From positions 64,001 through 128,000 of IMG/VR virus record IMGVR_UViG_3300031867_000002: 64,000 bases of DNA, one strand, 5' to 3'. The position numbers and the translations under genes were made by a program. The DNA is from a virus. Its lineage: Duplodnaviria; Caudoviricetes. Of this stretch, positions 1 to 64,000 are shown one piece after another; positions within the stretch are counted from its first letter, which is position 1; the number at the start of each line of letters is the position of its first letter. Below the pieces are notes generated by a model, which did not search any database, was not told where the DNA came from, and was given only the letters and a program-made list of their open reading frames with translations.

Positions 1-698
1 GGCTGATAAACACAAATAATAAATCCTTTATCTTGTTCTTCTCCAAACTTCCATCTTAATGGAGAACCAGAATAATATATATGATTTTGATAACATCCAG
101 CAACGTGTACATGACCACATAATATAGGACCATTACATCTAGCAAAACAATGTATATCAAAAGTAGGATTCTTAGGAGCATTTAAATCCGCTTGATTCAT
201 TCCGTATATAGCTCCTTTTATATTACCATGCATAGCAACCATATCATATTCTCCAGAAAAGAATAAAGCATTCTCATAATACTCATATCCTTTACCATAT
301 TCTTCTGGAATACATAATACTTTAGTACCTTTAATATTTTCAAATTGCATGTGTTCTACTATCCTAATATCTACACCAGAATTGATATATCTATAGAACA
401 GTTTTAATTGGTCTGCATCATGAGAATAAGTTCCGTGAAGTAATACTAAAGTAGCATTATTCTGTATACATAACTTTACTATCTCATCAACGAATAATAA
501 AGCATACATGATTACATCTGAATTAGACATAAACTTGTGATGGAAAAGGTCACCATTAATAAAGAAAGCGTCAAAGTGAATTGGTCTAATCTTATTAACA
601 AGTCTTTCCATTAATAAGTCATATTGAATCTTTGGGTCCATAGCACCAAAATGAATATCGGCGGTATGAATCTCTATAAGCGGTTGATTAACGTACAT
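1..698 (-). CDS. SbcD/Mre11-like metallophosphoesterase DNA nuclease (3' end runs off the window)
   Basis: Not in the ORF track. Manual translation from ATG at 698 (GGAGG RBS at 706-710) gives MYVNQPLIEIHTADIHFG...NGDLFHH...LHGTYSHD...AMHG...CGHVH...YSGS, the phosphoesterase motifs of SbcD/Mre11. Confidence 0.85.
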   Translation of the reverse strand, partial: MYVNQPLIEIHTADIHFGAMDPKIQYDLLMERLVNKIRPIHFDAFFINGDLFHHKFMSNSDVIMYALLFVDEIVKLCIQNNATLVLLHGTYSHDADQLKLFYRYINSGVDIRIVEHMQFENIKGTKVLCIPEEYGKGYEYYENALFFSGEYDMVAMHGNIKGAIYGMNQADLNAPKNPTFDIHCFARCNGPILCGHVHVAGCYQNHIYYSGSPLRWKFGEEQDKGFIICVYQ

Positions 699-721
699 AA
701 CAAGACCTCCTAAAAATATAT

Positions 722-733
722 TAATTGAAAGTT
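722..733 (-). promoter_or_regulatory. late-type promoter AACT-N6-TA (one of 22 copies)
   Basis: AACTTTCAATTA on the minus strand just upstream of the nuclease RBS. The same motif precedes 22 genes (listed in findings). Confidence 0.7.
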
Positions 734-757
734 TCAGATTAAGTAATTATATATTTG

Positions 758-772
758 TATATTATTATAGTG
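758..772 (+). promoter_or_regulatory. early-type promoter TATATTAT-N6-G
   Basis: TATATTAT-TATAGT-G. The motif recurs 10 times before stand-alone cassettes or operons. Confidence 0.7.
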
Positions 773-853
773 AATAGTAGAGGTCAGACAATGCTATTCT
801 GAAACTCCACGAGGATATGGAGAATATAATACGTTTGCTTTTGAAAGGAGCTA
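772..853 (+). ncRNA. structured 5' leader, copy A (three hairpins, the last covering the SD)
   Basis: Near-identical to 30161-30242 with two compensatory base-pair changes. Confidence 0.65.
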
Positions 854-860
854 TTTTGTT

Positions 861-1313
861 ATGATTACAACATCTGAAAAAAGAGCCAATAAGATAATTT
901 TCCAAATCTCTGAGAATGAGAAAAAAATCTTTGAGAAAAAGAAAACTATCGAAAAACTCAAAAAAGAGTACGAAGAGATAGAAAAGAAAATGTATGAACT
1001 TAAAACACAAGTAGAATATGCAGAACAAGAAGTTAGTTGCATTGAAGAAGTTAATGAAAATTACAGAAAAGAATTAAGGTTGCAAAGAATGCAATCTTCT
1101 GCTGAAAAATTCTGTGAAGTTTTCATAGAAAAACAAGAAGGTCATAATCTGGCAAAATGGGACATTTTAACTAGGTTTATGGAAATCTATGGCAAAGATA
1201 TAATTAATACAAATGACTCAAGAGAAACAAAACGTTTCTTTTTGAGAATTACAAAATGCTTAGGAAATCCTCGTGAGGGAGTTTATATTGGGTACAAACT
1301 TGATATAGACTAA
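861..1313 (+). CDS. hypothetical early protein (N-terminal coiled coil)
   Basis: AAAGGAG RBS, own promoter and terminator, charged heptad-like N-terminus. Confidence 0.75.
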   Translation: MITTSEKRANKIIFQISENEKKIFEKKKTIEKLKKEYEEIEKKMYELKTQVEYAEQEVSCIEEVNENYRKELRLQRMQSSAEKFCEVFIEKQEGHNLAKWDILTRFMEIYGKDIINTNDSRETKRFFLRITKCLGNPREGVYIGYKLDID

Positions 1314-1317
1314 TCTT

Positions 1318-1354
1318 AAAAAGAAACCGTGCTGTAGCCTCACGGTTTCTTTTT
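1318..1354. terminator. intrinsic terminator
   Basis: AAAAAGAAACCGTG-loop-CACGGTTTCTTTTT. Confidence 0.8.
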
Positions 1355-1399
1355 CCTAATTTTACATAATCTATAACACTTACATAAGGAGGTGATATT

Positions 1400-2206
1400 A
1401 TGGATAATCCAACATATCTTTCTTTTGATTCTGGCATTACGGATGATAGAATTTATGCACATAGAGGAGATATATTTATCTGTAATGGACTATTCAAAGA
1501 ATTAGATACAATAGATAAGGATGACCATATATTAGGAAAATCTACAAGACCAGTTCTAATTATTTCTGATGATGAATACAATAGAGATATCGTAAAAGTA
1601 TTAGCATTCTCTTCTAAAGAAGGTTCTGGATATCAAGACTCTATTAACTCTTACAGAAGCATTAGGGTCCCTGGAGTTAATAACAATCCAAACCCAAGTT
1701 ATATTGATGTGTCTCAGGTATTTACTATAAATACATATCAATTAAAAGTCAAGTTAGGACATGCTTCTCAAGATATTGTAGATGCAGCTGTGGCTTTACA
1801 TACTTTACAAAATATAAATCAGAATAGTATTAGTACAATGATGAAAGTATTAAGAGATAGATTCCCAAATGCACAAGCATTTAAACAGAATAATACTGGA
1901 GTTGTTGTTAGTACAAAAAGCATGAGTATGATAGATAATATGAGAAGTCCATTTACTGATGTATTTACTAGTGTACAAAGAGTTAATGAAGAAGATTTGT
2001 TATGTGAAATCAAGAGTACCTTAAAAGAACCAGAAACTAAAGATGATGCATATGTGTTATATCAAGAGTGGTTATTAATGGGTACTGATTCATTCAGAAA
2101 TAAATATGGTTTGAGTAGGCAACAATATTATACACTTAGAGATAAGTGTGTAAATAAAATGTTGGGTAAGGTAAGTAACTTTAAGAAATACGACTGGTCG
2201 ACATAA
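1400..2206 (+). CDS. PemK/MazF-like endoribonuclease domain with C-terminal extension
   Basis: RGDIF...K.TRPVLIISDDEYN...VKVLAFSS...SYIDVSQVFTI...L..KLG matches the PemK/MazF pattern. Late-type promoter at 1375-1386. Confidence 0.7.
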   Translation: MDNPTYLSFDSGITDDRIYAHRGDIFICNGLFKELDTIDKDDHILGKSTRPVLIISDDEYNRDIVKVLAFSSKEGSGYQDSINSYRSIRVPGVNNNPNPSYIDVSQVFTINTYQLKVKLGHASQDIVDAAVALHTLQNINQNSISTMMKVLRDRFPNAQAFKQNNTGVVVSTKSMSMIDNMRSPFTDVFTSVQRVNEEDLLCEIKSTLKEPETKDDAYVLYQEWLLMGTDSFRNKYGLSRQQYYTLRDKCVNKMLGKVSNFKKYDWST

Positions 2207-2266
2207 ACAGAGAGTCTATATGACTCTCTGCAATTCTTTTTGTTTTTATCTATATATTATTATTGT

Positions 2267-2411
2267 GATAGTGAGTGTGATATGATAAAGATATCATGCT
2301 GGGTTGCCACTATTGCTCTATGATACGAGGGTAAACTATCCATCGAAATGGGACGATGATATTTCCCTAGCAGGCAAATTCCTGTGAATAAAAGGAAGGG
2401 TGGAGTCTATT
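2267..2411 (+). ncRNA. structured 5' leader of early cassette
   Basis: Starts at the predicted +1 G after TATATTAT-N6 (2253-2267). GATAGTG...CACTATT closes a stem, with internal GTGATAT/ATATCAT pairing. GC content is higher than the flanks. Confidence 0.5.
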
Positions 2412-3107
2412 ATGGCTACCATTAAAGTAAAATGTGGGATTAATAATCCTAAATGCTCTCCGAGAATTTTCGAAATTGAATCACTTGATTTCGAGAGGTC
2501 TCATATGACTAATCAGCAGCTTGAGTTGAATGCAAAGTTGCTGTGCATCCTCTCTAATTGCACTACGATACTCAGAGGAAGAGATACTAATCGTACAATT
2601 GCTGACATTACAATTGCTGATAACAACAGCATATTCTACAGAATTATGAGTATTACAAAGCTCATAAAAGCTATCGATAATTTTAAGCCATTTAACTTAC
2701 CGCTCGATTATATTCGTGCGGTTAATGACTGCCTCTACAAAACGGAAAATGAAAGAGCTTTCAGTTCGTCGCAGTGGAAAACATTAATAGGGAAAACCAG
2801 ACATCTTCAGTTATGCACAGCACAAAAAATTTCAGAAGTATTTATCGATGGTCTGACTACAGTATACAATAGAGATAATGATAAAACTATTCTTGTACCA
2901 ACATCAAGCGTTATCAAAACATTTAATATTACTGAAAAAGAACTCTATTATGGAGTTAGTATTAAGTGCAACGATGAAGAGCTTATATTGTGCGAGCAAG
3001 AATTGGAAAATCTTACTCTTGAGATTGATGAAGTGGTAAGACATAAACCCGACATCGAACTATTTGATTCTGCGATGATTGGCGTTATCGCAGCTTTCAT
3101 GGAATAA
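2412..3107 (+). CDS. hypothetical early protein
   Basis: ATG at 2412 follows GGAG. Flanked by an early promoter and the terminator at 3198-3230. Confidence 0.7.
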   Translation: MATIKVKCGINNPKCSPRIFEIESLDFERSHMTNQQLELNAKLLCILSNCTTILRGRDTNRTIADITIADNNSIFYRIMSITKLIKAIDNFKPFNLPLDYIRAVNDCLYKTENERAFSSSQWKTLIGKTRHLQLCTAQKISEVFIDGLTTVYNRDNDKTILVPTSSVIKTFNITEKELYYGVSIKCNDEELILCEQELENLTLEIDEVVRHKPDIELFDSAMIGVIAAFME

Positions 3108-3197
3108 AATTCCTACTCATAACTCATAAGTAAAGACTACAGTGAGCAAGGTAGATATTACTTAGAGTTAAAATCTTAAAACCCATCACAATGGATA

Positions 3198-3230
3198 AGA
3201 AGGCTGCGTCGACAAGCAGCCTTCTTTTTT
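3198..3230 (+). terminator. intrinsic terminator
   Basis: AAGAAGGCTGC-loop-GCAGCCTTCTTTTTT. Confidence 0.8.
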
Positions 3231-3283
3231 GTCTGTCTAGCGGAACTTTAATATAAAACCAATATTTGAAGGAGGGAGTTATA

Positions 3284-4219
3284 ATGCCAAAAACGTATAA
3301 TAACACGTTTATATATACTAAGTTTCCATATGAAGAACATATCTTTCGTTTTCTAATCAATGCAGATAGAATAGATAAAGATAGTCCTAAGTTTGAAGAT
3401 GTAAAATATGAATTTAAGAAAAGACAAGTTAATAATGGCTTGTTAAAAGTATTGTGTTCCAAGAATGTAATTCTGTTACAATCTCAGGCTCAGCCACTTA
3501 ATACTCAGTTTAGGGTAATCTGTTCTAGAGACCCTAAGTTTAAATCTAATACTGATTACAAAGTATTCATTGATTGTACTGGACTTATTGTAAATGATAA
3601 GGATGGTAATTATAAATGCCGTAGTATTGATATTCTAATTTCTCATGTTATTAATGCTATGGTTACTATGATTTATCATAAAGCTGAAAAAGAAGTATTA
3701 TCCACTTATCTTGTTAAGAATACTATGACTGCTTTCTCTGCTTTGTTTACACATGTAATCGATTACTTAGCAAAGATTTCTGTAATCTCTTCTACTAAGT
3801 CTAAATGTCAATTCTTATCATGTATGTACTTTGTAGAGAATATACTTCAAAAGGAATTCAATGAAGGATACCAACATATGGCTGGCTCCATTTGTAATCT
3901 ATCAGATAGAGAACAAGAGATGATTATGGTACAATGTGATGAAAAAGACTTTGATAATATTAAAGCCTTCGTTTCTAAACTTTCAGACATTATTAAAGTA
4001 CCATCTCTTAAAGTAGATAATATTATTGATAAGTGGATGTATCTCTATGGTACTAACACTGTATTTGCTCTTGAGTATTATCCAGCTTTGTCTGCTATGC
4101 TTACAGATGCATATTGTGGAGCTTATATAAATAATCAAAAGACTATTGAAAAGGTTGTAGGTAATACACTAGTAGAATATTCTAAAGATATTATTTCTAA
4201 AGGTGGAGGTATGGTATGA
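3284..4219 (+). CDS. hypothetical protein, probably virion-associated (first gene of a late operon)
   Basis: GGAGGGAG RBS before ATG 3284, late promoter at 3244-3255, ATGA overlap with the next gene. Confidence 0.65.
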   Translation: MPKTYNNTFIYTKFPYEEHIFRFLINADRIDKDSPKFEDVKYEFKKRQVNNGLLKVLCSKNVILLQSQAQPLNTQFRVICSRDPKFKSNTDYKVFIDCTGLIVNDKDGNYKCRSIDILISHVINAMVTMIYHKAEKEVLSTYLVKNTMTAFSALFTHVIDYLAKISVISSTKSKCQFLSCMYFVENILQKEFNEGYQHMAGSICNLSDREQEMIMVQCDEKDFDNIKAFVSKLSDIIKVPSLKVDNIIDKWMYLYGTNTVFALEYYPALSAMLTDAYCGAYINNQKTIEKVVGNTLVEYSKDIISKGGGMV

Positions 4220-7200
4220 GTACTTATCTTGAAGATGCTCAAGGTAAAATCGTATCTAATCCTATTAATGAAACCAATACTAAGTACGCATATACTCCTA
4301 AGAATGAAGATAATGTTAAGGATGCAAATAACCATCCTATAGACTATCAATATATGTATAATGATGATGAACCAGTTAGCAATATAGATACTGATGTGTT
4401 CTCAAGTTATCGTAATAAGACTGAAGAACTAAGAACAAAGACAGAGAGTTATTATGAAGCTCTTGAATCTTGTTTAGTTCCAGCTGAAATTCCAGGTATG
4501 GCATTTCAACCTTGGGAGTATAGAAAAGATAAGGATGAAGATGGAAATGATATACTGACTAAGATTAAGTCTCTTCAGTATTTCTTCCAAGACCATCCTT
4601 CTAATATAGGCTCTGATGCTAAAGAATTTGTTTTTCGTACTAATAAGGTAAAGTTTGTTGATGACAGACATCGTAGATTAATCTATGATAGAAAGATTCA
4701 TATTATGGCTTTACAAGAAGACGAAGATAATAAAGTATCTTTTAAAGATGTATTGCTTCGTACATTCTTTACCTATTATAATAATCAGTATTGGTGTAAT
4801 GTAAGAAATCTTAATGGTGTTCAGTATACGATTAATAACCTTATGTCTAGCATTATAACAGCTAATACTAAAACTAAAGATAATGAAAAACTAGTTGTAC
4901 TAGTTGAAAATGAAGAAACTGGTGATATGGAAGAAAAAGTAGTAGAATCTGTATTAGACTTTGATTATGTAATGCAATCTGGTCAAGATATAAATACTAC
5001 AATTCCAAGCACTGTATATAACTTATATAACATTGGTTGGATTCACGCATCTATGATATTCTTAAATGGATTAGCAATTCAATGGACTAAAGCAATTATA
5101 TCTGTAGATAATATAGATACATTTGTTATAGTATCTGGTCTAGATGAACCACTATCAAGTTATATAGATAATGAAAAAGAAATTACTATGGAATACATTC
5201 ATATTCCTTTCAAGTGTATCTATACAGTAGGTATAGAAAATGCTTCTAATATGAATTGTCCATATAGAGAATTTCTAAACTCAACTAAGACTAAATTTGA
5301 TACAGTACCATTTATGTTTGATAGACGATATGGTGCTATATTACAAGTCTCAGATTATTATAAGAGTGCTACATCTCATAACACTTATTATGATAGAGTA
5401 ATTTGTGTAGACCCTAATATTAAATTTGCTGAGTTTTATCTTAATGAGGGTAATATTAAAAGTAACGAATTTTATCTTCCTGATATCGGTATACAATATA
5501 ATCAAGACTTTAGAGATTTCTGTAATAATGATTATAGATGTAAACTTAAACAGTTTAACTTTATAGGATTTGAACTCAATAAAGATATTAATGAAGAATT
5601 CGGCGCTAATTCCTTATTGACATTAAAGAATGATGACTTTAAAGTAACTTGGCACCCATTCAATATTTTAGACATCAGATTCAAACGTCTATATAATAAC
5701 AGACGTCTATTTAAAGTATTCTACAATACTAAAGTTTTATATGACCAAGATAATATTCTTCGTATTAAAAATCATGATAAACTTGCAGATGAGTATGAAA
5801 AGTATAGACAAGATGTAACTGCCAATATTGAAACTTATCTCAATGAAGTTTATTTACTTGCTAAGAAAGATATTGGTACTTATATTAATATGAATAAGAA
5901 GACTTATACTTATGGATACAAATATCATTATGTAACTCCATATGAATGCTTCTTATTGTTTAATGCTATACATGGTTTACTTGGTAGACAAACAGTATCA
6001 TTTGATGAGTTTAGAAAACTAAACGTAATCAATTATGAAATCCACAAGAAATCCTCTGATGACGGAGGAGGAGGAGGTGGAGGTGGTGGAGGAGGAACTG
6101 GAGACGGTTTTGATTATATATATCCAGAATATATATATGATGAGCCAGACGATGATGATTATCCAGATGATACACCTTCTTCAGATACTGACGATGATGA
6201 TGAACCGAAAATAGATACAGAACACTATGTAGGATATATGCGTGGTGGATTTGTAGTCTATGATGATGACCATAATTTCTTTAGCGAAATGGTTAAAGAA
6301 AAAACATTGTTCGATAACGAAGGAAATCTTAATGTAGATATAAGAGCATTTTGGGAAACTATTATAGCTCTTGATAGTGTTGCTTATTTAACAGATTTCT
6401 TAATTCCTATAGATGATGTAAGAAATAAAGAAGATGACGAACCAGTATCTAGTAATCTATTCTATATGTATAATGGAGACAACAAAGGTAAGATTGAACC
6501 ATATTCTAAATATATGACTGGTTATTCTTTTGTACAAGAATATGATGATGTATCTTATGACTTCCTTAAACTTAGATTTGAAATGTCTTATCTAAACAAT
6601 ATGGAAGAAGGAGCAACTCCAGTAGATGAATTTATTTATTACTTTGATAATGATAACTTCTTGAAAGCTAATGCTGCTCCAGTTGTATCTTCTTACGATA
6701 AACGGTATACAACAAACTTATTAAATGCATTAGCATATAATGTATTTAAATCAGACCCACATCTAGTATTAGAGAGTATACTGAAATTAAATTACTCTGC
6801 TGACTATATACTTCCTAAGTCATTACCTGTTAATACAAGTAGGGATAATATAATTACTTCATCAGAAACCAATTCTATATATTCAGATTATCATAAAGAC
6901 CCAAGATATTTCTATAACTTTGGTTATTACGATAATGCTACACCTCATAAGCTTGTATCAGAATGGGGTCTTAGACGTAATCTTCCAGAAATGTTCTATT
7001 GGGCATTAGAGGAAGATGAGTATACTATAGATAGTATGCATCTCTTAGATGAAGTATTTGATTTCACATACGGGTTTGATAAATCTTATGAAGAGAATCT
7101 GTTTGGTCAAGGTGATAAAACTAAAGGTATGAACTATATTATCGGTTATGATGCTGATAAAATAGAAGCTACTATAAAACGTGGTATTACATCATTCTCT

Positions 7201-9531
7201 AGGACAGGTAAAGAGATTAAAGATTATATCAATTCTCATCCTACAGAACTATATACGAGTATAGATAGTTACAAAATGTTTACCTTTGTAACTAATAATA
7301 ACTATATTGTTACTACTAGTCTTGAAAGATTATATGCTACTATCAATAGAAACGGTAGTGTATCATTCTCTTATGTAGATGGCGATGGTATATATCATGA
7401 GAATGTAACTACTGATATAGAGCTTAGATACAGAGGACAAGTAAATCCTACTATTAAAATCAATACTACTGATTGTACTATTACTGATATAGATAAAGGC
7501 TTTACTGTTACTTATGCAGCAAATAAGACAGTCTATAATAATGATACTGAGCTATTAGAATTTTATGATGATAATAATAATTTACTTGTTACAATGCAAG
7601 TAGATAGAATTAGTTCATATACAAAACTTAGTATGTCACGTTGGAATATATCTAAACAAGATAACTATGTAATGATATTTAAGAATAGAGTATTGTATGA
7701 TAAGTACTATACTATTCATTATACAGATATTTCATTCGATGTAGATATGAATGAATCTGATGTAACAGATGATGATGTATTTGAATTTGTATTCTTCCTG
7801 AATGCTAATAACAGAATCATTGAAAAGAAATGTACATCAGCTAGTGATGTATCATTAACTGTTCCAAGTGCTTATATATCTAAGAGTAGTAATGGTATTA
7901 GAAAAGATACAAATAACGATGATATGGACAAAGGTTTATATCAAACTTTAACAAGTGATTATACTTTTGATAAACCTGCTATAGCATGTGATACAAGTTT
8001 ATTTGATGCAGAGAATATTCAATTGCTTGTAAATAAAATGCCTAGTCATAATGATGATACTTATAGTACATCTGATAATAAAGTTACGACATATGAGTTA
8101 AACCATGATGTATATTATTATAGAGCTACTATAGATAATGGTACTTCTGTAAACTATCAGAGATTTGTTTATAATATCGTGAAAGATACTAAAGTAAATG
8201 GTCTTTATAGACTTACTAAACAAGGTGGAGGAGAATATTTCTTAACCTTTGATGGTACAGTTCCAGAAAAGACAGATACTATAACTACAGATACATCTGA
8301 CCCAAAATTTATAGACTATGGTTATCCTACTGACAGAACTCTTACATTACCATATACAATATACTTATCTTCTAAACGTCAATTTAGATATCAACATCAT
8401 GTAATTTCAGAAAATCATGATTCTGCATATCTAATGACTTTGAATTCAGACTTTAAGTTCTGTACAAAGAATAGTCACGTACTGTTATTCAAGAATGGCC
8501 TATTATTACCACCAACTTATTACTATCTACATTCTATTATAAATACCCCTATAAATCATGTAGGTATAATATTCAATATTCCTCTTGTGAAAGATGATGT
8601 TATAGATGCATTCTATGTGACTAATGATTTACATCATCTTGAATGCGATTATTATGATGTCGTTAATCAAGAACGCTATATATCAAATGGTGATATTAGA
8701 TTAAACTCTCATGATAACGAATATAGAGTAATGGGTGAAGATAAAAACCAAGTAGATTATCCAGAAAAGACTGAGCATCCTGATTGGAGAACAAACTATA
8801 TTAAAATGCGTTCTCCATTATATGCAATTTCTAGTAAACATTCTACTTTTGTATTCTTAAATGGAAAGAAAGTTATGATGAGTGAACTAGAGGATATATC
8901 TGATACAATTATGTCTATCAATACAGATTATGCTCGTAATGGTGATGATATGGCTGCTGTACGTTTGGAAGTAATTAATCATTTAGATGTACAAGATATT
9001 ATTGAACAGATGTATATCAATGATGGTTTAATGCATAGTAAGTCAGATTGTAATCTTCAGTTTGGTAGTACAAACAAACCAGAATCTTATAAAGATACAT
9101 TACAGATAAATCAGTTTTCTCTTACAGACCTAGAGTCATATGCTAAGAGGACTTTATTAGACGAAATACTAAATGATTTGTCTGATGAGAATCTAAACAA
9201 GCTATTCTATAATTATGATAATGCTACTGGTCCTATGACTCAAGAAGGTGAATTAGAAGAACCAGACTTCATTAAACCAGACGAGATTATAGATGAAATT
9301 ATAGACGAGTATTATTATGAAGATGATGGTGATAAGTTTATTTGGCATACAATGCATGATGAAGACAACGGATTCTCTAATACAGTATTCTATATTGGTG
9401 AAAAGGATAGTGTTAGAGTACCTGTAATATGGGATGAAGAAAATGTAAAAGCATTATACGGTACAACCTTCAATAGAAATGATATTATTAAGAAAATCAT
9501 TATTCCTGAAGGTGTAGAAAGAATTGAGTAA
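4216..9531 (+). CDS. large virion (tail/baseplate-associated) protein ending in the N-terminal half of a BspA-type LRR
   Basis: 1771 aa with repeated (V/I)FxNG strands typical of jumbo-phage structural proteins and a Gly11/acidic linker. C-terminus is VRVPVIWDEENVKALYGTTFNRNDIIKKIIIPEGVERIE-stop. Confidence 0.6.
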   Translation: MSTYLEDAQGKIVSNPINETNTKYAYTPKNEDNVKDANNHPIDYQYMYNDDEPVSNIDTDVFSSYRNKTEELRTKTESYYEALESCLVPAEIPGMAFQPWEYRKDKDEDGNDILTKIKSLQYFFQDHPSNIGSDAKEFVFRTNKVKFVDDRHRRLIYDRKIHIMALQEDEDNKVSFKDVLLRTFFTYYNNQYWCNVRNLNGVQYTINNLMSSIITANTKTKDNEKLVVLVENEETGDMEEKVVESVLDFDYVMQSGQDINTTIPSTVYNLYNIGWIHASMIFLNGLAIQWTKAIISVDNIDTFVIVSGLDEPLSSYIDNEKEITMEYIHIPFKCIYTVGIENASNMNCPYREFLNSTKTKFDTVPFMFDRRYGAILQVSDYYKSATSHNTYYDRVICVDPNIKFAEFYLNEGNIKSNEFYLPDIGIQYNQDFRDFCNNDYRCKLKQFNFIGFELNKDINEEFGANSLLTLKNDDFKVTWHPFNILDIRFKRLYNNRRLFKVFYNTKVLYDQDNILRIKNHDKLADEYEKYRQDVTANIETYLNEVYLLAKKDIGTYINMNKKTYTYGYKYHYVTPYECFLLFNAIHGLLGRQTVSFDEFRKLNVINYEIHKKSSDDGGGGGGGGGGGTGDGFDYIYPEYIYDEPDDDDYPDDTPSSDTDDDDEPKIDTEHYVGYMRGGFVVYDDDHNFFSEMVKEKTLFDNEGNLNVDIRAFWETIIALDSVAYLTDFLIPIDDVRNKEDDEPVSSNLFYMYNGDNKGKIEPYSKYMTGYSFVQEYDDVSYDFLKLRFEMSYLNNMEEGATPVDEFIYYFDNDNFLKANAAPVVSSYDKRYTTNLLNALAYNVFKSDPHLVLESILKLNYSADYILPKSLPVNTSRDNIITSSETNSIYSDYHKDPRYFYNFGYYDNATPHKLVSEWGLRRNLPEMFYWALEEDEYTIDSMHLLDEVFDFTYGFDKSYEENLFGQGDKTKGMNYIIGYDADKIEATIKRGITSFSRTGKEIKDYINSHPTELYTSIDSYKMFTFVTNNNYIVTTSLERLYATINRNGSVSFSYVDGDGIYHENVTTDIELRYRGQVNPTIKINTTDCTITDIDKGFTVTYAANKTVYNNDTELLEFYDDNNNLLVTMQVDRISSYTKLSMSRWNISKQDNYVMIFKNRVLYDKYYTIHYTDISFDVDMNESDVTDDDVFEFVFFLNANNRIIEKKCTSASDVSLTVPSAYISKSSNGIRKDTNNDDMDKGLYQTLTSDYTFDKPAIACDTSLFDAENIQLLVNKMPSHNDDTYSTSDNKVTTYELNHDVYYYRATIDNGTSVNYQRFVYNIVKDTKVNGLYRLTKQGGGEYFLTFDGTVPEKTDTITTDTSDPKFIDYGYPTDRTLTLPYTIYLSSKRQFRYQHHVISENHDSAYLMTLNSDFKFCTKNSHVLLFKNGLLLPPTYYYLHSIINTPINHVGIIFNIPLVKDDVIDAFYVTNDLHHLECDYYDVVNQERYISNGDIRLNSHDNEYRVMGEDKNQVDYPEKTEHPDWRTNYIKMRSPLYAISSKHSTFVFLNGKKVMMSELEDISDTIMSINTDYARNGDDMAAVRLEVINHLDVQDIIEQMYINDGLMHSKSDCNLQFGSTNKPESYKDTLQINQFSLTDLESYAKRTLLDEILNDLSDENLNKLFYNYDNATGPMTQEGELEEPDFIKPDEIIDEIIDEYYYEDDGDKFIWHTMHDEDNGFSNTVFYIGEKDSVRVPVIWDEENVKALYGTTFNRNDIIKKIIIPEGVERIE

Positions 9532-9551
9532 TAGAGAGGTGGTAATTATAT

Positions 9552-10628
9552 ATGGCTTATTCAGGGCAAGGACAAGGTACATCTACCGACCCATACCAAG
9601 TTACAACATTATATCAGCTATTAGAAGTTTTTAAAATATACAATGCTTCTGCCGTTGTACAACCACAAGTATATTGTAAGTTAATGAATGATATAGATTT
9701 CAATGACTATCAAGAGTATTGGTCTGTACCGAATGAATTATTTTATGCTAATAATACATCAACTGATACTTATAAACGTACTAAATTTATATATATAGAT
9801 GGAAATGGTTACGGTTTATATAATATGTATTGTTATAATAATACTTCTGTGTTTAAATGCTTTTCTACTACATCATCTTATCATAATGATATAATAATAA
9901 AAAATATAATTATAGAAGCTATATATATAATGAGCATTAGTAATAGTGGTAGTGATGGTGCTGATAAGCATAGATTTTGTAGTAGTGAGAGTTATTATTC
10001 TAGTGCTGTACATTTTATAAATAGTGATATAAGATTAAAATTATATGCATATACTACACCAAATCAATATTCTACTATGTTTTATATGTCATACTTTACA
10101 AATTGTATTATAAATATTGATATTATTTGTAATAACACTGTGTATATCAACAATTCTAGTGGTTATGATTATGGTTATGGTTACGATATTATTCAACAAT
10201 CTAGTACTAGTAGTGGAAACGATACAGACTATTCTAATTATTATAATGAATGGAATATACGTATTTTAGGAATTATGGAACAATCTGCAGGTACTAATTA
10301 TTATTTATCTCTTCTTGCTAGTGACCATAAATTTAGTTCATTCTTTATAGAAATGGTTGGTATTAAATCTAATATAGGAAATATTAGAATATCAGGAGGT
10401 TCTTACTTTTCTAATTGTTATTTTGTTGTTAAAAACAATAATTCGACATATACTGGAACTATGAAATTTGATTATTTTGTTACTGGTATTAATTTTTACG
10501 ATAAAGATATTGCGGATAATCACATTGTGGATACTCATAGCGGAAGTGGTTCATTACTTGCACTTACAACAGCACAATGTAAGAATGCAGAATATCTAGA
10601 ACAACAAGGATTCATTATAGCTAGATAA
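9552..10628 (+). CDS. putative beta-helix adhesin / receptor-binding protein 1 (GLUG-like N- and C-terminal motifs)
   Basis: GQGTSTDPYQVTT...YCKLMNDIDF...IDGNG...LTTAQCKNAEYL; paralog of 11247-12305. Confidence 0.55.
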   Translation: MAYSGQGQGTSTDPYQVTTLYQLLEVFKIYNASAVVQPQVYCKLMNDIDFNDYQEYWSVPNELFYANNTSTDTYKRTKFIYIDGNGYGLYNMYCYNNTSVFKCFSTTSSYHNDIIIKNIIIEAIYIMSISNSGSDGADKHRFCSSESYYSSAVHFINSDIRLKLYAYTTPNQYSTMFYMSYFTNCIINIDIICNNTVYINNSSGYDYGYGYDIIQQSSTSSGNDTDYSNYYNEWNIRILGIMEQSAGTNYYLSLLASDHKFSSFFIEMVGIKSNIGNIRISGGSYFSNCYFVVKNNNSTYTGTMKFDYFVTGINFYDKDIADNHIVDTHSGSGSLLALTTAQCKNAEYLEQQGFIIAR

Positions 10629-10639
10629 GAGGTGATTAT

Positions 10640-11194
10640 ATGTCTAGTTTTATTATAAATCCTAATAAGAGAGATGGATACCCTGTTATAGATGATAATA
10701 CACATGATTTTGGTCCTACACAAACTACTCCATATCCAAAAAGAGAATTCTATACTGGTTCTGATTTATTAGACGGGTATCCTATAATGGATGGTTGGAA
10801 AAGTTTTAGTCCAGTACAAGATAGCATATATCCAAGTAACATGTTTAGGATTGATGCTAGTAAAATGCAAGGCTATCCATCATTTTCATTCTTTGGAGAT
10901 TTTAGTCCAGTACAAGATAACATATATCCAAGTAACATGTTTAATATTGATGCTAGTAAAATGCAGGGCTATCCATCATTCTCATTCTTCGGAGATTTTA
11001 AAAATTTTGGAGCATTTGAATTTGCTGAAAATTTAACTAAGATAACAATACCTAGAAGTGTTCGGTATGTATGTGATTACGCTTTCTGGGGTTGTAATAA
11101 TTTAAAAAAAGTTCGTATACATCCAGATTGTGTATACTTTTCACATTCTTTTCCAGAAGAATGCGAAATTCAATTCTATGAAGAAAACGAATAG
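10640..11194 (+). CDS. adaptor-like protein 1: GYP repeats plus C-terminal half of a BspA (LRR_5) repeat
   Basis: Four xxGYP repeats, then GAFEFAENLTKITIPRSVRYVCDYAFWGCNNLKKVRI. Confidence 0.65.
   Translation: MSSFIINPNKRDGYPVIDDNTHDFGPTQTTPYPKREFYTGSDLLDGYPIMDGWKSFSPVQDSIYPSNMFRIDASKMQGYPSFSFFGDFSPVQDNIYPSNMFNIDASKMQGYPSFSFFGDFKNFGAFEFAENLTKITIPRSVRYVCDYAFWGCNNLKKVRIHPDCVYFSHSFPEECEIQFYEENE
10804..10995 (+). repeat. 96-bp tandem duplication (2 copies, 32-aa unit)
   Basis: 10804-10899 versus 10900-10995 differ at 6 positions by eye. Confidence 0.95.
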
Positions 11195-11246
11195 AATATA
11201 TGGCTAGCTCATATGAGCTAGCCTATTATGTAAAGGAGGTAAGTTT

Positions 11247-12305
11247 ATGGCTGTTACGCTTGAAGGACAAGGTACAGAAGATAGTCCTTACTTAGTATCT
11301 AATCCTGCTGAATTAAGAGCTGCTGTACAAATAGCTGATTGTTATATCAAACTTAAAACTGATATAGACTTTAATGACGATACTGTTATATGGGGATGGG
11401 AACCGCTTATGATATATTGCAAACAAATAGATGGTGATAATCATAAGATAACTAACTGTTATTGTTATCAAAAGTCTTTCATGATTGGTTGTGTTGGAGA
11501 AAACAATCCTTTTATTATGAAGAATACTATTATAGAAGCAATATATTTAACTAGTGCAACTCAAAGTAATGGTACTGGAGCTACTAATGGTGCATTTATT
11601 TTTCCATCATATTATAATATAAGTCGTATTTATATGTTTTTCTATGATTGCGATTTTAGAATTAAGTATTATGTAGAAAAAGACGATGCAATTCTTTTTT
11701 ATAATGCAGTTTCTTTTAATGGTGGTATGGTTTTTATTAGAAGATGTATATTAAATTTAGACATATTTCCAAATAATCATGACCAAATAAATATTTTTAA
11801 ATTAACTAGAACTGGTGTAGAAAGTAGTTTGATTAGTAATAATGAGATAAAGATAAATCTACATTTAGCTAATAATTTGTTTACTGGTAAAGAAGCCTTT
11901 AATAGAGATACAAGTTTAACTTCAAATTCTAAATCTTTATTACATATTTATTACACAGGCGGTAGTTATGATATTCCATATTTTACAAATAATGCTACAT
12001 TTATTAATATAGATGGTATAAATGAGAACTTACCATCTAAACTATGTATTTTATTATCATACGCTAAATCAATATCTAATTGTTATTTTATACTAAATGA
12101 TGTTAAAGGTAACTATCTTTCTTCTAAAGAGATACATTTTAAAATATTTTATGGAGGAGCTTGTTCTACATCTTGTTTTATGAATAATAAAGCTAAGTTC
12201 TATAATAAAAGCCTTACAAATAATGAACCGAACATGCATATTCTGACAGATGAACAATGTAAGAATCTACAAGAATTACTTAATATAGGATTTCTTGTTG
12301 TATAA
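11247..12305 (+). CDS. putative beta-helix adhesin / receptor-binding protein 2
   Basis: GQGTEDSPYLVS...YIKLKTDIDFND...IDGDN...IIEAIY...LTDEQCKN. Shares its ends with 9552-10628 and diverges in the middle. Confidence 0.55.
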   Translation: MAVTLEGQGTEDSPYLVSNPAELRAAVQIADCYIKLKTDIDFNDDTVIWGWEPLMIYCKQIDGDNHKITNCYCYQKSFMIGCVGENNPFIMKNTIIEAIYLTSATQSNGTGATNGAFIFPSYYNISRIYMFFYDCDFRIKYYVEKDDAILFYNAVSFNGGMVFIRRCILNLDIFPNNHDQINIFKLTRTGVESSLISNNEIKINLHLANNLFTGKEAFNRDTSLTSNSKSLLHIYYTGGSYDIPYFTNNATFINIDGINENLPSKLCILLSYAKSISNCYFILNDVKGNYLSSKEIHFKIFYGGACSTSCFMNNKAKFYNKSLTNNEPNMHILTDEQCKNLQELLNIGFLVV

Positions 12306-12318
12306 GAGGTGATGTATT

Positions 12319-12906
12319 ATGGCTGGTGGTGGAACTTTACAAGAACCTGAAATCATAACAAAAGCTTGGTGGGAATCTGATTTTACTTTAAATCCAGATG
12401 TATTAGACGGGTATCCTTCTTTTGCTGAATTAGGTAATTTTAAAGATAATACTATGGATTCTAAATATAACTTTACTAGTCATGTACAAGACTTAAATGG
12501 TTATCCATCTTTAAGATTAGGTCCTATAGTAGATTATAATTTTAATTCACATTACGTTTTTGCTACAGGAACAGACTATTTAAACGGTTATCCATCTTTA
12601 CAACAAGAGTATGTAAATATAATAGACGACTTTCTTATATATTCTAAGTATGTATTCTCTCATCAACAAGATAATACTTATATAGATGGATATCCAACAT
12701 TAGGACAACAAGATTTTGAACATTTTGGTGTTGCTAAAGATTGTACATTAGAAGAAGTTGTTATTCCAAAGTCTGTTATATTTATAGCAGACTGGGCATT
12801 CTATAATTCTAATATAACATCTGTAAAGATAAATAGACATTGTGTTTATTATCCTCATTCATTTCCTCCTGGATGTCATATTAAGCCTTATAATGATGAG
12901 GGATGA
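12319..12906 (+). CDS. adaptor-like protein 2: GYP repeats plus C-terminal half of a BspA LRR
   Basis: Four (D/N)GYP repeats, then LEEVVIPKSVIFIADWAFYNSNITSVKI...CVYYPHSFP; paralog of 10640-11194. Confidence 0.65.
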   Translation: MAGGGTLQEPEIITKAWWESDFTLNPDVLDGYPSFAELGNFKDNTMDSKYNFTSHVQDLNGYPSLRLGPIVDYNFNSHYVFATGTDYLNGYPSLQQEYVNIIDDFLIYSKYVFSHQQDNTYIDGYPTLGQQDFEHFGVAKDCTLEEVVIPKSVIFIADWAFYNSNITSVKINRHCVYYPHSFPPGCHIKPYNDEG

Positions 12907-12984
12907 TATATCATCCCTCATCTCTTTATCTTGAACAATATTATAAAACATAGACTCTTAAAAAGAGTCGGAAAGGATTGTGTT

Positions 12985-13821
12985 ATGGAAACTACAACTA
13001 TTATTGAAACAACATTGCAAAATACTGCTGATAACTATACTGGTGAAGTAGACAAATATACTCAGCTTATAAATACATATGGCGCATCAGCAGTTATTAT
13101 TGCAGTCTTTCTAGTTATTCTATTAGCGGTAGTAACTTATCTATTGCGGAGTAATCAGAAGACAAACAACCAACTTATTGAACAACAACAAGATTTGGTT
13201 AATATGTTGGTAGAGATGGCTAAGAAGGAAGATAGTAAACCATCGGAAGAAAACAATAAACCTAAGATTATTAAAGAACCTAATCTAGTAGAGACATTCT
13301 TAAATATCAATGGTAGTATTAAAGATACACTTAAGGATATCTCAGATGAATTGAATGCAGATAGAACTTCTGTATATGTATTTCATAATGGTGTGTTCTC
13401 TTCTCATGGATTACCATTCTTTAAGATTTCTTGTGTATGTGAAGTTGTAAAAAAGAATGTTGGCGTTATTAAGAATCTTAAATCGCACTCTGGCTTACCA
13501 CTTCAAATGTTTGATAATACTATATCTAATATCTATAAGAATGGTAATATGACAATTCAAGATACTGATAACGAGGAAGATGATTTAGTTTCTAGTTCTC
13601 CTGTATTATGCGGCATGTTAAAGAACAATAATATTAAGTCTGCTACTGGAATAGCAATATATGACCATGATAATAATATTATGGGTATTTTAATGGTTGA
13701 ATATGTAGATAAGAAAGACCCAATTCTATTAGAAGAAGCTACTAAATGTCTGATTAATAAAGCTCCATTATTATCACCTGTATTAGAATTCTCTGGTATT
13801 TACGATACAACTAATAAGTAA
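12985..13821 (+). CDS. single-TM membrane protein with C-terminal GAF-like domain (candidate holin)
   Basis: ATG 12985 after AAAGGA. TM segment ASAVIIAVFLVILLAVVTYLL, then LNADRTSVYVFH...IKSATGIAIYD...MGILMVEY (GAF-like pattern). Late promoter at 12934-12945. Confidence 0.5.
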   Translation: METTTIIETTLQNTADNYTGEVDKYTQLINTYGASAVIIAVFLVILLAVVTYLLRSNQKTNNQLIEQQQDLVNMLVEMAKKEDSKPSEENNKPKIIKEPNLVETFLNINGSIKDTLKDISDELNADRTSVYVFHNGVFSSHGLPFFKISCVCEVVKKNVGVIKNLKSHSGLPLQMFDNTISNIYKNGNMTIQDTDNEEDDLVSSSPVLCGMLKNNNIKSATGIAIYDHDNNIMGILMVEYVDKKDPILLEEATKCLINKAPLLSPVLEFSGIYDTTNK

Positions 13822-13850
13822 GGTATACCTCCATGTACTATATAGAAATG

Positions 13851-13882
13851 AATACGGGGTGCATTTTTAGCACCCCGTATTT
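13851..13882. terminator. terminator between convergent genes
   Basis: AATACGGGGTGC-loop-GCACCCCGTATT. Confidence 0.75.
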
Positions 13883-13883
13883 G

Positions 13884-14228
13884 TTATGGTTCTTCAGGAG
13901 TACCATCATAAAGAACAATCAATCTATTACCATCAATAGGTGTAGCAACATCTAATCTAACAGGGTCGATATCTTTAAGTGCTTCATTGATAATATTTTC
14001 TGCTTCTTCTGGATTAGCGATAGAATAAGGAATAATCTTAACCTGAGGGATAATCTTATCACCTTCTGCGTCAGCATCCATAAAGATAATCACCGAGCTA
14101 TGATGACCATTGTTTACGATATTGTAACCAATGAAATCCTTTACAGTTTTAAGAACCTCATTAAGCTTTTTCTCAGCATCTTTAGCATCAGCAAAGCCAA
14201 TCTTAATAACCTTACTAGTAACAGCCAT
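13884..14228 (-). CDS. hypothetical protein, two ~55-aa internal repeats
   Basis: VKII...E..IN.AL...I.LY unit twice; GGAGG RBS. Confidence 0.65.
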   Translation of the reverse strand: MAVTSKVIKIGFADAKDAEKKLNEVLKTVKDFIGYNIVNNGHHSSVIIFMDADAEGDKIIPQVKIIPYSIANPEEAENIINEALKDIDPVRLDVATPIDGNRLIVLYDGTPEEP

Positions 14229-14248
14229 TGGTAAATCCTCCTTTATAA

Positions 14249-14776
14249 TTATTCTTCACTAAACAGAATCATCATATTATGATTCTTGTTTAGCATAAAG
14301 CTATCAAACGGTTGTAATCCCCAATCAGGGTCATCATCCAACTGTTGTAAAAACATAGAGATTCTTCTGCTAGCTGCTTTTACATCAGATGGGTTATTGA
14401 TGATTTTTACTCTTGGGAATTCACCTGCTTTATTTTCATACAGAATGATATATACAAACTCTGCTGGGTTACAAATAGATAGGAAGTTCTTATCTTCATC
14501 CATTTCCATTTCTAACATAGCATCATTGATAATCTTTTCTGTCTTGACCATATCTTGAGAACCTTGAATAACCTTAACTCCAATGCTAGGAGATGCAGAG
14601 CCAGAACCTTCTGACTTTTCATATACAAGCATATACTTATTAGCATCAGTAGCTTTAATTAAATCAGTAAGCCATTCAAGCTTAAAGTCATGTTCAAGTT
14701 TTGTGATAGCAAAGTTAATCTCTTTTTCATTATCTGTCGTATTAGCAGACATAGGAATATAAAAGACTTGCTTCAT
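14249..14776 (-). CDS. hypothetical protein, three ~55-aa internal repeats (paralog of 13884-14228)
   Basis: Same unit three times; GGAGG RBS; late promoter at 14814-14825. Confidence 0.65.
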   Translation of the reverse strand: MKQVFYIPMSANTTDNEKEINFAITKLEHDFKLEWLTDLIKATDANKYMLVYEKSEGSGSASPSIGVKVIQGSQDMVKTEKIINDAMLEMEMDEDKNFLSICNPAEFVYIILYENKAGEFPRVKIINNPSDVKAASRRISMFLQQLDDDPDWGLQPFDSFMLNKNHNMMILFSEE

Positions 14777-14847
14777 AGGCTACCTCCTTACTATATAACA
14801 GCAATAATATCTTTAATATAAAGTTACGTAGGCTGAGAGACAAAATT

Positions 14848-15093
14848 TTACACTTCACATTGTTTAGTCTCAGCTAACTTCAATGCTTCAATTAATTGAG
14901 TATGATATTCTTCATCTGTATACTCACCAGTATTAAATTTATTAAGTTCAAAGTTGATAAGCTTAATGAGATTATAAATCTCCATCATATTATCTGCAGA
15001 CTTAACAGCTTCTAAGTAATCCATTCTCATGACACTACCCTCCTCTATTCCATCAATAAAAGATGCATATTTAATATGATGCTTATCGTACAT
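14848..15093 (-). CDS. small hypothetical protein
   Basis: RBS lies in the upstream gene end. YHTQLIEALKLAE is similar to the next ORF. Confidence 0.6.
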   Translation of the reverse strand: MYDKHHIKYASFIDGIEEGSVMRMDYLEAVKSADNMMEIYNLIKLINFELNKFNTGEYTDEEYHTQLIEALKLAETKQCEV

Positions 15094-15096
15094 ATA

Positions 15097-15288
15097 TTAT
15101 TCCTCCTCGTAGATAAGTCTATTTTTCCTCTTCTCTGCATATTGTAATGCTTCTTCTAACTGAGTTCTATATGTGTCATCTATATCTGTACGTTTAAGTT
15201 CATCCTCTATATTACTTATAATATAGTATAGCTTTATAGACCCATATATCTCAGATATATGATTAATGATTGGGTTATTACTAAGCAT
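15097..15288 (-). CDS. small hypothetical protein (paralog of 14848-15093)
   Basis: YRTQLEEALQYAE. Confidence 0.55.
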   Translation of the reverse strand: MLSNNPIINHISEIYGSIKLYYIISNIEDELKRTDIDDTYRTQLEEALQYAEKRKNRLIYEEE

Positions 15289-15347
15289 GATATAACACCA
15301 CTTTCTAGAGTCACTACCTACAATTAAGTAGGTAGTGACATAATATA

Positions 15348-15557
15348 TTATTTATCTTGTAGAGATTCCATGCCTATATTGCTAGATTCTGAAACGATAG
15401 TCTGTTCTCTCATATTTAAATCCGCTTTAATATTATTCTTATTAAGCAGTCTAGCTACAGCTTTCTTATATGGTGCTACATATACAAAAGCGTCACCATA
15501 TGTCTTAGCCTCTATCTTAGCCTCTTCAATCATCTGTAAACAATTTGTATCTTTCAT
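15348..15557 (-). CDS. small hypothetical protein
   Basis: AAGGAGG RBS; followed by a hairpin at 15310-15339. Confidence 0.55.
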   Translation of the reverse strand: MKDTNCLQMIEEAKIEAKTYGDAFVYVAPYKKAVARLLNKNNIKADLNMREQTIVSESSNIGMESLQDK

Positions 15558-15570
15558 TGTGATTTCCTCC

Positions 15571-16275
15571 TTAATAATATAACTCTCTGATTATGGTTGG
15601 GTCATTCTGATATTGGTATTCAAAGAGAGGGTCTAATTTATAGAATCTCCATCCAGCTGTAGTAGCTTGCATTCCTCTAAGACAATCTGATATATGCTTT
15701 GGTTCAAGTCCATGATTTTGTCCAAACATAGTTTGATTGTTTGTGATATATACTTGTCCCTGTGGTGACATAGCTAAAAATTTATATACTCTTGTAGAAT
15801 TTCTAGATTGACGTTCTGGTATAGTCCAACTAATATTACCTTTTACATATCCAAGATTATTATTCATTCTATCCATAGAAATCTTTTTATCTGGATATGT
15901 ATTTTTAGCAACTAAATATCTACCATATTGGTCATCCCAAAAATCTACAAACGCATCATAATCAGTAGTAAGTCCTCTTCCACCATATCTATCATAGTGT
16001 GGATTATTTGGATTATAAATTCTATCTTTCATATGAGCCCATACATCATAGAATTTCGGGTCTTGTTTTTTTAATCCAAAACCACAAGCTACTGCGTGTA
16101 GAGAACAATTAGGTCTATCTCTAAGATTACCTTCATATATATCCTTTTCTCTACCACAAATGTTACATCTACACTTTAACATTTTACGATTGTTTTTGAC
16201 ATCTCGGAAACCTTGTACTACTGTCATATCTCCAATAATATCACCGACTAAAATTTCATTAAACTTTCTAGGCAT
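15571..16275 (-). CDS. free-standing HNH (His-Me finger) homing-type endonuclease
   Basis: KCRCNICG...W.HMKDR.YNPN...Y.RYGGRG...SMDRMNNNLGYVKGNISW...QSRN; own late promoter at 16305-16316. Confidence 0.8.
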   Translation of the reverse strand: MPRKFNEILVGDIIGDMTVVQGFRDVKNNRKMLKCRCNICGREKDIYEGNLRDRPNCSLHAVACGFGLKKQDPKFYDVWAHMKDRIYNPNNPHYDRYGGRGLTTDYDAFVDFWDDQYGRYLVAKNTYPDKKISMDRMNNNLGYVKGNISWTIPERQSRNSTRVYKFLAMSPQGQVYITNNQTMFGQNHGLEPKHISDCLRGMQATTAGWRFYKLDPLFEYQYQNDPTIIRELYY

Positions 16276-16368
16276 AATAAATTACCTACCTTTCTTAATT
16301 ATTTTACTTTTATGTTAGTAAATTAATTAAAAAATACGTTATGGTAATTCAAATACCCTAAAATATTA

Positions 16369-17583
16369 TTATTCTCCGAAAGCTTCCATTGCGTTCATTT
16401 GTGTAAATTTTTCAGTACTGTCATGAAAGGACTTCATCATGATGTTCTTCACAACACTAGCTAATTGTGGTGTTGCAGTGCCGATGTTTGGTGTATCGAG
16501 TAGATAGTATAAGTCTCCAGCACACTTATTACAGATACATTCATTTTTACATAAGCTACTAAAACGTATCTTTACCGTTTTACCTTTATATTTATCCATG
16601 TTAGTACTATCTAGTCTTACTAGTTTATTACCTTCTACTATATAAGAATACATAAGCATATTTAGATAATTTTTATCTAATGTAACAGTAATAGTTCTTT
16701 TAGTTCCACAATCACTACCCTTAGGACCAAGCTTAATATGCTGGAATGCTAGTAAGAACTTCTTTTCTTCATAACCCCAGATAGCAGTTTTTCTAGCACG
16801 AGCATATGGACCTGCGGCAAGTGAGTTAGACATAGCAGCATAGTCGTCTTTAGATACACCTTCTGAATAACAAGAAGTGATAATGTTATATCCCTTTGTT
16901 GGGTCTGGGTCTTTAGCAGCACCTTTCATAACATACATGTTTTTAAAGTTATTACCTAAGTCAGCACCAGCACCAGCTTTAATATTATCCCAAGCGGGGT
17001 CATCTTTAAGTTCTTCTTCACAATACTGGAGAAGTTCTTGCTCTATCTTCTCTGTTACAAATGCATCGCCAGCAGCAATTTCTTTTTCATACTTCTTTAA
17101 GAGTTCTTTCTTCTTTGGTTCAATCTTCTTAGATATTAATAGCATATCTTCAGAAGATGTAGTACAAATTACAGAAGAGTAGTTCATGAACTTTTGAAGA
17201 CACATAATCCACTGTTTGAATTGTGGTACAGTAACTCTATCTTCTAGAATAGCAAGAGAAAGTTTATCTTTCATAGTACCATAAGCTTTTTTATTGAACG
17301 GCTCATTGAAGTAACCAAGTTCATTAAACAAATCAGGATAGTCAATACAAGCCTTATTAAAAAACCATGAACCTACAGTAGTAGTGAAAGTATTCTTGTT
17401 ATTATGATATGACTTAGGTGGTACTTCCATGATGTCATAAGTATTAAACTTCTTCTTACCATTAAACTCACCAAAGCACTCCATAAAAATAGAAGTCTTT
17501 AAACATTCTTTACTAGAAAGAGAGATAAGATATTCAGCTTCTTCTTTCTTAATGAGTCTACCTTTTCTAACTTTATTTGCCAT
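16369..17583 (-). CDS. rpoC: phage multisubunit RNA polymerase beta' C-terminal subunit (probably virion RNAP)
   Basis: Bridge-helix-like GPYARARKTA.WGY, SDCGT, zinc site IRFSSLCKNECICNKCAG and trigger-loop-like MMKSFH. Confidence 0.85.
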   Translation of the reverse strand: MANKVRKGRLIKKEEAEYLISLSSKECLKTSIFMECFGEFNGKKKFNTYDIMEVPPKSYHNNKNTFTTTVGSWFFNKACIDYPDLFNELGYFNEPFNKKAYGTMKDKLSLAILEDRVTVPQFKQWIMCLQKFMNYSSVICTTSSEDMLLISKKIEPKKKELLKKYEKEIAAGDAFVTEKIEQELLQYCEEELKDDPAWDNIKAGAGADLGNNFKNMYVMKGAAKDPDPTKGYNIITSCYSEGVSKDDYAAMSNSLAAGPYARARKTAIWGYEEKKFLLAFQHIKLGPKGSDCGTKRTITVTLDKNYLNMLMYSYIVEGNKLVRLDSTNMDKYKGKTVKIRFSSLCKNECICNKCAGDLYYLLDTPNIGTATPQLASVVKNIMMKSFHDSTEKFTQMNAMEAFGE

Positions 17584-17672
17584 ATAAATATACCTCCTTG
17601 TGTATATATGATATTACTAAATTGTTGAGGTTGTGTAAAACTAAGAGAAGATACTTGTTATATAATAATAGT

Positions 17673-17780
17673 GAATAAGACAGAAGCAACGTCTATCTGT
17701 CGAGCGGTCCGTGCATACGCTAGGGGTAGCACGAGGCGTAGTTTATCTACGTTCCCAACCTAAGGGAAAAGGAAAACGTT
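17673..17780 (+). ncRNA. structured 5' leader of early cassette
   Basis: Follows TATATAAT-N6-G (17659-17673). Hairpins GACAGA/TCTGTC, CGTGC/GCACG, CGTAG/CTACG and TTCCC/GGGAA. Confidence 0.5.
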
Positions 17781-17811
17781 ATGAAAAAGAACGAAAAAAA
17801 GAGTACGTATT

Positions 17812-18264
17812 ATGAACGCATTAAGATTAGCTATCAGTCACTCGATGGCAGAAAACAAATTCACAATTGAATACTGCTGCAACGAGTGTACTGAAAAATG
17901 CAACGACTTTATGGTTTCATTTTACGACCATAATCACAGGCATCTTGTCTCAAACTGGCTCGTAAATAGCAGCGAGCCGTATCCGTATTCAACCAGTGGA
18001 ACTATCAATAATCTGGCTAATTGGTTGGATATTGACATCAACCATCTGATGTGGTCTCAGGAGGATGTTCTCCTCCATAAGGTGCGGTATATCCGTATCG
18101 GCAGGAGGTCGTTTATTGAAACAGAAGACGGCTATTTTTACAACCAAGAAAGGGGGTTGGAATACGATGTATTTTCTGGAGCCAAGCGTTCAATCGCTTG
18201 GCCCAGTCGATATATCAATTCATGGTATAGCGACCCTGAGCTTGACAGATACTATCTGGGGTAA
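17812..18264 (+). CDS. hypothetical early protein (start ambiguous, see findings)
   Basis: 150-aa ORF between an early promoter and the terminator at 18297-18331. Confidence 0.6.
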   Translation: MNALRLAISHSMAENKFTIEYCCNECTEKCNDFMVSFYDHNHRHLVSNWLVNSSEPYPYSTSGTINNLANWLDIDINHLMWSQEDVLLHKVRYIRIGRRSFIETEDGYFYNQERGLEYDVFSGAKRSIAWPSRYINSWYSDPELDRYYLG

Positions 18265-18411
18265 ATTCACATTCTCTACTGCTGCTACGACTGATAAAAA
18301 CAGACAGCCTTTGACAAGCGGTTTGTTTTTTGTAATATTTGTCATAAATGTATATTATAAAAGTGGTAAGTGAGCAACTCTATGATAATATGTTTAAGGA
18401 GGTATCTATAT

Positions 18412-18876
18412 ATGAAAGTAGTTGCTATTAATAATACCGTTGAGAAGCCTACTCCTAAGTATGTGGCTCTCACAGATGTAATGAAAGAAAAGCCTCTTCC
18501 TAAAGAGGTAACCGACCCTAATATCATTAGAAGTAAAGTTCTGGTGATAGAGAATCTTAGTGTTACAATAACACAAGATTTTGATGATGATGTAAATTTT
18601 GTCATTAAGACAGACCCTGGTATATTGTCTGACCATAAGACAATTCCAGAACTTGACATTACTGCAAAAGAAGACATTGAGTTTGACGAAGATATTACAA
18701 AAGCAAAACTTGAAAGTATTATTCGTCGTTGCGGTGTCTTAGACAAATATGCAAAATATTTTGTACAAGACCCAGAGATTGTAATCAATTGTTATACTTT
18801 GACAATCAAGAAGACTTATAAGTATTTCAATGAATTCAAAGAGGGTATCTTAATTGGAGGTGACATTTTTATGTAA
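18412..18876 (+). CDS. hypothetical protein
   Basis: AAGGAGG RBS before ATG 18412; early-type motif at 18351-18365. Confidence 0.65.
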   Translation: MKVVAINNTVEKPTPKYVALTDVMKEKPLPKEVTDPNIIRSKVLVIENLSVTITQDFDDDVNFVIKTDPGILSDHKTIPELDITAKEDIEFDEDITKAKLESIIRRCGVLDKYAKYFVQDPEIVINCYTLTIKKTYKYFNEFKEGILIGGDIFM

Positions 18877-18923
18877 AACAGTATCTCCAACTTAACATTA
18901 ATAAATATAAGGAGGAACATATT

Positions 18924-20570
18924 ATGTCAAAAGTATGCACGCCATCTATACCATCTACAATGACTGAGTCATTACAACCACAACCAATAGTAACTCATAC
19001 AGAGAATTATGATTATTTGTATGAAAGATTAAGTAATTGGTATGAATTTGAAATTAGAGGTAATTATCCTAACAATCAATCACTTGATGAATTTGGACGC
19101 CCGAAGTATAGATATGAGTCTAGAATTGAAGTGATTGACTTTGATGAGGAATGTGAATCAGACCTTATTAAAGGTATTGGATTTATCATTACTAAAAAAC
19201 AAGACATCAAAAAAGATATTCGTAGTAATGATAGTATTTTTAGTAGTAGATATGGATTACAGATTGATGACATGACACCATTTGGAGATGTCTATAAATG
19301 TGATTGTGGACGTATGCAAATGAAAGTGAACAAAGGATTGTTTTGTCCTATATGTCATACAAAAGTTAAATATGTAGGTAGCGACTTTAGTATTACTGGT
19401 TGGATTAAAATCAATGAACCTCATTTTGTAATTCATCCTAACATGTTTAAGAAATTGATAAGCTTTATTGGTAAGAAAAATCTCGATTCTATTATTAATC
19501 TAGACTATAAGATTGATGAAGATGGATTTCAAATTAAGAAAGACACATTGAAGTCTAATCCATTTATCGGTATCGGATTTGAAGAATTCCGTAATCAATT
19601 TGATGAAGTGATGGAGTTCTTTAAAAATAAGCATAAGAATAATCAGAATAAGCTTGAATTCTATGATGATATTATGTCTCATAGAAATCTTATTTTTACT
19701 CACAGCTTACCTGTATATACGTCTCAATTAAGACCATATAGTATTAAGAAGAATAGATTTAGTTTTGAAGGTAATAATGCGTTATATAATGTAATAGCGG
19801 GTACAGCAGCAAAGCTAAATAAATCTCAATTCAATTCTCGTGGTAGAGCAAAATCTACAAATCAATTAATCTATGATATCCAAATGAGATATATGGAAAT
19901 ATATGCTGATTTGGAAAAGATTATTGCTCAGAAGAAAGGTTATGTTAGAGCATTAAATGGTGGTAGATATAATTTTACTGCTCGTAATGTAATTATTCCT
20001 GACCCAGATTTGAGAATTGATGAGATTATCTTACCATATTCTACTCTTATTGAATTGATGAGTTTAACAATCATTAATATCTTGACAAAAACCTATAGTC
20101 CTAGCGAAGCATATCGTATCTGGGACGAAGCAAGAATTGAATATAATCCTATGATTGCTGACCTGATTCAATCTATTATTGATAGTCAGTATGTAGGTAT
20201 TATATTAAATAGAAATCCTAGTATCTCACCAGCATCTATTATCCAGCTTCATCTTATTGGAGTTACTAAAGATGACACTTATAGTTGTAGAGTTCCTCAT
20301 GAAATTCTTAAATCTATGGGTGCAGATTTCGATGGTGATACTTTGAATATCATGCTTATAATTAATGATAACTTTTTGATTAATGCAGCTCGTTTGTTTA
20401 ATCCTAGACTGTCTATGCAAATCAGTTATAATGATGGTATGTTTAATGCTAACATGGCATTACAGACAGATACAATGATTTGTATCAATAGCTTTACTCA
20501 GCTTGGTATCGATGAGATTACAGAAGAAGAGTATGCTATGATTGAAGCTTGTCAGATGTGTGAAGATTAA
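18924..20570 (+). CDS. rpoC: phage multisubunit RNA polymerase beta' N-terminal (catalytic) subunit (probably virion RNAP)
   Basis: Zinc finger CDCG...CPIC, KKGYVR..GGR.NFTARNVI.P, LNRNPSI and catalytic GADFDGD. Confidence 0.92.
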   Translation: MSKVCTPSIPSTMTESLQPQPIVTHTENYDYLYERLSNWYEFEIRGNYPNNQSLDEFGRPKYRYESRIEVIDFDEECESDLIKGIGFIITKKQDIKKDIRSNDSIFSSRYGLQIDDMTPFGDVYKCDCGRMQMKVNKGLFCPICHTKVKYVGSDFSITGWIKINEPHFVIHPNMFKKLISFIGKKNLDSIINLDYKIDEDGFQIKKDTLKSNPFIGIGFEEFRNQFDEVMEFFKNKHKNNQNKLEFYDDIMSHRNLIFTHSLPVYTSQLRPYSIKKNRFSFEGNNALYNVIAGTAAKLNKSQFNSRGRAKSTNQLIYDIQMRYMEIYADLEKIIAQKKGYVRALNGGRYNFTARNVIIPDPDLRIDEIILPYSTLIELMSLTIINILTKTYSPSEAYRIWDEARIEYNPMIADLIQSIIDSQYVGIILNRNPSISPASIIQLHLIGVTKDDTYSCRVPHEILKSMGADFDGDTLNIMLIINDNFLINAARLFNPRLSMQISYNDGMFNANMALQTDTMICINSFTQLGIDEITEEEYAMIEACQMCED

Positions 20571-20626
20571 GATATAAACAACCCTCAGGAACAATTCCTG
20601 AGGGTTTACTTTAAGGAGGAATAATC

Positions 20627-21577
20627 ATGAGAATATTAACTAATACTAATACAGGTTGTATCATTTCCGATACAGAACTTTTCCTTGAATATCTTTATGT
20701 TGGAGATTATGGTAAAGAAAATAATATTAAAGCAGACTTTCTTGGTTATACTAAAAGAATTGAAAAAGTAGAACATAGACCAGTAGATATTACAGATAAA
20801 CTGGTTGTTACTGTTTCTAGTCAAAAGGGTTGTCCTATGAAGTGTAACTTCTGTGATTGTCCTAAACTTGGTTTTCATGGTAATCTTAGTATTTATGAAT
20901 TAGTATCTGAAATTACAACAGCTATTTCACTTTCTAAGATTTCTCACGGTAAGCGTCTAAATGTTCATTTTGCTCGTATGGGAGAACCGACGTTCAATTT
21001 TAATGTTATAGATGCTGCAAGAATTATTGGTAGTATGATAAATGATACTTTTATGGAATATCATCCAGTAGTATCTACAATGATGCCTAAAAATAATAAA
21101 CGTCTAAAAGAATTCTTATTTGGTTGGACAGAGTTATTTTCAATATCTGATTGGAATGGTGGCATCGGACTTCAGTTCTCTATCAATACACTTGATGAAG
21201 AGGAAAGAAATAAGATGTTCGACAATAAGTCTCTGTCTCTTGAAGAAATTGGTAATATTATTAACGAACTTCCTATGCCAATAGGTAGAAAATATACACT
21301 AAACTTTGCAGTTACATCTAAGTCTAATCTAGATGTAAACTTAATGAATAAGTATTTTGATAAAAATAAATGCATTGTTAAAATTACACCTATTCATAAG
21401 ACACATGAAGCTGTAGATAATAATTATGAGATTATTACGGACTTCAATGTATATGAGAAATTTGAAAAGCCGTTGGTAGAAGATGGTTGGGATGTAATAG
21501 TATTTATACCATCTAAAGAAGAAGATGAGGACAGAATTACTTGTGGTAATTCTTTAATTGTAATGGGTTTATCTTAA
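20627..21577 (+). CDS. RlmN/Cfr-like radical SAM enzyme
   Basis: VSSQKGCPMKCNFC (CxxxCxxC), GNLS..E, MGEP, VST, LQFSIN and C-terminal ITCG. Confidence 0.8.
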   Translation: MRILTNTNTGCIISDTELFLEYLYVGDYGKENNIKADFLGYTKRIEKVEHRPVDITDKLVVTVSSQKGCPMKCNFCDCPKLGFHGNLSIYELVSEITTAISLSKISHGKRLNVHFARMGEPTFNFNVIDAARIIGSMINDTFMEYHPVVSTMMPKNNKRLKEFLFGWTELFSISDWNGGIGLQFSINTLDEEERNKMFDNKSLSLEEIGNIINELPMPIGRKYTLNFAVTSKSNLDVNLMNKYFDKNKCIVKITPIHKTHEAVDNNYEIITDFNVYEKFEKPLVEDGWDVIVFIPSKEEDEDRITCGNSLIVMGLS

Positions 21578-21589
21578 GGAGGATTTTAT

Positions 21590-22123
21590 ATGTTTTTACA
21601 CGAAATATATAACGCTACTTGTGTTAAGTACTTTCTCATTTATAAAGACAAAGAAGAAGTAAAAGAAAGAGTTATTCACTTCTTTACTACTAATGACAAT
21701 ATTATAAATATCATTAAGTATGCTAAGAATGAAGGAGCAGATTATATCTGTTATAGATACAGCGGTCCAATTTGTGATATTATGCCAGTATTATCTATAA
21801 AAGGATTTGATTGTGTCGCTGTAATTAAGAAAGATGATTTTTCTGATAGTTTAAAAGCTGGTAGATTAAAAGAATGTGTAATGAATGCTATTGAGACTGA
21901 AAAAGAAACTCATGGAGCTTTAAGACACAGATATTATATATCTCCTGTTAAGACATTACGAATTATAGAAGAAATGGAGAAATACTGTGGGAATTCAACT
22001 AAGAAAAAACTTCTTCAAAGAATCCTCACACTAGTTGAAGGTGACTGTACAAGAAATGAAGCACGAGAACAAGCTACAAAAGATATATTGAGATTTAAAG
22101 GTAAAATACCTAATAAGGATTAA
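21590..22123 (+). CDS. hypothetical protein
   Basis: AAGGAGG RBS; terminator at 22138-22175. Confidence 0.65.
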   Translation: MFLHEIYNATCVKYFLIYKDKEEVKERVIHFFTTNDNIINIIKYAKNEGADYICYRYSGPICDIMPVLSIKGFDCVAVIKKDDFSDSLKAGRLKECVMNAIETEKETHGALRHRYYISPVKTLRIIEEMEKYCGNSTKKKLLQRILTLVEGDCTRNEAREQATKDILRFKGKIPNKD

Positions 22124-22137
22124 ATTTTTTAATAAAG

Positions 22138-22175
22138 GAAACCCAGTGCTTAATTGCACTGGGTTTCTTTTTTTT
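22138..22175 (+). terminator. intrinsic terminator
   Basis: GAAACCCAGTGC-loop-GCACTGGGTTTC-T8. Confidence 0.85.
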
Positions 22176-22212
22176 GTAAAAGTTTACTATGTTACTTGTA
22201 TATAATAATAAT

Positions 22213-22353
22213 GAATAGAAGATAATAATCTGCTGTTCAACTGGAGCGTGTAAAAAGTCTACGTTCCAGATTCCGTATATATTTATTTAAATCTTTTAGG
22301 TAAGAGGCCTAGTCAGCCCACCACTTAGTGGTCAGTCCTAGGAGGACAAAATT
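22213..22353 (+). ncRNA. structured 5' leader of early cassette
   Basis: Follows TATATAAT-N6-G (22199-22213). GAATAG/CTGTTC stem at +1, CTGGAGCGT/ACGTTCCAG, and CCTAG/CTAGG overlapping the SD. Confidence 0.5.
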
Positions 22354-22731
22354 ATGTTATACGCAATTAAGCTCGCAGCTATTTTGAAAGCAACAAATCT
22401 TATGCTTGATAGCGAACTCGCTATTATTGATGACGGAAATTATCCTGATAAGGCGGCAGACAATATTCAGAGAGTTCGTTTTCTCAACTGTGTTGAAACG
22501 CTGAAAGCTGGTTTCGAGAATGATAAATATATAATTAAACTCGTGCCAGTTAGATTCAACAACACTGATATCTTTTATCCACTGATTGATTCAGATAAGC
22601 GGCAGAGATATACAGCTAAAGCTAAACCTCTTGCTGAAACTCTTGAAAAGTTCAGCAATAAATTAGGAGTCGAGGTCAGAGACCCTTCAGAGTTTGGCGA
22701 ATTCCAAAAATTTTTGATGAAGGAGGTGTGA
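22354..22731 (+). CDS. hypothetical early protein
   Basis: GGAGG RBS; first gene of a two-gene early cassette. Confidence 0.65.
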   Translation: MLYAIKLAAILKATNLMLDSELAIIDDGNYPDKAADNIQRVRFLNCVETLKAGFENDKYIIKLVPVRFNNTDIFYPLIDSDKRQRYTAKAKPLAETLEKFSNKLGVEVRDPSEFGEFQKFLMKEV

Positions 22732-22734
22732 AAT

Positions 22735-23034
22735 ATGCTGTTTAACGAACTTAAAGAAATCGAAAAAAGCGGCGCTCGTGAAAGAGCGTTAATCCACAGA
22801 CAATGTGAAGAAGAGATTGTTGAAATCCGTCGCAAGAAGGACGAAGCAATTGAAAAGATTGACCGTCAGCATAAACAGACAATGGCATCTATTGAGGCTG
22901 AGCATACAACAAAAATGAAAATGCTCAATGAAAAAAGTAAAGATATTCGCGCAGCGATTGAAGAGGCAAAAGCAAATGGAAACTTTTCAAAGGTATGTGA
23001 ACTGCTCGAACAAATGGCTAAAAGCATCACTTAA
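22735..23034 (+). CDS. hypothetical coiled-coil early protein
   Basis: AGGAGG RBS, charged helical sequence, terminator at 23049-23084. Confidence 0.65.
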   Translation: MLFNELKEIEKSGARERALIHRQCEEEIVEIRRKKDEAIEKIDRQHKQTMASIEAEHTTKMKMLNEKSKDIRAAIEEAKANGNFSKVCELLEQMAKSIT

Positions 23035-23087
23035 ACTTAATGAGAATGAAAGAAGACTGGACTTTACATCCAGCCTTCTTTTTTGTA

Positions 23088-24137
23088 TTAATAGTAAAGA
23101 TAGTATGTGATATCAATACCCTTGCTAGTATCAATAAGTGCTTCGTTAGGGAAGTTGAATCTAGTGAATGGACGAATATCTAGATATTCAAGTTTATCAC
23201 CATCTCTTACATATGGGACTGCGGTGCATAGAGAAATAGTATTAACTTTAGAATCATTAATACCTGTTCTTTTTTGGAAGTATTCTCTACAATCTGTTGC
23301 GGATACAGACATCTTTAGTTGTACGACTACTTCTGCTTCAGATGCACGTTTATCTGCCCATACATCATCTACATTAGTAAGGAATGTACTATCATCTGCA
23401 TAACGACGAATAAGCTTTGGTTCTTCATCAAATGCTTTAAAGAAATATGCAACTACATTTGTTGCTACTTCTGCACGACCAAAATATTGTTCTCTATATA
23501 CATCATCTAAATCTGCATCAGAAGTTCTATATTTAAATGGAACTAAACAATTATCAATATGACTGTAAGTATTATTACCACCAGTACCATCATTATAATC
23601 TGCATAACCATAAGGAGCAATCCATTTAGTATTATGAACTTTAAATACTCTAGATGCTTCTACACCACAACCATCAATACCGAGACACCAGAGACAAACT
23701 CTACGAGTAAAGTACTGATAGAATTTCTGACTATTTATATCTCCAAATGTAAGAGAACCAGCTACGTTGCTAAGAACACTATTAGCTACTCCAGTATAGA
23801 ATCCAAGTCCTTTACTAGTTCCATTTGTTGCGATATCATCTACACCGATAGGAGTAGTTACACCAGCTTTAAATTTGAATGGTTTATTTGCTGCAAAAAA
23901 TGCTTGGTCATAGCTTGGAATATTAGCAAGAAAGTCATTACTAGATTCGCACATAAAACCATCATAATCAAAATCTTTAATAGCATTAAATTCAGAACCA
24001 GAAACAATTACTTTATTACTACCTCTGAATAATACTTTACCACTATCAAGTTCTTTAAGAATAATACTAGTACCTTTCACACTAGCAGATTCTTTAATAT
24101 TATCACCTTTATCAAAGATGGTTAATTTTTTATCCAT
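23088..24137 (-). CDS. putative baseplate/tail structural protein
   Basis: NKVIVSG...LGIDG...NTISL...F.NEAL...IDITY.LY resembles jumbo-phage baseplate proteins. Co-oriented downstream of the 1588-aa gene. Confidence 0.5.
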   Translation of the reverse strand: MDKKLTIFDKGDNIKESASVKGTSIILKELDSGKVLFRGSNKVIVSGSEFNAIKDFDYDGFMCESSNDFLANIPSYDQAFFAANKPFKFKAGVTTPIGVDDIATNGTSKGLGFYTGVANSVLSNVAGSLTFGDINSQKFYQYFTRRVCLWCLGIDGCGVEASRVFKVHNTKWIAPYGYADYNDGTGGNNTYSHIDNCLVPFKYRTSDADLDDVYREQYFGRAEVATNVVAYFFKAFDEEPKLIRRYADDSTFLTNVDDVWADKRASEAEVVVQLKMSVSATDCREYFQKRTGINDSKVNTISLCTAVPYVRDGDKLEYLDIRPFTRFNFPNEALIDTSKGIDITYYLYY

Positions 24138-24152
24138 AAGTATACCTCCTAA

Positions 24153-27100
24153 TTATGGGAATAAATAATTTCCGTTAGAATCTTGTGTTACGTCTCCTGT
24201 ATATTCAACTACATTTATTTCTATCTTCTCACTAGGAGATACAATATCTCTGTAGTTAAGATTAGATTTGAATTCTGGATAATCAAATCTATGACCATAA
24301 ATCTTTTCACCAAATCCAAATGTAACTCTATATTCTTCAAAGGTTATTTCTTCAAAGTCAATCTTCTCACCAATCTTAATAGGGTCTCTATATTCGGTAT
24401 AATTGTGAAAATATTTATACTCCTTAGGTCTGATTTTCTCCAATAGATTATCGAATGTAGTATTATAATACATATCATCAAGAATCTGTACATGATTATT
24501 GTAAGGGTCATCTATAACATAAGTAACAGCAGTATCTAAAATCTGGGTCTTCCAAGATTTAAAGAATATTACCATTTTCAAAATATAGTTTTGAATATTC
24601 TGAACGTTTGCTGTTGGTATAAGATTAAAGATATATCTCCATTCTTTTTTATCAAAGTACTTTTCTAATGCTAATACAATCATCTCACATAAATATTCTA
24701 TTCTTTGACGTTTTTCATCACTAGGAATATATGATTGTTTTACTGGGTCCCAAGTATTACTATAGTTATACTTGATATCAATAAGATGATTATATAAATC
24801 TATATTACGATATTGCATGTATTCATAATAGTCAGATGCAATCTTCCATTCAAAGTCTAAGGTTAGTTCTATAGGTTCTAACATATCTACTTGTTGAACG
24901 ATTATATGAATTTGACCATCTTCTAGTTTCTCTACAATTACAGTATAATCAGATGTAGTTGTAGTACCTTCAATAAAGTCATTTATAGAACCATCATCAT
25001 TTAGTGTTACTGGAATAATGATATTAATATTCTTAGAGTTCTGTAGCATATAATGATGTTCTTCTGCTATAATGAATACTTTATTATCTTCTTCGTATAC
25101 ATTATTTGGGAACATAAATCCACGAGGAAATTCTATTGGTATATCATTAGATACATAGTATTCTTTTATACCACTTTCTTTATATTTTCTTTCAATGTAC
25201 ATACATTCTACAGTATCTGTACCATCTTCACTTATATAACTACATTCTGTAAAGTCAGCATTATGTTGAAAATGATAATTTATAGGATTACCATCTTCTG
25301 TATTTTGGTCTATAAGTTGGAATATAGGAAAACCTTCATTATCTTTGATATAAGAAACTCTATCTATAATATAATATGTAGAGTTTTCGTCATTCTTATC
25401 TGTATATACAGGTTTACCATCACCATTTATGAGTCTATAAAAATCATGATTCATCTTAGTTTCCATAAATGAATCATATAAGATTTTATATATATCATAC
25501 ATACGTTTAGATTCTGCTGTTCTTAGCATATAAGTAAGATGTTGATACAGATTAGTATTAGAATAGTATATCTTTTTAAGCATATTAATACGCTCTAAAT
25601 CAGATGCATTTTCTTCCATAGCATTTAATATAGCTGTATTTAACCACATACCATGAGAATTATTATCATCATTAGGATATTGTGTAGGTCTCCATGATAA
25701 ATCCATTGTAGAGAATTGTCCTGTAGACCAATCATATTTTACTGCATTACAAAGATTATACTTCCATATATCAGAAGAACCGAAGTTTATATCAAACTTA
25801 GCAGATGTAATACAATCTTTTGCACATTGTTCATAACGACCACTTAGAAAAGCTCCTAGTTTAATTGCTTCTCCAGTAGGTATTTGTGCTTCATCATATT
25901 CTATACATCTATCATAGGCTGCGTTACCATCTAAATCTATTGGTTCACCTAGATATGTTTTTATACCTTGAATATCTAGTTTACCATTTTCATCATATAC
26001 ATCTGGAACGTATTCTATAAAACTATCATATCTTTCACTCATCCATCCTTTTTCTAATGGATTCATACCGTAACCATTTTCTACGGTATGTTCTTCACCA
26101 AACTCATCTATATAAGTATAATCATTTACTGGTTTATTTAAATAATTATTATAGATATGGTGTTGATTTTGTAGATAGTTATAGATATCAGTCCAATCTG
26201 TATCAAAGTTAAATCCATTAATATACATATTCTTTTCCATATCAGATGCAACGTTATCTGGTTCTACACCTTGATATAGATAATTCAATGCAATAGCAAA
26301 AGTTAACAAGTCATTTAATCTAACTCTTCCACTCGATACTAATTCTGTATCTACATCTAACATTAATAATTCTTCATCTCTATGCTTATCATATAGCATA
26401 TTCATAAAGTATGATAATTGATATGACATCTTAGTTAAATCAATAGATGCTTCTACACCAATATACTTAGTACGTTCTATAGTAAATTCTTTATTAAGAA
26501 TTTCTTGTTTCTTAGATTGATGTAATTTTTCTCGTTCTGCTTCTGTTAATATATCAAAAGTAGATACACCATCCCAAAATGGGTCGGCTAGTGTAATCAT
26601 ATCATAATTACGTCGCATATCATAACGTTCAAGCATCTTATATGCATTAGGGTCTAAGATAGGTACTTTAAGAAAACATATGTCATAATTCTTTCTAAAG
26701 AATTCTTGTCCTACCATGTCTTTAGTAATAACTTCATATACATATGCAGAAGTATAGATTGGAATATTGTCATGTCCTATTGTAGTGACCATATCACCAA
26801 TCTCAAAATCACTAATGCCTTTTCCTAATTGTCCTACTACATAATTTAAATCCATCCAGCCAATATATTGCGGAGTAGGATTATTTACTTCATCTATTTC
26901 TAAATCAGAGAAGATACCTTCTATATAACTTCTAACAGCAATCAGATAAGTTTCTCTAAATAACTTAGTCCACTTATCATAACTGCTAGAATATCTTTCT
27001 GGACTAACTGTAAAGCTATAATTGTTTTGAAAGATATAAGCATCTCTATGATTTTCCATATCTTCAAGATATTCTTTTTCATTTTGTTTATAGTCAAAGA

Positions 27101-28919
27101 ATGTCATATAAGGAATAGTATGATTCAATATAAATCTATCTTCACTATTCCGTTTATAATATTCTACATCAGCTTCATATTCTTCTTGCGTCTTATCATT
27201 TCTACTTACTACATTGTGATTAGTTATATATTTATCAGTAATGATTGTATCTGCTTGATAAAAGTATTGCTCTAATTCAGCATCTGTGATAGTATTGAAG
27301 TTTATATCGGATAATATATCAGAATCAAATACTCCCAATATACTATAGATTTCATATTTAATTCTACGATAGTAATAAGTATTTAATGCAAAGTCTTCTG
27401 TTTCTGAATATAAGTTATCAAAGTATCTTTTTATTCTTTCTGCTATAGCTTTACCAAAACCAGTTAGATAAGTATTACGATTTCTTAAATAATATATTCC
27501 ATGAGCTGAACTATCATGATTATAAATATCTATATCAAACCAGTTTACTCTTTCATTTCTCATAAATGTATCTATAAAACTATTAACAGGTTGTAATTCT
27601 TTTATAGAGGATAATGGTTTAGAAATCATATCTGCTATAACTTGTTTATCAGCAAGCTGTCTATTAGATAGAGTATCTTCAGTTTTCTTATCAATCAATT
27701 CATAATTATATACATGAGAGTTAATAAAGTCTGCATCGTCTACATTATACTTTACGTTTGTTAATGGCACTTTATTATTAGAGATGTCTGTTCTAGGACC
27801 AATCCAATAATTTCTATTGGTACCATACTTAGGATTTACATCATCTTCTGTATAAAAGAAAAAATCATTTCTATGAAGCTTTTTAGTTTTCATAAGATAG
27901 TATGTGTATATAGTAATACTATCATCATCAAATAACTCTAATATATCTACTATATTTCTATGAGAAGATTTGTATTTAAGTAGTGTATTGACATTCTTAA
28001 TAATACGAATTTGATATTTTACTGGAATCTCTTTATAGTAAGCAATACCATATGATTCAAATAGATAGCGAATAGTTCTGGAATCGAATACATCTTTGTT
28101 AATAATATATTCTTGTACTTCAGAAATCATGTCTACCATTGTTTGAATGATAATCAATATTTGTATAAATGCATCATAATGATAAGACATAAATCTATAA
28201 GCTTCTGAATATATAGTAGCCATAGTATATCTGCGATTTCTATCATATACACGTTTAAACTTATTCTCAATAATATCAAATGTATTTAGTTTAGGAATCC
28301 ATATAAGAGAAAAATTTACAGCTTTACGAGCAGTATAATAATCTATTCTCTTATCTCCTAGATGATAGATATATTGATAGTGTGCGTCTTCTCCATACTC
28401 AGATATAATCTGTTTCATGATACCACATGATTCAATCATAGATAATTCTTCTAGTGATAATTCATGTAAATATCTTCCAGCTAAGTCTAATGTTTTAGCC
28501 ATCTCTTGGGGTAATTCATATTGGCCCATATCTATAAAGTATTGTCTATATAACTCTGGTATTACCCAAGCATTACCAATGTCTTCATATATTTCATCTC
28601 CATATCCAGTAGCATCTATATATGCTCTTTCATCATTAAGAGTATACATTGGAGGTAATCCATTTAGCATTCTATAATAACTGTTCCATTCAAAGTATTT
28701 TTCTTCCCAATAATCGCCTTTCTTTTTTGCATTCCAAGTTCCTTCTTTAAAAGATATATAGTCTGCTGCCATCTTAGCAGAACGTACATCTTCATAGTGA
28801 AGTGCTTGGTTTTCATTCTTTACAACTGCATTCATACCAAGTATTTTAACGCAGTTTACTATAAGGTCTATATATGGGTTATCTGTATACTTCATATCGA
28901 ACTCATAATTATATTTCAT
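24153..28919 (-). CDS. large virion structural protein (putative baseplate wedge)
   Basis: 1588 aa; NSYYRMLNGLPP and LLKYKSSHRNIVDILELF segments resemble phage baseplate wedge proteins. Confidence 0.5.
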   Translation of the reverse strand: MKYNYEFDMKYTDNPYIDLIVNCVKILGMNAVVKNENQALHYEDVRSAKMAADYISFKEGTWNAKKKGDYWEEKYFEWNSYYRMLNGLPPMYTLNDERAYIDATGYGDEIYEDIGNAWVIPELYRQYFIDMGQYELPQEMAKTLDLAGRYLHELSLEELSMIESCGIMKQIISEYGEDAHYQYIYHLGDKRIDYYTARKAVNFSLIWIPKLNTFDIIENKFKRVYDRNRRYTMATIYSEAYRFMSYHYDAFIQILIIIQTMVDMISEVQEYIINKDVFDSRTIRYLFESYGIAYYKEIPVKYQIRIIKNVNTLLKYKSSHRNIVDILELFDDDSITIYTYYLMKTKKLHRNDFFFYTEDDVNPKYGTNRNYWIGPRTDISNNKVPLTNVKYNVDDADFINSHVYNYELIDKKTEDTLSNRQLADKQVIADMISKPLSSIKELQPVNSFIDTFMRNERVNWFDIDIYNHDSSAHGIYYLRNRNTYLTGFGKAIAERIKRYFDNLYSETEDFALNTYYYRRIKYEIYSILGVFDSDILSDINFNTITDAELEQYFYQADTIITDKYITNHNVVSRNDKTQEEYEADVEYYKRNSEDRFILNHTIPYMTFFDYKQNEKEYLEDMENHRDAYIFQNNYSFTVSPERYSSSYDKWTKLFRETYLIAVRSYIEGIFSDLEIDEVNNPTPQYIGWMDLNYVVGQLGKGISDFEIGDMVTTIGHDNIPIYTSAYVYEVITKDMVGQEFFRKNYDICFLKVPILDPNAYKMLERYDMRRNYDMITLADPFWDGVSTFDILTEAEREKLHQSKKQEILNKEFTIERTKYIGVEASIDLTKMSYQLSYFMNMLYDKHRDEELLMLDVDTELVSSGRVRLNDLLTFAIALNYLYQGVEPDNVASDMEKNMYINGFNFDTDWTDIYNYLQNQHHIYNNYLNKPVNDYTYIDEFGEEHTVENGYGMNPLEKGWMSERYDSFIEYVPDVYDENGKLDIQGIKTYLGEPIDLDGNAAYDRCIEYDEAQIPTGEAIKLGAFLSGRYEQCAKDCITSAKFDINFGSSDIWKYNLCNAVKYDWSTGQFSTMDLSWRPTQYPNDDNNSHGMWLNTAILNAMEENASDLERINMLKKIYYSNTNLYQHLTYMLRTAESKRMYDIYKILYDSFMETKMNHDFYRLINGDGKPVYTDKNDENSTYYIIDRVSYIKDNEGFPIFQLIDQNTEDGNPINYHFQHNADFTECSYISEDGTDTVECMYIERKYKESGIKEYYVSNDIPIEFPRGFMFPNNVYEEDNKVFIIAEEHHYMLQNSKNINIIIPVTLNDDGSINDFIEGTTTTSDYTVIVEKLEDGQIHIIVQQVDMLEPIELTLDFEWKIASDYYEYMQYRNIDLYNHLIDIKYNYSNTWDPVKQSYIPSDEKRQRIEYLCEMIVLALEKYFDKKEWRYIFNLIPTANVQNIQNYILKMVIFFKSWKTQILDTAVTYVIDDPYNNHVQILDDMYYNTTFDNLLEKIRPKEYKYFHNYTEYRDPIKIGEKIDFEEITFEEYRVTFGFGEKIYGHRFDYPEFKSNLNYRDIVSPSEKIEINVVEYTGDVTQDSNGNYLFP

Positions 28920-28950
28920 TCATATCCTCCTTTCTATAGTATTTTAATAC

Positions 28951-29409
28951 TTAGAGAGGTGTATTTTTATTATGGTCAATAACAAAGTTAGTTACTTTGA
29001 AATATACACGCTTTGCAATGATGTCATAAATCGCCTCTTCTTTATAATACAATGCTAATTGTTTTAGCATTACAGGAGATATCCTTTCGCTTACTAACGA
29101 ACAAATATCTTTACTTATCTGAATCTCTTCATCTTCTTTAATGTACCAATCTGTTTTATAGATTAGATTCATTAAAGAATATTCTTGGAAACAGCTTTCA
29201 ACTACTGTATCTAAACGAGTTTCAATATCACTTGTTATATTAAGATGTGTATCAATATCGTATTGTCTTTGGTCTAATTCTGCATATTTAAATGCTAGCC
29301 ATTTCTTAAATGAATTAAATAAGCTAATCTCAAAAACCAGTACCAGGATTAGGATTATTCCAATAATGATAAGGGTTTGAAGACTGAGTTGTGTAGATAG
29401 TACTTCCAT
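28951..29409 (-). CDS. hypothetical membrane protein (one N-terminal TM)
   Basis: ATG 29409 after GAAAGGA; TM segment LIIIGIILILVLVF; overlaps the upstream gene by 80 nt. Confidence 0.6.
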   Translation of the reverse strand: MEVLSTQLSLQTLIIIGIILILVLVFEISLFNSFKKWLAFKYAELDQRQYDIDTHLNITSDIETRLDTVVESCFQEYSLMNLIYKTDWYIKEDEEIQISKDICSLVSERISPVMLKQLALYYKEEAIYDIIAKRVYFKVTNFVIDHNKNTPL

Positions 29410-30076
29410 AGTTCCTTTCACTCCAATTCTTAATTTCATTTGCTAGGGTGAGTAAGTCATTATCAGATGAACCTGTATCTTTAAAGGCGAGTCTGATGTA
29501 ATATAATAACTTATTACAAATTTCTGGTGTAATACCATTATAATAATTCTTTATAAGTTCTGTCCATTTGCCAAATACTTGATTTGGGTGAACATAGAAT
29601 AATTCATCAGCATGATACAGCTGATGTACTGTTTTAGACATCATAATAATAGGTACTCTGTTATGTTTATGCTCTTCTCTTAATGCACCTACAATATGGA
29701 AAGTTGATACCTGACCATATGTATTAATATAGTGCTCACAAATCATAAGAGCTATGTCAAAGATAGTTAATATAACATGATTCATTTCAAGTTCTGCCAT
29801 ATCAGAATTAATGTTATGCATAAAAGCACAATGGTCTAAACCAAGTTCCATTAAACTAGCTTTATATGCTTTATAGAATCTGCTATGTCTAAATTGAGAA
29901 ATAGCATTATTAATAAATCTACCATAACTATCAATATCTGTAAGAGATTCTTTTGTTTGCATTAAAGATATTTCATAAGCAGAAGATGGGCTTCTTAACG
30001 TAGGATTTCCGTTACTTAAGTACATAGTAATATCAGGGAAATCATTTCCATTAAGGATTATTTTATCTTGTTCCAT
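29330..30076 (-). CDS. hypothetical protein with degenerate HNH-like motif
   Basis: GGAGG RBS before ATG 30076; HCAF...EMNH...SKTVHQLYH; late promoter at 30106-30117. Confidence 0.55.
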   Translation of the reverse strand: MEQDKIILNGNDFPDITMYLSNGNPTLRSPSSAYEISLMQTKESLTDIDSYGRFINNAISQFRHSRFYKAYKASLMELGLDHCAFMHNINSDMAELEMNHVILTIFDIALMICEHYINTYGQVSTFHIVGALREEHKHNRVPIIMMSKTVHQLYHADELFYVHPNQVFGKWTELIKNYYNGITPEICNKLLYYIRLAFKDTGSSDNDLLTLANEIKNWSERNYGSTIYTTQSSNPYHYWNNPNPGTGF

Positions 30077-30160
30077 ACAATTACCTCCTAACATTATTAA
30101 GTCATTATTAAATAGTTATTGATGTGAAAGTTAAAGGATTTGAATATATATTATTATAGT

Positions 30161-30242
30161 GATTAGTAGAGGTCAGACAATGCTAATCTGAACTGCACGA
30201 GGATATGCAGAATATTAATCTTTTAGCTTTTGAAAGGAGCTA
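30161..30242 (+). ncRNA. structured 5' leader, copy B
   Basis: Homolog of 772-853, preceded by the same TATATTATTATAGTG promoter (30147-30161). Confidence 0.65.
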
Positions 30243-30248
30243 TATATC

Positions 30249-30734
30249 ATGGAAAACAAGAAAAATGAACAACAGGTAAAATTTGAAGATTATCTTAAAA
30301 ATCTCTACGAAAAAGACAAGCCCACGACAGAAGAATTAACTCAATGGGGTTGGAACTTTAAAGTCGGCTCTGCTTTACAGATTGACCTTATTGATGCTGA
30401 AACAGACTCCGTCAAAGTTCGTTATCTCGGAAAAGAATTCCGAGTAACAATGATTGACAATGACTTGCTGGACAAAATTTTTAAGACAATTGAAGATGTT
30501 ATTTATACAACACTTCTTCTTAACTGCGACAACATGAAAGAAGAGGAAAGACAAGAGTTACTTTTCAAGTTTACAAGGTTCAAAACTCTCCTCGAAGAAC
30601 AGTATTCAAGGGGGAAGAAGAATTACAACAACAAGATTGTTGAATTAGCTAGAAAAGGCCCTGTTATTAATTCTCCTTCTTCAGATTTTAAATTTCCGAT
30701 AGTAAATACTCCTGGTAGTGAACGGAGCAAATAA
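30249..30734 (+). CDS. hypothetical early protein
   Basis: AAAGGAG RBS; stand-alone cassette with terminator at 30739-30772. Confidence 0.7.
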   Translation: MENKKNEQQVKFEDYLKNLYEKDKPTTEELTQWGWNFKVGSALQIDLIDAETDSVKVRYLGKEFRVTMIDNDLLDKIFKTIEDVIYTTLLLNCDNMKEEERQELLFKFTRFKTLLEEQYSRGKKNYNNKIVELARKGPVINSPSSDFKFPIVNTPGSERSK

Positions 30735-30738
30735 AGAA

Positions 30739-30772
30739 TAAAAGAACGGGACTTTACATCCCGTTCTTTTTT
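30739..30772. terminator. bidirectional intrinsic terminator
   Basis: AAAAGAACGGGA-loop-TCCCGTTCTTTTTT between convergent genes. Confidence 0.85.
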
Positions 30773-30775
30773 ATG

Positions 30776-32242
30776 TTACTTGATATCAGATACGTTTACC
30801 CAACCAGTTACATAATTACCAACTGGAGTTTTGCCTGCATTTTCTTTTTTGTTAGTAATACGAATTCTTCCTTTAATCACTTCATCACTATACACGTAAT
30901 AAGTACCAGTCTTCTTAGAAGAATATCTGGAAGCACTTGCAGAAGCATAAAGACATGTGCTACTAAGTTTTACTTCTTTACCAGCAGTAATAGCAGTATC
31001 CTCCTTCTTAGTTTCAACAACTGGCTCTGGTGAAACAACAGGTGTACTACTACCATATACATCTTCCTTAGAAAGACCATAATAAGAGTAGAAGTCTTTG
31101 GTAACAGTGTTATTAGAAACAACCTCATTACCGAGCCATCTATAACCCTGTCTCACATCAAGATGGATTGCTGTATATGTCTTGTTGATATTTGCAATAC
31201 CACCGAATACACCTTCCATATCTTGAGCAGCACAGGAAATCTTCTTAGTAGAAATAACGGCTTTATTCTTATCATAGAATACTACGTCTGCAGCATCACC
31301 GACAGAGTGTTTACCAGCAAATCCATTCATATTAGTATCGTATTCAGGACAACGATATCCACTGTTTACGATAATCATAGAGCAGTCAAATTTCTCAAAC
31401 AGTTTTTCAAGACCAGCAACAAGTCTAGTATTGATTACAATATCATGCTTTTTACCACACTTACACTTGAACTCTTGCACATTAAAATGCTTAGATAACT
31501 GGGTCTTATCACTATAAGCATAATGTTTCTGTTCATATGTGGTTGTAGAAGAATCAATAGGATAAGTTACATTTGTATGTTCTACTACCACTGGTGTAGG
31601 TGTTACAACTTCACCATTCTTAGTATAACCATTATAACCACCCTTTTGAATAATTTCTGGATAATTATCTACATAACAGTAGTTCATATCAAATTCACAA
31701 GAGATTCCATTAAGTCTTCCCTTAGAAGAATACTGCCACATCTTATGTCCAGTATAAGAAGTAGAAGAAGCATAATGTGCAAGCCAGATATCATATCTAC
31801 CATCTTGTATATCACTAGGAATAAAGCTTCTAAACATAGAATAGTAAGAATATAGACCTACATAATAACCAGCATTCTTTACAGTATCCATGAAGTTAGT
31901 GATTACTGCTCTAGCAACAGACTTATTCTTTTGTCCTTCTGCTCCTGGAAATGCTTCATAGTCAAACATAACAGGATATTCAAACTTCTTACCTTTCACA
32001 CAAGAAAGAAAAGCCTTAGCTTCTTGAATAGCTTCAGAACCAGATGTAGCATAAGATGCCCAGTAGCAACCCTTTGGAATACCATACCTTTCACAAGCAG
32101 CATAATATTCTTCAAAGCGTTCATCTTTTTGAGAAGTAAGTCTACCATATCCAGCTCTGATAATAACAAAATCTACTTGTCCTTTGAGTTTGGAAAAGTT
32201 AATACTACCATTCCATTTAGAAATATCTACGCCTTTAAGCAT
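30776..32242 (-). CDS. endolysin: GH25 muramidase + peptidase M15 + C-terminal SH3-like cell-wall-binding domain
   Basis: GVDISKWNG...FVIIRAGYG...PVMFDYE...WLAHY...MWQYS (GH25); HFNVQEFKCKCG...NSGYRC...H..G.AAD...IHLDVR (M15); GRIRIT...GWV. Confidence 0.9.
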   Translation of the reverse strand: MLKGVDISKWNGSINFSKLKGQVDFVIIRAGYGRLTSQKDERFEEYYAACERYGIPKGCYWASYATSGSEAIQEAKAFLSCVKGKKFEYPVMFDYEAFPGAEGQKNKSVARAVITNFMDTVKNAGYYVGLYSYYSMFRSFIPSDIQDGRYDIWLAHYASSTSYTGHKMWQYSSKGRLNGISCEFDMNYCYVDNYPEIIQKGGYNGYTKNGEVVTPTPVVVEHTNVTYPIDSSTTTYEQKHYAYSDKTQLSKHFNVQEFKCKCGKKHDIVINTRLVAGLEKLFEKFDCSMIIVNSGYRCPEYDTNMNGFAGKHSVGDAADVVFYDKNKAVISTKKISCAAQDMEGVFGGIANINKTYTAIHLDVRQGYRWLGNEVVSNNTVTKDFYSYYGLSKEDVYGSSTPVVSPEPVVETKKEDTAITAGKEVKLSSTCLYASASASRYSSKKTGTYYVYSDEVIKGRIRITNKKENAGKTPVGNYVTGWVNVSDIK

Positions 32243-32308
32243 ACAAATACCTCCTTTAATATTTTAATATAATGTTAGAGAGACCCGAATTAATGGGTCT
32301 CTCTTATA

Positions 32309-35300
32309 TTAACCATTGTGTTCGAGTTCACTTACTCTTCTTTCAAGTTGTTCAATTCTATATATTAATTCAGCAATACATGTTGGTGTAGGATAACTTG
32401 GTGTATCAGAACCAGATGGTTTATATGCATTAACTTCTCTTTCAAAGAATTCTTTAGTACATAATAATCCATCATTATTGATATACATTCTTGAAGGATA
32501 TACAGTTCCTCTTTCTAAAGTATAAGTAAATTTTTCTGGGTCAGTGCCGCCATTTCTTCTTTGAATAGAACTAAATCCTTCTGTTTCAAATACTATTACA
32601 CCTCTATTATTTAAAATTCTTGTATTATTAGTTATACTAGTATTAGGATATCCATACCCATAATAAAAATTATATATATTGTGCTTACTATCATATTCAG
32701 CATTATGGTCATGATAGTTTTTACTAGATTCTGGGAACATATTTGCATCATGTTTATTAGCGTCATCCTGAGTTATACTATCATTTATATCTACTTTACT
32801 ATTTATATTTTGTCCAGAATCATCGAAATATTTATTTAAGTCTTGTTTAATATTTATAAGAGAGTCAGATAGTATGTCTATTGTCTTATTGTTATTAAGA
32901 GCTAATAGCATTGTATTCCAATTAATCTTATCTACATCAATATCTGAAATATTACCATTTATAGACAATAGTACTGGATTTAAAGGTTCATTATCTGTTA
33001 TAGATACTCCATATACAGATTTATCTCCAGTCTTAGTTATTGTAATATTTATAGCATCATCTGATTTATATTTTTCTGTAATATCTTCATTTGCTGTAAT
33101 TCTTTCTGGATTATCTTTATCTGCTCTTATAGGTTTAACAAGGCTAAATCTATTATAAGAGAATATATTTTTCTTATCCATATCAGATTTTAAATACAAT
33201 GATGAATAAACTGTAACTTTGTTATTATTTTCGTCTATAAATTTACCATCACTGTTAAATCCTTTAATCTTCAGAATTTGTTCTTTAGTGTATAGAGTTC
33301 TGTTACATGATGTTGGTAAATAAGATTCATCACTATAGAAGTCTTTTCCTATATCTCTAGTTAGTAAGTAATGATAAAATTCATATATAGATTTATTTAC
33401 ATAATACTCATCTCTAATACCACAACCGTTTATATATTTGAATATCGCTGTATCAAAGCAATCTTTAACTTTTCTATTCTTTAACCATTTATTATAAGAA
33501 TCTACACTATAATCAAAGATTCCGTTTATCTTAGTATCTGATACATATGGTGCCATACAGTTCATTTCAACAGCATAATTATTAGAACCTATATATTCTC
33601 TAAGTTCTTTAATTTTATCTAAGTCTCTACTTACAGCACAATCTACTCTATAGTCTTCTTCAGCTAGATTTACTGTAGTAGAATTACCAAATGATGTGTC
33701 ATAACGAACATATTTAGTTTCATCAGTTACACCATTAGAACCTTCTGGATAATCTACAGAGAATGGATGGAATTTATATCCAACGACAACATCTTTTACA
33801 ATAGTCATCCATCCATTATCGGAACTTACTATGCTATTATATCGTGCTATAGCATCTGATTCAGAAGATGATGTTTGACTAGCATAATAATATAACCAAG
33901 CATTATTAAAGAACGTTTTATCATCGTTATTATTAATACCACTTAAGTCTAATAGCTTTACTTTGTCTGTGAAATAATCATATAGTGCAACAACATCATC
34001 GAATGCATAATCATCATATTTATAACAGTACTTTATTCTATACAGTACATTATCCTTAATGAAATAGTAATAATCTATTCCTATAGGACAAAGACTATTA
34101 AGTTTAAAATTACTTTTTGTTAATTTTGTAACAATAATATCATTGTTATTTTTTTGTATAGTATAGAGTGGACATTCTACACCATCTATTTCGATAAAAA
34201 ATTCATTATTTCTGTCTCCTATATGGTCGCCAGCATAATGAATCTTTCTAGTTATCAATAAAGCTTGTGTAGCTAATTCTACATTGTTATAATCTGGAGC
34301 AGTTTCACCTTTCTTTACATAAGGAGTATCTATTTTAGCCACTCTAATTTTATTAACTAGTGTACATAGATATTTTACATTGTTGGTATTATCTATTATT
34401 AATATACCATTATCTCCACTAATAATAGATTGGCTAGGTCTACATTTATAATCATAGTTTACTCCATCTATATTACATTTTAATTTAGTCTCATCGTTAA
34501 ATTTAAAAGATGTGTTCATAGTAAATGGAGAATTATTTCTACCACAGTATCTATTAAGTAATTCATATGCTAGAATTCTATTTTCTGCATTATCCCAGTT
34601 ATATATACTTATTCTTTTTCTAAATTTATACTTGGTTCTATTAAAAGAATCATGTGATTCTTCTGGGTTAAATCCAGTAAATGTATGAATATTTGAAGAG
34701 TCTATAAACTGTCCATCAGATTCATCAAATAATACATGCTCAAATAATTCTGGATACATTGCAACTACACATACTGGGCTATTATCAAAAGGAGCGTCAT
34801 GGTTATTATTAAATCTAAATGTAACACTTCCAGACTTTGTATTATTAGCTTGTGCTAAAGCATTTCTTTTCATGGTAGCAATATAGTTAGAGTCGTTATT
34901 ACCAAAGAATTCTATAAAACGTTTTATATATTTTAAATTATTGTCAATACTAAAATAATCTTTAGGAGTAAAATTAGAATTTACGTATTGTGAGTTAGAT
35001 ACTATAATAGTCTTTACAACTCTATCTGATGCTGTATTGCTATAAGAAGACCAAGTACTATTATTAGAATCAAATATTTCATTACTTGCATCTTGAATTA
35101 TTAAATGTGCATAATCTCCAATATAGTTATAAACATGAAATCCACGTATAGTATCATCAGTCCAATAAGTTCCTTGCATATTATCAAATACAGTTCCATT
35201 AGCTTTAATGCTAACCCATTCACCATTACATTTTATAGCATTATTATCTAGATATGGCAATACCATAAATTTTTTATTTTCTATATCAAAAGGTATAGCA

Positions 35301-36313
35301 TTTAAGTGCTGATATTCTACATCATCAAAACTGTCGCTATTTAATCCTTTTGCAGTTATTACATACCCATATTTTTGTCTATGCTCTTCATCCAATGTGC
35401 TATAAAATCTGTTTATATAATTCTTTCCAAAAATCGGATTATTTATAAATTCATCATATGATAATACAAATTCGTTTATAAATTTTTCATTAGTAGAGCC
35501 TTCTATTGAACTATAAGTTTGAAAGCTATCTATTGTATCTATGCCTTTATATACATTAAAGCAGTTAGTATGAGGAAATGTAAAGTTTATAATAGCATTA
35601 TTAAGGCTATTTATATCTTCATTATACACATTAGCAACTGGAGTCATATATGTTGCTTGTGGGTCTTTTATGACAGGAATTTCATATACTACATTATCTA
35701 CATCATTACGCATTAAAGAGTATCTTCTATCAGTAACATCTTTATCCTCATTATCTGCTTCAAATTCTACGGCTTCTGCAAATACATCTAAATCAAACGG
35801 GTCTGTAATATTTCCACCTCCATAAATTGTATCTCCAGTAATATCAAATAGTTTAACATTACCATCTGCTCCTGGTCCTACAATAAAGTTTTTAAAGTTA
35901 CTTTCTGAACAAAGATGAATACTAGCATTATCAAAATCGATAATTACCATTACATAATCGCCCTCATTAAATACATCTTTAGTTGCAGGATACGCTTTCT
36001 TTTCACCAATATTATTATCAATTCTTCTTCCAGCAAAGTCATATACATTTTCAAACTTTACTCTAAGAATTACTTCGTCTTCTGTATTTATAAGTAACCA
36101 ATCATCTCCAGCAAAATTATCACTGCCGTTATGTTTATAAAATGGATATGGTACAGCTGCTGTAAATAATTTAATTATCTTACCAGACAGTTTAACTGGA
36201 TAACTTGTATCCATTTTAAGCATATTAACCATTTCAAATATATTATTATTTATAAAATGTTTTCCATAGATATGCTTTAGGTCCATACGTCTATTTAAAA
36301 AGTTAGTCGACAT
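32309..36313 (-). CDS. large hypothetical protein, probably virion/tail-associated
   Basis: 1334 aa, Asn/Asp-rich beta-like sequence, C-terminal coiled coil ELIYRIEQLERRVSELE; late promoter at 36340-36351. Confidence 0.5.
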   Translation of the reverse strand: MSTNFLNRRMDLKHIYGKHFINNNIFEMVNMLKMDTSYPVKLSGKIIKLFTAAVPYPFYKHNGSDNFAGDDWLLINTEDEVILRVKFENVYDFAGRRIDNNIGEKKAYPATKDVFNEGDYVMVIIDFDNASIHLCSESNFKNFIVGPGADGNVKLFDITGDTIYGGGNITDPFDLDVFAEAVEFEADNEDKDVTDRRYSLMRNDVDNVVYEIPVIKDPQATYMTPVANVYNEDINSLNNAIINFTFPHTNCFNVYKGIDTIDSFQTYSSIEGSTNEKFINEFVLSYDEFINNPIFGKNYINRFYSTLDEEHRQKYGYVITAKGLNSDSFDDVEYQHLNAIPFDIENKKFMVLPYLDNNAIKCNGEWVSIKANGTVFDNMQGTYWTDDTIRGFHVYNYIGDYAHLIIQDASNEIFDSNNSTWSSYSNTASDRVVKTIIVSNSQYVNSNFTPKDYFSIDNNLKYIKRFIEFFGNNDSNYIATMKRNALAQANNTKSGSVTFRFNNNHDAPFDNSPVCVVAMYPELFEHVLFDESDGQFIDSSNIHTFTGFNPEESHDSFNRTKYKFRKRISIYNWDNAENRILAYELLNRYCGRNNSPFTMNTSFKFNDETKLKCNIDGVNYDYKCRPSQSIISGDNGILIIDNTNNVKYLCTLVNKIRVAKIDTPYVKKGETAPDYNNVELATQALLITRKIHYAGDHIGDRNNEFFIEIDGVECPLYTIQKNNNDIIVTKLTKSNFKLNSLCPIGIDYYYFIKDNVLYRIKYCYKYDDYAFDDVVALYDYFTDKVKLLDLSGINNNDDKTFFNNAWLYYYASQTSSSESDAIARYNSIVSSDNGWMTIVKDVVVGYKFHPFSVDYPEGSNGVTDETKYVRYDTSFGNSTTVNLAEEDYRVDCAVSRDLDKIKELREYIGSNNYAVEMNCMAPYVSDTKINGIFDYSVDSYNKWLKNRKVKDCFDTAIFKYINGCGIRDEYYVNKSIYEFYHYLLTRDIGKDFYSDESYLPTSCNRTLYTKEQILKIKGFNSDGKFIDENNNKVTVYSSLYLKSDMDKKNIFSYNRFSLVKPIRADKDNPERITANEDITEKYKSDDAINITITKTGDKSVYGVSITDNEPLNPVLLSINGNISDIDVDKINWNTMLLALNNNKTIDILSDSLINIKQDLNKYFDDSGQNINSKVDINDSITQDDANKHDANMFPESSKNYHDHNAEYDSKHNIYNFYYGYGYPNTSITNNTRILNNRGVIVFETEGFSSIQRRNGGTDPEKFTYTLERGTVYPSRMYINNDGLLCTKEFFEREVNAYKPSGSDTPSYPTPTCIAELIYRIEQLERRVSELEHNG

Positions 36314-36399
36314 ACTGTTTCCTCCTTTACAAGAATCTTTATATTAAAGTTCCACTATTACAATAAAAAAGAAACGTGCCATAAGAGGCACGTTTCTCG

Positions 36400-37185
36400 T
36401 TATCTGGTAAACATTATTTCCATCAGAATCTTATGCAGCTCTAATAAGAATGTCATATTATAGCTTTTATCAATAAATTGTCTGAGACTAATTTTTTCTT
36501 CTTCTGTTAAATCAGATACGCCAAAGTTTCTTCCTATTAAGCGATAACTTGAATTAGAATTGAATTCTCTGTAGCATTCAATAGGAAAATCTTTAGAGTT
36601 ATATCTTTCTCTAATCTCAGTAATATAACTCATAGCAGATTGTAAATCACCTTGTTGAACGTATCTTAGTATATCACATATGATAGACATAAAAGCTTCA
36701 TGAAGATATAGTTTATCATCATTAATACCTTTAATCTGTATATCGTAATCATCTGTTCTTTCATCCCAAAAGAAGTATATTTCTAATCCCATACAATTTA
36801 AGAAGATTGAGTATGTTCCTCTAAGGGTAAAGTGAATGTTAGTAAAATCTGTAATATTTAGTCTTCTTAATACATATAGAGCATCTTTTTTAATAGATAC
36901 AATATCGTCCTCTCTTATATCATTTACTGCTATTAAAGATTTTCTAGCTTCTTCAAAACCTCTATTAATAGCATTAGAATACATAGGATTCTGTTGAAGT
37001 CTACCAATAGCAATTTGACGTTGCAGTTTATTCATCTGAGAATACATTTCAAACTCTTTTGGAGAAATATATCCATACTGTAACAGTATGGATATATTTG
37101 CTTTTGTAATATCGTATTCAAAGATTTCATGAATTAACCATTTGGCTTTTATCGTATATAAAGTTCTTTTATATAACTCGTTCAT
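36400..37185 (-). CDS. putative family B-like DNA polymerase palm fragment
   Basis: IFEYDITKANISIL (motif A-like) and VSIKKDALYV (motif C-like); only 261 aa. Confidence 0.45.
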   Translation of the reverse strand: MNELYKRTLYTIKAKWLIHEIFEYDITKANISILLQYGYISPKEFEMYSQMNKLQRQIAIGRLQQNPMYSNAINRGFEEARKSLIAVNDIREDDIVSIKKDALYVLRRLNITDFTNIHFTLRGTYSIFLNCMGLEIYFFWDERTDDYDIQIKGINDDKLYLHEAFMSIICDILRYVQQGDLQSAMSYITEIRERYNSKDFPIECYREFNSNSSYRLIGRNFGVSDLTEEEKISLRQFIDKSYNMTFLLELHKILMEIMFTR

Positions 37186-37194
37186 AATAACCCC

Positions 37195-37683
37195 TCATTC
37201 TGGTTCATTCTCTAAACCTCTAGTTCCAAAGTACTGAAGATAATTTTCCATATTATCATCAAACATTTGAATTCCAATCGGCGAGAATTGACCTTCTACA
37301 AAGTTTTCTGTATCGTCTGGTGTATGAGCCACATTACAAGCATAACCATAAGTTTCCATAATATACTTAATAAGTGTCTCTACTACATTAGATGCTGTCT
37401 CAGTAGAAAAGTCTACAAGTATCCAAACGTTCTTACCATTATAAGCTTCTCTAATAAGATTAATAAACTCTCTAAATGCTTCTGGTGTAGAAGCAAGATA
37501 GTTTACATACCACATATCAAACTCATAACAGTTAGTATTACCATAATATTGATTATTACGATAAGGATTAAGATACATAAGTTGTGGAATACACTCAAGC
37601 ATTGTATTAAAATTTACTATAGAGTTTATAACTACTCTGCTTCTACAATACTTCAGTGCGTCTGGGCTACCGAAGATTATCAT
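37195..37683 (-). CDS. hypothetical protein
   Basis: AGGAGG RBS; weak similarity (L.P...F...Y...L) to 37696-38265. Confidence 0.6.
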   Translation of the reverse strand: MIIFGSPDALKYCRSRVVINSIVNFNTMLECIPQLMYLNPYRNNQYYGNTNCYEFDMWYVNYLASTPEAFREFINLIREAYNGKNVWILVDFSTETASNVVETLIKYIMETYGYACNVAHTPDDTENFVEGQFSPIGIQMFDDNMENYLQYFGTRGLENEPE

Positions 37684-37695
37684 ATAATCTCCTCC

Positions 37696-38265
37696 TTAAA
37701 ACTGATGAAATACAGATTCTTGAATAATTTGTGCATATCCATTATCATACAGAATATTTAAATTATTCATCATGAATTCTGGCATTACAGATTGATTATA
37801 TAATACGTTAGGATTATTCTGGATGTCTAAAGCACTATAAAATACTAGTCCGAATGCTAATCTAAGATAATTGAATAGAAACGTTACTATAGTTCCCATA
37901 TTTGAATTATTGTCAAAGTCAAAATACAATATATAATCCCAAGATTTTTCCATCAATCCAGCTACGAGTGCAATTATATATTCTACTACATCTTTATCTT
38001 CAGTAAGTTTTGCTTTATAAAGATAATAAAATTGGTCATAATTACCATCTATCAAATAATCCATAGCTCTAGGCGGTGGTAATAAGATAGGCGCACATAA
38101 AAAGTCTTCAATTCCTCTAGGACAAAAATCATCTATAGATATGACTTTGCATTTTGGAGCATCAATTCCTCTACTCTTATATGCAGCTACTTTAGTATTC
38201 ATTCTTGTTTGTAGAATGAAAGTTAACTCGTTAGGGTTTGTTGCAAATGAAATGTTTCCAATCAT
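37696..38265 (-). CDS. hypothetical protein
   Basis: GGAGGA RBS before ATG 38265; late promoter at 38291-38302. Confidence 0.6.
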   Translation of the reverse strand: MIGNISFATNPNELTFILQTRMNTKVAAYKSRGIDAPKCKVISIDDFCPRGIEDFLCAPILLPPPRAMDYLIDGNYDQFYYLYKAKLTEDKDVVEYIIALVAGLMEKSWDYILYFDFDNNSNMGTIVTFLFNYLRLAFGLVFYSALDIQNNPNVLYNQSVMPEFMMNNLNILYDNGYAQIIQESVFHQF

Positions 38266-38345
38266 AATAAATTCCTCCAATATATAATATTATAGGTAAG
38301 TTGAGACAAGTGTAGTTTTTGCCCCAACTTACCTATTGGGTTCAA

Positions 38346-40583
38346 TTACTTACGTTTCTTATTACGTTTACCCATATTCTTTTGAAACTTTTGTTGTTGT
38401 TTTTTAGACATTGGGTGAGTATTATATTCATAAATCGAACCAGCTGTATTAGTAGGAACTGTATAAGTGTCATCATCAATACTATCATCAAATACATCAT
38501 CTGCCACATTTCTTTCTGTATTCTCCTCAGAAATCGTCTCTGATTTATTTAATAGAATCTGCATAATTTCATCATCGATACTATCATCTGCCTCAGACGG
38601 AGTAGCTTGAAGTGCCTCTTCAGTATCAAAAACATCATCAACACTTACAGTTACACAATAAGATAATTCGGCAAGGTCTTTACTTCTGGTGAGTGTTACA
38701 GTCTTTGTCTTATCTGTGTTATAAGCTGCTTTATCAGCATTATTAAACATGATATCCATTTCTTTAATCTTATCCCTAAAAGCAACAAATGAGTTAGCTC
38801 TATTATAAGTCATAGTACCACTCAAATTAACATTAAATGGATAATCTTCAAATACAATTACCATTACGTTTCTAATAATGTCATAGACATCTTTATAGAA
38901 AGTATAGGAGTCTTGCCCAGGTGCTTCATCATGAAATGCAAATCTATAGCATACCGTTCTAAAGAACATTACCACAGATTCCATAAATGATAATGTGTTC
39001 TTTACATTGTTGATAAGACGACAGAATGCTGCGAAGTTATTACAGTATTCATAAGAATCATCTTCATTTTCTTCGGTATACATATCTGGGTATACTTTTT
39101 GTAAAAGTTTAGCAACAAGAGTATTATCATTGTCTGTACACAGGTCTTTATCAGAGATATATCCTGGTTCATACATGTTTAAATCAAGAGTTGCAACAGA
39201 AACTTCTCTAAACAGATTCATAGCATTTTCCATAGTAATATAATCTGTTTGATTACTACTCTTTTTCTTAAGAACACTAACAACCTTTTCGATATAACTA
39301 GCATCATAGTTATTAGTCTCGTAGTCTACTACAACATCTATAGCAAACTTATCAAACATTCTAACCGCTTCTTCTACTGATAAAGACTGTTGACTGTCAA
39401 TATCATAGAAGTGTTCTACTACTGGAGTAAAGGGAACTACAGGAGTTTTCTTTTCTACAATAGTAGGGCTTACTGTAACAACAGGCTGTTTAGGCTGTTT
39501 CTGTTCAACAACCTTAGGTCTTACGGAAGATTCAGGTTCTATAAGACCAGTCTCAGGATTATAAACACCAAGTACAACATCTTTAAATCCGATGTTTGGA
39601 ACTTTAGTATCTGGTTGAGGTTCATTAAAGTTAATAACCTCTTTAGGTCCTCTGAATCTATTTCTCTTGCTGTTAGGATTCGCATAATTACTTTTCCCAC
39701 CAACTTCTCTTACAGATTCGACTTCTCCAGTCTCCAGATTTACAACTTTGAATTTCATACTAATTTGCTCCTTTTCTGTTTTTTGTTGATAACCAACTGC
39801 TTGTAAAAGTTTGGAGATATCTTCTCCATCTTTCTTTGCGAGTGTTCTAGCAAAATGTGTTCTACCACATTCACTACAAACAATCATATTAAAACCCTCA
39901 TCATAATCTAACGTGCCACCGCATATCTGACCATTAACGACATCACGACAGAATCTTTTCGAGGGGTCTAATACATACATAGTAGGATAGTCCAATAACA
40001 CTGGACCGAATCCATTTCGATATCCCCAGTTCTTCATAGAACGAGTGCCGATATCTTCAATACCGATATCATTATTTCTAATCTTGAAATAAAGGATATC
40101 ATAAATATCTTGTGCATACTTCTGAAACTCTTGTACACTTTTAATAGGAACAATCTTCTCTATTATAGACAGAGTTCCACAAGGAGTCACATCAAATATC
40201 TTACAACAAAAAGGTTTTAATACATTTTGATTTACAAGCTCTCTAAGATTACTTGTAAAGCCTACTTGGTCTGTTGCTACTTTAGCAACTATTCTATCAT
40301 CGTAGATACACTCATAGGCTCTTCTATTAGTACCTCCTCCTATAAGTTTAAAACCTCTTGCTTCCATTAATTCGCCTATAAGACGATACTTTTCTTTTAC
40401 ATTACAATTTAAACCAGGTGACATAGCTAACTTGTGTAGATATGCTACGTCTTGTAATGTAAAGTAACTTAGTAATGGATTTACAGTATAATTGTCAAAC
40501 CATTTAATATATTCTTGTTGAAGTTTAGATATACCAATAGTATCTTTCTTATAGATATCAACAAGTTTATTATTAACTTTCAT
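38346..40583 (-). CDS. protein-kinase-like domain + zinc ribbon + long C-terminal region
   Basis: IGGGTNRRAY (Gly loop), VAKVA (Lys), NLRE (Glu), EDIG....KNWG (catalytic loop) and VLLDY, followed by C...CGG...CSECG. Confidence 0.6.
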   Translation of the reverse strand: MKVNNKLVDIYKKDTIGISKLQQEYIKWFDNYTVNPLLSYFTLQDVAYLHKLAMSPGLNCNVKEKYRLIGELMEARGFKLIGGGTNRRAYECIYDDRIVAKVATDQVGFTSNLRELVNQNVLKPFCCKIFDVTPCGTLSIIEKIVPIKSVQEFQKYAQDIYDILYFKIRNNDIGIEDIGTRSMKNWGYRNGFGPVLLDYPTMYVLDPSKRFCRDVVNGQICGGTLDYDEGFNMIVCSECGRTHFARTLAKKDGEDISKLLQAVGYQQKTEKEQISMKFKVVNLETGEVESVREVGGKSNYANPNSKRNRFRGPKEVINFNEPQPDTKVPNIGFKDVVLGVYNPETGLIEPESSVRPKVVEQKQPKQPVVTVSPTIVEKKTPVVPFTPVVEHFYDIDSQQSLSVEEAVRMFDKFAIDVVVDYETNNYDASYIEKVVSVLKKKSSNQTDYITMENAMNLFREVSVATLDLNMYEPGYISDKDLCTDNDNTLVAKLLQKVYPDMYTEENEDDSYEYCNNFAAFCRLINNVKNTLSFMESVVMFFRTVCYRFAFHDEAPGQDSYTFYKDVYDIIRNVMVIVFEDYPFNVNLSGTMTYNRANSFVAFRDKIKEMDIMFNNADKAAYNTDKTKTVTLTRSKDLAELSYCVTVSVDDVFDTEEALQATPSEADDSIDDEIMQILLNKSETISEENTERNVADDVFDDSIDDDTYTVPTNTAGSIYEYNTHPMSKKQQQKFQKNMGKRNKKRK

Positions 40584-40597
40584 ACTCTCTCACCACC

Positions 40598-42289
40598 TTA
40601 GAAACCTATTGCCATTAACTCTTCATCTGTCATACTATCATCTGCAGATTTACATTGAGTATCAACAGCTACATCAAATTCCTGTTGAGATATAACTTCT
40701 CCTGTTTCATCATCTACAGTCATGAAGCCGACGGTTCTTTGTTGTGGTATTACTTGTCCATTTGCATCCAGTTTAACACCATTCATTGCAAGTATTTCCT
40801 CCTTTGATAATGAAGCTGGATTAGATTTGTTATCTGGAATGAACATATTTGGAGTAGAGATTTGCGGTGTAACAATCTTAGTATACATTACTTGGTTTTC
40901 AGGTTTATCAAAATCTTCAAGAGTGAGACTCTGTATATCAGGCTTTGGGAAAGTAGGATGATAGTTAATATCCATCATCATATTACAACCTAAATTACCA
41001 CTATTTACTTTCTCCATAAACACTCTTCTTTTAACTTCATATTCTTGCTGAAGCTTCTGATGAACTGCTGGGTCATTCTGCATTTCTTCAGGTGTAGATA
41101 TGAGTCTCTTATAATGAAGGTCTCTTTCAAAGTCATAACTTAAACTAAAGAAGTTAGACTTATTAGCATAATCTAATTCACAATGACAGCATTTCTTAAG
41201 AATGTCATTGAACTTCTCTCTTGAATAGCTTGCTGTAATGAGAGCTCTATTAATAAGCTTTTCATGTTTCTTCCAGTCTACTCTCTCGTCTTCATAACGA
41301 GTATACATTTCTGCATCGGTTAATCCTTCTGCTTTCCATCCTTCCCATTTAGCTATATTACCGAAGTAGTCCTGATTGAATAAACGAGCAAATGTCTGAT
41401 TGAATCTTTCTTGTTGACGCATTGCATTATGAAGTTGCTGGATTTCATAGTTTCTTTTATTATCTTCTGCCATAGTATGAATCTCGTAAGACTGACCATT
41501 TTCATCTTTACGGCATTTAAATTCGTTAACAACTTCACCTGTTTCAACGCATACTACCTTGAAACTAATACTTCTCTGGAGACGATATCCGTTAGCATCG
41601 TATACATCATATACTGTCTTTGTACCATCATCTCCGTAGAGTTCTTTTCTTCTTTCTTCTTCAGCTCTTTGACGAGCCTCAGCTTGTTCTTTTACAATAT
41701 CATCAGCTGATTTAAACTTAAACTGTTCAATCCATTCAGCATCTTCTTTGGTTGCAATACCACTCTTAATACCAAGATTAAAGAACATATAAGTTAAACC
41801 TTCTTCTTTTTCACGCTGTTGTTCTAACATGTTATAGTAATCCTCAAGGTCTCTTTCATCTAAGAAAGCATAAGGATTAATATTGTAAAGACGCATACCA
41901 GGGTGTTGATTATACATCATAACTCTTCTGTCAATATTCTGATTCCAAACGTTTCCAAAGAAACCATTTTGTTGGAATAGATTCATTGTTTGTGGTGACA
42001 TAGCACCTCTTCCTACAGAAGACAGATTACCTTCCCATGGTGCTTTAAAAGTAATCTGATTTGTATTTCCATTTTGTGGTTGATTTGCATAATTGACAAC
42101 GATACCACGATTATCCTTGTCTGCATCTACTGAGATAAAATCTCTCAGTTCTTCGTCTTGAGATAATAACATATTTACCTCTTCATCATTCATAGAGTTG
42201 AGCTGATTCATAATAGCTTGACTTTGTTGTTTAGTTACACCAGCAGCTCTACGAAGATTTTGCATACGAGGGTCATTCTCATTAATCAT
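40598..42289 (-). CDS. hypothetical protein
   Basis: 563-aa ORF with AAGGA RBS; early-like motif at 42339-42353. Confidence 0.65.
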   Translation of the reverse strand: MINENDPRMQNLRRAAGVTKQQSQAIMNQLNSMNDEEVNMLLSQDEELRDFISVDADKDNRGIVVNYANQPQNGNTNQITFKAPWEGNLSSVGRGAMSPQTMNLFQQNGFFGNVWNQNIDRRVMMYNQHPGMRLYNINPYAFLDERDLEDYYNMLEQQREKEEGLTYMFFNLGIKSGIATKEDAEWIEQFKFKSADDIVKEQAEARQRAEEERRKELYGDDGTKTVYDVYDANGYRLQRSISFKVVCVETGEVVNEFKCRKDENGQSYEIHTMAEDNKRNYEIQQLHNAMRQQERFNQTFARLFNQDYFGNIAKWEGWKAEGLTDAEMYTRYEDERVDWKKHEKLINRALITASYSREKFNDILKKCCHCELDYANKSNFFSLSYDFERDLHYKRLISTPEEMQNDPAVHQKLQQEYEVKRRVFMEKVNSGNLGCNMMMDINYHPTFPKPDIQSLTLEDFDKPENQVMYTKIVTPQISTPNMFIPDNKSNPASLSKEEILAMNGVKLDANGQVIPQQRTVGFMTVDDETGEVISQQEFDVAVDTQCKSADDSMTDEELMAIGF

Positions 42290-42403
42290 TATCCGATTCC
42301 TTCTTTCATTTTAATTTTGAGAGTAAGCGTCTCTCTATTACATAAATAATATATGATTCAACTTACTATTAAATTATTGTACAGAAGGGAGTAGATTCTT
42401 AAT

Positions 42404-43093
42404 ATGTTGAACCCAGAATTATTGCTTAACGATATTACTGTATTTGATAAGGGTAAATCAGCTAGATATAGATATCAAGGCAGAGGAGTTCCTAGTGTAA
42501 CAGAATTATTATCTTTCATTGATACAGAAGGTCTTGTTGGGTGGGCAAATAGAATCGGTAGACAAGGTATTGATAATAGAGATGTAGTAAAGAAAGCTGC
42601 AGATTTTGGCACTATGGTGCATGAGTCTATAGAGATGTATTTAAAAAAGAAACCAGTATTAAACGATAACGTATGTTTAGAAGCGTTTAAGAAATGGTGG
42701 GATGGAGTAAATAGTTGTCATAGAGTTAGAGTATTGGGACAAGAAGAACCTATGATAGGTGAGTTCTTTGCTGGCACATATGACTTATTAATCAGTATAG
42801 ATGACAAACCATATCTCATAGATTTCAAGACATCTAATCGTGTAGGATATAAGTACTTTATGCAATTAGCTGCATATAGATATCTTATATATACAAAAAA
42901 GAATATCAATCTTGAAGGGTGTCTAATTCTACAGTTTGATAAAGAAGAGGTAAACTTTAGAGAGTATTCTTTAACATTTAGTGACCCAGCAGATTATGAA
43001 TTCATTGAGAATTGTTATAGAGCTTTTATGGGACTTGTATATACGTATTATAACGCTAAGTTATGCCAACGTCAATTTGGAATTATATTTTAA
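42404..43093 (+). CDS. PD-(D/E)XK (RecB/Cas4-like) exonuclease
   Basis: VPSVTELL...GTMVHESIE...E...GTYDLL...LIDFKTS...QLAAY. Confidence 0.85.
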   Translation: MLNPELLLNDITVFDKGKSARYRYQGRGVPSVTELLSFIDTEGLVGWANRIGRQGIDNRDVVKKAADFGTMVHESIEMYLKKKPVLNDNVCLEAFKKWWDGVNSCHRVRVLGQEEPMIGEFFAGTYDLLISIDDKPYLIDFKTSNRVGYKYFMQLAAYRYLIYTKKNINLEGCLILQFDKEEVNFREYSLTFSDPADYEFIENCYRAFMGLVYTYYNAKLCQRQFGIIF

Positions 43094-43132
43094 GAAAAGA
43101 ATAACGGGTGTCATATATGACACCCGTTTATT

Positions 43133-44392
43133 TTATGGAGTTGTAGTTTCTTCTGGAATTTCATACACTCTATTCTCTACAGTATATTCTTTCTTAATAT
43201 CAGTTTCAGATTCTGTGTGAGTTTGTTTATGAGTAATATTACCATCGGCATCATATCTTTCTTCTACACGAGTTCTAAGTTCTTCTCCAGTCTCTTCATC
43301 TGTAGAATAAGTATAGATAATCTTATCAATCATAACAAATTCTCCATCAATTAGTTGTTTAGTAATAGCAGACTCACGTTTATTATCTTCGTTGTAAGTA
43401 TATGTAGTAACCTTAGAATTGTCTTCTGCAAATGTAAGAAGATTATTGTTTTCGTCATATACTTCTTTAATATACTTACTCTTCTGATGTCCATGTTTAT
43501 CTGTAGCATAAGTATGTTTTTCTACTGTTTTCTCACCAGTCTCACTATCAGTACTTCTAGAGATACGAGTCATTATCTCTACATCATCATCTTTTAATAC
43601 CATTTTAATTACCTCACTTTCTAGGTCATACCAATATTGTTCTCTAACAAAACCATTCTTGATAACTCTAGAAATTTTAAAATCTGCATTAGGGTCATAG
43701 ACTTTAGTAGTTTTAGCAAATACTTTCTTGTCGTTAAGATGTCTGAATATCTCTGTAGTAGAAAGTGTTTTACCATTATGGTCTTTATCTCTTTCTACGA
43801 AGCATTCAAAGTTTTTAGCATGTTCTACATAATGAACTAGTTCTCCATACTCATTATAAGTAGCAGAATATATTCTAGCAACAGATTTGCTTTTAATAGT
43901 TTTAGTCCATATGATAGTAACATTACCGTCTTGATTGTATTCTGTAGTTTGAATTGAGTCGGTAGATTTTATAGTCTTAGTTTTAATATTACCATTACCC
44001 CAATACCAAAATTGTTCTCTATTATACATGATACCAGTGCGAGTGTAATATTCACGTTTAACAACTCTACCCTTATCATCATAATAAGTCGTATTAGTAG
44101 TCTTTTCGATATCCGTAGATTGACCATTCTTAGACATTGTTTTTTCTACATTACAAGAAATTATATTACCATCACTATCTTTAGTATAATTATATTTATA
44201 CTTAATAACAAATTCATCACTAACAACAATCTTACCTGTTGGATATTCTCCATCTTTATCTTTAAATACTACTACAAGGTCTAAATCTGTTTTAGATAAT
44301 AGGTCGTCTTTTCTTGTTTCATCATATACTAATGTAGTAGTATGATGTTTAACTCTAAGTAAATTATCTTCTTTAATAATATTTGTAGCCAT
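43133..44392 (-). CDS. YD/RHS-like repeat protein
   Basis: Repeated YD/YN-xxGN-like units (YDDKGR, YNQDGN, YNEYGE, YDENNN, YDADGN). Confidence 0.55.
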   Translation of the reverse strand: MATNIIKEDNLLRVKHHTTTLVYDETRKDDLLSKTDLDLVVVFKDKDGEYPTGKIVVSDEFVIKYKYNYTKDSDGNIISCNVEKTMSKNGQSTDIEKTTNTTYYDDKGRVVKREYYTRTGIMYNREQFWYWGNGNIKTKTIKSTDSIQTTEYNQDGNVTIIWTKTIKSKSVARIYSATYNEYGELVHYVEHAKNFECFVERDKDHNGKTLSTTEIFRHLNDKKVFAKTTKVYDPNADFKISRVIKNGFVREQYWYDLESEVIKMVLKDDDVEIMTRISRSTDSETGEKTVEKHTYATDKHGHQKSKYIKEVYDENNNLLTFAEDNSKVTTYTYNEDNKRESAITKQLIDGEFVMIDKIIYTYSTDEETGEELRTRVEERYDADGNITHKQTHTESETDIKKEYTVENRVYEIPEETTTP

Positions 44393-44475
44393 ACTAACTA
44401 CCTCCTTTACATATTATAATAAAGTTCAACACTAAAAAGAAACAGGACTAATACAAGCCCTGTTTCTTTTTTATA

Positions 44476-45015
44476 TTAGATTTCTACCTCTACAACTTTG
44501 CCTTTTCTAATAGATTCTCTCACATCAATGATACGCTGATTAGTAGAACCTCTCCACTTACAGTCAAGCGAGGCTTTATCTTTTTCAAACTTACCATCGA
44601 TAAGATAGTCAATATTGTAAAGAAGTCTCATATAAGACATAATTCCTTCATCAATACCTTTCTTAATCTGTTCATAGGTATAACCTGTATAGCAGATAAT
44701 ATTAAACTCTCTTCCAACTTGTGCAATAGAGTTATTGAAATATTTATTGATAGCAATAGCTAAATCTGCTAATGCGTCAGCCTGAAGGAAAGGTTCACCA
44801 CCAGAAAAAGTGATACCGTCATACATAGGATTACTGATAAACTCTTTAAGAATATTATCTGTATCCATAGTAATACCACCCTGAGGGTCATGTGTCTGAG
44901 GATTATGACAACCCTCACACTTATGATAGCATCCTTGAACAAATACTACATATCTAAGTCCAGGACCGTCAACAATAGAATCTTTTGTGATTCCAGCTAC
45001 TCTAAGATTACTCAT
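44476..45015 (-). CDS. nrdG: anaerobic ribonucleotide reductase activating enzyme
   Basis: DSIVDGPGLRYVVFVQGCYHKCEGCHNP...GITFSGGEP...YTGY...DG.F...RGSTNQR. Confidence 0.95.
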   Translation of the reverse strand: MSNLRVAGITKDSIVDGPGLRYVVFVQGCYHKCEGCHNPQTHDPQGGITMDTDNILKEFISNPMYDGITFSGGEPFLQADALADLAIAINKYFNNSIAQVGREFNIICYTGYTYEQIKKGIDEGIMSYMRLLYNIDYLIDGKFEKDKASLDCKWRGSTNQRIIDVRESIRKGKVVEVEI

Positions 45016-45883
45016 TTGTATTACCTCCTAAGAAAGTTGTAAAGTTATCATAGATTGGAGATACTTTACCGTATGGAGTCATTGCTTCTCTATCTCCAAT
45101 CTTTGAGCAAATTTTGTCACAAATCTCTTCCTGTTCAATAACATTATCAGTGTCAACGTATTGCCACTCATTAACACTAATTCCAGGAATCGCTCCTACA
45201 TCATCAATTGTTTCGAATGGCTGATGTGTAATGAGTTCTTCTACCTCACCAATTACTTCGTCTTCATCACCTTCAAATTCATTCCAGTAACTAACTATTG
45301 GCATAAGCCATTTATCATAATATTCAGTATTACCATTCACATGAAAACAAGGATATTTTATCCATTGACCTTGAGAATTATTCACATAATCATTATCAAT
45401 TCTCGGAAACAATGGATTATCCCAATTCCAAAGTTTATCGAAAACCAATAATTCGTCTACACCTTCTGCATATATATTGACATTATATCTCGGTAAAATA
45501 CCCAAGTCATTAGTTGCATATATTTGCATACCAGGTTCAGATGCTTGAAACGTAAATGATACTCTATTCTGATAGAAGTAACAGAGTAGAGCTTGCCAGA
45601 ATTGAATATTAGGAGACCAAGCATCATTACATTCGATACTAAACTCTTCTTCATTAACTATATCACCTATCCAATAGATATAGCCACGTTGATAACACGA
45701 AATATCAACGCCGTATCCGTACTTAGCTAAATACACCTCCCATAAATCTCTGTTTTCAGGACAGATTTGTTGCATAAGTTTAGAGACTTGTTCCATTTTA
45801 TTATGCAAGTCTACTAAAGCACATTTTCCTTCTGGAGTACCATCGCTCCAGAATGTGATAAAATTGTTACACCAGTTAGGCAT
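45008..45883 (-). CDS. DUF1281/YubB-like ferredoxin-fold protein
   Basis: Characteristic MPNWCNN start and DAWSP...EPG; early-type promoter at 45931-45945. Confidence 0.55.
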   Translation of the reverse strand: MPNWCNNFITFWSDGTPEGKCALVDLHNKMEQVSKLMQQICPENRDLWEVYLAKYGYGVDISCYQRGYIYWIGDIVNEEEFSIECNDAWSPNIQFWQALLCYFYQNRVSFTFQASEPGMQIYATNDLGILPRYNVNIYAEGVDELLVFDKLWNWDNPLFPRIDNDYVNNSQGQWIKYPCFHVNGNTEYYDKWLMPIVSYWNEFEGDEDEVIGEVEELITHQPFETIDDVGAIPGISVNEWQYVDTDNVIEQEEICDKICSKIGDREAMTPYGKVSPIYDNFTTFLGGNTNE

Positions 45884-45949
45884 AAATCATCGTTCCTTTC
45901 GATATAAAAATTTCTGTAGATTCTTCTCTACACAAAAATAATATATAAT

Positions 45950-46375
45950 TCATACAGTGTTTATAAATACATCACGAGTAATTTTACAACGTTCTCTATC
46001 TATAATCTTTTTTACTGATTCACCAAAAGAATTAGTTCTAATAACAATATCATTCTTATAATAGCTATATAGTTCATCATATCCAGTATTATCCCAAAAG
46101 TTAGATATATTACCTTTAGAATTATATTTACAGTTCCATTCATTACCTCTACTATCTTGATAATGAATAGGTTGTTTATTGGCATTATATTCTATCCAAT
46201 ATTCAAACTTTTCATCTCCTATATACTGAGAAGCATAAATTATATTTCCAGAAGTATCTCTTTTAACTTCTGGATTCTTATTCTTTGTAATGTCTTGTGA
46301 AACTTTAAAACTAACTGGAGCAGTACTCTTAACAGGACCACTTTTCTTTTTCCTTCTTCTATACGTTCTACTCAT
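45950..46375 (-). CDS. small YD-like repeat protein
   Basis: DTSGN, YNANK and YNSKGN repeats; basic N-terminus; late promoter at 46398-46409. Confidence 0.5.
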   Translation of the reverse strand: MSRTYRRRKKKSGPVKSTAPVSFKVSQDITKNKNPEVKRDTSGNIIYASQYIGDEKFEYWIEYNANKQPIHYQDSRGNEWNCKYNSKGNISNFWDNTGYDELYSYYKNDIVIRTNSFGESVKKIIDRERCKITRDVFINTV

Positions 46376-46445
46376 ATAGACACCTCCTATGATATATTAT
46401 AAGGAAGTTAAAGCGAGGGTAGGAATCAACCTACCCTCAAATATA

Positions 46446-46949
46446 TTAAGAACGTTTAACTACTTTAATACCTGCATTAATACAGTTTCTAATCTGGTCA
46501 TGACATCTACGAAGAAGACCGCAATCTACATATTTTTTAGCATGGTCAATAAGACCTTTATTAACTTCGTCGCATTCTACAACTACATATACATCTTCTG
46601 GGTCAATACTATAATATTCACAAATATTTAAAACAGCTTGTGCGTCATCATTAATATCATTATCATTCATATAGATATCAAGAATTCTGCCATCAATAAA
46701 ATATGCAGATTCATTACAATTACTGCCACATTCAATTCCACATTCGGTTTTAGAAGCTTTACAAACTTCTACATTACCGCATTCAAACTTAAGATTATTA
46801 GGAACAATAGCAGAAGAAAAATTATGTCCATTACCGATAGTATCCTGAAAATCTGCACACTCGTTACCGCATTCAGTTTTAGTAGTAGTATTTTTTCCTT
46901 TACTAGATTCAAGAAGAATATTAAATACTCTCTCATTATACATACTCAT
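46446..46949 (-). CDS. hypothetical Cys-rich protein
   Basis: AGGAGG RBS; repeated (T/F/I)ECG units. Confidence 0.6.
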   Translation of the reverse strand: MSMYNERVFNILLESSKGKNTTTKTECGNECADFQDTIGNGHNFSSAIVPNNLKFECGNVEVCKASKTECGIECGSNCNESAYFIDGRILDIYMNDNDINDDAQAVLNICEYYSIDPEDVYVVVECDEVNKGLIDHAKKYVDCGLLRRCHDQIRNCINAGIKVVKRS

Positions 46950-46963
46950 GATAGTATCCTCCT

Positions 46964-48424
46964 TTATAAGTTAGCTATAGAGTTAAGCATACTTTCATTA
47001 ATTTCATATATGCTATTAACTCCTTTAGTTCTTTTACATGTAAGTTTGTTATAAGCAAAATATTTACCGTTTAGACTTTGTAGAATAGTTAAATCTTCAT
47101 ACTCTCTTAAAAGTTTCTTTTTGTATTCATACTTAACAGGGTCAAGTATATTAAATACAATAGGTTTAACTCCTTCTAAAATAGCTTCAGATTGAAATTG
47201 TAGAGTCGCTAAACTACTATTAAAGTTTTCATGGATTTGTTCCATATCAACCACTTCAAGTAATGTACTAAACTCTAATTGGTCATCTGATAACACTTCA
47301 CTAAATTCCGTAACTAAACAAGGTAGATATTGATAATCTACATATTGTTCAGTTTTATATTTATGATAAACCTCTTTCAATATATTAGCTATGTTTTCAC
47401 CTTTATATTTATAAGTGGTGAATTCACATTCATCTAGTAAATCTTTTGTTTTTTTCTTTTTAAGTTTACCAGATTCTTTATCTCTAGTAATCATGTATTC
47501 AGAAGTAATATCGTTAGATAATGCAAATCCAGATTCAAATGTATTTTTATCCATGTAGTTTGTTATAAATACACTAGGAGACATATCTGTTCCTACTGCT
47601 GGCATACCACCTATACTAGCTGGACCTGTATGCTCATGAACTCTAGAAATAGTCTTTGGTTCAGTATCATTCATATAAGATTCTTTAAGCTCAGCAAACA
47701 TAGTAAGCAACTGTACAAACTCGTTATTAGTAAGTCTAATATAATTATACTCACCTTGGTCTGTAATAAATTTTTCTTTCTCTAATTGTTTTGCTCTATA
47801 TTCAGGCATCTCACGATTATTCTTATTATCTCCACCATCTTTAATATCAAATACAAGATTATAAGGTAAATAAATAGCATCTGTAATCCAAGTATGTTCT
47901 TTGCCTTCAAACTCATAATAGATAGTAGGACCAGGAGTTAATAAGTCTTCAGAATTAATCTTCAATACATTATCACAAAACTCTAAGAACTTCTTTTCAT
48001 AACTTCCAACATAAGTTTTGTATGTTCCGTCAGACCATCTGTATTTACCAGATATACTTCTGTTAGCAAGCATTTTTTGTTCTTGCCATTCCATATCATC
48101 AAGTAGAGTAGTTTTACCGTATACTCTAAGCATATTGTTTTTATAGTTTTCTCTAGCTTGTTGTTTACATTTTTCAGAACAATAAGATTTATATCGCACA
48201 GAATTCTCGTCCCACTCAGTAGGTTTCTTACAAATACGACATACACCCTGTCCTGCTCCGATTGGTTCTTTATTATTACAAATGTCGAATACAATTCTAT
48301 TTGCAGTATATCCTTTATCAGGATTTAACATGTCATCATGATGTTTATCAATATGACTAGCTAACTTAGGTCTTTCAAAAGATTTACTACAAAATGGACA
48401 CTTATACTTTCTTACTGAAGCCAT
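46964..48424 (-). CDS. C2H2 zinc finger + TnsA-like endonuclease domain protein
   Basis: YKCPFC...HIDKHH, CRIC...YCSEKC, then YVGSYEKKFLEFCD...IYY...H.W.TD...DIK. Confidence 0.55.
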   Translation of the reverse strand: MASVRKYKCPFCSKSFERPKLASHIDKHHDDMLNPDKGYTANRIVFDICNNKEPIGAGQGVCRICKKPTEWDENSVRYKSYCSEKCKQQARENYKNNMLRVYGKTTLLDDMEWQEQKMLANRSISGKYRWSDGTYKTYVGSYEKKFLEFCDNVLKINSEDLLTPGPTIYYEFEGKEHTWITDAIYLPYNLVFDIKDGGDNKNNREMPEYRAKQLEKEKFITDQGEYNYIRLTNNEFVQLLTMFAELKESYMNDTEPKTISRVHEHTGPASIGGMPAVGTDMSPSVFITNYMDKNTFESGFALSNDITSEYMITRDKESGKLKKKKTKDLLDECEFTTYKYKGENIANILKEVYHKYKTEQYVDYQYLPCLVTEFSEVLSDDQLEFSTLLEVVDMEQIHENFNSSLATLQFQSEAILEGVKPIVFNILDPVKYEYKKKLLREYEDLTILQSLNGKYFAYNKLTCKRTKGVNSIYEINESMLNSIANL

Positions 48425-48519
48425 AACAGTCCTCCTTTCATAGTATTATATCAATGTTCTGGAAATCAAATATAATGAGATTGTAAAAGTTTAATATTTT
48501 GTATATATATAATATAAGT

Positions 48520-48747
48520 GAATAAGAGATAATATCAAATCGATAGCCGTCACTATCGACCACTCATATTATCTCTTAGTGGACTCTCGGTAGAGGCTTA
48601 GCGACAGCCATACTACACTAAAAGTACCGAGATTATCCAAGAGGAGTTGCGTCCTTAGGTTTCTGGAATATCCTTTAAAACCAGAGCAACTATCTATGTT
48701 CCTGAAAATTCATGGAACAAATTTTATCTATAAGGAGTCATTTAATC
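48520..48747 (+). ncRNA. long (~230 nt) multi-hairpin 5' leader or sRNA of early cassette
   Basis: Follows TATATAAT-N6-G (48506-48520). Pairings TAAGAGATAATAT/ATATTATCTCTTA, TCGATAG/CTATCGA, TCTCGGTA/TACCGAGA, GTTGC/GCAAC and GGTTT/AAACC. Confidence 0.6.
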
Positions 48748-49377
48748 ATGGCTGAAACAATGAATGTAGTAGTAAAAGAAATCGTTATCCGTAACTGTGT
48801 TAAGCAGATTTATGTTGCTAATGGTATGATTTACAATATCATTGGTCATGGAGAGTTTGCAGCTGCTCAGCTTACACCCGAAGGCGAAGCAACCGAAGTA
48901 GAGCTCTATAATGCTCTCGGTCCTGATGATATCGAAAGATGGCCTCTGGCAGCTAGTCTCGGTCAGATGGCGGATTTCACACTCGTTGGTGAATCTGAAA
49001 AAGTTACTGATAATACAGAAGAAGTACAGAATAATGAAAATATTGGCTTTGGCACTGCAGCGTATAAAGTCGATAACAGCAGCTTTGATGAAGTTGTGGA
49101 ATACCTGACACATCTCAAGGGTGAAGATTTCTTAAAGTTTGTGTATTATGCAAAAACACACGATAATAATTTTCCCCGTTATATAGATGTGTTTGCAAAC
49201 ATTATTAATGCAGATGATGCGTATTGCACAGCGATTATTAAGCTGACACGTCATCTTGGCGAAGCAGTTGAAAAAAGAGCCTTCGAACTCTTCGATGCAG
49301 CTGCGGATGATAAAATATACGAAGCAAACGTCTTTTTCAATTTCTGGAAAGCACTCCAGGTAATCAACTTCTGCTAA
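48748..49377 (+). CDS. hypothetical early protein
   Basis: TAAGGAG RBS before ATG 48748; terminator at 49443-49479. Confidence 0.7.
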   Translation: MAETMNVVVKEIVIRNCVKQIYVANGMIYNIIGHGEFAAAQLTPEGEATEVELYNALGPDDIERWPLAASLGQMADFTLVGESEKVTDNTEEVQNNENIGFGTAAYKVDNSSFDEVVEYLTHLKGEDFLKFVYYAKTHDNNFPRYIDVFANIINADDAYCTAIIKLTRHLGEAVEKRAFELFDAAADDKIYEANVFFNFWKALQVINFC

Positions 49378-49442
49378 TAACACAACAGTATTATTTTGAC
49401 AATTGAATAATCAGCTAGATGACTTAAGTCATTAGTAGTTGG

Positions 49443-49479
49443 AAAAGAACGGACTCATTAAGAGTCCGTTCTTTTTTTT
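49443..49479. terminator. bidirectional intrinsic terminator
   Basis: AAAAGAACGGACTC-loop-GAGTCCGTTC-T8. Confidence 0.85.
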
Positions 49480-49482
49480 ATA

Positions 49483-51177
49483 TTAATAATTATTCATGTT
49501 AATTGTAGGAAGGATAAACTGGTTTGCTGTTACCATGATTGTAATAATTTTAGAGATTGTATCAATAATACAAATGTCTGTATCAATACTAGAAAGTACT
49601 TTACCATCATATTTTCCAGTAGTAATATTGTAAGGGCAATCATGAGTAATACAATCGTGAATAATCGTATTAGAATCGATTTCACCTACAGTATCATAGA
49701 GTTCGGTCATGATTTCATAATATGAAGATTTAATTATATCTGCAATATCTCCAGCCATACTATTTTCAAGTTCTTCAGATGCTAAAATAGAAGCTTTATA
49801 TCCTTCAAAGTTAGCTGCATATCCTACACCATTAAGTGCTGCAGAACGACAATTGAGTACTGCATCTTCAAGTAAATCACGCTCTGCATCACGGTCTGCC
49901 ACGGTAACACCACCGATATAGATTTCTACCATCTTACCTTTAAGAGAATTAAGACGTTTTTTAAGGGTATAGATTTCTGTAGTAGTATTACCTTCTATAT
50001 TAAGTTTATCAATCTGTTTCTGAAGATAATCTGTTCTTTGTTTAAAGAGAGAAGAATATTCTCCTTTTACATTAAACATTTTAAACGGATTTACAAATGT
50101 AGTTTTATATGCATCGCTAGATACTAGTTCTGCTTCACCAGCAAATGTATCAATATTATCTGGAGTAGGAGCTAAACCAGATTCAATATCTTTTTTTTGA
50201 ATTTCTGGGTCAAGATATTTCTTGATATACTTACAACCACAAAGGTCACAAATATCTTCAAACTGTTCCATATCACAACCTTGAATATCGGTAATAATGT
50301 TCAAAATACCACGATTAGCTGCAGGAACATTTGCAATAGACTCCATAAGAGTATCCATATATGCAGAATAATCTCTAGAAATTCTAGGAGCCATAATTAC
50401 AGTAGGAACTACTTCTTCTGGTTTCTTTTCACTAATAGGTTTGAGAATATTCTTTACAAGAATAATGTCCAAGAACATACCCATCTCTGCAGTATCAATA
50501 GGGTCTTTAAATGCATAAATTTTAGGATTCTTAATATCAACTGTATTTTTCACTGTATCGTTAATCAATGTAGGGTCAAGGAATCCACATTCCATAGTCA
50601 TACCATTGATTTCTTTAAGATAAGTTGTACCATTCATAGATGCTTTTACATCAATATACACATCAAGTCCATATTCTTTATATACATTATTAAGAATCTT
50701 AGCTAGTTCTTCATCACCATTTGTAGCGATAAGAGCTATATCATACATATCTTCAATAGTAGCTAGTCTACCATTTAATTCGATATTTTTCTTAATAACT
50801 TCTGCTGTTTTCTTGAACGCTTTTACTAATGATACTGGAGTAAAATTATGTTCAGCTTCGTATGCAGACAGTCTATTAAAAATAAGAGAAGATAAGATAG
50901 TAATACTAGTTGTAGAATCGCCAACTTTTTGAGCCTGTGTACGAGTCTCTTCTTCAATATCAGCATGTACAGCTTTTGCAATCGGGTCTACAAATTGAAG
51001 GTGAGAAAGAATAGTATGACCGTCTTTGGTATATCTAGAAAGTGCACCATCTTTACCAATAATAGAATTAGAACCATAAGGACCAAATGACTTTACTAAT
51101 GCATCTGATAAAATACTCATTGTTTCTAATTGAACTTTTCTAAGAGCTTCTTTTCCAACAATATTTGAATAAACCAT
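49483..51177 (-). CDS. groEL: phage GroEL-like chaperonin
   Basis: SFGPYG, TKDG, VGDSTTS, IYIGG...ERDLLEDAV; 564 aa; late promoter at 51209-51220. Confidence 0.88.
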   Translation of the reverse strand: MVYSNIVGKEALRKVQLETMSILSDALVKSFGPYGSNSIIGKDGALSRYTKDGHTILSHLQFVDPIAKAVHADIEEETRTQAQKVGDSTTSITILSSLIFNRLSAYEAEHNFTPVSLVKAFKKTAEVIKKNIELNGRLATIEDMYDIALIATNGDEELAKILNNVYKEYGLDVYIDVKASMNGTTYLKEINGMTMECGFLDPTLINDTVKNTVDIKNPKIYAFKDPIDTAEMGMFLDIILVKNILKPISEKKPEEVVPTVIMAPRISRDYSAYMDTLMESIANVPAANRGILNIITDIQGCDMEQFEDICDLCGCKYIKKYLDPEIQKKDIESGLAPTPDNIDTFAGEAELVSSDAYKTTFVNPFKMFNVKGEYSSLFKQRTDYLQKQIDKLNIEGNTTTEIYTLKKRLNSLKGKMVEIYIGGVTVADRDAERDLLEDAVLNCRSAALNGVGYAANFEGYKASILASEELENSMAGDIADIIKSSYYEIMTELYDTVGEIDSNTIIHDCITHDCPYNITTGKYDGKVLSSIDTDICIIDTISKIITIMVTANQFILPTINMNNY

Positions 51178-51211
51178 ATCGGTTCCTCCTTTAAATATAT
51201 AATAGTATTAC

Positions 51212-51988
51212 TTATTTGTTTTTGGGTTTCTTTTTTACTACCTTTAACTTCAGGGTAGCGTAGTCATTATCTTCTTTACTATATGTGTCGATGATTGCAG
51301 TTTTAGAGTATCCATTTTCCCACAACCATTTACCTAAATCTAAATCACAATATAGCATCTTATCATCAAAGAAGACATTGAATTTATAGTTTAATAACAT
51401 AATTCGTTTTTCAATAAATTTCTGTTTAAACTTATATACATCATATTTACTTTTGAAAATAAATTCAGTATAATCGTTTACATCTATATCAGATAACTCA
51501 TTGACTATCTTTACGTTAACACTTTTATGATATCGTCTTACAATATCTTCTTCTAGTTTATTCCCGCATACTATAGTAACATGTGTATTATCCATAGCAG
51601 CATATACAGAGATTAGAAAAAATATTCCAGTGATTGCCATATACTTACTTTCTTTAAGTAAGTCACCATATCTAGTAGACATGATTTCTTTATAAATAGA
51701 ATCTGCAATTTCTTTATCTTTAAAGCATATTGTTAATGGATTAGGGTCTTCTCTATTGATTAGAAGAAATTTAACTTCTTTTGTTGACATATTCATAACG
51801 TCTTGGTTAATGAATTTAGGATTGTTGTATTCTGCTTGTACCATTCTTAATACAGCAAAATCTAAATCTACTATAGTATTAAACATAACTAAATAATTAT
51901 GATAACCTGCTGCAGCTTTATCTACTTCAATCTTTTTCTTTGTACCATCTGGGTTAACTTCTTCTACATTAATAGAATCAATTGCCAT
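51212..51988 (-). CDS. hypothetical protein (possible degenerate HAD-like fold)
   Basis: YLVMFNTIVDLD N-terminal strand; weak evidence. Confidence 0.5.
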   Translation of the reverse strand: MAIDSINVEEVNPDGTKKKIEVDKAAAGYHNYLVMFNTIVDLDFAVLRMVQAEYNNPKFINQDVMNMSTKEVKFLLINREDPNPLTICFKDKEIADSIYKEIMSTRYGDLLKESKYMAITGIFFLISVYAAMDNTHVTIVCGNKLEEDIVRRYHKSVNVKIVNELSDIDVNDYTEFIFKSKYDVYKFKQKFIEKRIMLLNYKFNVFFDDKMLYCDLDLGKWLWENGYSKTAIIDTYSKEDNDYATLKLKVVKKKPKNK

Positions 51989-51990
51989 AA

Positions 51991-52455
51991 TTATTCCTCC
52001 TCTTCTTCAAATAGAGGACTATCTGAATTATTATCTAACGAAGATATAATAGAATTTCCTACTAAGGTTGCTAAATGAATTAGTTCTTCATCAGCTAAGC
52101 TATTGATATATTCATATCTTTCTTTAGTCTTACTCTGTTCAATATCATCAAAGAATGGAGTAGAAACACTTTTCAATAAGTCTTTAGCTTCTCTAACAGA
52201 ATCTTCGTGAGTCCATTGTGCTTTTTCTTGAAGTATCATTTCTTTATCATAGATTGGTATATGCTGTTTGGCTAGTACTGGAATATCAGGGATATTAAGA
52301 ATATGCTCATACTCTTCTGATACTTGTGCAACAAATTCTTTACTTAGTATACTTCTAAGATACATATATTTTTTATAGTTATGATAATGCGTAAAACCAT
52401 GCGATTTTGCAAGCCTTCTACATTTCTTTCTTTTTCTCCAATGCATTATAGTCAC
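51991..52455 (-). CDS. hypothetical protein
   Basis: ORF in a tightly packed operon; basic N-terminus. Confidence 0.55.
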   Translation of the reverse strand: MTIMHWRKRKKCRRLAKSHGFTHYHNYKKYMYLRSILSKEFVAQVSEEYEHILNIPDIPVLAKQHIPIYDKEMILQEKAQWTHEDSVREAKDLLKSVSTPFFDDIEQSKTKERYEYINSLADEELIHLATLVGNSIISSLDNNSDSPLFEEEEE

Positions 52456-52456
52456 C

Positions 52457-52639
52457 TCATACCATCTTTAATGCCATTTCTACATGAGCTCCTTCGCTAT
52501 CAAATCTATCTGAATTAAAATGTAGCCAATTAGTAGCCTGTTCTTCTGTATCAAATAAGACATTAGTTACATCAGCAAAGATATAATCTCCTCTATAAGT
52601 CTTATATAAATATTTTCCTTCTTTAATAATAGTATACAT
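52457..52639 (-). CDS. small hypothetical protein
   Basis: GGAGG RBS; packed operon. Confidence 0.5.
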   Translation of the reverse strand: MYTIIKEGKYLYKTYRGDYIFADVTNVLFDTEEQATNWLHFNSDRFDSEGAHVEMALKMV

Positions 52640-52835
52640 AATTAATTAACCTCCTGATAAGTTTAATTACAATAATCCATGTAGTTATACTTAATATGAT
52701 AAGATATAAATAAGGATGTATTTTTCTAAAGAATAAGTCTCCTATATAGGTTTTATACTCTTTATCTTTGACTCTACCTATTATACATATATAACAAAAG
52801 AGTCCCACTATTAATGTTATTATTGTTGAAATCAT
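52623..52835 (-). CDS. small two-TM membrane protein
   Basis: Two hydrophobic segments in 70 aa; GAGG RBS. Confidence 0.5.
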   Translation of the reverse strand: MISTIITLIVGLFCYICIIGRVKDKEYKTYIGDLFFRKIHPYLYLIILSITTWIIVIKLIRRLINYVYYY

Positions 52836-52889
52836 ACGTATATACCTCTTAATAAAAGAGAGGGAATGATTACATTCCCTCTCAAAATT

Positions 52890-53702
52890 TTAATCCATGA
52901 TAGATGCAATGTCATTCATAACGTCTTCATATGTTGAAGAGTTATTTTTAGAACCTTCAGAAGATACAGAAGAAGAGCTATTACCGTTATTATTGAACCA
53001 GTTAGAACGATTATAATTCTTACTTCCATCGCTCTTAGAAATTCCAAGTTTCTCTCTTACATCCTTAATAAAGCTAAACTGTCTCGCTTCATTGAACTTA
53101 CCAGTCTCCATGATAGATGCTGCTACTGCATTTGTAGACGCATTGATAAACTGTACAAGCAGATTTTCAAACATGTCAAGTTCAAGACTATCTGCGTAAC
53201 TAGAATCTTTGCCGAAGTCAGAACCACCCATGTAATTTGTAATAACATACATGTCCTTAGTATTAAACTCATATGCTGCTTCTGCTTCTTTTTCACCAGT
53301 CTCATTGTTAATAAGATTGATTACTATGCAAACTCCACCGTGACCAAACATCTTATAACCATTTGCAATAAAGATGATGCCCTTGTTTGTGTTAACACCG
53401 ATGTTTGTATAAGCATCAGGATTCTTTCTGAATTCCTTTACACAATACAGAAGCATTTTAGCCTTAGAAGGGGACAGATAGATATCTACATGATTATCTG
53501 TATCTACTTTATTAGCAGAACCTTCCTTTACAATGATAGGATTCATTGTAATCTTGAGCAGAGAGTTCCAGAAGTTGAAACTCATAGAAGTGTTGTCGAT
53601 TTCAGATTCAGAGTTAAAGAATCTATAAGCTGAGCGAGTAGTGGGAGTGAAGATATCATTTCCACCGTTGTTGTTCTGACTGTTGTAATTGTTATTATTC
53701 AT
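52890..53702 (-). CDS. hypothetical protein (possible ssDNA-binding protein)
   Basis: GGAGG RBS before ATG 53702; beta-rich core, Ser/Asn linker and acidic C-terminal tail; late promoter at 53740-53751. Confidence 0.45.
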   Translation of the reverse strand: MNNNNYNSQNNNGGNDIFTPTTRSAYRFFNSESEIDNTSMSFNFWNSLLKITMNPIIVKEGSANKVDTDNHVDIYLSPSKAKMLLYCVKEFRKNPDAYTNIGVNTNKGIIFIANGYKMFGHGGVCIVINLINNETGEKEAEAAYEFNTKDMYVITNYMGGSDFGKDSSYADSLELDMFENLLVQFINASTNAVAASIMETGKFNEARQFSFIKDVREKLGISKSDGSKNYNRSNWFNNNGNSSSSVSSEGSKNNSSTYEDVMNDIASIMD

Positions 53703-53831
53703 AATACTTACCTCCTGGCTTTTAGCCATAATAATATTTTACTTATTTGTTTATGGTATGGTAATTTATAACTCTAATCGTACCTGATTAGGTCAACTTA
53801 TTAATAAAAATCTTAAGAAAGGAGTATTATC

Positions 53832-56177
53832 ATGAAAATAGTAGATACTGGTATTACAATTATAGAAGAGAAAGAAGATAATAATGACGTCCAATATAAT
53901 CAACCAGATAATCTAGCTACTATGAATCCTATACCAAATGCCAATCAAAAAAGATATGTTCCATTGCTTAGTTTCATGGCTAATAGAAATAATAATGGTA
54001 TAGAAGAAGATAGACGATATGATGGTTCTGGATATGTATCTATCTTTTATCAAATGAATACTCAAAACCAGTCTTTTCTAGATATGCACTACTATTTAAA
54101 AGCAAAAGGTATTAAAAACAATAAGTTTCATTTATTGTTATATGATAAGGATTTAGCATATATTGACCCTCATGACCCATATTTACCTCCTCAAATAAAA
54201 CAAAAAGTATTTCTAGAATGTCAAAGAAACTTTTGGTATTATATAAGAGAAGTAGTTAGAGTACAAAGTCAGGGTGGACCTTATGTAAGATATAAACTAG
54301 ATAGAGGTAATCTAGCATTAAATTTTTGTTTTACATTGAATCTGAATATATATCAAGAACAACCACGTCAGACTGGTAAAACGGTTGCAACAGAAGTATG
54401 GTTTAGTTGGGTATATAACTTTGGTTCTCGTAATGCTAATATGGTATTCTTAAATAAGAAACATGATGACGCTAAACGTAACTTATCATCTCTTAAAGAT
54501 ATTATAAAAGCATTACCTACTTATTTACGTTTTGACCAAGCATTCGGTGTAGATGGTAAGAAGCTTAAAGCATCTAATACCGTGCAATATATCCAGCATA
54601 AGATTAACTTTAATAATATTAAAGCTCTACCAATGGCTCGTAACCGTACATCTGCTATATCTTTACTTCGTGGTCAAACTATTACTAACTGTTGGATTGA
54701 TGAATCTGCGTTCTTCCAATATTTAGAAGAATCTTTACAAAACGGTATGCCAGCATTGACTACCGCATTTAGAAACTGTAGAATTAATGGAGCACCTCAT
54801 GGACTTTGTTTAACTTCTACACCTGGATTCTTAACAACAGAAGAAGGTCAATATATGTATGACCTTAAAAATAAGATGACTCCATTCTCTGAACTATGGT
54901 ATGATTTTTCTTTACAGAAATTAACAGAGACATTAAATGCTAATGAGAAGTCTATCTTTGTATATATTAAAACAACTTATCAACAACTAGGATATTCTGA
55001 AGAATGGCTTAAAGAAAGAATCAAAGAACAGAACCAAAAATGGACTGACATAAGACGTGAATTCTTACTTGAATGGGCTACATCTTCTGAAAATTGTCCA
55101 TTCTCTCAAGAGGAACTTAGAAATGTGCAAAGATATGTACGCAATCCAATTAAACAAGTTTATATTTCCAACTTCTTATTCAATATCTATTCTGAGATAT
55201 CTCCAAGAGATAAGACATTGATTGGTGTAGACGTTGCGGCAGGTTACTCTAAAGACTCTTCTGCAATTTCTGTTACAGATTCTAAGACTACTAAACTTGT
55301 AGCAGACTTTAACTGTAACTATATTAACCCAGTTGATTTGGCTACAGTAATATATAACCTTGTATTAAACTACTTACCTAACTCATTAATTACTATCGAG
55401 CGTAATGGTGTAGGTACAGGTACACTAGCTAAGTTAATGAAATCTAAGATTAGAAATAATCTATATTATGAGATTAAAGAGCGTACTATAGAAGAACGTC
55501 CTGATGGATTAAGGTCTCATAAGAGAAAACAACTTACTAAAGTATATGGTGTAGATAATACTGGTACTGTACGTGAACAATTAATGGACTTATTAACTGA
55601 CCGTGTAAGAGACCATTATGATAAATTCATATCTCCTATCTTGTATGAAGAATTAAAGAATCTAGAAATTAAAAAGACTGGTCGTATAGACCACTCTGCT
55701 AATAGTCATGACGATAGTACATTCTCTTACCTATATTCTATTTATCCTATTTATTATGGAAAGAATGTAAGAGAAAATTGGAATATATCTATACCTACAT
55801 TAAGAACAGCAGATGATGAGGCACAAGAAATATTCCAAGACTTTAGTGCTATAGAAGAGATATCTATTGTTAGAGATATAGAAAATCTTGAAAATGATGA
55901 TATGATTAATGAACAACTTAAACAGTTGGATAAGACAAAATTATATAGTCAATTCTTAGCACAGCAACAAGCTGAAAATGATAGAGCTATGGCTCAAATA
56001 TTATCTACTAAAATAGGTAGAGAAGCATATGCTAGACAATTTAATATTCCTATAGAAAATATAGAATCCGATGAAACTGGATTTAGTATGCTAGGAGCTA
56101 TAAATAATTTCTACTCAGAATCTCTAGATGAAAGCGAAGATTATCAAAGATATAATGATTATCCGTGGAGACAATAA
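53832..56177 (+). CDS. terL: terminase large subunit
   Basis: Walker A PRQTGKT, Walker B CWIDE, motif III TSTPG and nuclease motifs IGVDVA...D.S...IERN...HDD. Confidence 0.92.
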   Translation: MKIVDTGITIIEEKEDNNDVQYNQPDNLATMNPIPNANQKRYVPLLSFMANRNNNGIEEDRRYDGSGYVSIFYQMNTQNQSFLDMHYYLKAKGIKNNKFHLLLYDKDLAYIDPHDPYLPPQIKQKVFLECQRNFWYYIREVVRVQSQGGPYVRYKLDRGNLALNFCFTLNLNIYQEQPRQTGKTVATEVWFSWVYNFGSRNANMVFLNKKHDDAKRNLSSLKDIIKALPTYLRFDQAFGVDGKKLKASNTVQYIQHKINFNNIKALPMARNRTSAISLLRGQTITNCWIDESAFFQYLEESLQNGMPALTTAFRNCRINGAPHGLCLTSTPGFLTTEEGQYMYDLKNKMTPFSELWYDFSLQKLTETLNANEKSIFVYIKTTYQQLGYSEEWLKERIKEQNQKWTDIRREFLLEWATSSENCPFSQEELRNVQRYVRNPIKQVYISNFLFNIYSEISPRDKTLIGVDVAAGYSKDSSAISVTDSKTTKLVADFNCNYINPVDLATVIYNLVLNYLPNSLITIERNGVGTGTLAKLMKSKIRNNLYYEIKERTIEERPDGLRSHKRKQLTKVYGVDNTGTVREQLMDLLTDRVRDHYDKFISPILYEELKNLEIKKTGRIDHSANSHDDSTFSYLYSIYPIYYGKNVRENWNISIPTLRTADDEAQEIFQDFSAIEEISIVRDIENLENDDMINEQLKQLDKTKLYSQFLAQQQAENDRAMAQILSTKIGREAYARQFNIPIENIESDETGFSMLGAINNFYSESLDESEDYQRYNDYPWRQ

Positions 56178-56212
56178 AAGAACCCCACACCAATAAAGGT
56201 GTGGGGATTTTA

Positions 56213-56821
56213 TTATCCTAACAGAGCATCAATTATTTCATCAAAAGTATCGGCAGACATCATTACTCCATACATAGAACTAACATTGATTTTTTCACAT
56301 TTATCATCATTATATTTTTTATGCTGGCATTCATGCAGACACTTCTTAGCACAATTAGTAGAACACTTGTTATCGCTATTACAAGTATCTTTTGCTTTTT
56401 TATAATTTTTAACAAGTTCGTTATACTTATTTTCTTTGAACCAACTCTTTATCATATCTTTATTATCAAGCATAGAAGCAGTCATCTTATCAGTAGTTGT
56501 ATCTTTCTTATTTGTAACAAAATGAACTACTTCCCAGAAATGATTAAAGATAAATTCATTGTTAGGAACCCACGGTGTATTCTTACCATCTAAACTCTTA
56601 TAAAGATATCTACTATTCATTTTAGAATTATCATCAGGATTTTGAAGCTTGATTACAATACCTTCTTTCCATGTTCTAATTCTAATACCATATTCATCAT
56701 CTTTAGATTTATTGTCTTCTAATTCAACTAGTTTGTCGAGAGCTTTACCAAATGATAAAAAGCTTTCAATGATATCATAATTGCAATTAGTAGTTGTTGT
56801 TTCTTCATACATATCAACCAT
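56213..56821 (-). CDS. DUF2829/Tad2-like domain protein with C-terminal extension
   Basis: SFGKALDKL...RTW...PDDNSKM...YLY...PWVP......WEVV; GGAGG RBS before ATG 56821. Confidence 0.55.
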   Translation of the reverse strand: MVDMYEETTTTNCNYDIIESFLSFGKALDKLVELEDNKSKDDEYGIRIRTWKEGIVIKLQNPDDNSKMNSRYLYKSLDGKNTPWVPNNEFIFNHFWEVVHFVTNKKDTTTDKMTASMLDNKDMIKSWFKENKYNELVKNYKKAKDTCNSDNKCSTNCAKKCLHECQHKKYNDDKCEKINVSSMYGVMMSADTFDEIIDALLG

Positions 56822-56835
56822 TTTAGTTACCTCCA

Positions 56836-57090
56836 TTAGTTAAAATCTTTAATAACTTTGTTTTCGAACTTCTTATAAGCATCCAGATAGAGTTCGTTAG
56901 TATCTCTATTATATGTACACTCATAGTACATACCATCGGGAAGAGTAGTACTAATACACGCCTTCCAGTTCTGAAGTGCCTTGCAAGTCCATACGATATA
57001 AACATCGTCAAGCGTGATAGAAACCTCATCGGTTTTATCAAGGTGTGATACAACATAGTCGTATACTACTTTTCTCATCTTATCAAACAT
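56836..57090 (-). CDS. DUF6275-like phage protein
   Basis: DDVYIVWTCKALQNWKA.IST..PDGMYYE.TYN....ELYLDAYKK.EN. Confidence 0.7.
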   Translation of the reverse strand: MFDKMRKVVYDYVVSHLDKTDEVSITLDDVYIVWTCKALQNWKACISTTLPDGMYYECTYNRDTNELYLDAYKKFENKVIKDFN

Positions 57091-57138
57091 GATAGATTCC
57101 TCCTTATAAAAATTTACTATTTTGTTTCTGAATGTGTA

Positions 57139-57525
57139 TTATTTAAAAGTCGGGATTTCACGATTCAGAATTTCATCAAAACCAGATGTAGACAACTCCT
57201 CAATGTAACGAATATCTGCCACATTAATAGAAGTAGTCTTGGAAATATTATCATCTGAATAGTCAATCTTAAGTGTATCTACTACAGTAGGTTTAGTATT
57301 CTGATTTACAAAAGATAAAACCTCTTCTGTATTACACATAGTATATCCAGTAATACGTGCATTATAAGTACGAAGTCCTGTCATATTATCTGCAACAGTA
57401 ATCTTATATACCTTATCAGAAGAAATCTCGTATACACATTTAGCAATCTTATCTTTCTTTTGATACGATACCTCTAGAACAAGTCTTAATACTGCCTTAG
57501 CATTACAAGTTAAAAAAGAAACCAT
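57139..57525 (-). CDS. hypothetical protein
   Basis: AAGGAGG RBS; late promoter at 57548-57559. Confidence 0.65.
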   Translation of the reverse strand: MVSFLTCNAKAVLRLVLEVSYQKKDKIAKCVYEISSDKVYKITVADNMTGLRTYNARITGYTMCNTEEVLSFVNQNTKPTVVDTLKIDYSDDNISKTTSINVADIRYIEELSTSGFDEILNREIPTFK

Positions 57526-57587
57526 ATAATTACCTCCTTTGGTATTTTAATAAAATGTTGAGGGGTGATTATCTCACCCCTCATATA

Positions 57588-59405
57588 TTATCTCTTTCTC
57601 TTATTTCTCTTTCTATTCTTTTTAGTGTTTCTCATCTTAAGTGGAGTCATATACTTATCAATCTCATCAACAAGCCAATCTACACCTTTCTTAATAGCTT
57701 GAATAGCTCTACTATTATTAGCTGTATAGTTTAGATTGAGAAGAGAGTTGGTAAGATAGTATCCATATATGTGTTCTTCAAGACTACCATCTTCTACAGC
57801 TGCTTTAACTTCAGATACAACAAGAGAGATTATAGTCTTAGAATAATCTTCTGGATATCCTGCTGTTAAAAGACCCTTGAGACAAATATCTAAATCTCTT
57901 GGTTTTGGAGATATTTTAGAAATAGTATTATTATAATCTTCTACTAGTTTATTCCAATTGTCTCTACCATTCTTATAATGTTTATTACAGATAGATGGAT
58001 TATCAGAAATTTTATTTCCTATTCTTATCATGCTAAGAGATTCTTCAAAGTTTTTAGCAACCAATTCTAATTGATTTGCTTTTTCTGGGTCTGTGTCTCT
58101 AATCTCTTTAGATTTTTCAAGAAGATTGGTAGTAAACTTATCATAAACTTCATCATTATATTCATCCATCATAGTACCTACAATATTACCCATAGGCGCA
58201 AGTGTTTCTTTAAGTTCTGTGTTGAAGTCTTTAATCTCTCTATCAAGATAGGTATTATTAACAAGGTCATTAATAAATGACTTTGCAAAGAAGTTAATAG
58301 TAGAACGGTCTGCTCCAACAGACATAGCTTCTTTAAGAATTACATCCTTAATAGACTGAGGTAATGCTTCAAATACATTGAATTTCTCATGAGCTTTATA
58401 ACGATTCATTACAGAAATTAACTGAGCTGCATCTTGATAAGTTACGCTATCATATTGTTCCATAAGTGCAGAAGTAATTACTTCATCAGGAAGATTAATT
58501 TCAGTTACAGGAACATCATTAAATTCTTCGATACTCATAGGTTTGTCTTTATCATCTTCTTCAACTTTAGGAAGAGCTTCGGTTAATGCTTCTCCAGAAG
58601 TAACTTTATCAATAGTTGTATTAAGATTATCTATTACATTTTCTAAAGATTCATTATCATCAAAAGTAGCTGGTTCTGATAGTATAGCTACAGCAGATGG
58701 AAAACCAAAAGCTACTTTATTAATAGATTCTTTAGAAAGCTTTGGCTTTTCTTTTTCTCCTTCTTTAAATACATTAATTACAGATTCTGCATCCATTCGA
58801 GTATTCTCTTCAACAAGAGTAACACCTTCAACTGGAGTAGCAATTTCACCTGTTCCATCAGACCATTTTTCTTCTGTGAATTCAACTGGAAATGAACTCT
58901 CCTGAATTTCCTCCTGAGATATTACCTCTGTTACTTGTTCGATATCACCAGCAATAGGTGTATTAAGATTTGCTCTAAGTTCTGCTTCAATATTACTCAT
59001 AGCTTCATTATCCTCCTTAGTCATTTGCTGTGTAGTTTTACCTAGTTTTCTAGCTTTCATATCTTGATATTTCTGATACATACCATTAGCAATAAGTTCA
59101 TTTCTTTCTTCAATACTCATTGGTGTATCAGATTCAAAAATACCTTTAAGAATCTCCTCTTCAACAGCAATATTATCTTGTTCTAATTCTCGCTGTTCTT
59201 GCATGATAGGGTCATAGAATTTTGATGTTTCTTTAATCTGGTCCATCAATATAACATCTGGATTTTCCATACGGGTTTTACAAAGAGAATCAATTAGATT
59301 ATTGATATCTTTTCTACTCATATCTTTATGAGTAATATCCATATCAGATGGTGAATAAGCATAATTTCCTTCATTGATAGGATATGCATTGTCGATAATA
59401 GGCAT
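57588..59405 (-). CDS. hypothetical acidic protein
   Basis: 605-aa ORF translationally coupled (TAATG) to the upstream gene. Confidence 0.65.
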   Translation of the reverse strand: MPIIDNAYPINEGNYAYSPSDMDITHKDMSRKDINNLIDSLCKTRMENPDVILMDQIKETSKFYDPIMQEQRELEQDNIAVEEEILKGIFESDTPMSIEERNELIANGMYQKYQDMKARKLGKTTQQMTKEDNEAMSNIEAELRANLNTPIAGDIEQVTEVISQEEIQESSFPVEFTEEKWSDGTGEIATPVEGVTLVEENTRMDAESVINVFKEGEKEKPKLSKESINKVAFGFPSAVAILSEPATFDDNESLENVIDNLNTTIDKVTSGEALTEALPKVEEDDKDKPMSIEEFNDVPVTEINLPDEVITSALMEQYDSVTYQDAAQLISVMNRYKAHEKFNVFEALPQSIKDVILKEAMSVGADRSTINFFAKSFINDLVNNTYLDREIKDFNTELKETLAPMGNIVGTMMDEYNDEVYDKFTTNLLEKSKEIRDTDPEKANQLELVAKNFEESLSMIRIGNKISDNPSICNKHYKNGRDNWNKLVEDYNNTISKISPKPRDLDICLKGLLTAGYPEDYSKTIISLVVSEVKAAVEDGSLEEHIYGYYLTNSLLNLNYTANNSRAIQAIKKGVDWLVDEIDKYMTPLKMRNTKKNRKRNKRKR

Positions 59406-60229
59406 TAATATTCAGCTCCTTCTTCCTCTTCATTATATTCTTCATCATTAGTATCTTGTTGTTCTGGAACTTGTTCTTGTTGAGAAACCATTATATCCGA
59501 TTCTAATAGCTTTTGAATTGCAATTCTAATCTCTGTTAGAATAGTTGGATTATTTACTACTTGACAAAATTCATCTTTAAAGATATTTCCAAAAGGTTGA
59601 ATGTTTTGATATAAGAAGTCACACATATCTCTATTATAATTAAATGACAAGAAAGTATAAAGGTCTATATCAAATCCAGACATATAATATACCACTTCTT
59701 TAATACGTGCAATTATAATAGATACTACTTGGTCATTATATGCTTTTCGTATATAATTAGAAGTACTGTCTTTAATCTTCTTATATCTATCTAATCCCAT
59801 AGCATCATAGAATTGATTTCTATTAGTATAGATATAACGAGCAAAAAAATTAATAATGTTTCTAGCATAGCCAGAAACAAAAAGGTCATATAAATTATAA
59901 GCTAGAATATAACAGTCTGGTTCATTACCAACATACTGTACATTAAAAGAAGAACAAATTTTATTGATTATATTAAGATAAGTTTCATATCTAATAGACA
60001 TAATATTATCTGCATCTGATGGGAATCTACCAAGCATATCTTTAAAGTTAATTTCATAAGAGTTAACAATATTTGGATTGGATAAAGTAGGATTATAAGC
60101 AAATCTATTCTTAATAGAGTTATCAATAACATCCATCACATATGAGTTACTAAATTGAGAGAGTAGACTAGCTACTTCTCCTTCTGCGACCATATTATAA
60201 ATCTGGTCATTTCTATACAAGTCAATCAT
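59405..60229 (-). CDS. hypothetical protein
   Basis: AAGGAG RBS; late promoter at 60257-60268. Confidence 0.65.
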   Translation of the reverse strand: MIDLYRNDQIYNMVAEGEVASLLSQFSNSYVMDVIDNSIKNRFAYNPTLSNPNIVNSYEINFKDMLGRFPSDADNIMSIRYETYLNIINKICSSFNVQYVGNEPDCYILAYNLYDLFVSGYARNIINFFARYIYTNRNQFYDAMGLDRYKKIKDSTSNYIRKAYNDQVVSIIIARIKEVVYYMSGFDIDLYTFLSFNYNRDMCDFLYQNIQPFGNIFKDEFCQVVNNPTILTEIRIAIQKLLESDIMVSQQEQVPEQQDTNDEEYNEEEEGAEY

Positions 60230-60336
60230 GAGAGACACACTCCTTTATATAAATATTACTAAATTGTTAAATTATGTGTTGAGTACAAAAAAGAAGGGCT
60301 GGAGTAGAGCAGCCCTTCTAAAGCAATAGTTATTTA

Positions 60337-61512
60337 TTACTGCATCTTATTTTTTAAAAGAATAGTTTTGTCATATAAATAGACCCAGAATTTCGGGTCT
60401 TTCATTGCTGCATTTGGATTCCAGATAGAATAGTATGTCAGTGCATATTTGATTAATTGCGGGCCTATTTGTTGGAATATAAGTCTTGGGTCGGTAATGA
60501 AATACCAGAACCCATATTTATCTTTTTCCAGAAAGATTCTTATAGGTGAAATTATTGCGTATATCAAAGATGTCGGAATATAGCCTGGTAAAGACTCATT
60601 GGAAAAAGTAGTCTTTTGCTTTTTGTCTTTGTCAATATCATTTAATATTGTTTTTGTTTTGTCAGGAAGTGTTACAGACAAACTTTTATAGCGCCCTACT
60701 TTATTGTAAAGTGTGACAAAGTTGCGTTCGGTATAATCAAATAAATTGATTATGTCGGTAATAACATTCTTGAGGGCATAGTATGGATTTTCGGGAGTTT
60801 CACCATATTTCTCATACATTTTTGCATAATCTAATTGGGTGTGCCTTGCGGAGTTGTAACTGTCTGTCGGGGCCTTTTCACATATATCCCCATGGCCCCA
60901 TCTATCAGGGTCGAAGGAATTTAATAACCCTATTATTCTAGTGCAGAGAATTCTTTTCTTTGAATTCTCTTCCCATTTAATATCAAAGTAGTAGGGTTCA
61001 TTTAATATTTCCTTCTTAATGAAATCAAAATAACCTCTAAGGTTATTAAGAGACATCTCCTTAACTTTTTCTGTCGTATTAAAAGTCTCAGAGATTTTAT
61101 TAGCGAGAGCCACAGCACCCTTACCATAGATAACTTTTGCCATTATTTTGGCATTAGAATCTTTATTTCTTAACGCCACGGTAAATGAATGTCCGCCGTC
61201 AACCAATCCCTGTGTCTTATCAGTAAAGACAAATGTGACATCACCTCCTTTACTATAGATACAGTCATCACAAACTATCGTCAAACCTCTATTCAGCACC
61301 TCAAAGAGCTCAGGCTCTTCTTGAATTGTCGTTTCAATCTTCTTCGTGGTGCTACCTTCATGAAATGAGCGGGGATTTGCCTCTCTGGGCAAAAACTTAA
61401 GCTCAGAAACTTTGATACGCATTATTGCGGTATCTACTTCGCCAATACCTTCGATATTTGTTCTGAAGGCAGGAATCATTTCTGCTTTAATGGTGATATT
61501 TGTAGTTTTCAT
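60337..61512 (-). CDS. AIPR-like (ParB-superfamily) protein, early cassette
   Basis: ANPR...I..TI..EPE.F..LNRGLTI...GLVDGGHS...IS...NT matches the AIPR core; early promoter at 61614-61628. Confidence 0.7.
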   Translation of the reverse strand: MKTTNITIKAEMIPAFRTNIEGIGEVDTAIMRIKVSELKFLPREANPRSFHEGSTTKKIETTIQEEPELFEVLNRGLTIVCDDCIYSKGGDVTFVFTDKTQGLVDGGHSFTVALRNKDSNAKIMAKVIYGKGAVALANKISETFNTTEKVKEMSLNNLRGYFDFIKKEILNEPYYFDIKWEENSKKRILCTRIIGLLNSFDPDRWGHGDICEKAPTDSYNSARHTQLDYAKMYEKYGETPENPYYALKNVITDIINLFDYTERNFVTLYNKVGRYKSLSVTLPDKTKTILNDIDKDKKQKTTFSNESLPGYIPTSLIYAIISPIRIFLEKDKYGFWYFITDPRLIFQQIGPQLIKYALTYYSIWNPNAAMKDPKFWVYLYDKTILLKNKMQ

Positions 61513-61614
61513 AATTATACCTCATAGGTACTGCTCTTGGACCATAATAAATTTAATATAGTGCCTCTATGGGCTAGCGGTCCTCCACAGGATAGGGTTT
61601 ATGACTCCACTATC
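61513..61614 (-). ncRNA. structured 5' leader of AIPR-like cassette
   Basis: ATAGTG/CACTAT stem at +1, CTGTGG/CCATAG, loop GGACC complementary to downstream GGTCC, and GTACCT/AGGTAT over the SD. Confidence 0.45.
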
Positions 61615-61634
61615 ACAATAATAATATATAATAC

Positions 61635-61670
61635 AAAAAAAGAAGACTGACATATAGTCAGTCTTCTTTT
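61635..61670. terminator. intrinsic terminator
   Basis: AAAAGAAGACTGAC-loop-GTCAGTCTTCTTTT. Confidence 0.85.
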
Positions 61671-61677
61671 ATAATGC

Positions 61678-63030
61678 TTAATCTTCAAGATTATTGACAT
61701 TGAAGATGATAATCATGCTACCAGGTTCGGTAATATAATCTGAATCATCTTCAACTTTGAAATTATCAGGATTATACTTGTAGTCTGCATTTTTAGGTGT
61801 AGGAAGAGTTCCATTAAATACGAACGTACCGAAGTTATCTGAGATTTCAGATTTCTTTACTTTGTCAGTAAAGCATAAACGCTTATGTTCGTTTATATAG
61901 AGCTTGATAGGTTTCATATCTTCAGTTCTAAACTCGGCAATATAGTCGATATACTTAAGGATAATGAAGCCTACCTTTGTCTTCCATGCTTTTTCAATAC
62001 CAATCTCATCGGCTTTCTCATTAAACTCTTTTACAAGCTTTCTGAGATTATAATTGTAATTGGTAATAAGGTCATCTTTAAAAGCGTCATGAGAAGCAAT
62101 TTTATAGTCAATCTTGTCACTCATCTTGGTGATTAAATCCATTTCTACATCATACTTATACTCTGGATTATCATTTCTATAATCTTCTACTGCAATTAAA
62201 TAGCTACTGATATAAGGCTTCTTCTCAGTTGTCATTACAGGTTTATCGAAAATGAATTCAGGCTTAATCTTAAGAGTGGCTTCATCTTTATTATTCAAAA
62301 CAGATGGGTTTTTGATTCTAACATCAGTGTTCATAGCTTTAATTCCATCCGAAATAACGATACAATATTCACGATAATCCTTTCTACCATTATCAATAGA
62401 ATGGAGTGTATGAACAAGTATCCATTTAGAATCTTCGTTAGGTGAGATATAAATATATTTGTTATACTTATTAATGAACTGAATCATTGTCACCATCTGT
62501 CGATATGCTACAAATTTCTCAGGGTCTTCATTAAACTTAATCTTAAGTTTATTCAGACAGCTAAGCATATCAGCTTTAGTATCAAGAATATATCTTTTAA
62601 ATCCATTACAATTCATATCCTTTTTATTGATGAGTACAATTGTATCATCAGGATAAGAACAAATGTGAGTAATGTCTACCATATCGGTATTAATTACATC
62701 GGGTTCAATTCTATAATCAGATTTGATAAGATAATGTGGGAAATAATAGATTACTCCATATTTCTTATCCTTATCTTTCTCATCTACATGAGGTTTGAAA
62801 CAGTCTGGATGAGGTGTAAGTGAACAAGTATACTTGTCAACTTTCTCACAAGTAGCATCAAAAGGTCTCAAAGTACTCAAAGTACCATTTTTGATATATC
62901 TGTTTACATATTCTTCATGAGTTGTATTTACATATTCAACTCCGAGAATTTCCTTAAAATTAATTTTGTTTGTGTTATTCATAGTAACATCTCCATTTTC
63001 GTTTTCATTTAAATACTTATTGTCTTTCAT
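61678..63030 (-). CDS. hypothetical protein with apparent internal duplication
   Basis: AAAGGAG RBS before ATG 63030; DYR...L.KL...FNE...YI pattern occurs twice. Confidence 0.6.
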   Translation of the reverse strand: MKDNKYLNENENGDVTMNNTNKINFKEILGVEYVNTTHEEYVNRYIKNGTLSTLRPFDATCEKVDKYTCSLTPHPDCFKPHVDEKDKDKKYGVIYYFPHYLIKSDYRIEPDVINTDMVDITHICSYPDDTIVLINKKDMNCNGFKRYILDTKADMLSCLNKLKIKFNEDPEKFVAYRQMVTMIQFINKYNKYIYISPNEDSKWILVHTLHSIDNGRKDYREYCIVISDGIKAMNTDVRIKNPSVLNNKDEATLKIKPEFIFDKPVMTTEKKPYISSYLIAVEDYRNDNPEYKYDVEMDLITKMSDKIDYKIASHDAFKDDLITNYNYNLRKLVKEFNEKADEIGIEKAWKTKVGFIILKYIDYIAEFRTEDMKPIKLYINEHKRLCFTDKVKKSEISDNFGTFVFNGTLPTPKNADYKYNPDNFKVEDDSDYITEPGSMIIIFNVNNLED

Positions 63031-63105
63031 TGTAAAGACTCCTTTCAAATTATAAGATTTTATAAAAAGGTTGGAGACATGTTAGTCTCCAACCTAGTTA
63101 ACAAA

Positions 63106-64000
63106 TTAGTCATTGTTTCCATTGCTCATCTTTAACAGTAAAGAAGATGATGCTTTATATAAGTCTTCCCAGAGAGAAATATTATCGGCTGTCTGAGCAG
63201 GAATATGATTATTATTATTGATATAATATTTTCTAAAGACTATATCAACAAATTCAACTCCATACTCTTCTATAAATTCTCTCGGGTCACGTTTCCATCT
63301 GTAGAATCCGTCTTCTCCAATCTCTACAAGTGGACGTAACGTAACCAATAAAGTGAATATCATTGTTCTTGGAGAATAAGAAATTTTCTTCTCGCTATTA
63401 AACAATGTCTCACCAGGATTTATTGCGTCAAATCTTTGAGGTTTCTTGCCAGAGCCTCTCAGTAAAGAACCCCATTCAATATGAGCTTGTGCTGCATAAA
63501 TAGGCATGTTCTTTTCATACAATTCATAGCAATCGAATATATCAAGAATGATATTTCTCATTGCATAGTATGGATTTTGTATTGTTTTTCCATACTTCTT
63601 ATAAAGTGCAGTATAATGGTCTACTCTAGATTTTTTGGTATTAATACCTTTAGACTGGAATTCACCATCTTTATTCTTAAACTTACTCATATCAAACGTA
63701 TTGAGCATCTTAAGAATTTTTGCTATAGAAAGTTCTGCTTCAGCATTACCTTCATAGATAACTCTAAAAGCATAGGGTTGTCCTTCCCATACTTCTTTGA
63801 GCATTTCATATTCACCTCTGTGCTCTGCAATTGCTTCTGCTGATACTGAACGAGCAGTATTTCTTGCAATGCTTATGAGAAGTGCATATTTTCTTCTTGC
63901 ATCTTCATCGCCCCAATCAAACTCGATAGGAACATACATAACTCCCTTTGGAAGTTTATTAATATAATTCATGATGCAACGATATGTGTGTCCGCCATCT
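63106..64000 (-). CDS. second AIPR-like protein (5' end outside the window)
   Basis: The frame is open to the window edge and reads DGGHTYRCI before the track's Met. The C-terminal part aligns with 60337-61512 (KYG....NPYYA..N.I.DI; GF.....DPR). Confidence 0.7.
   Translation of the reverse strand, partial: DGGHTYRCIMNYINKLPKGVMYVPIEFDWGDEDARRKYALLISIARNTARSVSAEAIAEHRGEYEMLKEVWEGQPYAFRVIYEGNAEAELSIAKILKMLNTFDMSKFKNKDGEFQSKGINTKKSRVDHYTALYKKYGKTIQNPYYAMRNIILDIFDCYELYEKNMPIYAAQAHIEWGSLLRGSGKKPQRFDAINPGETLFNSEKKISYSPRTMIFTLLVTLRPLVEIGEDGFYRWKRDPREFIEEYGVEFVDIVFRKYYINNNNHIPAQTADNISLWEDLYKASSSLLLKMSNGNND

Follow-up and report, generated by a model that had tools for sequence, protein, structure and literature searches.

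In Bacillus phage AR9, the promoter is recognised through deoxyuridine (dU) at template positions -11 and -10. The gp68 enzyme of phage phiKZ works on thymine DNA; the phiKZ late promoter is T(-3)ATG(+1) and the phage DNA is shielded in a proteinaceous nucleus. The AR9 late promoter, 5'-A(-11)ACA-N6-T-A/G(+1), is read by the holoenzyme formed by the non-virion RNA polymerase (nvRNAP) and gp226 (PMC7598289; PMC9209446; Lavysh 2017, PMC5312081), and at -8 this enzyme hardly distinguishes U from T (PMC9209446). Here, we compared these systems with a window of 64,000 nucleotides (the whole stretch of DNA that was analysed) from an uncultured jumbo phage of the cattle gut, whose genome comprises 224,632 bp. 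By analogy with AR9, a motif that recurs upstream of its genes is very probably a real promoter, read by the phage's own RNA polymerase (RNAP).

A late-type motif at a fixed position upstream of genes

The 22 copies of AAC(A/T)-N6-TA listed in a preliminary description of the window were all present and oriented towards the gene downstream, 24-51 nt 5' of a same-strand ATG with an AGGAGG-type ribosome-binding site. The signal is positional and not one of raw abundance. Counted as a bare word, AACW-N6-TA showed no enrichment across the window (144 matches vs 182 +/- 13 in shuffles); the enrichment on which the preliminary description had made the motif depend was found, in extreme form, in its placement upstream of starts. 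Genome-wide, 70 matches occurred 25-60 nt upstream of starts, compared with 8-11 when AACW was set at N5, N7 or N8 from TA and 6-15 for permuted-letter words in the same upstream zones. When all 34,256 combinations of 3-mer, gap and 3-mer were scanned without bias over 192 upstream regions, AAC-N7-TAA ranked first, above the Shine-Dalgarno dyads, with 72 of the 192 regions carrying it against 4.2 expected (binomial p = 1.7e-67). It preceded 24 of the approximately 59 genes of the window, where about 1.3 were expected. The same scan recovered the published promoter of AR9 with a p of 6e-20, the motif being far easier to detect bioinformatically in the present phage, and in a distant relative (46% terminase identity) the top dyad was ACA-N6-TAA. 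Inside genes, the motif was rarer than in codon shuffles on both the sense (49 vs 71.5 +/- 8.4) and the antisense strand (26 vs 58.2 +/- 7.7).

The motif resembles the AR9 and PBS1 late promoters in having AAC at a fixed 7 nt from TA, no -35 element and short leaders, and its AAC at -11 to -9, fixed spacing to T(-1) and purine at +1 are those of an AR9-type late promoter. The fourth position (-8), which had been proposed to be relaxed to A or T, was A at 43 of the 70 sites and T at the other 27, with G and C not enriched, whereas it is A in AR9. The 13th base, left free in the search pattern, was A in 67 of the 70 genome-wide sites and in all 22 listed ones. Unlike in AR9, where +1 is A or G, the predicted +1 was almost only A (78 sites vs 6 with G), alongside an A at +2 and an R at -2 that hardly vary.

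In the mechanism that we propose, a five-subunit phage RNAP, composed of split beta and beta' and a gp226-like sigma-like subunit, would bind AAC at -11 to -9 and start transcription at the A after the T, seven bases downstream of AAC. The resulting leaders would be some 13-40 nt long and include the ribosome-binding site. The motif would serve about 72 transcription units in the whole genome and 24 in the window, among them genes for virion proteins, lysis and packaging as well as some that also have an early TATATTAT promoter. This early core is identical to that of the early promoters annotated in AR9. As in AR9, early and late promoter types coexist and some genes carry both.

Predicted late-type promoters in the window

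"Late" should be taken as a label borrowed by analogy with AR9, as nuclease, chaperonin and RNAP genes likewise have the motif in front of them. On the plus strand, predicted late-type promoters were located at 1375..1386 (predicted +1 at 1386), upstream of a MazF-like gene (1400-2206, PHROG 1936); at 3244..3255, upstream of a virion structural protein gene (3284-4219) and the next gene, of 1771 aa; at 12934..12945, upstream of 12985-13821; and at 42360..42371, upstream of an exonuclease gene (42404-43093). The plus-strand site at 18889..18900 lies directly upstream of the nvRNAP beta' N-terminal subunit gene (18924-20570). Two sites in promoter position were absent from the earlier list. One of them, AACTCTATGATAA at 18376..18388 on the plus strand, is 36 nt upstream of 18412-18876, with an early promoter (18351-18358) just upstream of it. 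The unit with the early promoter at 18351 and the late-type one at 18889 looks like, by analogy, the "continuous" class of AR9. The other, AACAAGATACTAA at 59448..59460 on the minus strand, precedes 57588-59405 by 55 nt, falls within the end of the gene upstream and is the weakest candidate among the sites.

The remaining minus-strand sites begin with AACTTTCAATTA(a) at 722..733, whose predicted +1 at 722 would serve an SbcD-like nuclease gene starting at 698. Further predicted promoters were found at 14814..14825 for 14249-14776, at 16305..16316 for an HNH endonuclease gene (15571-16275) and at 17615..17626 for the virion RNAP (vRNAP) beta' C-terminal subunit gene (16369-17583), which is a late gene because its product belongs to the packaged enzyme. 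They were followed by those at 30106..30117 (29330-30076), 36340..36351 (32309-36313, 1334 aa), 38291..38302 (37696-38265), 44415..44426 (43133-44392), 48447..48458 (46964-48424, endonuclease, PHROG 15137), 51209..51220 (49483-51177, GroEL-like chaperonin) and 57115..57126 (56836-57090). Terminator hairpins were enriched (13 vs 4.7) and several stand directly upstream of the late-type motif. On the minus strand, the site at 32265..32276 lies just behind a hairpin and precedes an endolysin gene (30776-32242, GH25 + M15), that at 46398..46409 is 4 nt behind the terminator hairpin 46414-46439 and precedes 45950-46375, that at 57548..57559 overlaps the last base of the bidirectional hairpin 57559-57583 and precedes 57139-57525, and that at 60257..60268 is about 24 nt behind the terminator hairpin 60292-60319 and precedes 59405-60229.

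A divergent pair is formed by 53740..53751 on the minus strand, upstream of 52890-53702, and 53795..53806 on the plus strand, upstream of the large terminase gene (53832-56177). At the former, AAC and TAA were kept in most of the inspected relatives and N6 was variable. Upstream of the terminase gene, AAC and TAA were kept in relatives and the flanks and N6 varied; among relatives with 81-93% protein identity, AACTTATTAATAAAA at 53795..53806 was invariant and its upstream flank diverged.

The phage RNA polymerase and the residues of the AR9 uracil pocket

The whole genome encodes two complete phage RNAP sets, with homologues of four vRNAP and four nvRNAP subunits, the latter all present and with split beta and beta'. 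The nvRNAP beta' N-terminal subunit (18924..20570, plus strand; Pfam RNA_pol_Rpb1_2) is 30% identical to AR9 gp270 and is proposed to be the in-window part of the enzyme that reads the motif. An AR9 gp226-like factor, which the preliminary description had suggested seeking elsewhere in the genome, was found outside the window at genome positions 140647-142227 by BLASTP, PHROG, fold and gene order, which completes a five-subunit enzyme homologous to that of AR9. The protein is 22% identical to AR9 gp226 (BLASTP, E 3e-16) and 62 residues longer, it matches PHROG 25005 over its full length (positions 19-462 of 464), and the gene order gp227-gp226-primase is kept as in AR9. Its AlphaFold2 model (pLDDT 85.5) gave AR9 gp226 as the best Foldseek match (7S01_A, E 3e-14, 512 columns), followed by phiKZ gp68 (8QUE_B, E 1.6e-05), a protein of the same superfamily. 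The phiKZ promoter word differs from the one found here, and of the two phages AR9 is by far the closer to the present one. Judged by sequence and modelled fold, the homologue is a full-length member of the gp226 sigma-like subunit family, sharing with AR9 gp226 (PDB 7S00/7S01/7UM0/7UM1) both domains, a helix with Trp at the 2.1bis position and the gene neighbourhood. At least 358 gp226-like proteins were found.

The residues of the AR9 uracil pocket (V206 and Y210 of gp226 and R363 of beta-N) are invariant or conservatively kept in five known or probable dU phages (AR9/PBS1, BpSp, S6, phiR1-37 and probably LPJP1). In the present phage they are not kept: alignments resting on 22-30% identity place Ile249 at V206, Ile253 at Y210 and Asn at R363, and the gp226 motif of the dU phages, D-x-V-I-W-x-[YF], reads N-N-I-L-W-K-I. 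A short helix does occupy the 2.1bis position (residues 248-255 of the model), and its Trp was invariant among 121 clade gp226-like sequences, including that of this phage; the combination of this helix with Val206, the U/T discriminator, and an aromatic residue at 210 was not found here. Across the same 121 sequences, the V206 position was free to vary (I32, V21, T20, P14, G9, D8 and others). Ile is bulkier than Val and, on AR9 geometry, would still clash with the thymine methyl group.

Thymidine-nucleotide genes and the competing explanations

Genes for the synthesis of thymidine nucleotides make it probable that this phage, unlike AR9, has ordinary thymine DNA. It encodes a ThyX (118 bits in Pfam and above the TIGR02170 cut-off) with the motifs RHR...S.RY, HESxxEH and LRxDSHAQ kept, so the lack of thymidylate synthase that marks uracil-DNA jumbo phages does not apply here. 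ThyX was present in all six complete clade genomes tested (this phage and five relatives), and both ThyX and ThyA were absent from all five dU reference phages. A dCTP deaminase is encoded near ThyX; this family was found in three of three relatives and in none of the five dU phages. If such an enzyme were monofunctional, it would increase dUTP, as happens in PBS2. The nearest enzymes to the one encoded here are the bifunctional, dUMP-forming DCD-DUT enzymes of Mtb, M. jannaschii and B. halodurans, which, together with its location, fits a dTMP pathway in which deaminase, ThyX and possibly a kinase would yield dTMP. The preliminary description had named such a deaminase as a sign of dU. The combination of dUTPase and ThyA or ThyX, which it had held to speak against dU, was half found: ThyX is encoded, and no dUTPase was found in the genome. 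At E <= 0.1, tblastn of the genome gave no homologue of the AR9 uracil-DNA glycosylase (UDG) inhibitor Ugi, another expected sign of dU, a result that bears on homologues and not on non-homologous inhibitors. It likewise gave none of the AR9 5'(3')-deoxyribonucleotidase, with only a chance-level match of 24 bits (E 0.74), and no homologue of the AR9 dCMP deaminase or RNR was found in the genome.

We consider it likely that AAC(A/T)-N5-R-T-A-A is the late nvRNAP promoter of this phage and, jointly, that the DNA it stands in is ordinary thymine DNA. The motif, its placement, its conservation, its scarcity inside genes and the homologous enzyme set are observed; the start of the transcripts, the strand that is read and thymine in place of uracil are inferred from them. 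The preliminary description had read the motif as an AR9-type promoter recognised through template-strand deoxyuridines, with dU replacing dT in the genome. Its promoter part is upheld by the AR9 architecture, the gp226 homologue and the four nvRNAP subunits. The uracil part is unlikely, even though the 2.1bis helix and invariant Trp are retained, a bulky beta-branched Ile stands at the V206 position, a dCTP deaminase is encoded with no dUTPase found, and, judged by RNAP, every one of the closest cultured relatives is a dU phage. Against it stand a ThyX confined to the clade in this comparison, the AR9 toolkit homologues not found, the dUMP-forming neighbours of the deaminase, and a pocket in which Y210 and R363 are replaced and the V206 position accepts even Gly, Pro and Asp. 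The ready assembly of this phage and many of its relatives from standard Illumina metagenomes argues weakly in the same direction, whereas standard library preparation did not succeed with native LPJP1 DNA (PMC8460666).

It is very improbable that the word is a -10 element of the host sigma-A type, or is read by some other factor, with the host RNAP transcribing the genes. Its 3' half does read RTAAW, with TATAAT in some sites, and a low-GC Firmicute, whose -10 boxes are AT-rich, is the probable host. However, no -35 element occurs 16-18 nt from the motif, sigma-70-type sites were not enriched (105 vs 103.6 +/- 9.0), and the part that does not vary is AAC, set at a fixed 7-nt distance, a feature that sigma-A sites lack. 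Moreover, the phage itself encodes two complete RNAP sets, and tblastn of the genome found nothing homologous to the HTH "sigma factor" gene of AR9. We give equally little credence to a conserved 5'-leader element without promoter function (an RNA processing site, a translational-regulator site or terminator-proximal punctuation), which would account for the fixed short distance to the ribosome-binding site and the copies abutting terminator hairpins. Such an element would leave unexplained the depletion in antisense orientation within genes, where a signal acting in mRNA leaders would be of no consequence, and the divergent pair at 53740/53795, which has no upstream transcript; the word also matches the experimentally mapped promoter of a phage with a homologous enzyme (AR9; PMC7598289).

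If a phage-encoded promoter in thymine DNA is the right reading, it may extend further. With somewhat less assurance, we favour the view that a large clade of uncultured jumbo phages from gut and rumen, whose gene set was checked in five complete relatives, reads the AR9 promoter word in thymine DNA through a remodelled gp226/beta-N pocket. In that case the AR9/phiR1-37/S6 branch would have specialised in uracil dependence, which would not be intrinsic to the transcription system, and the question would arise of how a polymerase whose promoter has 6 bases and lacks a uracil tag avoids host DNA. The phage was also found in one RNA library, as short contigs only.

A late-type promoter word upstream of phage genes

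The late promoters of Bacillus phage AR9 follow A(-11)ACA-N6-T-A/G(+1); the non-virion RNA polymerase (nvRNAP) holoenzyme, in which gp226 is the specificity subunit, recognises them on the template strand (PMC7598289, PMC9209446). The preliminary description had listed 22 AACW-N6-TA sites in the window as promoters of this type, and all of them were present, each 24-51 nt upstream of a same-strand ATG with a strong ribosome-binding site. The bare word occurred 144 times in the window versus 182 +/- 13 in shuffles, so that over the whole sequence it was formally not enriched over background, the outcome that had been expected to speak against a promoter; in contrast, its positional signal was far from chance. 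Genome-wide, 70 copies lay 25-60 nt upstream of starts, versus 8-11 for control words with other spacings and 6-15 for words with permuted letters. The base after TA, unspecified in the pattern, was A in 67 out of these 70 sites and in 22 out of the 22 listed ones. A dyad scan of 192 upstream regions, covering every 3-mer/gap/3-mer combination with no prior, ranked AAC-N7-TAA first among 34,256 dyads (72 regions versus 4.2 expected, p = 1.7e-67); the Shine-Dalgarno dyads ranked below it. The same scan applied to AR9 as a positive control returned ACA-N5-TTA and AAC-N6-TTA at the top, in the same register as the word found here. The extended word AACW-N6-TAA had 166 copies in the genome, 72 of them in promoter position, which accounts for ~3% of the sequence. 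The refined consensus was AAC-W-N5-R-T-A-A, fitted by two additional window sites at 18376 (+) and 59448 (-), while relaxing the first positions to BAC, ABC or AAD gave no enrichment.

Several features point to a function of this word. Within genes of the whole genome, AACW-N6-TAA was depleted: the sense strand had 49 copies versus 71.5 +/- 8.4 in codon shuffles, and the antisense strand, where the depletion was stronger, had 26 versus 58.2 +/- 7.7. This suggests selection against stray promoters. At the terminase promoter, AAC and TAA were kept in relatives at 74-93% protein identity and the whole of AACTTATTAATAAAA was mostly kept, with the sequence further upstream diverging; its divergent partner kept AAC and TAA in most relatives inspected and changed in the N6. 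A relative with 46% terminase identity had ACA-N6-TAA as its top dyad. Terminator-like hairpins were enriched (13 versus 4.7 +/- 1.8) and several ended within a few bases of an AAC motif, so that terminator, promoter, ribosome-binding site and ATG follow one another in that order. Perfect GC-rich hairpins with terminator scores on both strands were seen at window 56183-56206 and 57559-57583, and the last base of the latter is also part of the AAC in the 57548-57559(-) promoter. A reading of the sites as host sigma-70 promoters was rejected because sigma-70-type sites were at the shuffle level (105 versus 103.6).

The genes downstream of the AAC word encoded virion proteins, a subunit of the virion RNA polymerase (vRNAP), terminase, endolysin and GroEL, together with nucleases and one nvRNAP subunit whose gene has an early promoter too. 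This set resembles the AR9 late and 'continuous' classes, 'late' being used here as a label taken over from AR9. An HNH endonuclease gene that stands alone behind a late-type promoter of its own (window 15571-16275(-)) adjoined the gene for the vRNAP beta' C-terminal part; in AR9, the HNH genes lie in introns of RNAP genes. Two other genes, encoding a MazF-like protein behind a late-type promoter (PHROG 1936, window 1400-2206(+)) and a weak Abi-alpha-like protein behind an early-type one (PHROG 1841, E 5e-05, window 60337-61512(-)), may serve host takeover or conflict between phages.

A gp226 homologue and the residues of the AR9 uracil pocket

The gp226-like factor that the preliminary description proposed to look for elsewhere in the genome was found outside the window, at genome 140647-142227, as a 526-aa homologue. 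BLASTP aligned it to gp226 with 22% identity over 451 residues (E 3e-16), it matched PHROG 25005 over its full length and its neighbours were homologues of AR9 gp227 and primase. Its AlphaFold2 model (mean pLDDT 85.5) had AR9 gp226 chains 7S01_A (E 3e-14) and 7UM0_A (E 3e-12) as best Foldseek matches, followed by phiKZ gp68. The relationship emerged from BLASTP, PHROGs and the fold search, phmmer against PDB sequences having returned nothing at E <= 1. The beta-N subunit matched 7S00 chain c (E 3e-34). Taken with the sequence and comparative evidence, this structural homology makes the AAC word a well-supported candidate for an AR9-type promoter with predicted starts. In LPJP1, one in-frame TAA interrupts the deposited sequence of the gp226 homologue (216553-217827 of its record); a sequencing error, an intron or a gene split in two could each explain this stop.

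In AR9, gp226 I207 and beta-N R363 flank the -10 uracil, whose C5 is 3.9 A away from V206; gp226 Y210 provides the stacking surface for the -9 G, and with the V206G substitution the enzyme can use thymine (PMC9209446). The gp226 proteins of five uracil phages shared the motif D-x-V-I-W-x-[Y/F], and the corresponding motif here was N-N-I-L-W-K-I. The Trp was invariant in 126 out of 126 sequences. Among the 121 sequences of the clade formed by this phage and its uncultured gut and rumen relatives, the V206 position held I (32), V (21), T (20), P (14), G (9), D (8) and others, and the Y210 position was aliphatic or polar. The beta-N residues were read from an eight-sequence alignment, the pairwise phmmer alignment being too uncertain: at the R363 position, the five uracil phages and a distant relative all had Arg, whereas this phage and a close relative had Asn; K375 was kept here. 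The variability at V206, Y210 and R363, in alignments that rest on 22-30% identity, indicates that the AR9 uracil-pocket residues are not under the same constraint in the clade, and fits a pocket that would no longer have to exclude thymine. On AR9 geometry, an Ile in place of V206 would by itself leave no room for the methyl group.

Thymine or uracil in the phage DNA

From the promoter, the preliminary description had raised the possibility of uracil-containing DNA, with a dUTPase plus ThyA or ThyX as evidence against it. We found ThyX at genome 10644-11807(-), while searches of the genome for dUTPase, ThyA, dCMP deaminase and UDG gave no match. The Pfam score of the 387-aa ThyX was 118 bits, and the protein also passed the TIGR02170 equivalog cut-off; it kept the motifs HESxxEH, RHR...S-x-RY, ARxxLP and LRxDSHAQ and had an insertion of ~150 residues. 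A dCTP deaminase, which had been named as a marker of uracil DNA, was present at genome 6107-6658(-), 4 kb from ThyX, and scored higher than the TIGR02274 cut-off. Among solved structures, however, it was closest to the M. tuberculosis, M. jannaschii and B. halodurans enzymes, which are bifunctional and form dUMP (59-64 bits, versus 36 bits for the monofunctional E. coli enzyme). The pair reads most simply as a route from dCTP to dUMP and then to dTMP, with a presumed bifunctional deaminase. ThyX was an intact open frame in the five complete relatives tested, including a distant one, and the deaminase family was present in three out of three.

As controls, AR9, phiR1-37, S6, BpSp and LPJP1 lacked ThyX, ThyA, dUTPase and the DCD family; LPJP1 DNA behaves like uracil DNA in PCR (PMC8460666). 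Conversely, no homologue was found here of AR9 Ugi, dCMP deaminase, 5'(3')-deoxyribonucleotidase, RNR, NrdI or guanylate kinase, the sole matches (for deoxyribonucleotidase and NrdI among others) being at chance level (E 0.3-1.0, ~24 bits). With ThyX present, no Ugi homologue and changed pocket residues in gp226 and beta-N, the uracil reading is unlikely for this phage and probably wrong, even with a deaminase present and no dUTPase found.

Outside the window, genome 6107-12605 formed a nucleotide-metabolism neighbourhood of dCTP deaminase, ThyX and a P-loop protein, with one AAC promoter upstream of the deaminase gene and another upstream of the P-loop/ThyX pair. The 264-aa P-loop protein (genome 11811-12605) carries a thymidylate-kinase-like P-loop, FFIEGGDNVGKTTT; it was not counted as a kinase, since this match was weak (E 0.037) and the protein fell into no PHROG or NCBIfam family.

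In the literature, the AR9-type polymerase is linked to uracil DNA: uracil-genome phages are stated to be where close orthologues of gp226 are found (PMC9209446), and uracil has been described as what keeps the RNAP of non-nucleus jumbo phages away from host DNA (PMC13282480). None of the papers covered by our search described a relative of the AR9 system of the thymine type. The genomes suggest that this phage and its relatives have kept both AR9 promoter classes, the whole enzyme set and a thymidylate synthase, and have lost the AR9 thymine-excluding residues. If that holds, promoter and base modification would be separable, natural variants would already exist at V206, where the engineered V206G lets AR9 read thymine templates, and sequence alone would suffice to predict the late promoters of such phages, something that according to reviews does not work for jumbo phages (PMC7598289). 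For practical use, the 24 sites would provide a transcription-unit map of the window with predicted starts.

Early-type promoters, relatives and source

A second motif, TATATTAT-N4-GTGATAG, preceded starts by 60-160 nt at 25 sites across the genome, often with TGTAAAA ~19 nt upstream. Its core was identical to that of the annotated AR9 early promoters, AAATWTATATTAT, so these sites are probably early (vRNAP) promoters with long leaders; together with the AAC word, both AR9 promoter classes would therefore be present. In the window, motif matches lay at 758-765, 2253-2260, 18351-18358 and 30147-30154 on the plus strand, and at 15218-15225, 42346-42353, 45938-45945, 48509-48516 and 61621-61628 on the minus strand.

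The record (224,632 bp, window at bases 64001-128000) has direct terminal repeats and is rated complete, with 31.7% GC and AGGAGG-type ribosome-binding sites. When 20 kb of the window were compared with cultured phages by megablast, no relative was found. By protein, the nearest cultured phages were Yersinia phiR1-37, Bacillus AR9/PBS1/BpSp, Staphylococcus S6 and Listeria LPJP1, all at ~25-35% identity. AR9 homologues were found for 53 out of 192 predicted proteins, including four vRNAP and four nvRNAP subunit genes, terminase, capsid and sheath proteins, GroEL and SbcCD.

The DNA and RNA libraries containing the sequence came from bovine gut. In one RNA-seq library, window 51000-60500 was matched by eight short contigs at 100% identity; none of the eight ended at a predicted +1, and such contigs cannot show transcript starts. 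Variants at 90-99% identity to the same region were present in DNA-like libraries of other studies, indicating, together with the RNA contigs, that cattle gut samples repeatedly contain this phage or its relatives.

Follow-up and report, generated by a model that had tools for sequence, protein, structure and literature searches.

Why should two genes with unrelated products be preceded by the same promoter and the same transcribed leader? The window analyzed here, a stretch of 64,000 nucleotides, comprises bases 64001–128000 of a virus record of 224,632 bp (224.6 kb), which has a G+C content of 31.7% and carries direct terminal repeats; coordinates given below are those of the window unless the genome is named. 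A first-pass annotation had described a shared promoter and leader at 758–853 and 30147–30242, in front of two proteins without similarity. The repeat is confirmed by alignment (approximately 757–853 against 30146–30242, with few differences) and by the count of a 20-mer from the leader, which occurs exactly twice in the window (0.02 expected). Copy 1 drives gene A (861..1313, + strand, start codon at 861), an ORFan of 150 aa, and copy 2 forms a promoter-leader cassette with gene B (30249..30734, + strand, start codon at 30249), an ORFan of 161 aa that is followed by a bidirectional terminator at 30740–30770. The two proteins are indeed unrelated: they show no similarity to each other and neither has a Pfam or PHROG family, and a peptide-pattern search of IMG/VR returned no relatives of gene B. 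Both copies are sited in divergent intergenic regions. A PemK/MazF-like gene adjoins copy 1.

Gut metagenomes of 16 studies, bovine ones among them, contain DNA of this phage. No RNA run was listed as containing it, and two runs labeled as metatranscriptomic, probably derived from DNA, have small parts of it as contigs. A marker protein encoded next to copy 2 has cultured relatives only in AR9/PBS1, Staphylococcus jumbo phages and a few others, at approximately 30–32% identity, and the genome encodes homologs of RNA polymerase subunits, two β-like (PF00562, two ORFs) and one β′-like (PF00623, one ORF). Because it carries both the AR9/PBS1-like marker protein and the β/β′ homologs, we place the phage by gene content as an uncultured, distant relative of the jumbo phages that have their own multisubunit polymerases (AR9/PBS1/Staphylococcus type).

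The two copies noted previously are both real, but the count was too low, as the genome contains at least four copies of the leader, three near-identical and one diverged. Copy 3 (genome 208192–208259, outside the window) lies between a terminator and another ORF, unrelated to the first two, and the diverged copy 4 is located at genome 40009. Stem 1 of copy 3 is a hybrid, its 5′ arm being that of copy 1 and its 3′ arm that of copy 2, so that it contains an A·A mismatch and the fold is weaker by approximately 4 kcal/mol; in a related metagenome contig (L233), the orthologous leader of the copy-3 gene is properly paired. A blastn search of the leader against 50,697 cultured-phage records gave no match, and an exact-sequence scan of IMG/VR for both loops gave only two chance matches, in coding DNA of an unrelated, GC-richer virus. 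Among the matches listed for an IMG/VR scan with the 14-mer ATAGTGAATAGTAG, most were due to chance and none was a new member. The statement that the element belongs to no known RNA family agrees with Rfam, which gave no match at the gathering threshold anywhere in the window; a permissive scan gave noise only (E≥5, 11–15 bits versus thresholds of 44–50).

Both leaders begin with an identical promoter 15-mer, TATATTATTATAGTG, which is found before many genes; the promoter motif occurs about 21–30 times in the genome. In AR9, dRNA-seq and primer extension have defined the early promoter as AAATATATATTAT-(6N)-G+1, which the virion polymerase reads with no requirement for new protein synthesis (PMC5312081). 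Copy 1 (758..772, + strand) reads TATATTAT-TATAGT-G with a predicted start at G772 by AR9 homology, and copy 2 (30147..30161, + strand) has its predicted start at G30161. Both match the TATATTAT-N6-G core of the AR9 consensus, and copy 3 matches it at 13/13 bases followed by N6 and G. Because the promoter fits this consensus, the +1 is predicted at the last G of GTG, the base with which pairing in stem 1 begins, and we infer that these transcripts are made early. Transcription starting downstream of the stems, which the first-pass annotation had named as an outcome that would count against a structured leader, is not expected, since AR9 homology puts +1 at the start of stem 1. Early RNAs of AR9 start with GAUA or GAAUA, and the 5′ arm of stem 1 (GAAUAG...) is probably more conserved than the 3′ arm because it coincides with an AR9-like initial transcribed region of this kind. 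A σ70 promoter on the + strand was considered and rejected, as there is no usable −35 at 16–18 nt from the overlapping −10-like hexamers and the AR9 consensus fits better.

From the predicted start, the leader folds into two hairpins. In the minimum free energy (MFE) fold of copy 1, hairpin 1 (772..799, + strand) starts at the predicted +1 and pairs 772–779 with 792–799 (8 bp including one U·G) around the loop GAGGUCAGACAA (780–791), and hairpin 2 (805..822, + strand) pairs 805–809 with 818–822 around the loop CGAGGAUA (810–817). The corresponding hairpins of copy 2, also on the + strand, are located at 30161..30188 (arms 30161–30168/30181–30188, loop 30169–30180) and 30193..30210 (arms 30193–30197/30206–30210, loop CGAGGAUA at 30198–30205). 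The differences between the two copies are paired at both stems, as had been described: stem 1 is GAAUAGUA/UGCUAUUC in copy 1 versus GAUUAGUA/UGCUAAUC in copy 2, where A775/U797 is replaced by U30164/A30186, and stem 2 is CUCCA/UGGAG versus CUGCA/UGCAG, where C807/G820 is replaced by G30195/C30208. With the predicted +1 as the first base, the fold has an energy of −14.5 kcal/mol in copy 1 and of −14.3 kcal/mol in copy 2 (z approximately −3), and the two-hairpin structure makes up 77% of the ensemble; when the promoter and coding flanks are included in the folds, the z-scores of these copies are not significant. Hairpin 1 is flush with the 5′ end, with nucleotide 1 paired, in 13 of 14 members folded in this way, conditional on the predicted +1, and hairpin 2 follows after a linker of 4–5 nt in 12 of the 14.

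Covariance models were built from the copies and used to search related IMG/VR genomes and metagenome contigs for homologs. Across 20 distinct homologs, 97.5% of 241 stem cells are paired (24–53% in slid controls), with 98% for stem 1, in an alignment that was fitted to the model and contains many close relatives, so that these pair counts are supportive and not a formal test. The exchanges observed in stem 1 keep pairing (A-U/U-A, G-C/G·U and U·G/U-A/C-G), and in the genome G002 one pair is deleted on both sides. Stem 2 varies further, with a change on both sides in four of its five pairs across the homologs (CUCCA/UGGAG, CUGCA/UGCAG, CUGU/ACAG, CUAG/CUAG, CUAGA/UCUAG, CAGG/CCUG, CUGG/CCAG and CCCA/UGGG), and a strain contig carries a G-C to G·U change in this stem. 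When the consensus was computed with RNAalifold from a MAFFT alignment made independently of the model, hairpin 2 was recovered; in the short-loop group MAFFT misplaced the 5′ arm of hairpin 1 and RNAalifold gave hairpin 2 only, and support for hairpin 1 comes from single-sequence folds and the model-fitted alignment. A single contig with a depth below 5 hints at another both-sided deletion in stem 1, and is not counted as evidence. Because the substitutions in stem 1 preserve wobble pairs, they suggest recognition as RNA rather than as duplex DNA. The first-pass annotation had called for a covariance-model search, with a lack of covariation among additional homologs as grounds for giving up the idea; the search found covariation and compensated indels that back both stems, and the proposal of a selected, structured, cis-acting RNA leader is supported by this pattern.

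The loops proved less constant than the stems. Both are identical between copies 1 and 2, and the description of them as invariant holds inside this genome only, since loop 1 is replaced and loop 2 partly replaced in relatives. Loop 1 (GAGGUCAGACAA) is kept in six members from three genomes and is elsewhere GUUGAA, GAAGAAAA, GAGGUCAA, GAGGUCGGA or unrelated. Loop 2 retains CGAGGA(W) in 13 distinct members, over the five stem-2 sequences CUCCA, CUGCA, CUGU, CUAG and CCCA; some members have CUAGGUUA or UGGUAUU instead, and one member has no hairpin 2. A specific role is thus plausible for the loop-2 motif CGAGGA only. The hairpin previously proposed to cover the Shine-Dalgarno (SD) sequence is present in the MFE folds of copy 1 (GCUUUU-GAA-AGGAGC, 837..851, + strand, over the SD AGGAG at 846–850) and copy 2 (30226..30240, + strand), but it is restricted to three members, these two and the metagenome member L265; copy 3 and the gene-A ortholog of a close relative (G001) do not have it.

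What changes most is the gene behind the leader. At least eight unrelated proteins are found in this position. In G001, the corresponding site lacks the entire promoter-leader-gene-B unit, and the ortholog of gene A has the same promoter followed by 26 nt of leader that forms no hairpins. Genomes G000 and G001 cease to be homologous just past hairpin 1 at the copy-3 locus and are homologous again beyond the gene, with a different ORF in between, and in G002 the leader is present at yet another locus. Because the same promoter and leader precede many unrelated ORFan genes, the leader probably also serves as a recombination joint, a patch of homology where early-gene cassettes are inserted, lost and exchanged. 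Its effect on the genes would be modulatory and not essential, given the mismatch in stem 1 of copy 3 and the leaderless gene-A ortholog of a close relative.

We also find that a hairpin at the 5′ end is not confined to the repeated leader. In this genome, 12 of 21 early promoters with a good match to the consensus are followed by a hairpin of −6 kcal/mol or lower that starts at +1 or +2, compared with 13% of shuffles (p approximately 3e−6), and 11 of 18 remain after removal of the repeated leaders. A more distant relative, G019, whose marker protein is 63% identical, has a +1 hairpin at 10 of 17 promoter-like sites with an SD following. None of 18 early leaders of AR9 has one, so that such hairpins are neither a property nor a need of this type of polymerase. 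From these predicted starts, the flush 5′ hairpin is a trait of the rumen clade, of which the two-hairpin leader is the most repeated instance. The benefit of a +1 hairpin would be clade-specific. In a search of the jumbo-phage transcriptome literature, we found no description of +1 hairpins on transcripts of a virion RNA polymerase.

With moderate confidence, we propose that the element is a modular 5′ leader on an AR9-type early promoter that stabilizes the 5′ end of the mRNA, may bind ribosomes, and also acts as a recombination joint. Transcription would start at the G that opens hairpin 1, so that the triphosphate end is buried in an 8-bp stem; after a linker of 4–5 nt, a second short hairpin would display the SD-like CGAGGA in its loop. 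The flush hairpin would block decay that depends on the 5′ end, whether by an RppH-type pyrophosphohydrolase, an RNase J1-type 5′ exonuclease or end sensing of the RNase E/Y type. In addition, a ribosome might bind to the GAGG of the exposed loops, as a road-block or at a standby site resembling STAB-SD. In Bacillus, a hairpin, ribosome-binding site or bound protein at or near the 5′ end stabilizes long stretches of downstream mRNA, and B. subtilis RppH requires at least two unpaired 5′ nucleotides (PMC3997798). A 5′ stem-loop likewise stabilizes the T7 gene-10 mRNA (Mertens 1996, as cited in PMC6146998). Decay of the RNase J/RppH type is assumed here from the Firmicute-like SDs and the relatives of the phage. 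The GAGGU of loop 1 and the GAGGA of loop 2 could each form 4–5 pairs with the 3′ end of 16S rRNA, and the GAGG of loop 1 is lost in one subgroup.

Stabilization alone leaves unexplained the retention of CGAGGA over five different stems, a pattern that points to a specific partner and is expected of a recognized loop rather than of a structural plug. The main rival to a 5′-end stabilizer is a protein, either host CsrA or a repressor or activator of early mRNAs encoded by the phage, similar to T4 RegA, that binds this loop, perhaps together with the GGA of the SD, and times or tunes translation of the early genes; we consider it unlikely. GGA in a short hairpin loop of a 5′ leader, with a second GGA in the SD, resembles CsrA/RsmA sites, and GGA is found in loop 2 of the 13 distinct members and in the SD. 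The SELEX consensus of CsrA is RUACARGGAUGU; here GGA is present in one of two leader loops, loop 1 having none, and the preferred A two bases before GGA is a G. A search of the phage genome with PF02599 (CsrA) gave no match, so that the CsrA-type binding suggested in the first-pass annotation gains no specific support. Against any protein partner, in some members loop 2 reads CUAGGUUA or UGGUAUU or hairpin 2 is missing, the gene-A ortholog of G001 does without the leader, and hairpin 2 is located 20–35 nt 5′ of the SD in most members, which makes direct occlusion unlikely. Ribosomes are a further candidate partner, in a reading that we regard as quite improbable: GAGG of loop 1, 7 nt, and the mini-ORF AUG CUA UUC UGA would load a 30S or 70S ribosome, either parked there or translating the three codons, as a road-block or a standby site for the structured SD. 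The arrangement GAGG-N7-AUG, two codons and a stop is present in copies 1–3 (MLF*/MLI*), the G001 member retains the AUG with UAA replacing UGA, and in Bacillus ribosome binding near the 5′ end stabilizes mRNA even when untranslated (PMC3997798). GAGG and AGAG are found in 10 and 19 of 68 candidate early leaders (+3 to +25) versus 2.8 and 5.5 in shuffles, although this count includes redundant copies and some false promoters. However, the AUG, half of which lies inside stem 1, is AUA in L265 and most short-loop members, a change that merely turns the U·G of stem 1 into U-A; the spacing between GAGG and AUG falls to 3–4 nt in L233 and L040, and the length of the mini-ORF varies (3, 6 and 17 codons).

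Two readings that place the function in DNA fit the data poorly. One, which we judge very improbable, sees in GAAUAGUAG no more than the promoter's initially transcribed stretch, in the inverted repeat an operator for early shut-off or a recombination joint, and in the copies products of recent duplication or gene conversion. It would account for the much stronger conservation of the 5′ arm than of the 3′ arm, for the resemblance of the 5′ arm to AR9 GAUA/GAAUA, for the near identity of copies 1–3 and for indel breakpoints within the module, and PeSL cassettes are a precedent (PMC2839356). The wobble-keeping exchanges (G-C/G·U, U·G/U-A) fit RNA of the + strand, whereas the other strand would carry A·C mismatches, and the loop of hairpin 2 is retained over a stem that covaries fully. 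Moreover, an arm spacing of 6–13 nt is ill suited to a dimeric DNA-binding protein, and a single such protein would need no compensation, yet both variants of stem 1 are present in one genome. The other reading, to which we give almost no credence, is a host-type promoter on the minus strand (σA-like: TTGTCT, which is loop 1 in reverse, then 16 nt, then TATAAT, which is the early promoter in reverse) that serves the upstream genes transcribed in the opposite direction. A scan finds 10/12 matches at 791→764 and 30180→30153, and copies 1 and 2 lie in divergent intergenic regions; but copy 3 and several homologs have only a terminator upstream and no divergent gene, TATAAT arises automatically from the early-promoter sequence, matches of this kind are as numerous in the region as expected from shuffles, and AR9-type phages use their own polymerases for transcription (PMC5312081). 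One more idea, which builds on RNA and which we think has little chance of being right, is that +1 hairpins and the CGAGGA loop together form a clade-specific identity tag on transcripts of the virion polymerase, and also a recombination joint for new ORFan genes. If true, the phage could tell its own early mRNAs from those of the host, and its own would, for example, be spared by a phage RNase, for which the PemK/MazF-like gene next to copy 1 is a candidate, or be routed to ribosomes during host shut-off.

Jumbo phages with their own RNA polymerases are known mainly from a few cultured models, and the fate of their early mRNAs after synthesis has been little explored. In an uncultured rumen clade, the start site of the early promoter appears to have become joined to a structured leader, an arrangement that AR9, the best-studied relative, does not have, and if the +1 predictions hold, most early messages would carry a buried 5′ end. 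If the hairpins are stabilizers, as in the reading we favor, they would provide compact, portable expression parts (promoter, cap-like 5′ hairpin and SD) and would hint at a selective pressure specific to the clade, for example from host or phage RNases. The association of an RNA module with cassette exchange would carry the PeSL concept beyond T4-type phages, into another polymerase system, and the leader could be used as a simple marker for hypervariable early genes in metagenomic jumbo phages.

Several known systems share parts of this arrangement. The PeSL cassettes of T4-type phages are promoter-linked recombination motifs (PMC2839356) in which a promoter plus stem-loop is repeated before ORFan early genes in plastic regions, and indel or replacement breakpoints between close relatives fall at the motif, as they do here at the gene-B, copy-3 and gene-A loci. 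However, PeSL has a σ70-type promoter and a G/C-rich stem-loop that is found 5′ of +1, in front of, inside or immediately behind the −35/−10 boxes, and terminates upstream transcription, whereas here the promoter is of the phage RNA polymerase type and the hairpins are AU-rich, transcribed downstream of +1 and without a U-tract. Membership in PeSL was rejected on promoter type, hairpin position and the missing U-tract, which leaves PeSL as an analog. AR9 and phiKZ-like jumbo phages share the extended AT-rich promoter TATATTAT-N6-G with G as +1 and the initial GAUA/GAAUA, as well as split, multisubunit RNA polymerase homologs and promoters before small genes of unknown function. In AR9, the early leaders are short and unstructured, whereas here a hairpin is predicted at the start of most early transcripts, one type of leader recurs, and the N6 is itself conserved (TATAGT).

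The 5′ stem-loop stabilizers of E. coli ompA/papA, T7 gene 10 and B. subtilis aprE/ermC likewise place a hairpin upstream of an AU-rich spacer and SD, and in T7, in the accounts cited for it (Emory 1992, Mertens 1996), the hairpin is coupled to a phage-polymerase promoter. They have no sequence relationship to the present leader, in which the function is putative, the conserved start region of the promoter itself supplies the 5′ arm and a second hairpin with a conserved loop follows. STAB-SD elements (B. thuringiensis cry3A, phage SP82 early RNA) also carry an SD-like purine motif near the 5′ end and far from the start codon, and the SP82 early transcript, as cited in PMC3997798 (refs 106, 179), is a phage precedent for a polypurine 5′ stabilizer; the canonical element is a long unpaired GAAAGGAGG, whereas here 4–5 complementary bases are located in hairpin loops, and not in every member. 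The AR9-type early promoter, the 5′ stabilizer hairpin and the promoter-linked recombination cassette are thus each of a kind already known; the fusion of early promoter, 5′ hairpin and cassette, the covarying two-hairpin family and the clade-wide +1-hairpin rule appear to be new.

Across the whole 224.6-kb record, early-leader candidates are enriched for two tetramers between +3 and +25: AGAG is found in 19 of 68 candidates, compared with 5.5 in shuffles, and GAGG in 10 of 68 (2.8 in shuffles), frequently with UC directly 3′ (GAGUC/GAGGUC). A simple downstream promoter element is ruled out, because the position of AGAG/GAGG is not fixed. The two repeats of promoter and two-hairpin leader, copy 1 (window 758-853) and copy 2 (window 30147-30242), contain GAGG in loop 1, the loop of the hairpin starting at the predicted +1. 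In copy 1, GAGG is followed after 7 nt by AUG CUA UUC UGA, encoding MLF-stop (window 780-803), and the copy 2 counterpart encodes MLI-stop (window 30169-30192). The homologous leader of G001, a close relative, retains the AUG and has UAA where copy 1 has UGA; in several other leader members AUG is changed to AUA. GAGG-N7-AUG could be a mini-ORF or a ribosome-docking site, or could have arisen by chance.

Other early leaders of this genome are also structured or repeated. An early-type promoter (TATATAATAATAATG) at window 22199-22245 precedes GAAUAG...CUGUUC, a hairpin flush with the predicted +1 that encloses an inner hairpin (−9.5 kcal/mol); the 5′ arm of this flush hairpin and stem 1 of copies 1 and 2 are related. 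At window 2253-2330, a long leader (5′ end GAUAGUGAGUG, 3′ end CCACUAUUGC) stands behind another promoter of the early type, TATATTATTATTGTG; a similar leader lies on the minus strand near window 61628 (genome 125628), and the two may form a second structured leader family. We also observed, beyond the window, an early leader starting G(U)AAGAGGUUACUG ... GACCUCU at genome 42167 (+), 156162 (−) and 187293 (−), with at least 2-3 copies, each before a different gene.

On the minus strand of both copies, the reverse of loop 1 and the reverse of the early promoter together read as a sigma-70-like TTGTCT-16-TATAAT (window 791 to 764 and 30180 to 30153). This match is probably a by-product, as sigma-70-like matches in the region are no more numerous than in shuffles. 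Upstream of both promoters is a common 8-mer, TGAAAGTT (minus strand AACTTTCA; window 726-733 and 30125-30132), which may belong to a late-type promoter of the form AACA/AACT-N6-TA serving the divergent genes.

Immediately after gene A, the ORFan behind copy 1, a gene at window 1400-2206 encodes a 268-aa protein whose N-terminal domain is of the PemK/MazF-like toxin type (Pfam, 1e-9) and which carries a further ~130 aa as an extension; no obvious antitoxin gene was found adjoining it. In relatives, the leader family is positioned just downstream of the PemK/MazF-like gene. Behind copy 2, a bidirectional terminator of 12-13 bp (window 30740-30770) separates the ORFan gene B from a convergent minus-strand endolysin gene (GH25 and peptidase M15; window 30776-32242), and G001, which lacks gene B, has this same terminator.

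The habit of placing a hairpin at +1 was not found at the 18 consensus early promoters of the model Bacillus jumbo phage AR9 (NC_031039.1), whose early leaders differ in being short (~20-45 nt) and unstructured, with a 5′ start of GAUA/GAAUA.

Follow-up and report, generated by a model that had tools for sequence, protein, structure and literature searches.

A candidate modular surface-protein array joined by divided folds in an uncultured AR9/PBS1-like jumbo phage

A block of genes in an uncultured AR9/PBS1-like jumbo phage appears to encode a modular array of surface proteins assembled through two fold-complementation joints and serving, most likely, in host adhesion or receptor binding; the probability of this reading was put at roughly 0.45. 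The source is a 225-kb phage known from metagenomes, and the block lies in a window of 64,000 nucleotides, the whole stretch of DNA analysed here (Table 1). In the proposed arrangement each of the proteins of about 355 amino acids would be a right-handed beta-helix of the GLUG/IgA1-protease type, and its usual C-terminal capping hairpin (aromatic-x-I-N/D...GYP-x-L) would have moved onto an adjacent small protein, the adaptor. The N-terminal hairpin of the adaptor would complete the helix cap and tie adhesin to adaptor, and each of the extra hairpins could hold a further adhesin copy. The adaptor would end in a miniature BspA-type LRR that starts mid-repeat, with the end of the giant protein P0001 as the complementary piece. 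Tail and plug would then form one short solenoid that attaches each adhesin-adaptor pair to P0001.

Table 1. Positions of the features discussed, counted from the first nucleotide of the window.
Feature	Position	Strand	Description or basis
P0001	4216..9531	+	Giant protein, proposed "socket" bearer/carrier; ORF and translation, 1771 aa
P0001 C-terminal tail	9373..9531	+	Last 52 codons and stop; stops after first half of a BspA-type repeat (IPEGVxxIE), TAA then TAG
P0002	9552..10628	+	Cassette 1 beta-helix adhesin-like protein, 358 aa; AF2 model; C-end LTTAQCK...GFIIAR
P0003	10640-11194	+	Cassette 1 adaptor, 184 aa; four GYP
P0003 N-terminal part	10640..11005	+	Four hairpin motifs, aromatic-x-I/T-x6-GYP-x-hydrophobic; sequence
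96-nt unit	10804..10995	+	Tandem duplication, 94% identical, one 32-aa GYP repeat each
P0003 C-terminal part ("plug")	11006..11194	+	Second half-repeat, one full LRR_5 repeat, third strand, Cys/His cap
Hairpin between cassettes 1 and 2	11202..11223	+	Perfect, 9 bp, GC-rich
P0004	11247..12305	+	Cassette 2 beta-helix adhesin-like protein, 352 aa, type II; alignment with P0002 paralogue
P0005	12319..12906	+	Cassette 2 adaptor, 195 aa; four GYP hairpins, half-repeat plug and cap from ~12724
Terminator-like hairpin	12895..12922	+	Followed by T-run; end of cassette array

Because their reading frames differ and each has its own strong Shine-Dalgarno site, the members of the block are separate genes and not one frameshifted gene. 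Joining of the genes by frameshifting or read-through was rejected, given the inconsistent frame shifts (+2, +1), the strong ribosome-binding site of each gene and the double stop of P0001. The spacing from adhesin to adaptor is tight (11-13 nt). AACA-N6-TA, a candidate late promoter, was found 74 times in the window against 84.7 expected; the motif is not enriched, so no conclusion on timing was drawn.

P0002 and P0004 are paralogues (27% identity, E 1e-19), and orthologues of P0004 were found in L021, L018, L015 and L014. Every sequence feature quoted in an earlier note on this DNA was found at the position given there. Both proteins end in the LT..QCKN...L motif that it had described, and their ends are conserved as it had said; the divergent middle that it had set between those ends was only partly right, since conserved motifs also occur there. 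Conserved acidic and basic residues were seen within the helix in the alignment. The AF2 model of P0002 (pLDDT 84.6, pTM 0.88) has a predicted right-handed parallel beta-helix fold. Among PDB entries it matched 7uvk (Z 15.9) and 6xja (Z 15.6) with an rmsd of 3.7 over 257-260 aligned residues, and 3n6z at Z 14.9; 246-260 residues were aligned across the three. After these IgA1-protease helices came lyases and tailspikes at Z ~13-14, and because these come so close the assignment of P0002 to the IgA1-protease M26-type is a soft one. The HK620 and CBA120 tailspikes matched the model only at the level of a generic helix. Neither P0002 nor P0004 matched any Pfam family at E<=1, Glug (PF07581) included. 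Distant sequence relatives of P0002 carry Pfam Glug, and the GLUG link of both proteins is indirect, through those relatives and the fold.

That adhesin and adaptor are the halves of a single unit is well supported. Fused versions of the kind envisaged in the earlier note occur in related phages, where each of three single chains, P0034 (557 aa), P0080 (588 aa) and P0081 (558 aa), spans adhesin, hairpin repeats and plug in collinear order; P0034 occupies the same genomic position in L024. The fused junction reads GF-NTTN-WVIN...GYP and aligns residue for residue with the split ends. Single-chain bacterial relatives (P0074, P0076 and P0060) retain an intact T.EMK...W.INPNKNNGFP.L, in line with the pattern given in the earlier note, a T.E.K-like segment continuing into NxGYP within one chain; the gene split falls inside that motif. 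It is this match between fusion junction and bacterial single-chain motif that supports the split. Residues 1-17 of P0003 match the continuation of the adhesin C-cap, and three types of adhesin C-end were found, each always with the same type of adaptor N-end across phages. A fusion model was built from an alignment of fusions and adhesins, which leaves the adaptor part only three sequences deep; in it the first GYP hairpin (350-362) is set against the helix with pLDDT ~80, and the values fall to 54-63 for the plug and to ~30 for hairpins 2-5.

The two adaptors, P0003 and P0005, are homologous over their full length (31% identity, E 1e-16). The four GYP repeats reported for each were found in both, and 3-6 hairpin copies per adaptor are present in the family. 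In the near-identical strain L021 the adaptor has one 96-nt unit fewer (152 aa vs 184 aa), a gain or loss of the repeat between strains that are 97-99% identical. Pfam LRR_5 matched residues 125-170 of P0003 (E 3.4e-7, 30.6 bits, above the gathering cut-off of 27.7) and residues 141-176 of P0005 (E 2.6e-5, 24.6 bits, under that cut-off). In all family members, at least 14, the adaptor LRR begins mid-repeat and is devoid of its own first half-repeat. The C-cap shared by the two adaptors, C..Y..HSFP..C....Y, proved invariant or nearly so in 14 family members, and the plug is also attached to a different repeat type (P0020, L026 adaptor). No tailspike-adaptor domain was found in P0003, P0005 and their partners with PHROG and Pfam. 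Searches of IMG/VR with the adaptor, as a single sequence and as an alignment, returned no relative, and a search of metagenomes returned one locus.

The reading of the 1771-residue protein as cut off in the middle of a BspA-type repeat was borne out: P0001 ends ...IPEGVERIE, with the stop TAA at 9529-9531 followed by an in-frame TAG. The identical tail end point was found in eight assemblies (the window, L021, L018, L023, L015, L017, L024 and L026), which hold one, two, three or at least three cassettes. A sequencing error at this stop, which the earlier note had considered as a way in which its proposal might fail, was rejected because the eight independent assemblies agree. The dN/dS of the tail is 0.06-0.44, like that of the rest of P0001, at a synonymous divergence of ~0.4-0.7, and values this low indicate purifying selection on the tail. 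The two pieces are also in register, as had been claimed, in that the last 11 residues of P0001 and the first 12 of the adaptor LRR add up to a single 23-residue repeat; when each of the 1761 11-mers in P0001 is considered, the final one ranks first as the first half of the adaptor's repeat. By itself the tail is not a statistically recognisable LRR_5, and only the motif register agrees. Its last 100 residues gave no LRR_5 match in Pfam at E<=1, and hhalign against the LRR_5 domain of relatives aligned 14 columns at a probability of 1.3%.

Complex prediction for the tail with the P0003 plug, an approach that the earlier note had suggested, gave a median score of 0.56 (runs 0.91, 0.55 and 0.56), with 0.01 for the best of three controls; at least 81% of the contacts agreed between runs and the partner had a pLDDT of at least 75. 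The mark for this score is passed by 58 of 80 solved complexes and by 2 of 110 mismatched pairs, and passing scores of 0.60 or less comprise only 7 of those 80 complexes and both of the passing mismatched pairs. The predicted tail-plug score, which counts as weak support, sits in a band where the call fails more often than it holds, save for pairs that were already likely on other grounds. For the LRR reassembly proposed earlier, the conserved complementary half-repeat and the complex score speak in favour, and the missing LRR_5 profile match of the tail against; the adaptor may dock on P0001 by LRR complementation, and we regard this joint as tentative. No unbroken tail-plus-plug LRR was found in a natural giant protein by a search that missed even the known fusions and so says little; the one longer plug-bearing protein that it turned up, P0083, is an ordinary BspA-like protein of bacteria. 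One tail would need to serve two or three different plugs, a point that counts against this joint.

P0001 has homologues in 13 related loci. Some relatives have its counterpart in two pieces, of about 1400-1530 and 600-625 aa, and relatives of P0001 contain LRR_5 elsewhere within the same protein; a separate 957-aa LRR_5 protein is encoded in the same phage. P0001 matched no family in Pfam and PHROG, and a sequence search of the PDB gave no meaningful match. Look-alikes in the atlas, all with scores below 0.9, were LRR_5 proteins of about 1350 aa and are taken as a lead only. P0001 is a putative virion protein, judging from its neighbour and from synteny with AR9. The gene upstream (3266-4219) matches both the PHROG "virion structural protein" and AR9 gp280; the same-strand block opens with this homologue of a structural protein of the AR9 virion and sits where AR9 has its tail genes. 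A profile of the giant-protein family showed no homology to AR9 gp276-gp280. In RNAP beta the closest cultured phages, at ~35% identity, are those of the AR9/PBS1 type and further jumbo phages that infect Firmicutes and Fusobacterium. Neither the region nor P0001-P0003 had a match among 50,697 phage records by megablast and tblastn.

The number of cassettes varies among related phages (0, 1, 2, 3 or at least 3), as the earlier note had anticipated. Five cassette-less relatives, L001-L005, are devoid of tail, adhesins and adaptors, and searches throughout four complete cassette-less genomes, run with a positive control, found none of the three; L001-L003 keep a short remnant of the tail's start. 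A tree of RNAP beta cleanly separates phages with cassettes from those without, as two clades. Since the cassette-less phages form one clade, the co-occurrence of tail and cassettes is a single contrast and not eight. Among related phages cassettes have been gained, lost, duplicated and fused, and even near-identical strains differ in the number of hairpins, which fits a swappable specificity module; the module may set host range. A further version of this reading is a portable two-tier plug-and-socket, in which the half LRR on the giant virion protein would take any adaptor with the other half and each of the 3-6 hairpins could seize one adhesin; this version is possible, if doubtful.

The adhesin-adaptor pair may be real and the second joint not. 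The adaptor LRR and cap might be self-sufficient and bind some other partner, for example a molecule on the host surface, a different virion protein or another adaptor, with the LRR-likeness of the tail coincidental or unrelated. BspA-type LRRs are commonly ligand-binding, and the phage has its separate 957-aa LRR_5 protein; the insignificant profile match of the tail, the complex score that reached only weak support and the single clade contrast point the same way. This alternative is nevertheless somewhat unlikely: the adaptor LRR starts mid-repeat, with no first strand, in at least 14 members, the tail stops at the complementary residue in eight assemblies under purifying selection, and the controls of the complex prediction scored 0.00-0.01. 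The in-register break could also be evolutionary debris, left when a cassette was inserted into a once-complete C-terminal LRR of P0001, so that the halves no longer interact or matter. Such an insertion would give exactly this break, relatives do have LRR_5 elsewhere in the same protein, and the remnant of the tail's start in L001-L003 is in keeping with it. Purifying selection at a synonymous divergence of ~0.4-0.7, the identical end point and double stop in eight diverged assemblies and the loss of the tail along with the cassettes make debris very improbable, and an origin by fission is in any case compatible with halves that still cooperate.

Two other alternatives, both improbable and about equally so, concern what the small and the beta-helix proteins do. 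The small proteins could be chaperones that help the beta-helix proteins to fold or assemble, much like tail-fibre assembly proteins, and that are absent from the finished particle: each is encoded right after its partner at 11-13-nt spacing, and fused versions exist, as with intramolecular chaperones. Against this, the hairpin is a structural element of the single-chain bacterial homologues and not a removable chaperone, neither the 3-6 hairpin copies nor an LRR plug and Cys/His cap common to adaptors with different repeat types would be explained, and P0003 and P0005 matched no chaperone family in PHROG or Pfam, an absence that is still compatible with such a role. Alternatively, the beta-helix proteins could act off the virion, as enzymes or effectors inside the host cell or at its surface that degrade polysaccharides or modify the surface, for example, with the repeat protein organising them. 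The structural matches at similar Z include polysaccharide lyases and enzymes that modify pectin, the helix has conserved acidic and basic residues, and P0001 has neither a virion family match nor detectable homology to AR9 tail proteins; the start of the block with an AR9 virion structural protein homologue at the position of the AR9 tail genes argues the other way, as do the N-termini of the module proteins, in which no signal peptide was recognisable by eye.

The array joined by two divided folds may be set beside several known systems. The tailspike assemblies of CBA120 and G7C, and the SP6/K1-5 adaptor with its alternative tailspikes, are branched or adaptor-mediated receptor-binding complexes. 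There, as proposed here, several different receptor-binding proteins are encoded consecutively behind a structural gene and would be mounted on a single particle via dedicated docking pieces, and modules are exchanged among relatives. Those proteins dock via complete N-terminal adaptor domains, whereas here each proposed joint would be one fold spread over two chains, and the adaptor has 3-6 copies of the docking hairpin. With BspA-type LRR proteins (Pfam LRR_5, PF13306) the adaptors share the 23-residue repeat, in the register of the phage's own 957-aa protein, but they have only about 1.5 repeats with a special Cys/His cap, start mid-repeat and have the complementary half on another protein. 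The GLUG/M26 IgA1-protease beta-helices (PF07581; 6xja, 7uvk, 3n6z) are the best structural matches, and their single-chain relatives show the end motif T.EQ.K...W.I....GYP.L; in the phage the capping hairpin is instead on a separate gene product and in 3-6 copies. Donor-strand complementation is used by chaperone-usher pili, and the two LRR halves of cleaved Toll-like receptor 7/9 ectodomains stay together. In both, another chain supplies the piece that an unfinished fold lacks, and the joint so formed is non-covalent yet stable and specific; their folds, organisms and biological roles are not those of the phage proteins. Divided-fold docking has, to our knowledge, not been described for phage receptor-binding modules, and a search of the literature on BspA/LRR or GLUG beta-helix proteins in phage receptor binding found nothing relevant.

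How large phages attach and exchange many receptor-binding proteins is central to host range and to phage engineering, both in the laboratory and for therapy. A divided-fold docking joint, if true, would solve this in a new way, with a small, sequence-defined element that can apparently be moved from one cargo protein to another, and would exemplify split-LRR and split-beta-helix assembly in nature. Were the two-tier version to hold, one particle could show several adhesins, each in many copies, and a phage could alter its specificity when cassettes are added, deleted or fused or when the number of repeats changes. If only the joint between adhesin and adaptor holds, the family would still document both fission and fusion of genes within a structural motif that is conserved, closely related genomes having fused, split and orphan forms, and would indicate that a widespread end motif of bacterial surface proteins can serve as a detachable connector.

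The window (bases 64001-128000) derives from a complete virus record of 224.6 kb with direct terminal repeats. It has a GC content of about 30% and encodes split multisubunit RNA polymerase beta/beta' genes, with beta closest among cultured phages (~30-35% identity) to AR9/PBS1-like Bacillus phages and to Staphylococcus, Listeria and Fusobacterium jumbo phages. A radical-SAM-like gene (PHROG match, E 2e-83), kept in related locus L016, adjoins the polymerase subunit genes. One gene, kept in L018, encodes a MazF/PemK-like domain (Pfam E 1e-9) extended by ~130 aa; no antitoxin-like gene adjoins it. Each of the two cassettes consists of an adhesin-like protein (P0002, P0004) and an adaptor (P0003, P0005). 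Because each of the four has its own strong ribosome-binding site, their frames differ and a hairpin lies 3' of each cassette, they are separate genes. P0006 has a membrane helix and a weak GAF-like region and is kept 3' of the array in all relatives, with cassettes or none; relatives begin at a Met equivalent to 12986, so the TTG listed as its start probably lies too far 5'.

Coordinates of features in the window and in related loci
Feature	Locus	Positions	Remark
MazF/PemK-like gene	window	1400-2206	
Terminator	window	3197-3226	same-strand block with cassettes starts after it: 317-aa protein, P0001, P0002-P0005, P0006
317-aa protein	window		matches PHROG 'virion structural protein' and AR9 gp280
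Giant protein P0001	window	4216-9531	1771 aa
Giant-protein locus	L001	4800-11158	
Giant-protein locus	L015	1896-8074	
Giant-protein locus	L017	840-6988	
Giant-protein locus	L026	233-6315	
P0001 tail	window	9373-9531	52 codons and stop
P0002, adhesin-like	window	9552-10628	
P0003, adaptor	window	10640-11194	
P0004, adhesin-like	window	11247-12305	
P0005, adaptor	window	12319-12906	
P0006, membrane/GAF-like	window	12931-13821	last listed member of block
Radical-SAM-like gene	window	20627-21577	
957-aa LRR_5 protein	record, outside window	149940-153152	
Adhesin gene without own adaptor gene	L024	8233-9300	
Broken middle adhesin	L023	8032-9754	

P0002 was predicted (AF2, 13-sequence alignment) to form a right-handed parallel beta-helix, with pLDDT 84.6 and pTM 0.88. 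The best solved matches were beta-helix domains of IgA1 proteases (7uvk, Z 15.9; 6xja, Z 15.6; rmsd 3.7 over ~258 residues), with the Bacteroides protein 3n6z also among the best, followed at Z ~13-14 by adhesins (PfbA, SRRP), polysaccharide lyases and phage tailspikes. P0002 itself had no match in Pfam. An exhaustive search returned 58 sequence relatives, including large bacterial surface proteins with Pfam Glug, M26_N and cadherin-like domains. The continuation within one chain of a T.E.K-like segment into a GYP motif, given as background for GLUG-type domains in the earlier note, is confirmed by single-chain bacterial relatives such as P0074, in which the element is unbroken (T.EMK...W.INPNKNNGFP.L).

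Fused versions, which that note had proposed seeking in related phages, do exist: three natural adhesin-adaptor fusions were found (P0034, P0080 and P0081). P0034 (557 aa), recovered in the search for adhesin relatives and located in the cassette array of related phage L024, is collinear with an adhesin, hairpin (GYP) repeats and the plug, the C-terminal part of an adaptor. The junction reads GF-NTTN-W-V-I-N...GYP in the fusions; the split forms read GFIIAR-stop, then M-S-S-F-I-I-N...GYP. Modelled by AF2, P0034 has its first hairpin (350-362) beside the helix at pLDDT ~80, no structure in the later hairpins (~30) and an uncertain plug (54-63); the alignment in this region is only three sequences deep. 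Three types of adhesin C-terminal end match three types of adaptor N-terminal end consistently across phages, a pattern for which linkage alone could account. That adhesin and adaptor are split halves completing one another is well supported, with a probability of about 0.75. P0003 and P0005 each carry four GYP motifs, as had been noted, and most further repeats retain the 12-residue spacing of the canonical hairpin, which is compatible with putative extra docking sites. Shared use of spare hairpins would fit the L024 adhesin gene that has no adaptor gene of its own and lies directly upstream of the fusion gene. That every hairpin binds one adhesin is speculative and rather unlikely.

The giant protein P0001 ends in ...IPEGVERIE, followed by TAA and then an in-frame TAG. 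Its tail by itself is not statistically recognisable as LRR_5; the C-terminal end of P0003 exceeds the Pfam gathering score for LRR_5 and that of P0005 falls slightly under it. The adaptor LRR part lacks a first half-repeat of its own and opens midway through a 23-residue repeat, at its second half; the plug continues the tail in register, as previously proposed, and the last 11 residues of P0001 rank best among its 1761 11-mers as the missing half. The cap (two Cys and HSFP) is common to both adaptors and nearly invariant in 14 family members. P0002 and P0004 are paralogues with 27% identity; identity between P0003 and P0005 is 31%. Outside the window, a 957-aa protein has more than 20 near-identical 23-aa LRR_5 repeats; a 107-aa ORF 3' of it copies its last LRR units and C-terminal end and may reflect a partial duplication of recent date or provide an alternative end.

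Related loci were drawn from IMG/VR, Logan, ENA and JGI. The giant protein ends at the same half-repeat in eight assemblies (window, L021, L018, L023, L015, L017, L024 and L026), which carry one (L026), two, three or at least three cassettes. Five IMG/VR relatives have neither cassettes nor tail, L001-L003 retaining only its first ~15 residues, and a search with a positive control found no adhesin or adaptor anywhere in the complete genomes of four of the five. In the RNAP-beta tree the phages lacking cassettes group in a single clade with full support, so this co-occurrence counts as a single contrast. Across the 52 tail codons dN/dS is 0.06-0.44, at high synonymous divergence, similar to the rest of P0001. 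Complex prediction with the tail (68 residues) and P0003 plug (72 residues), one of the checks suggested earlier, gave run scores of 0.91, 0.55 and 0.56 (median 0.56; best control 0.01), with at least 81% of contacts shared between runs and partner pLDDT of at least 75. The verdict was weak support for the proposed interface. Of 80 solved complexes 58 passed the mark, as did 2 of 110 mismatched pairs; scores of 0.60 or less, however, account for only 7 of the 80 and for both mismatches that passed. No unbroken tail-plus-plug LRR was found in a weak search. Docking of plug on tail is plausible but unproven, at slightly less than even odds. A further point against it is that a single tail would need to serve several plugs, for which each particle would need more than one copy of the giant protein; such multiple copies are plausible.

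The giant protein is one chain of 1755-1771 aa in some phages and two genes (~1400-1530 and ~600-625 aa) in others; in the two-gene forms the second gene opens with a full LRR_5 domain of ~200 aa, where P0001 has unrelated sequence. Residues ~614-660 of P0001 (window ~6050-6110) comprise an 11-glycine run and, after it, a strongly acidic, proline-containing low-complexity stretch, which may be a flexible linker. Cassette number varies, as the earlier note had anticipated, from 0 to at least 3 across related phages. Within P0003 a 96-nt unit is duplicated in tandem (94% identical), and a strain whose protein is otherwise ~99% identical lacks this duplication. In P0020 of L014 and in the L026 adaptor the plug follows repeats of another type. 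In L023 the middle adhesin is broken into ORFs of 130 and 238 aa, and the adaptor that follows has lost the conserved cap through a frame change near its end, a sign either of a decaying cassette or of faulty assembly.

Fold, position and turnover are most reasonably read as pointing to a putative function in receptor binding on the virion. The general idea that adaptors carry several exchangeable receptor-binding proteins is familiar from other phages; docking through divided folds would be a new variation on it.
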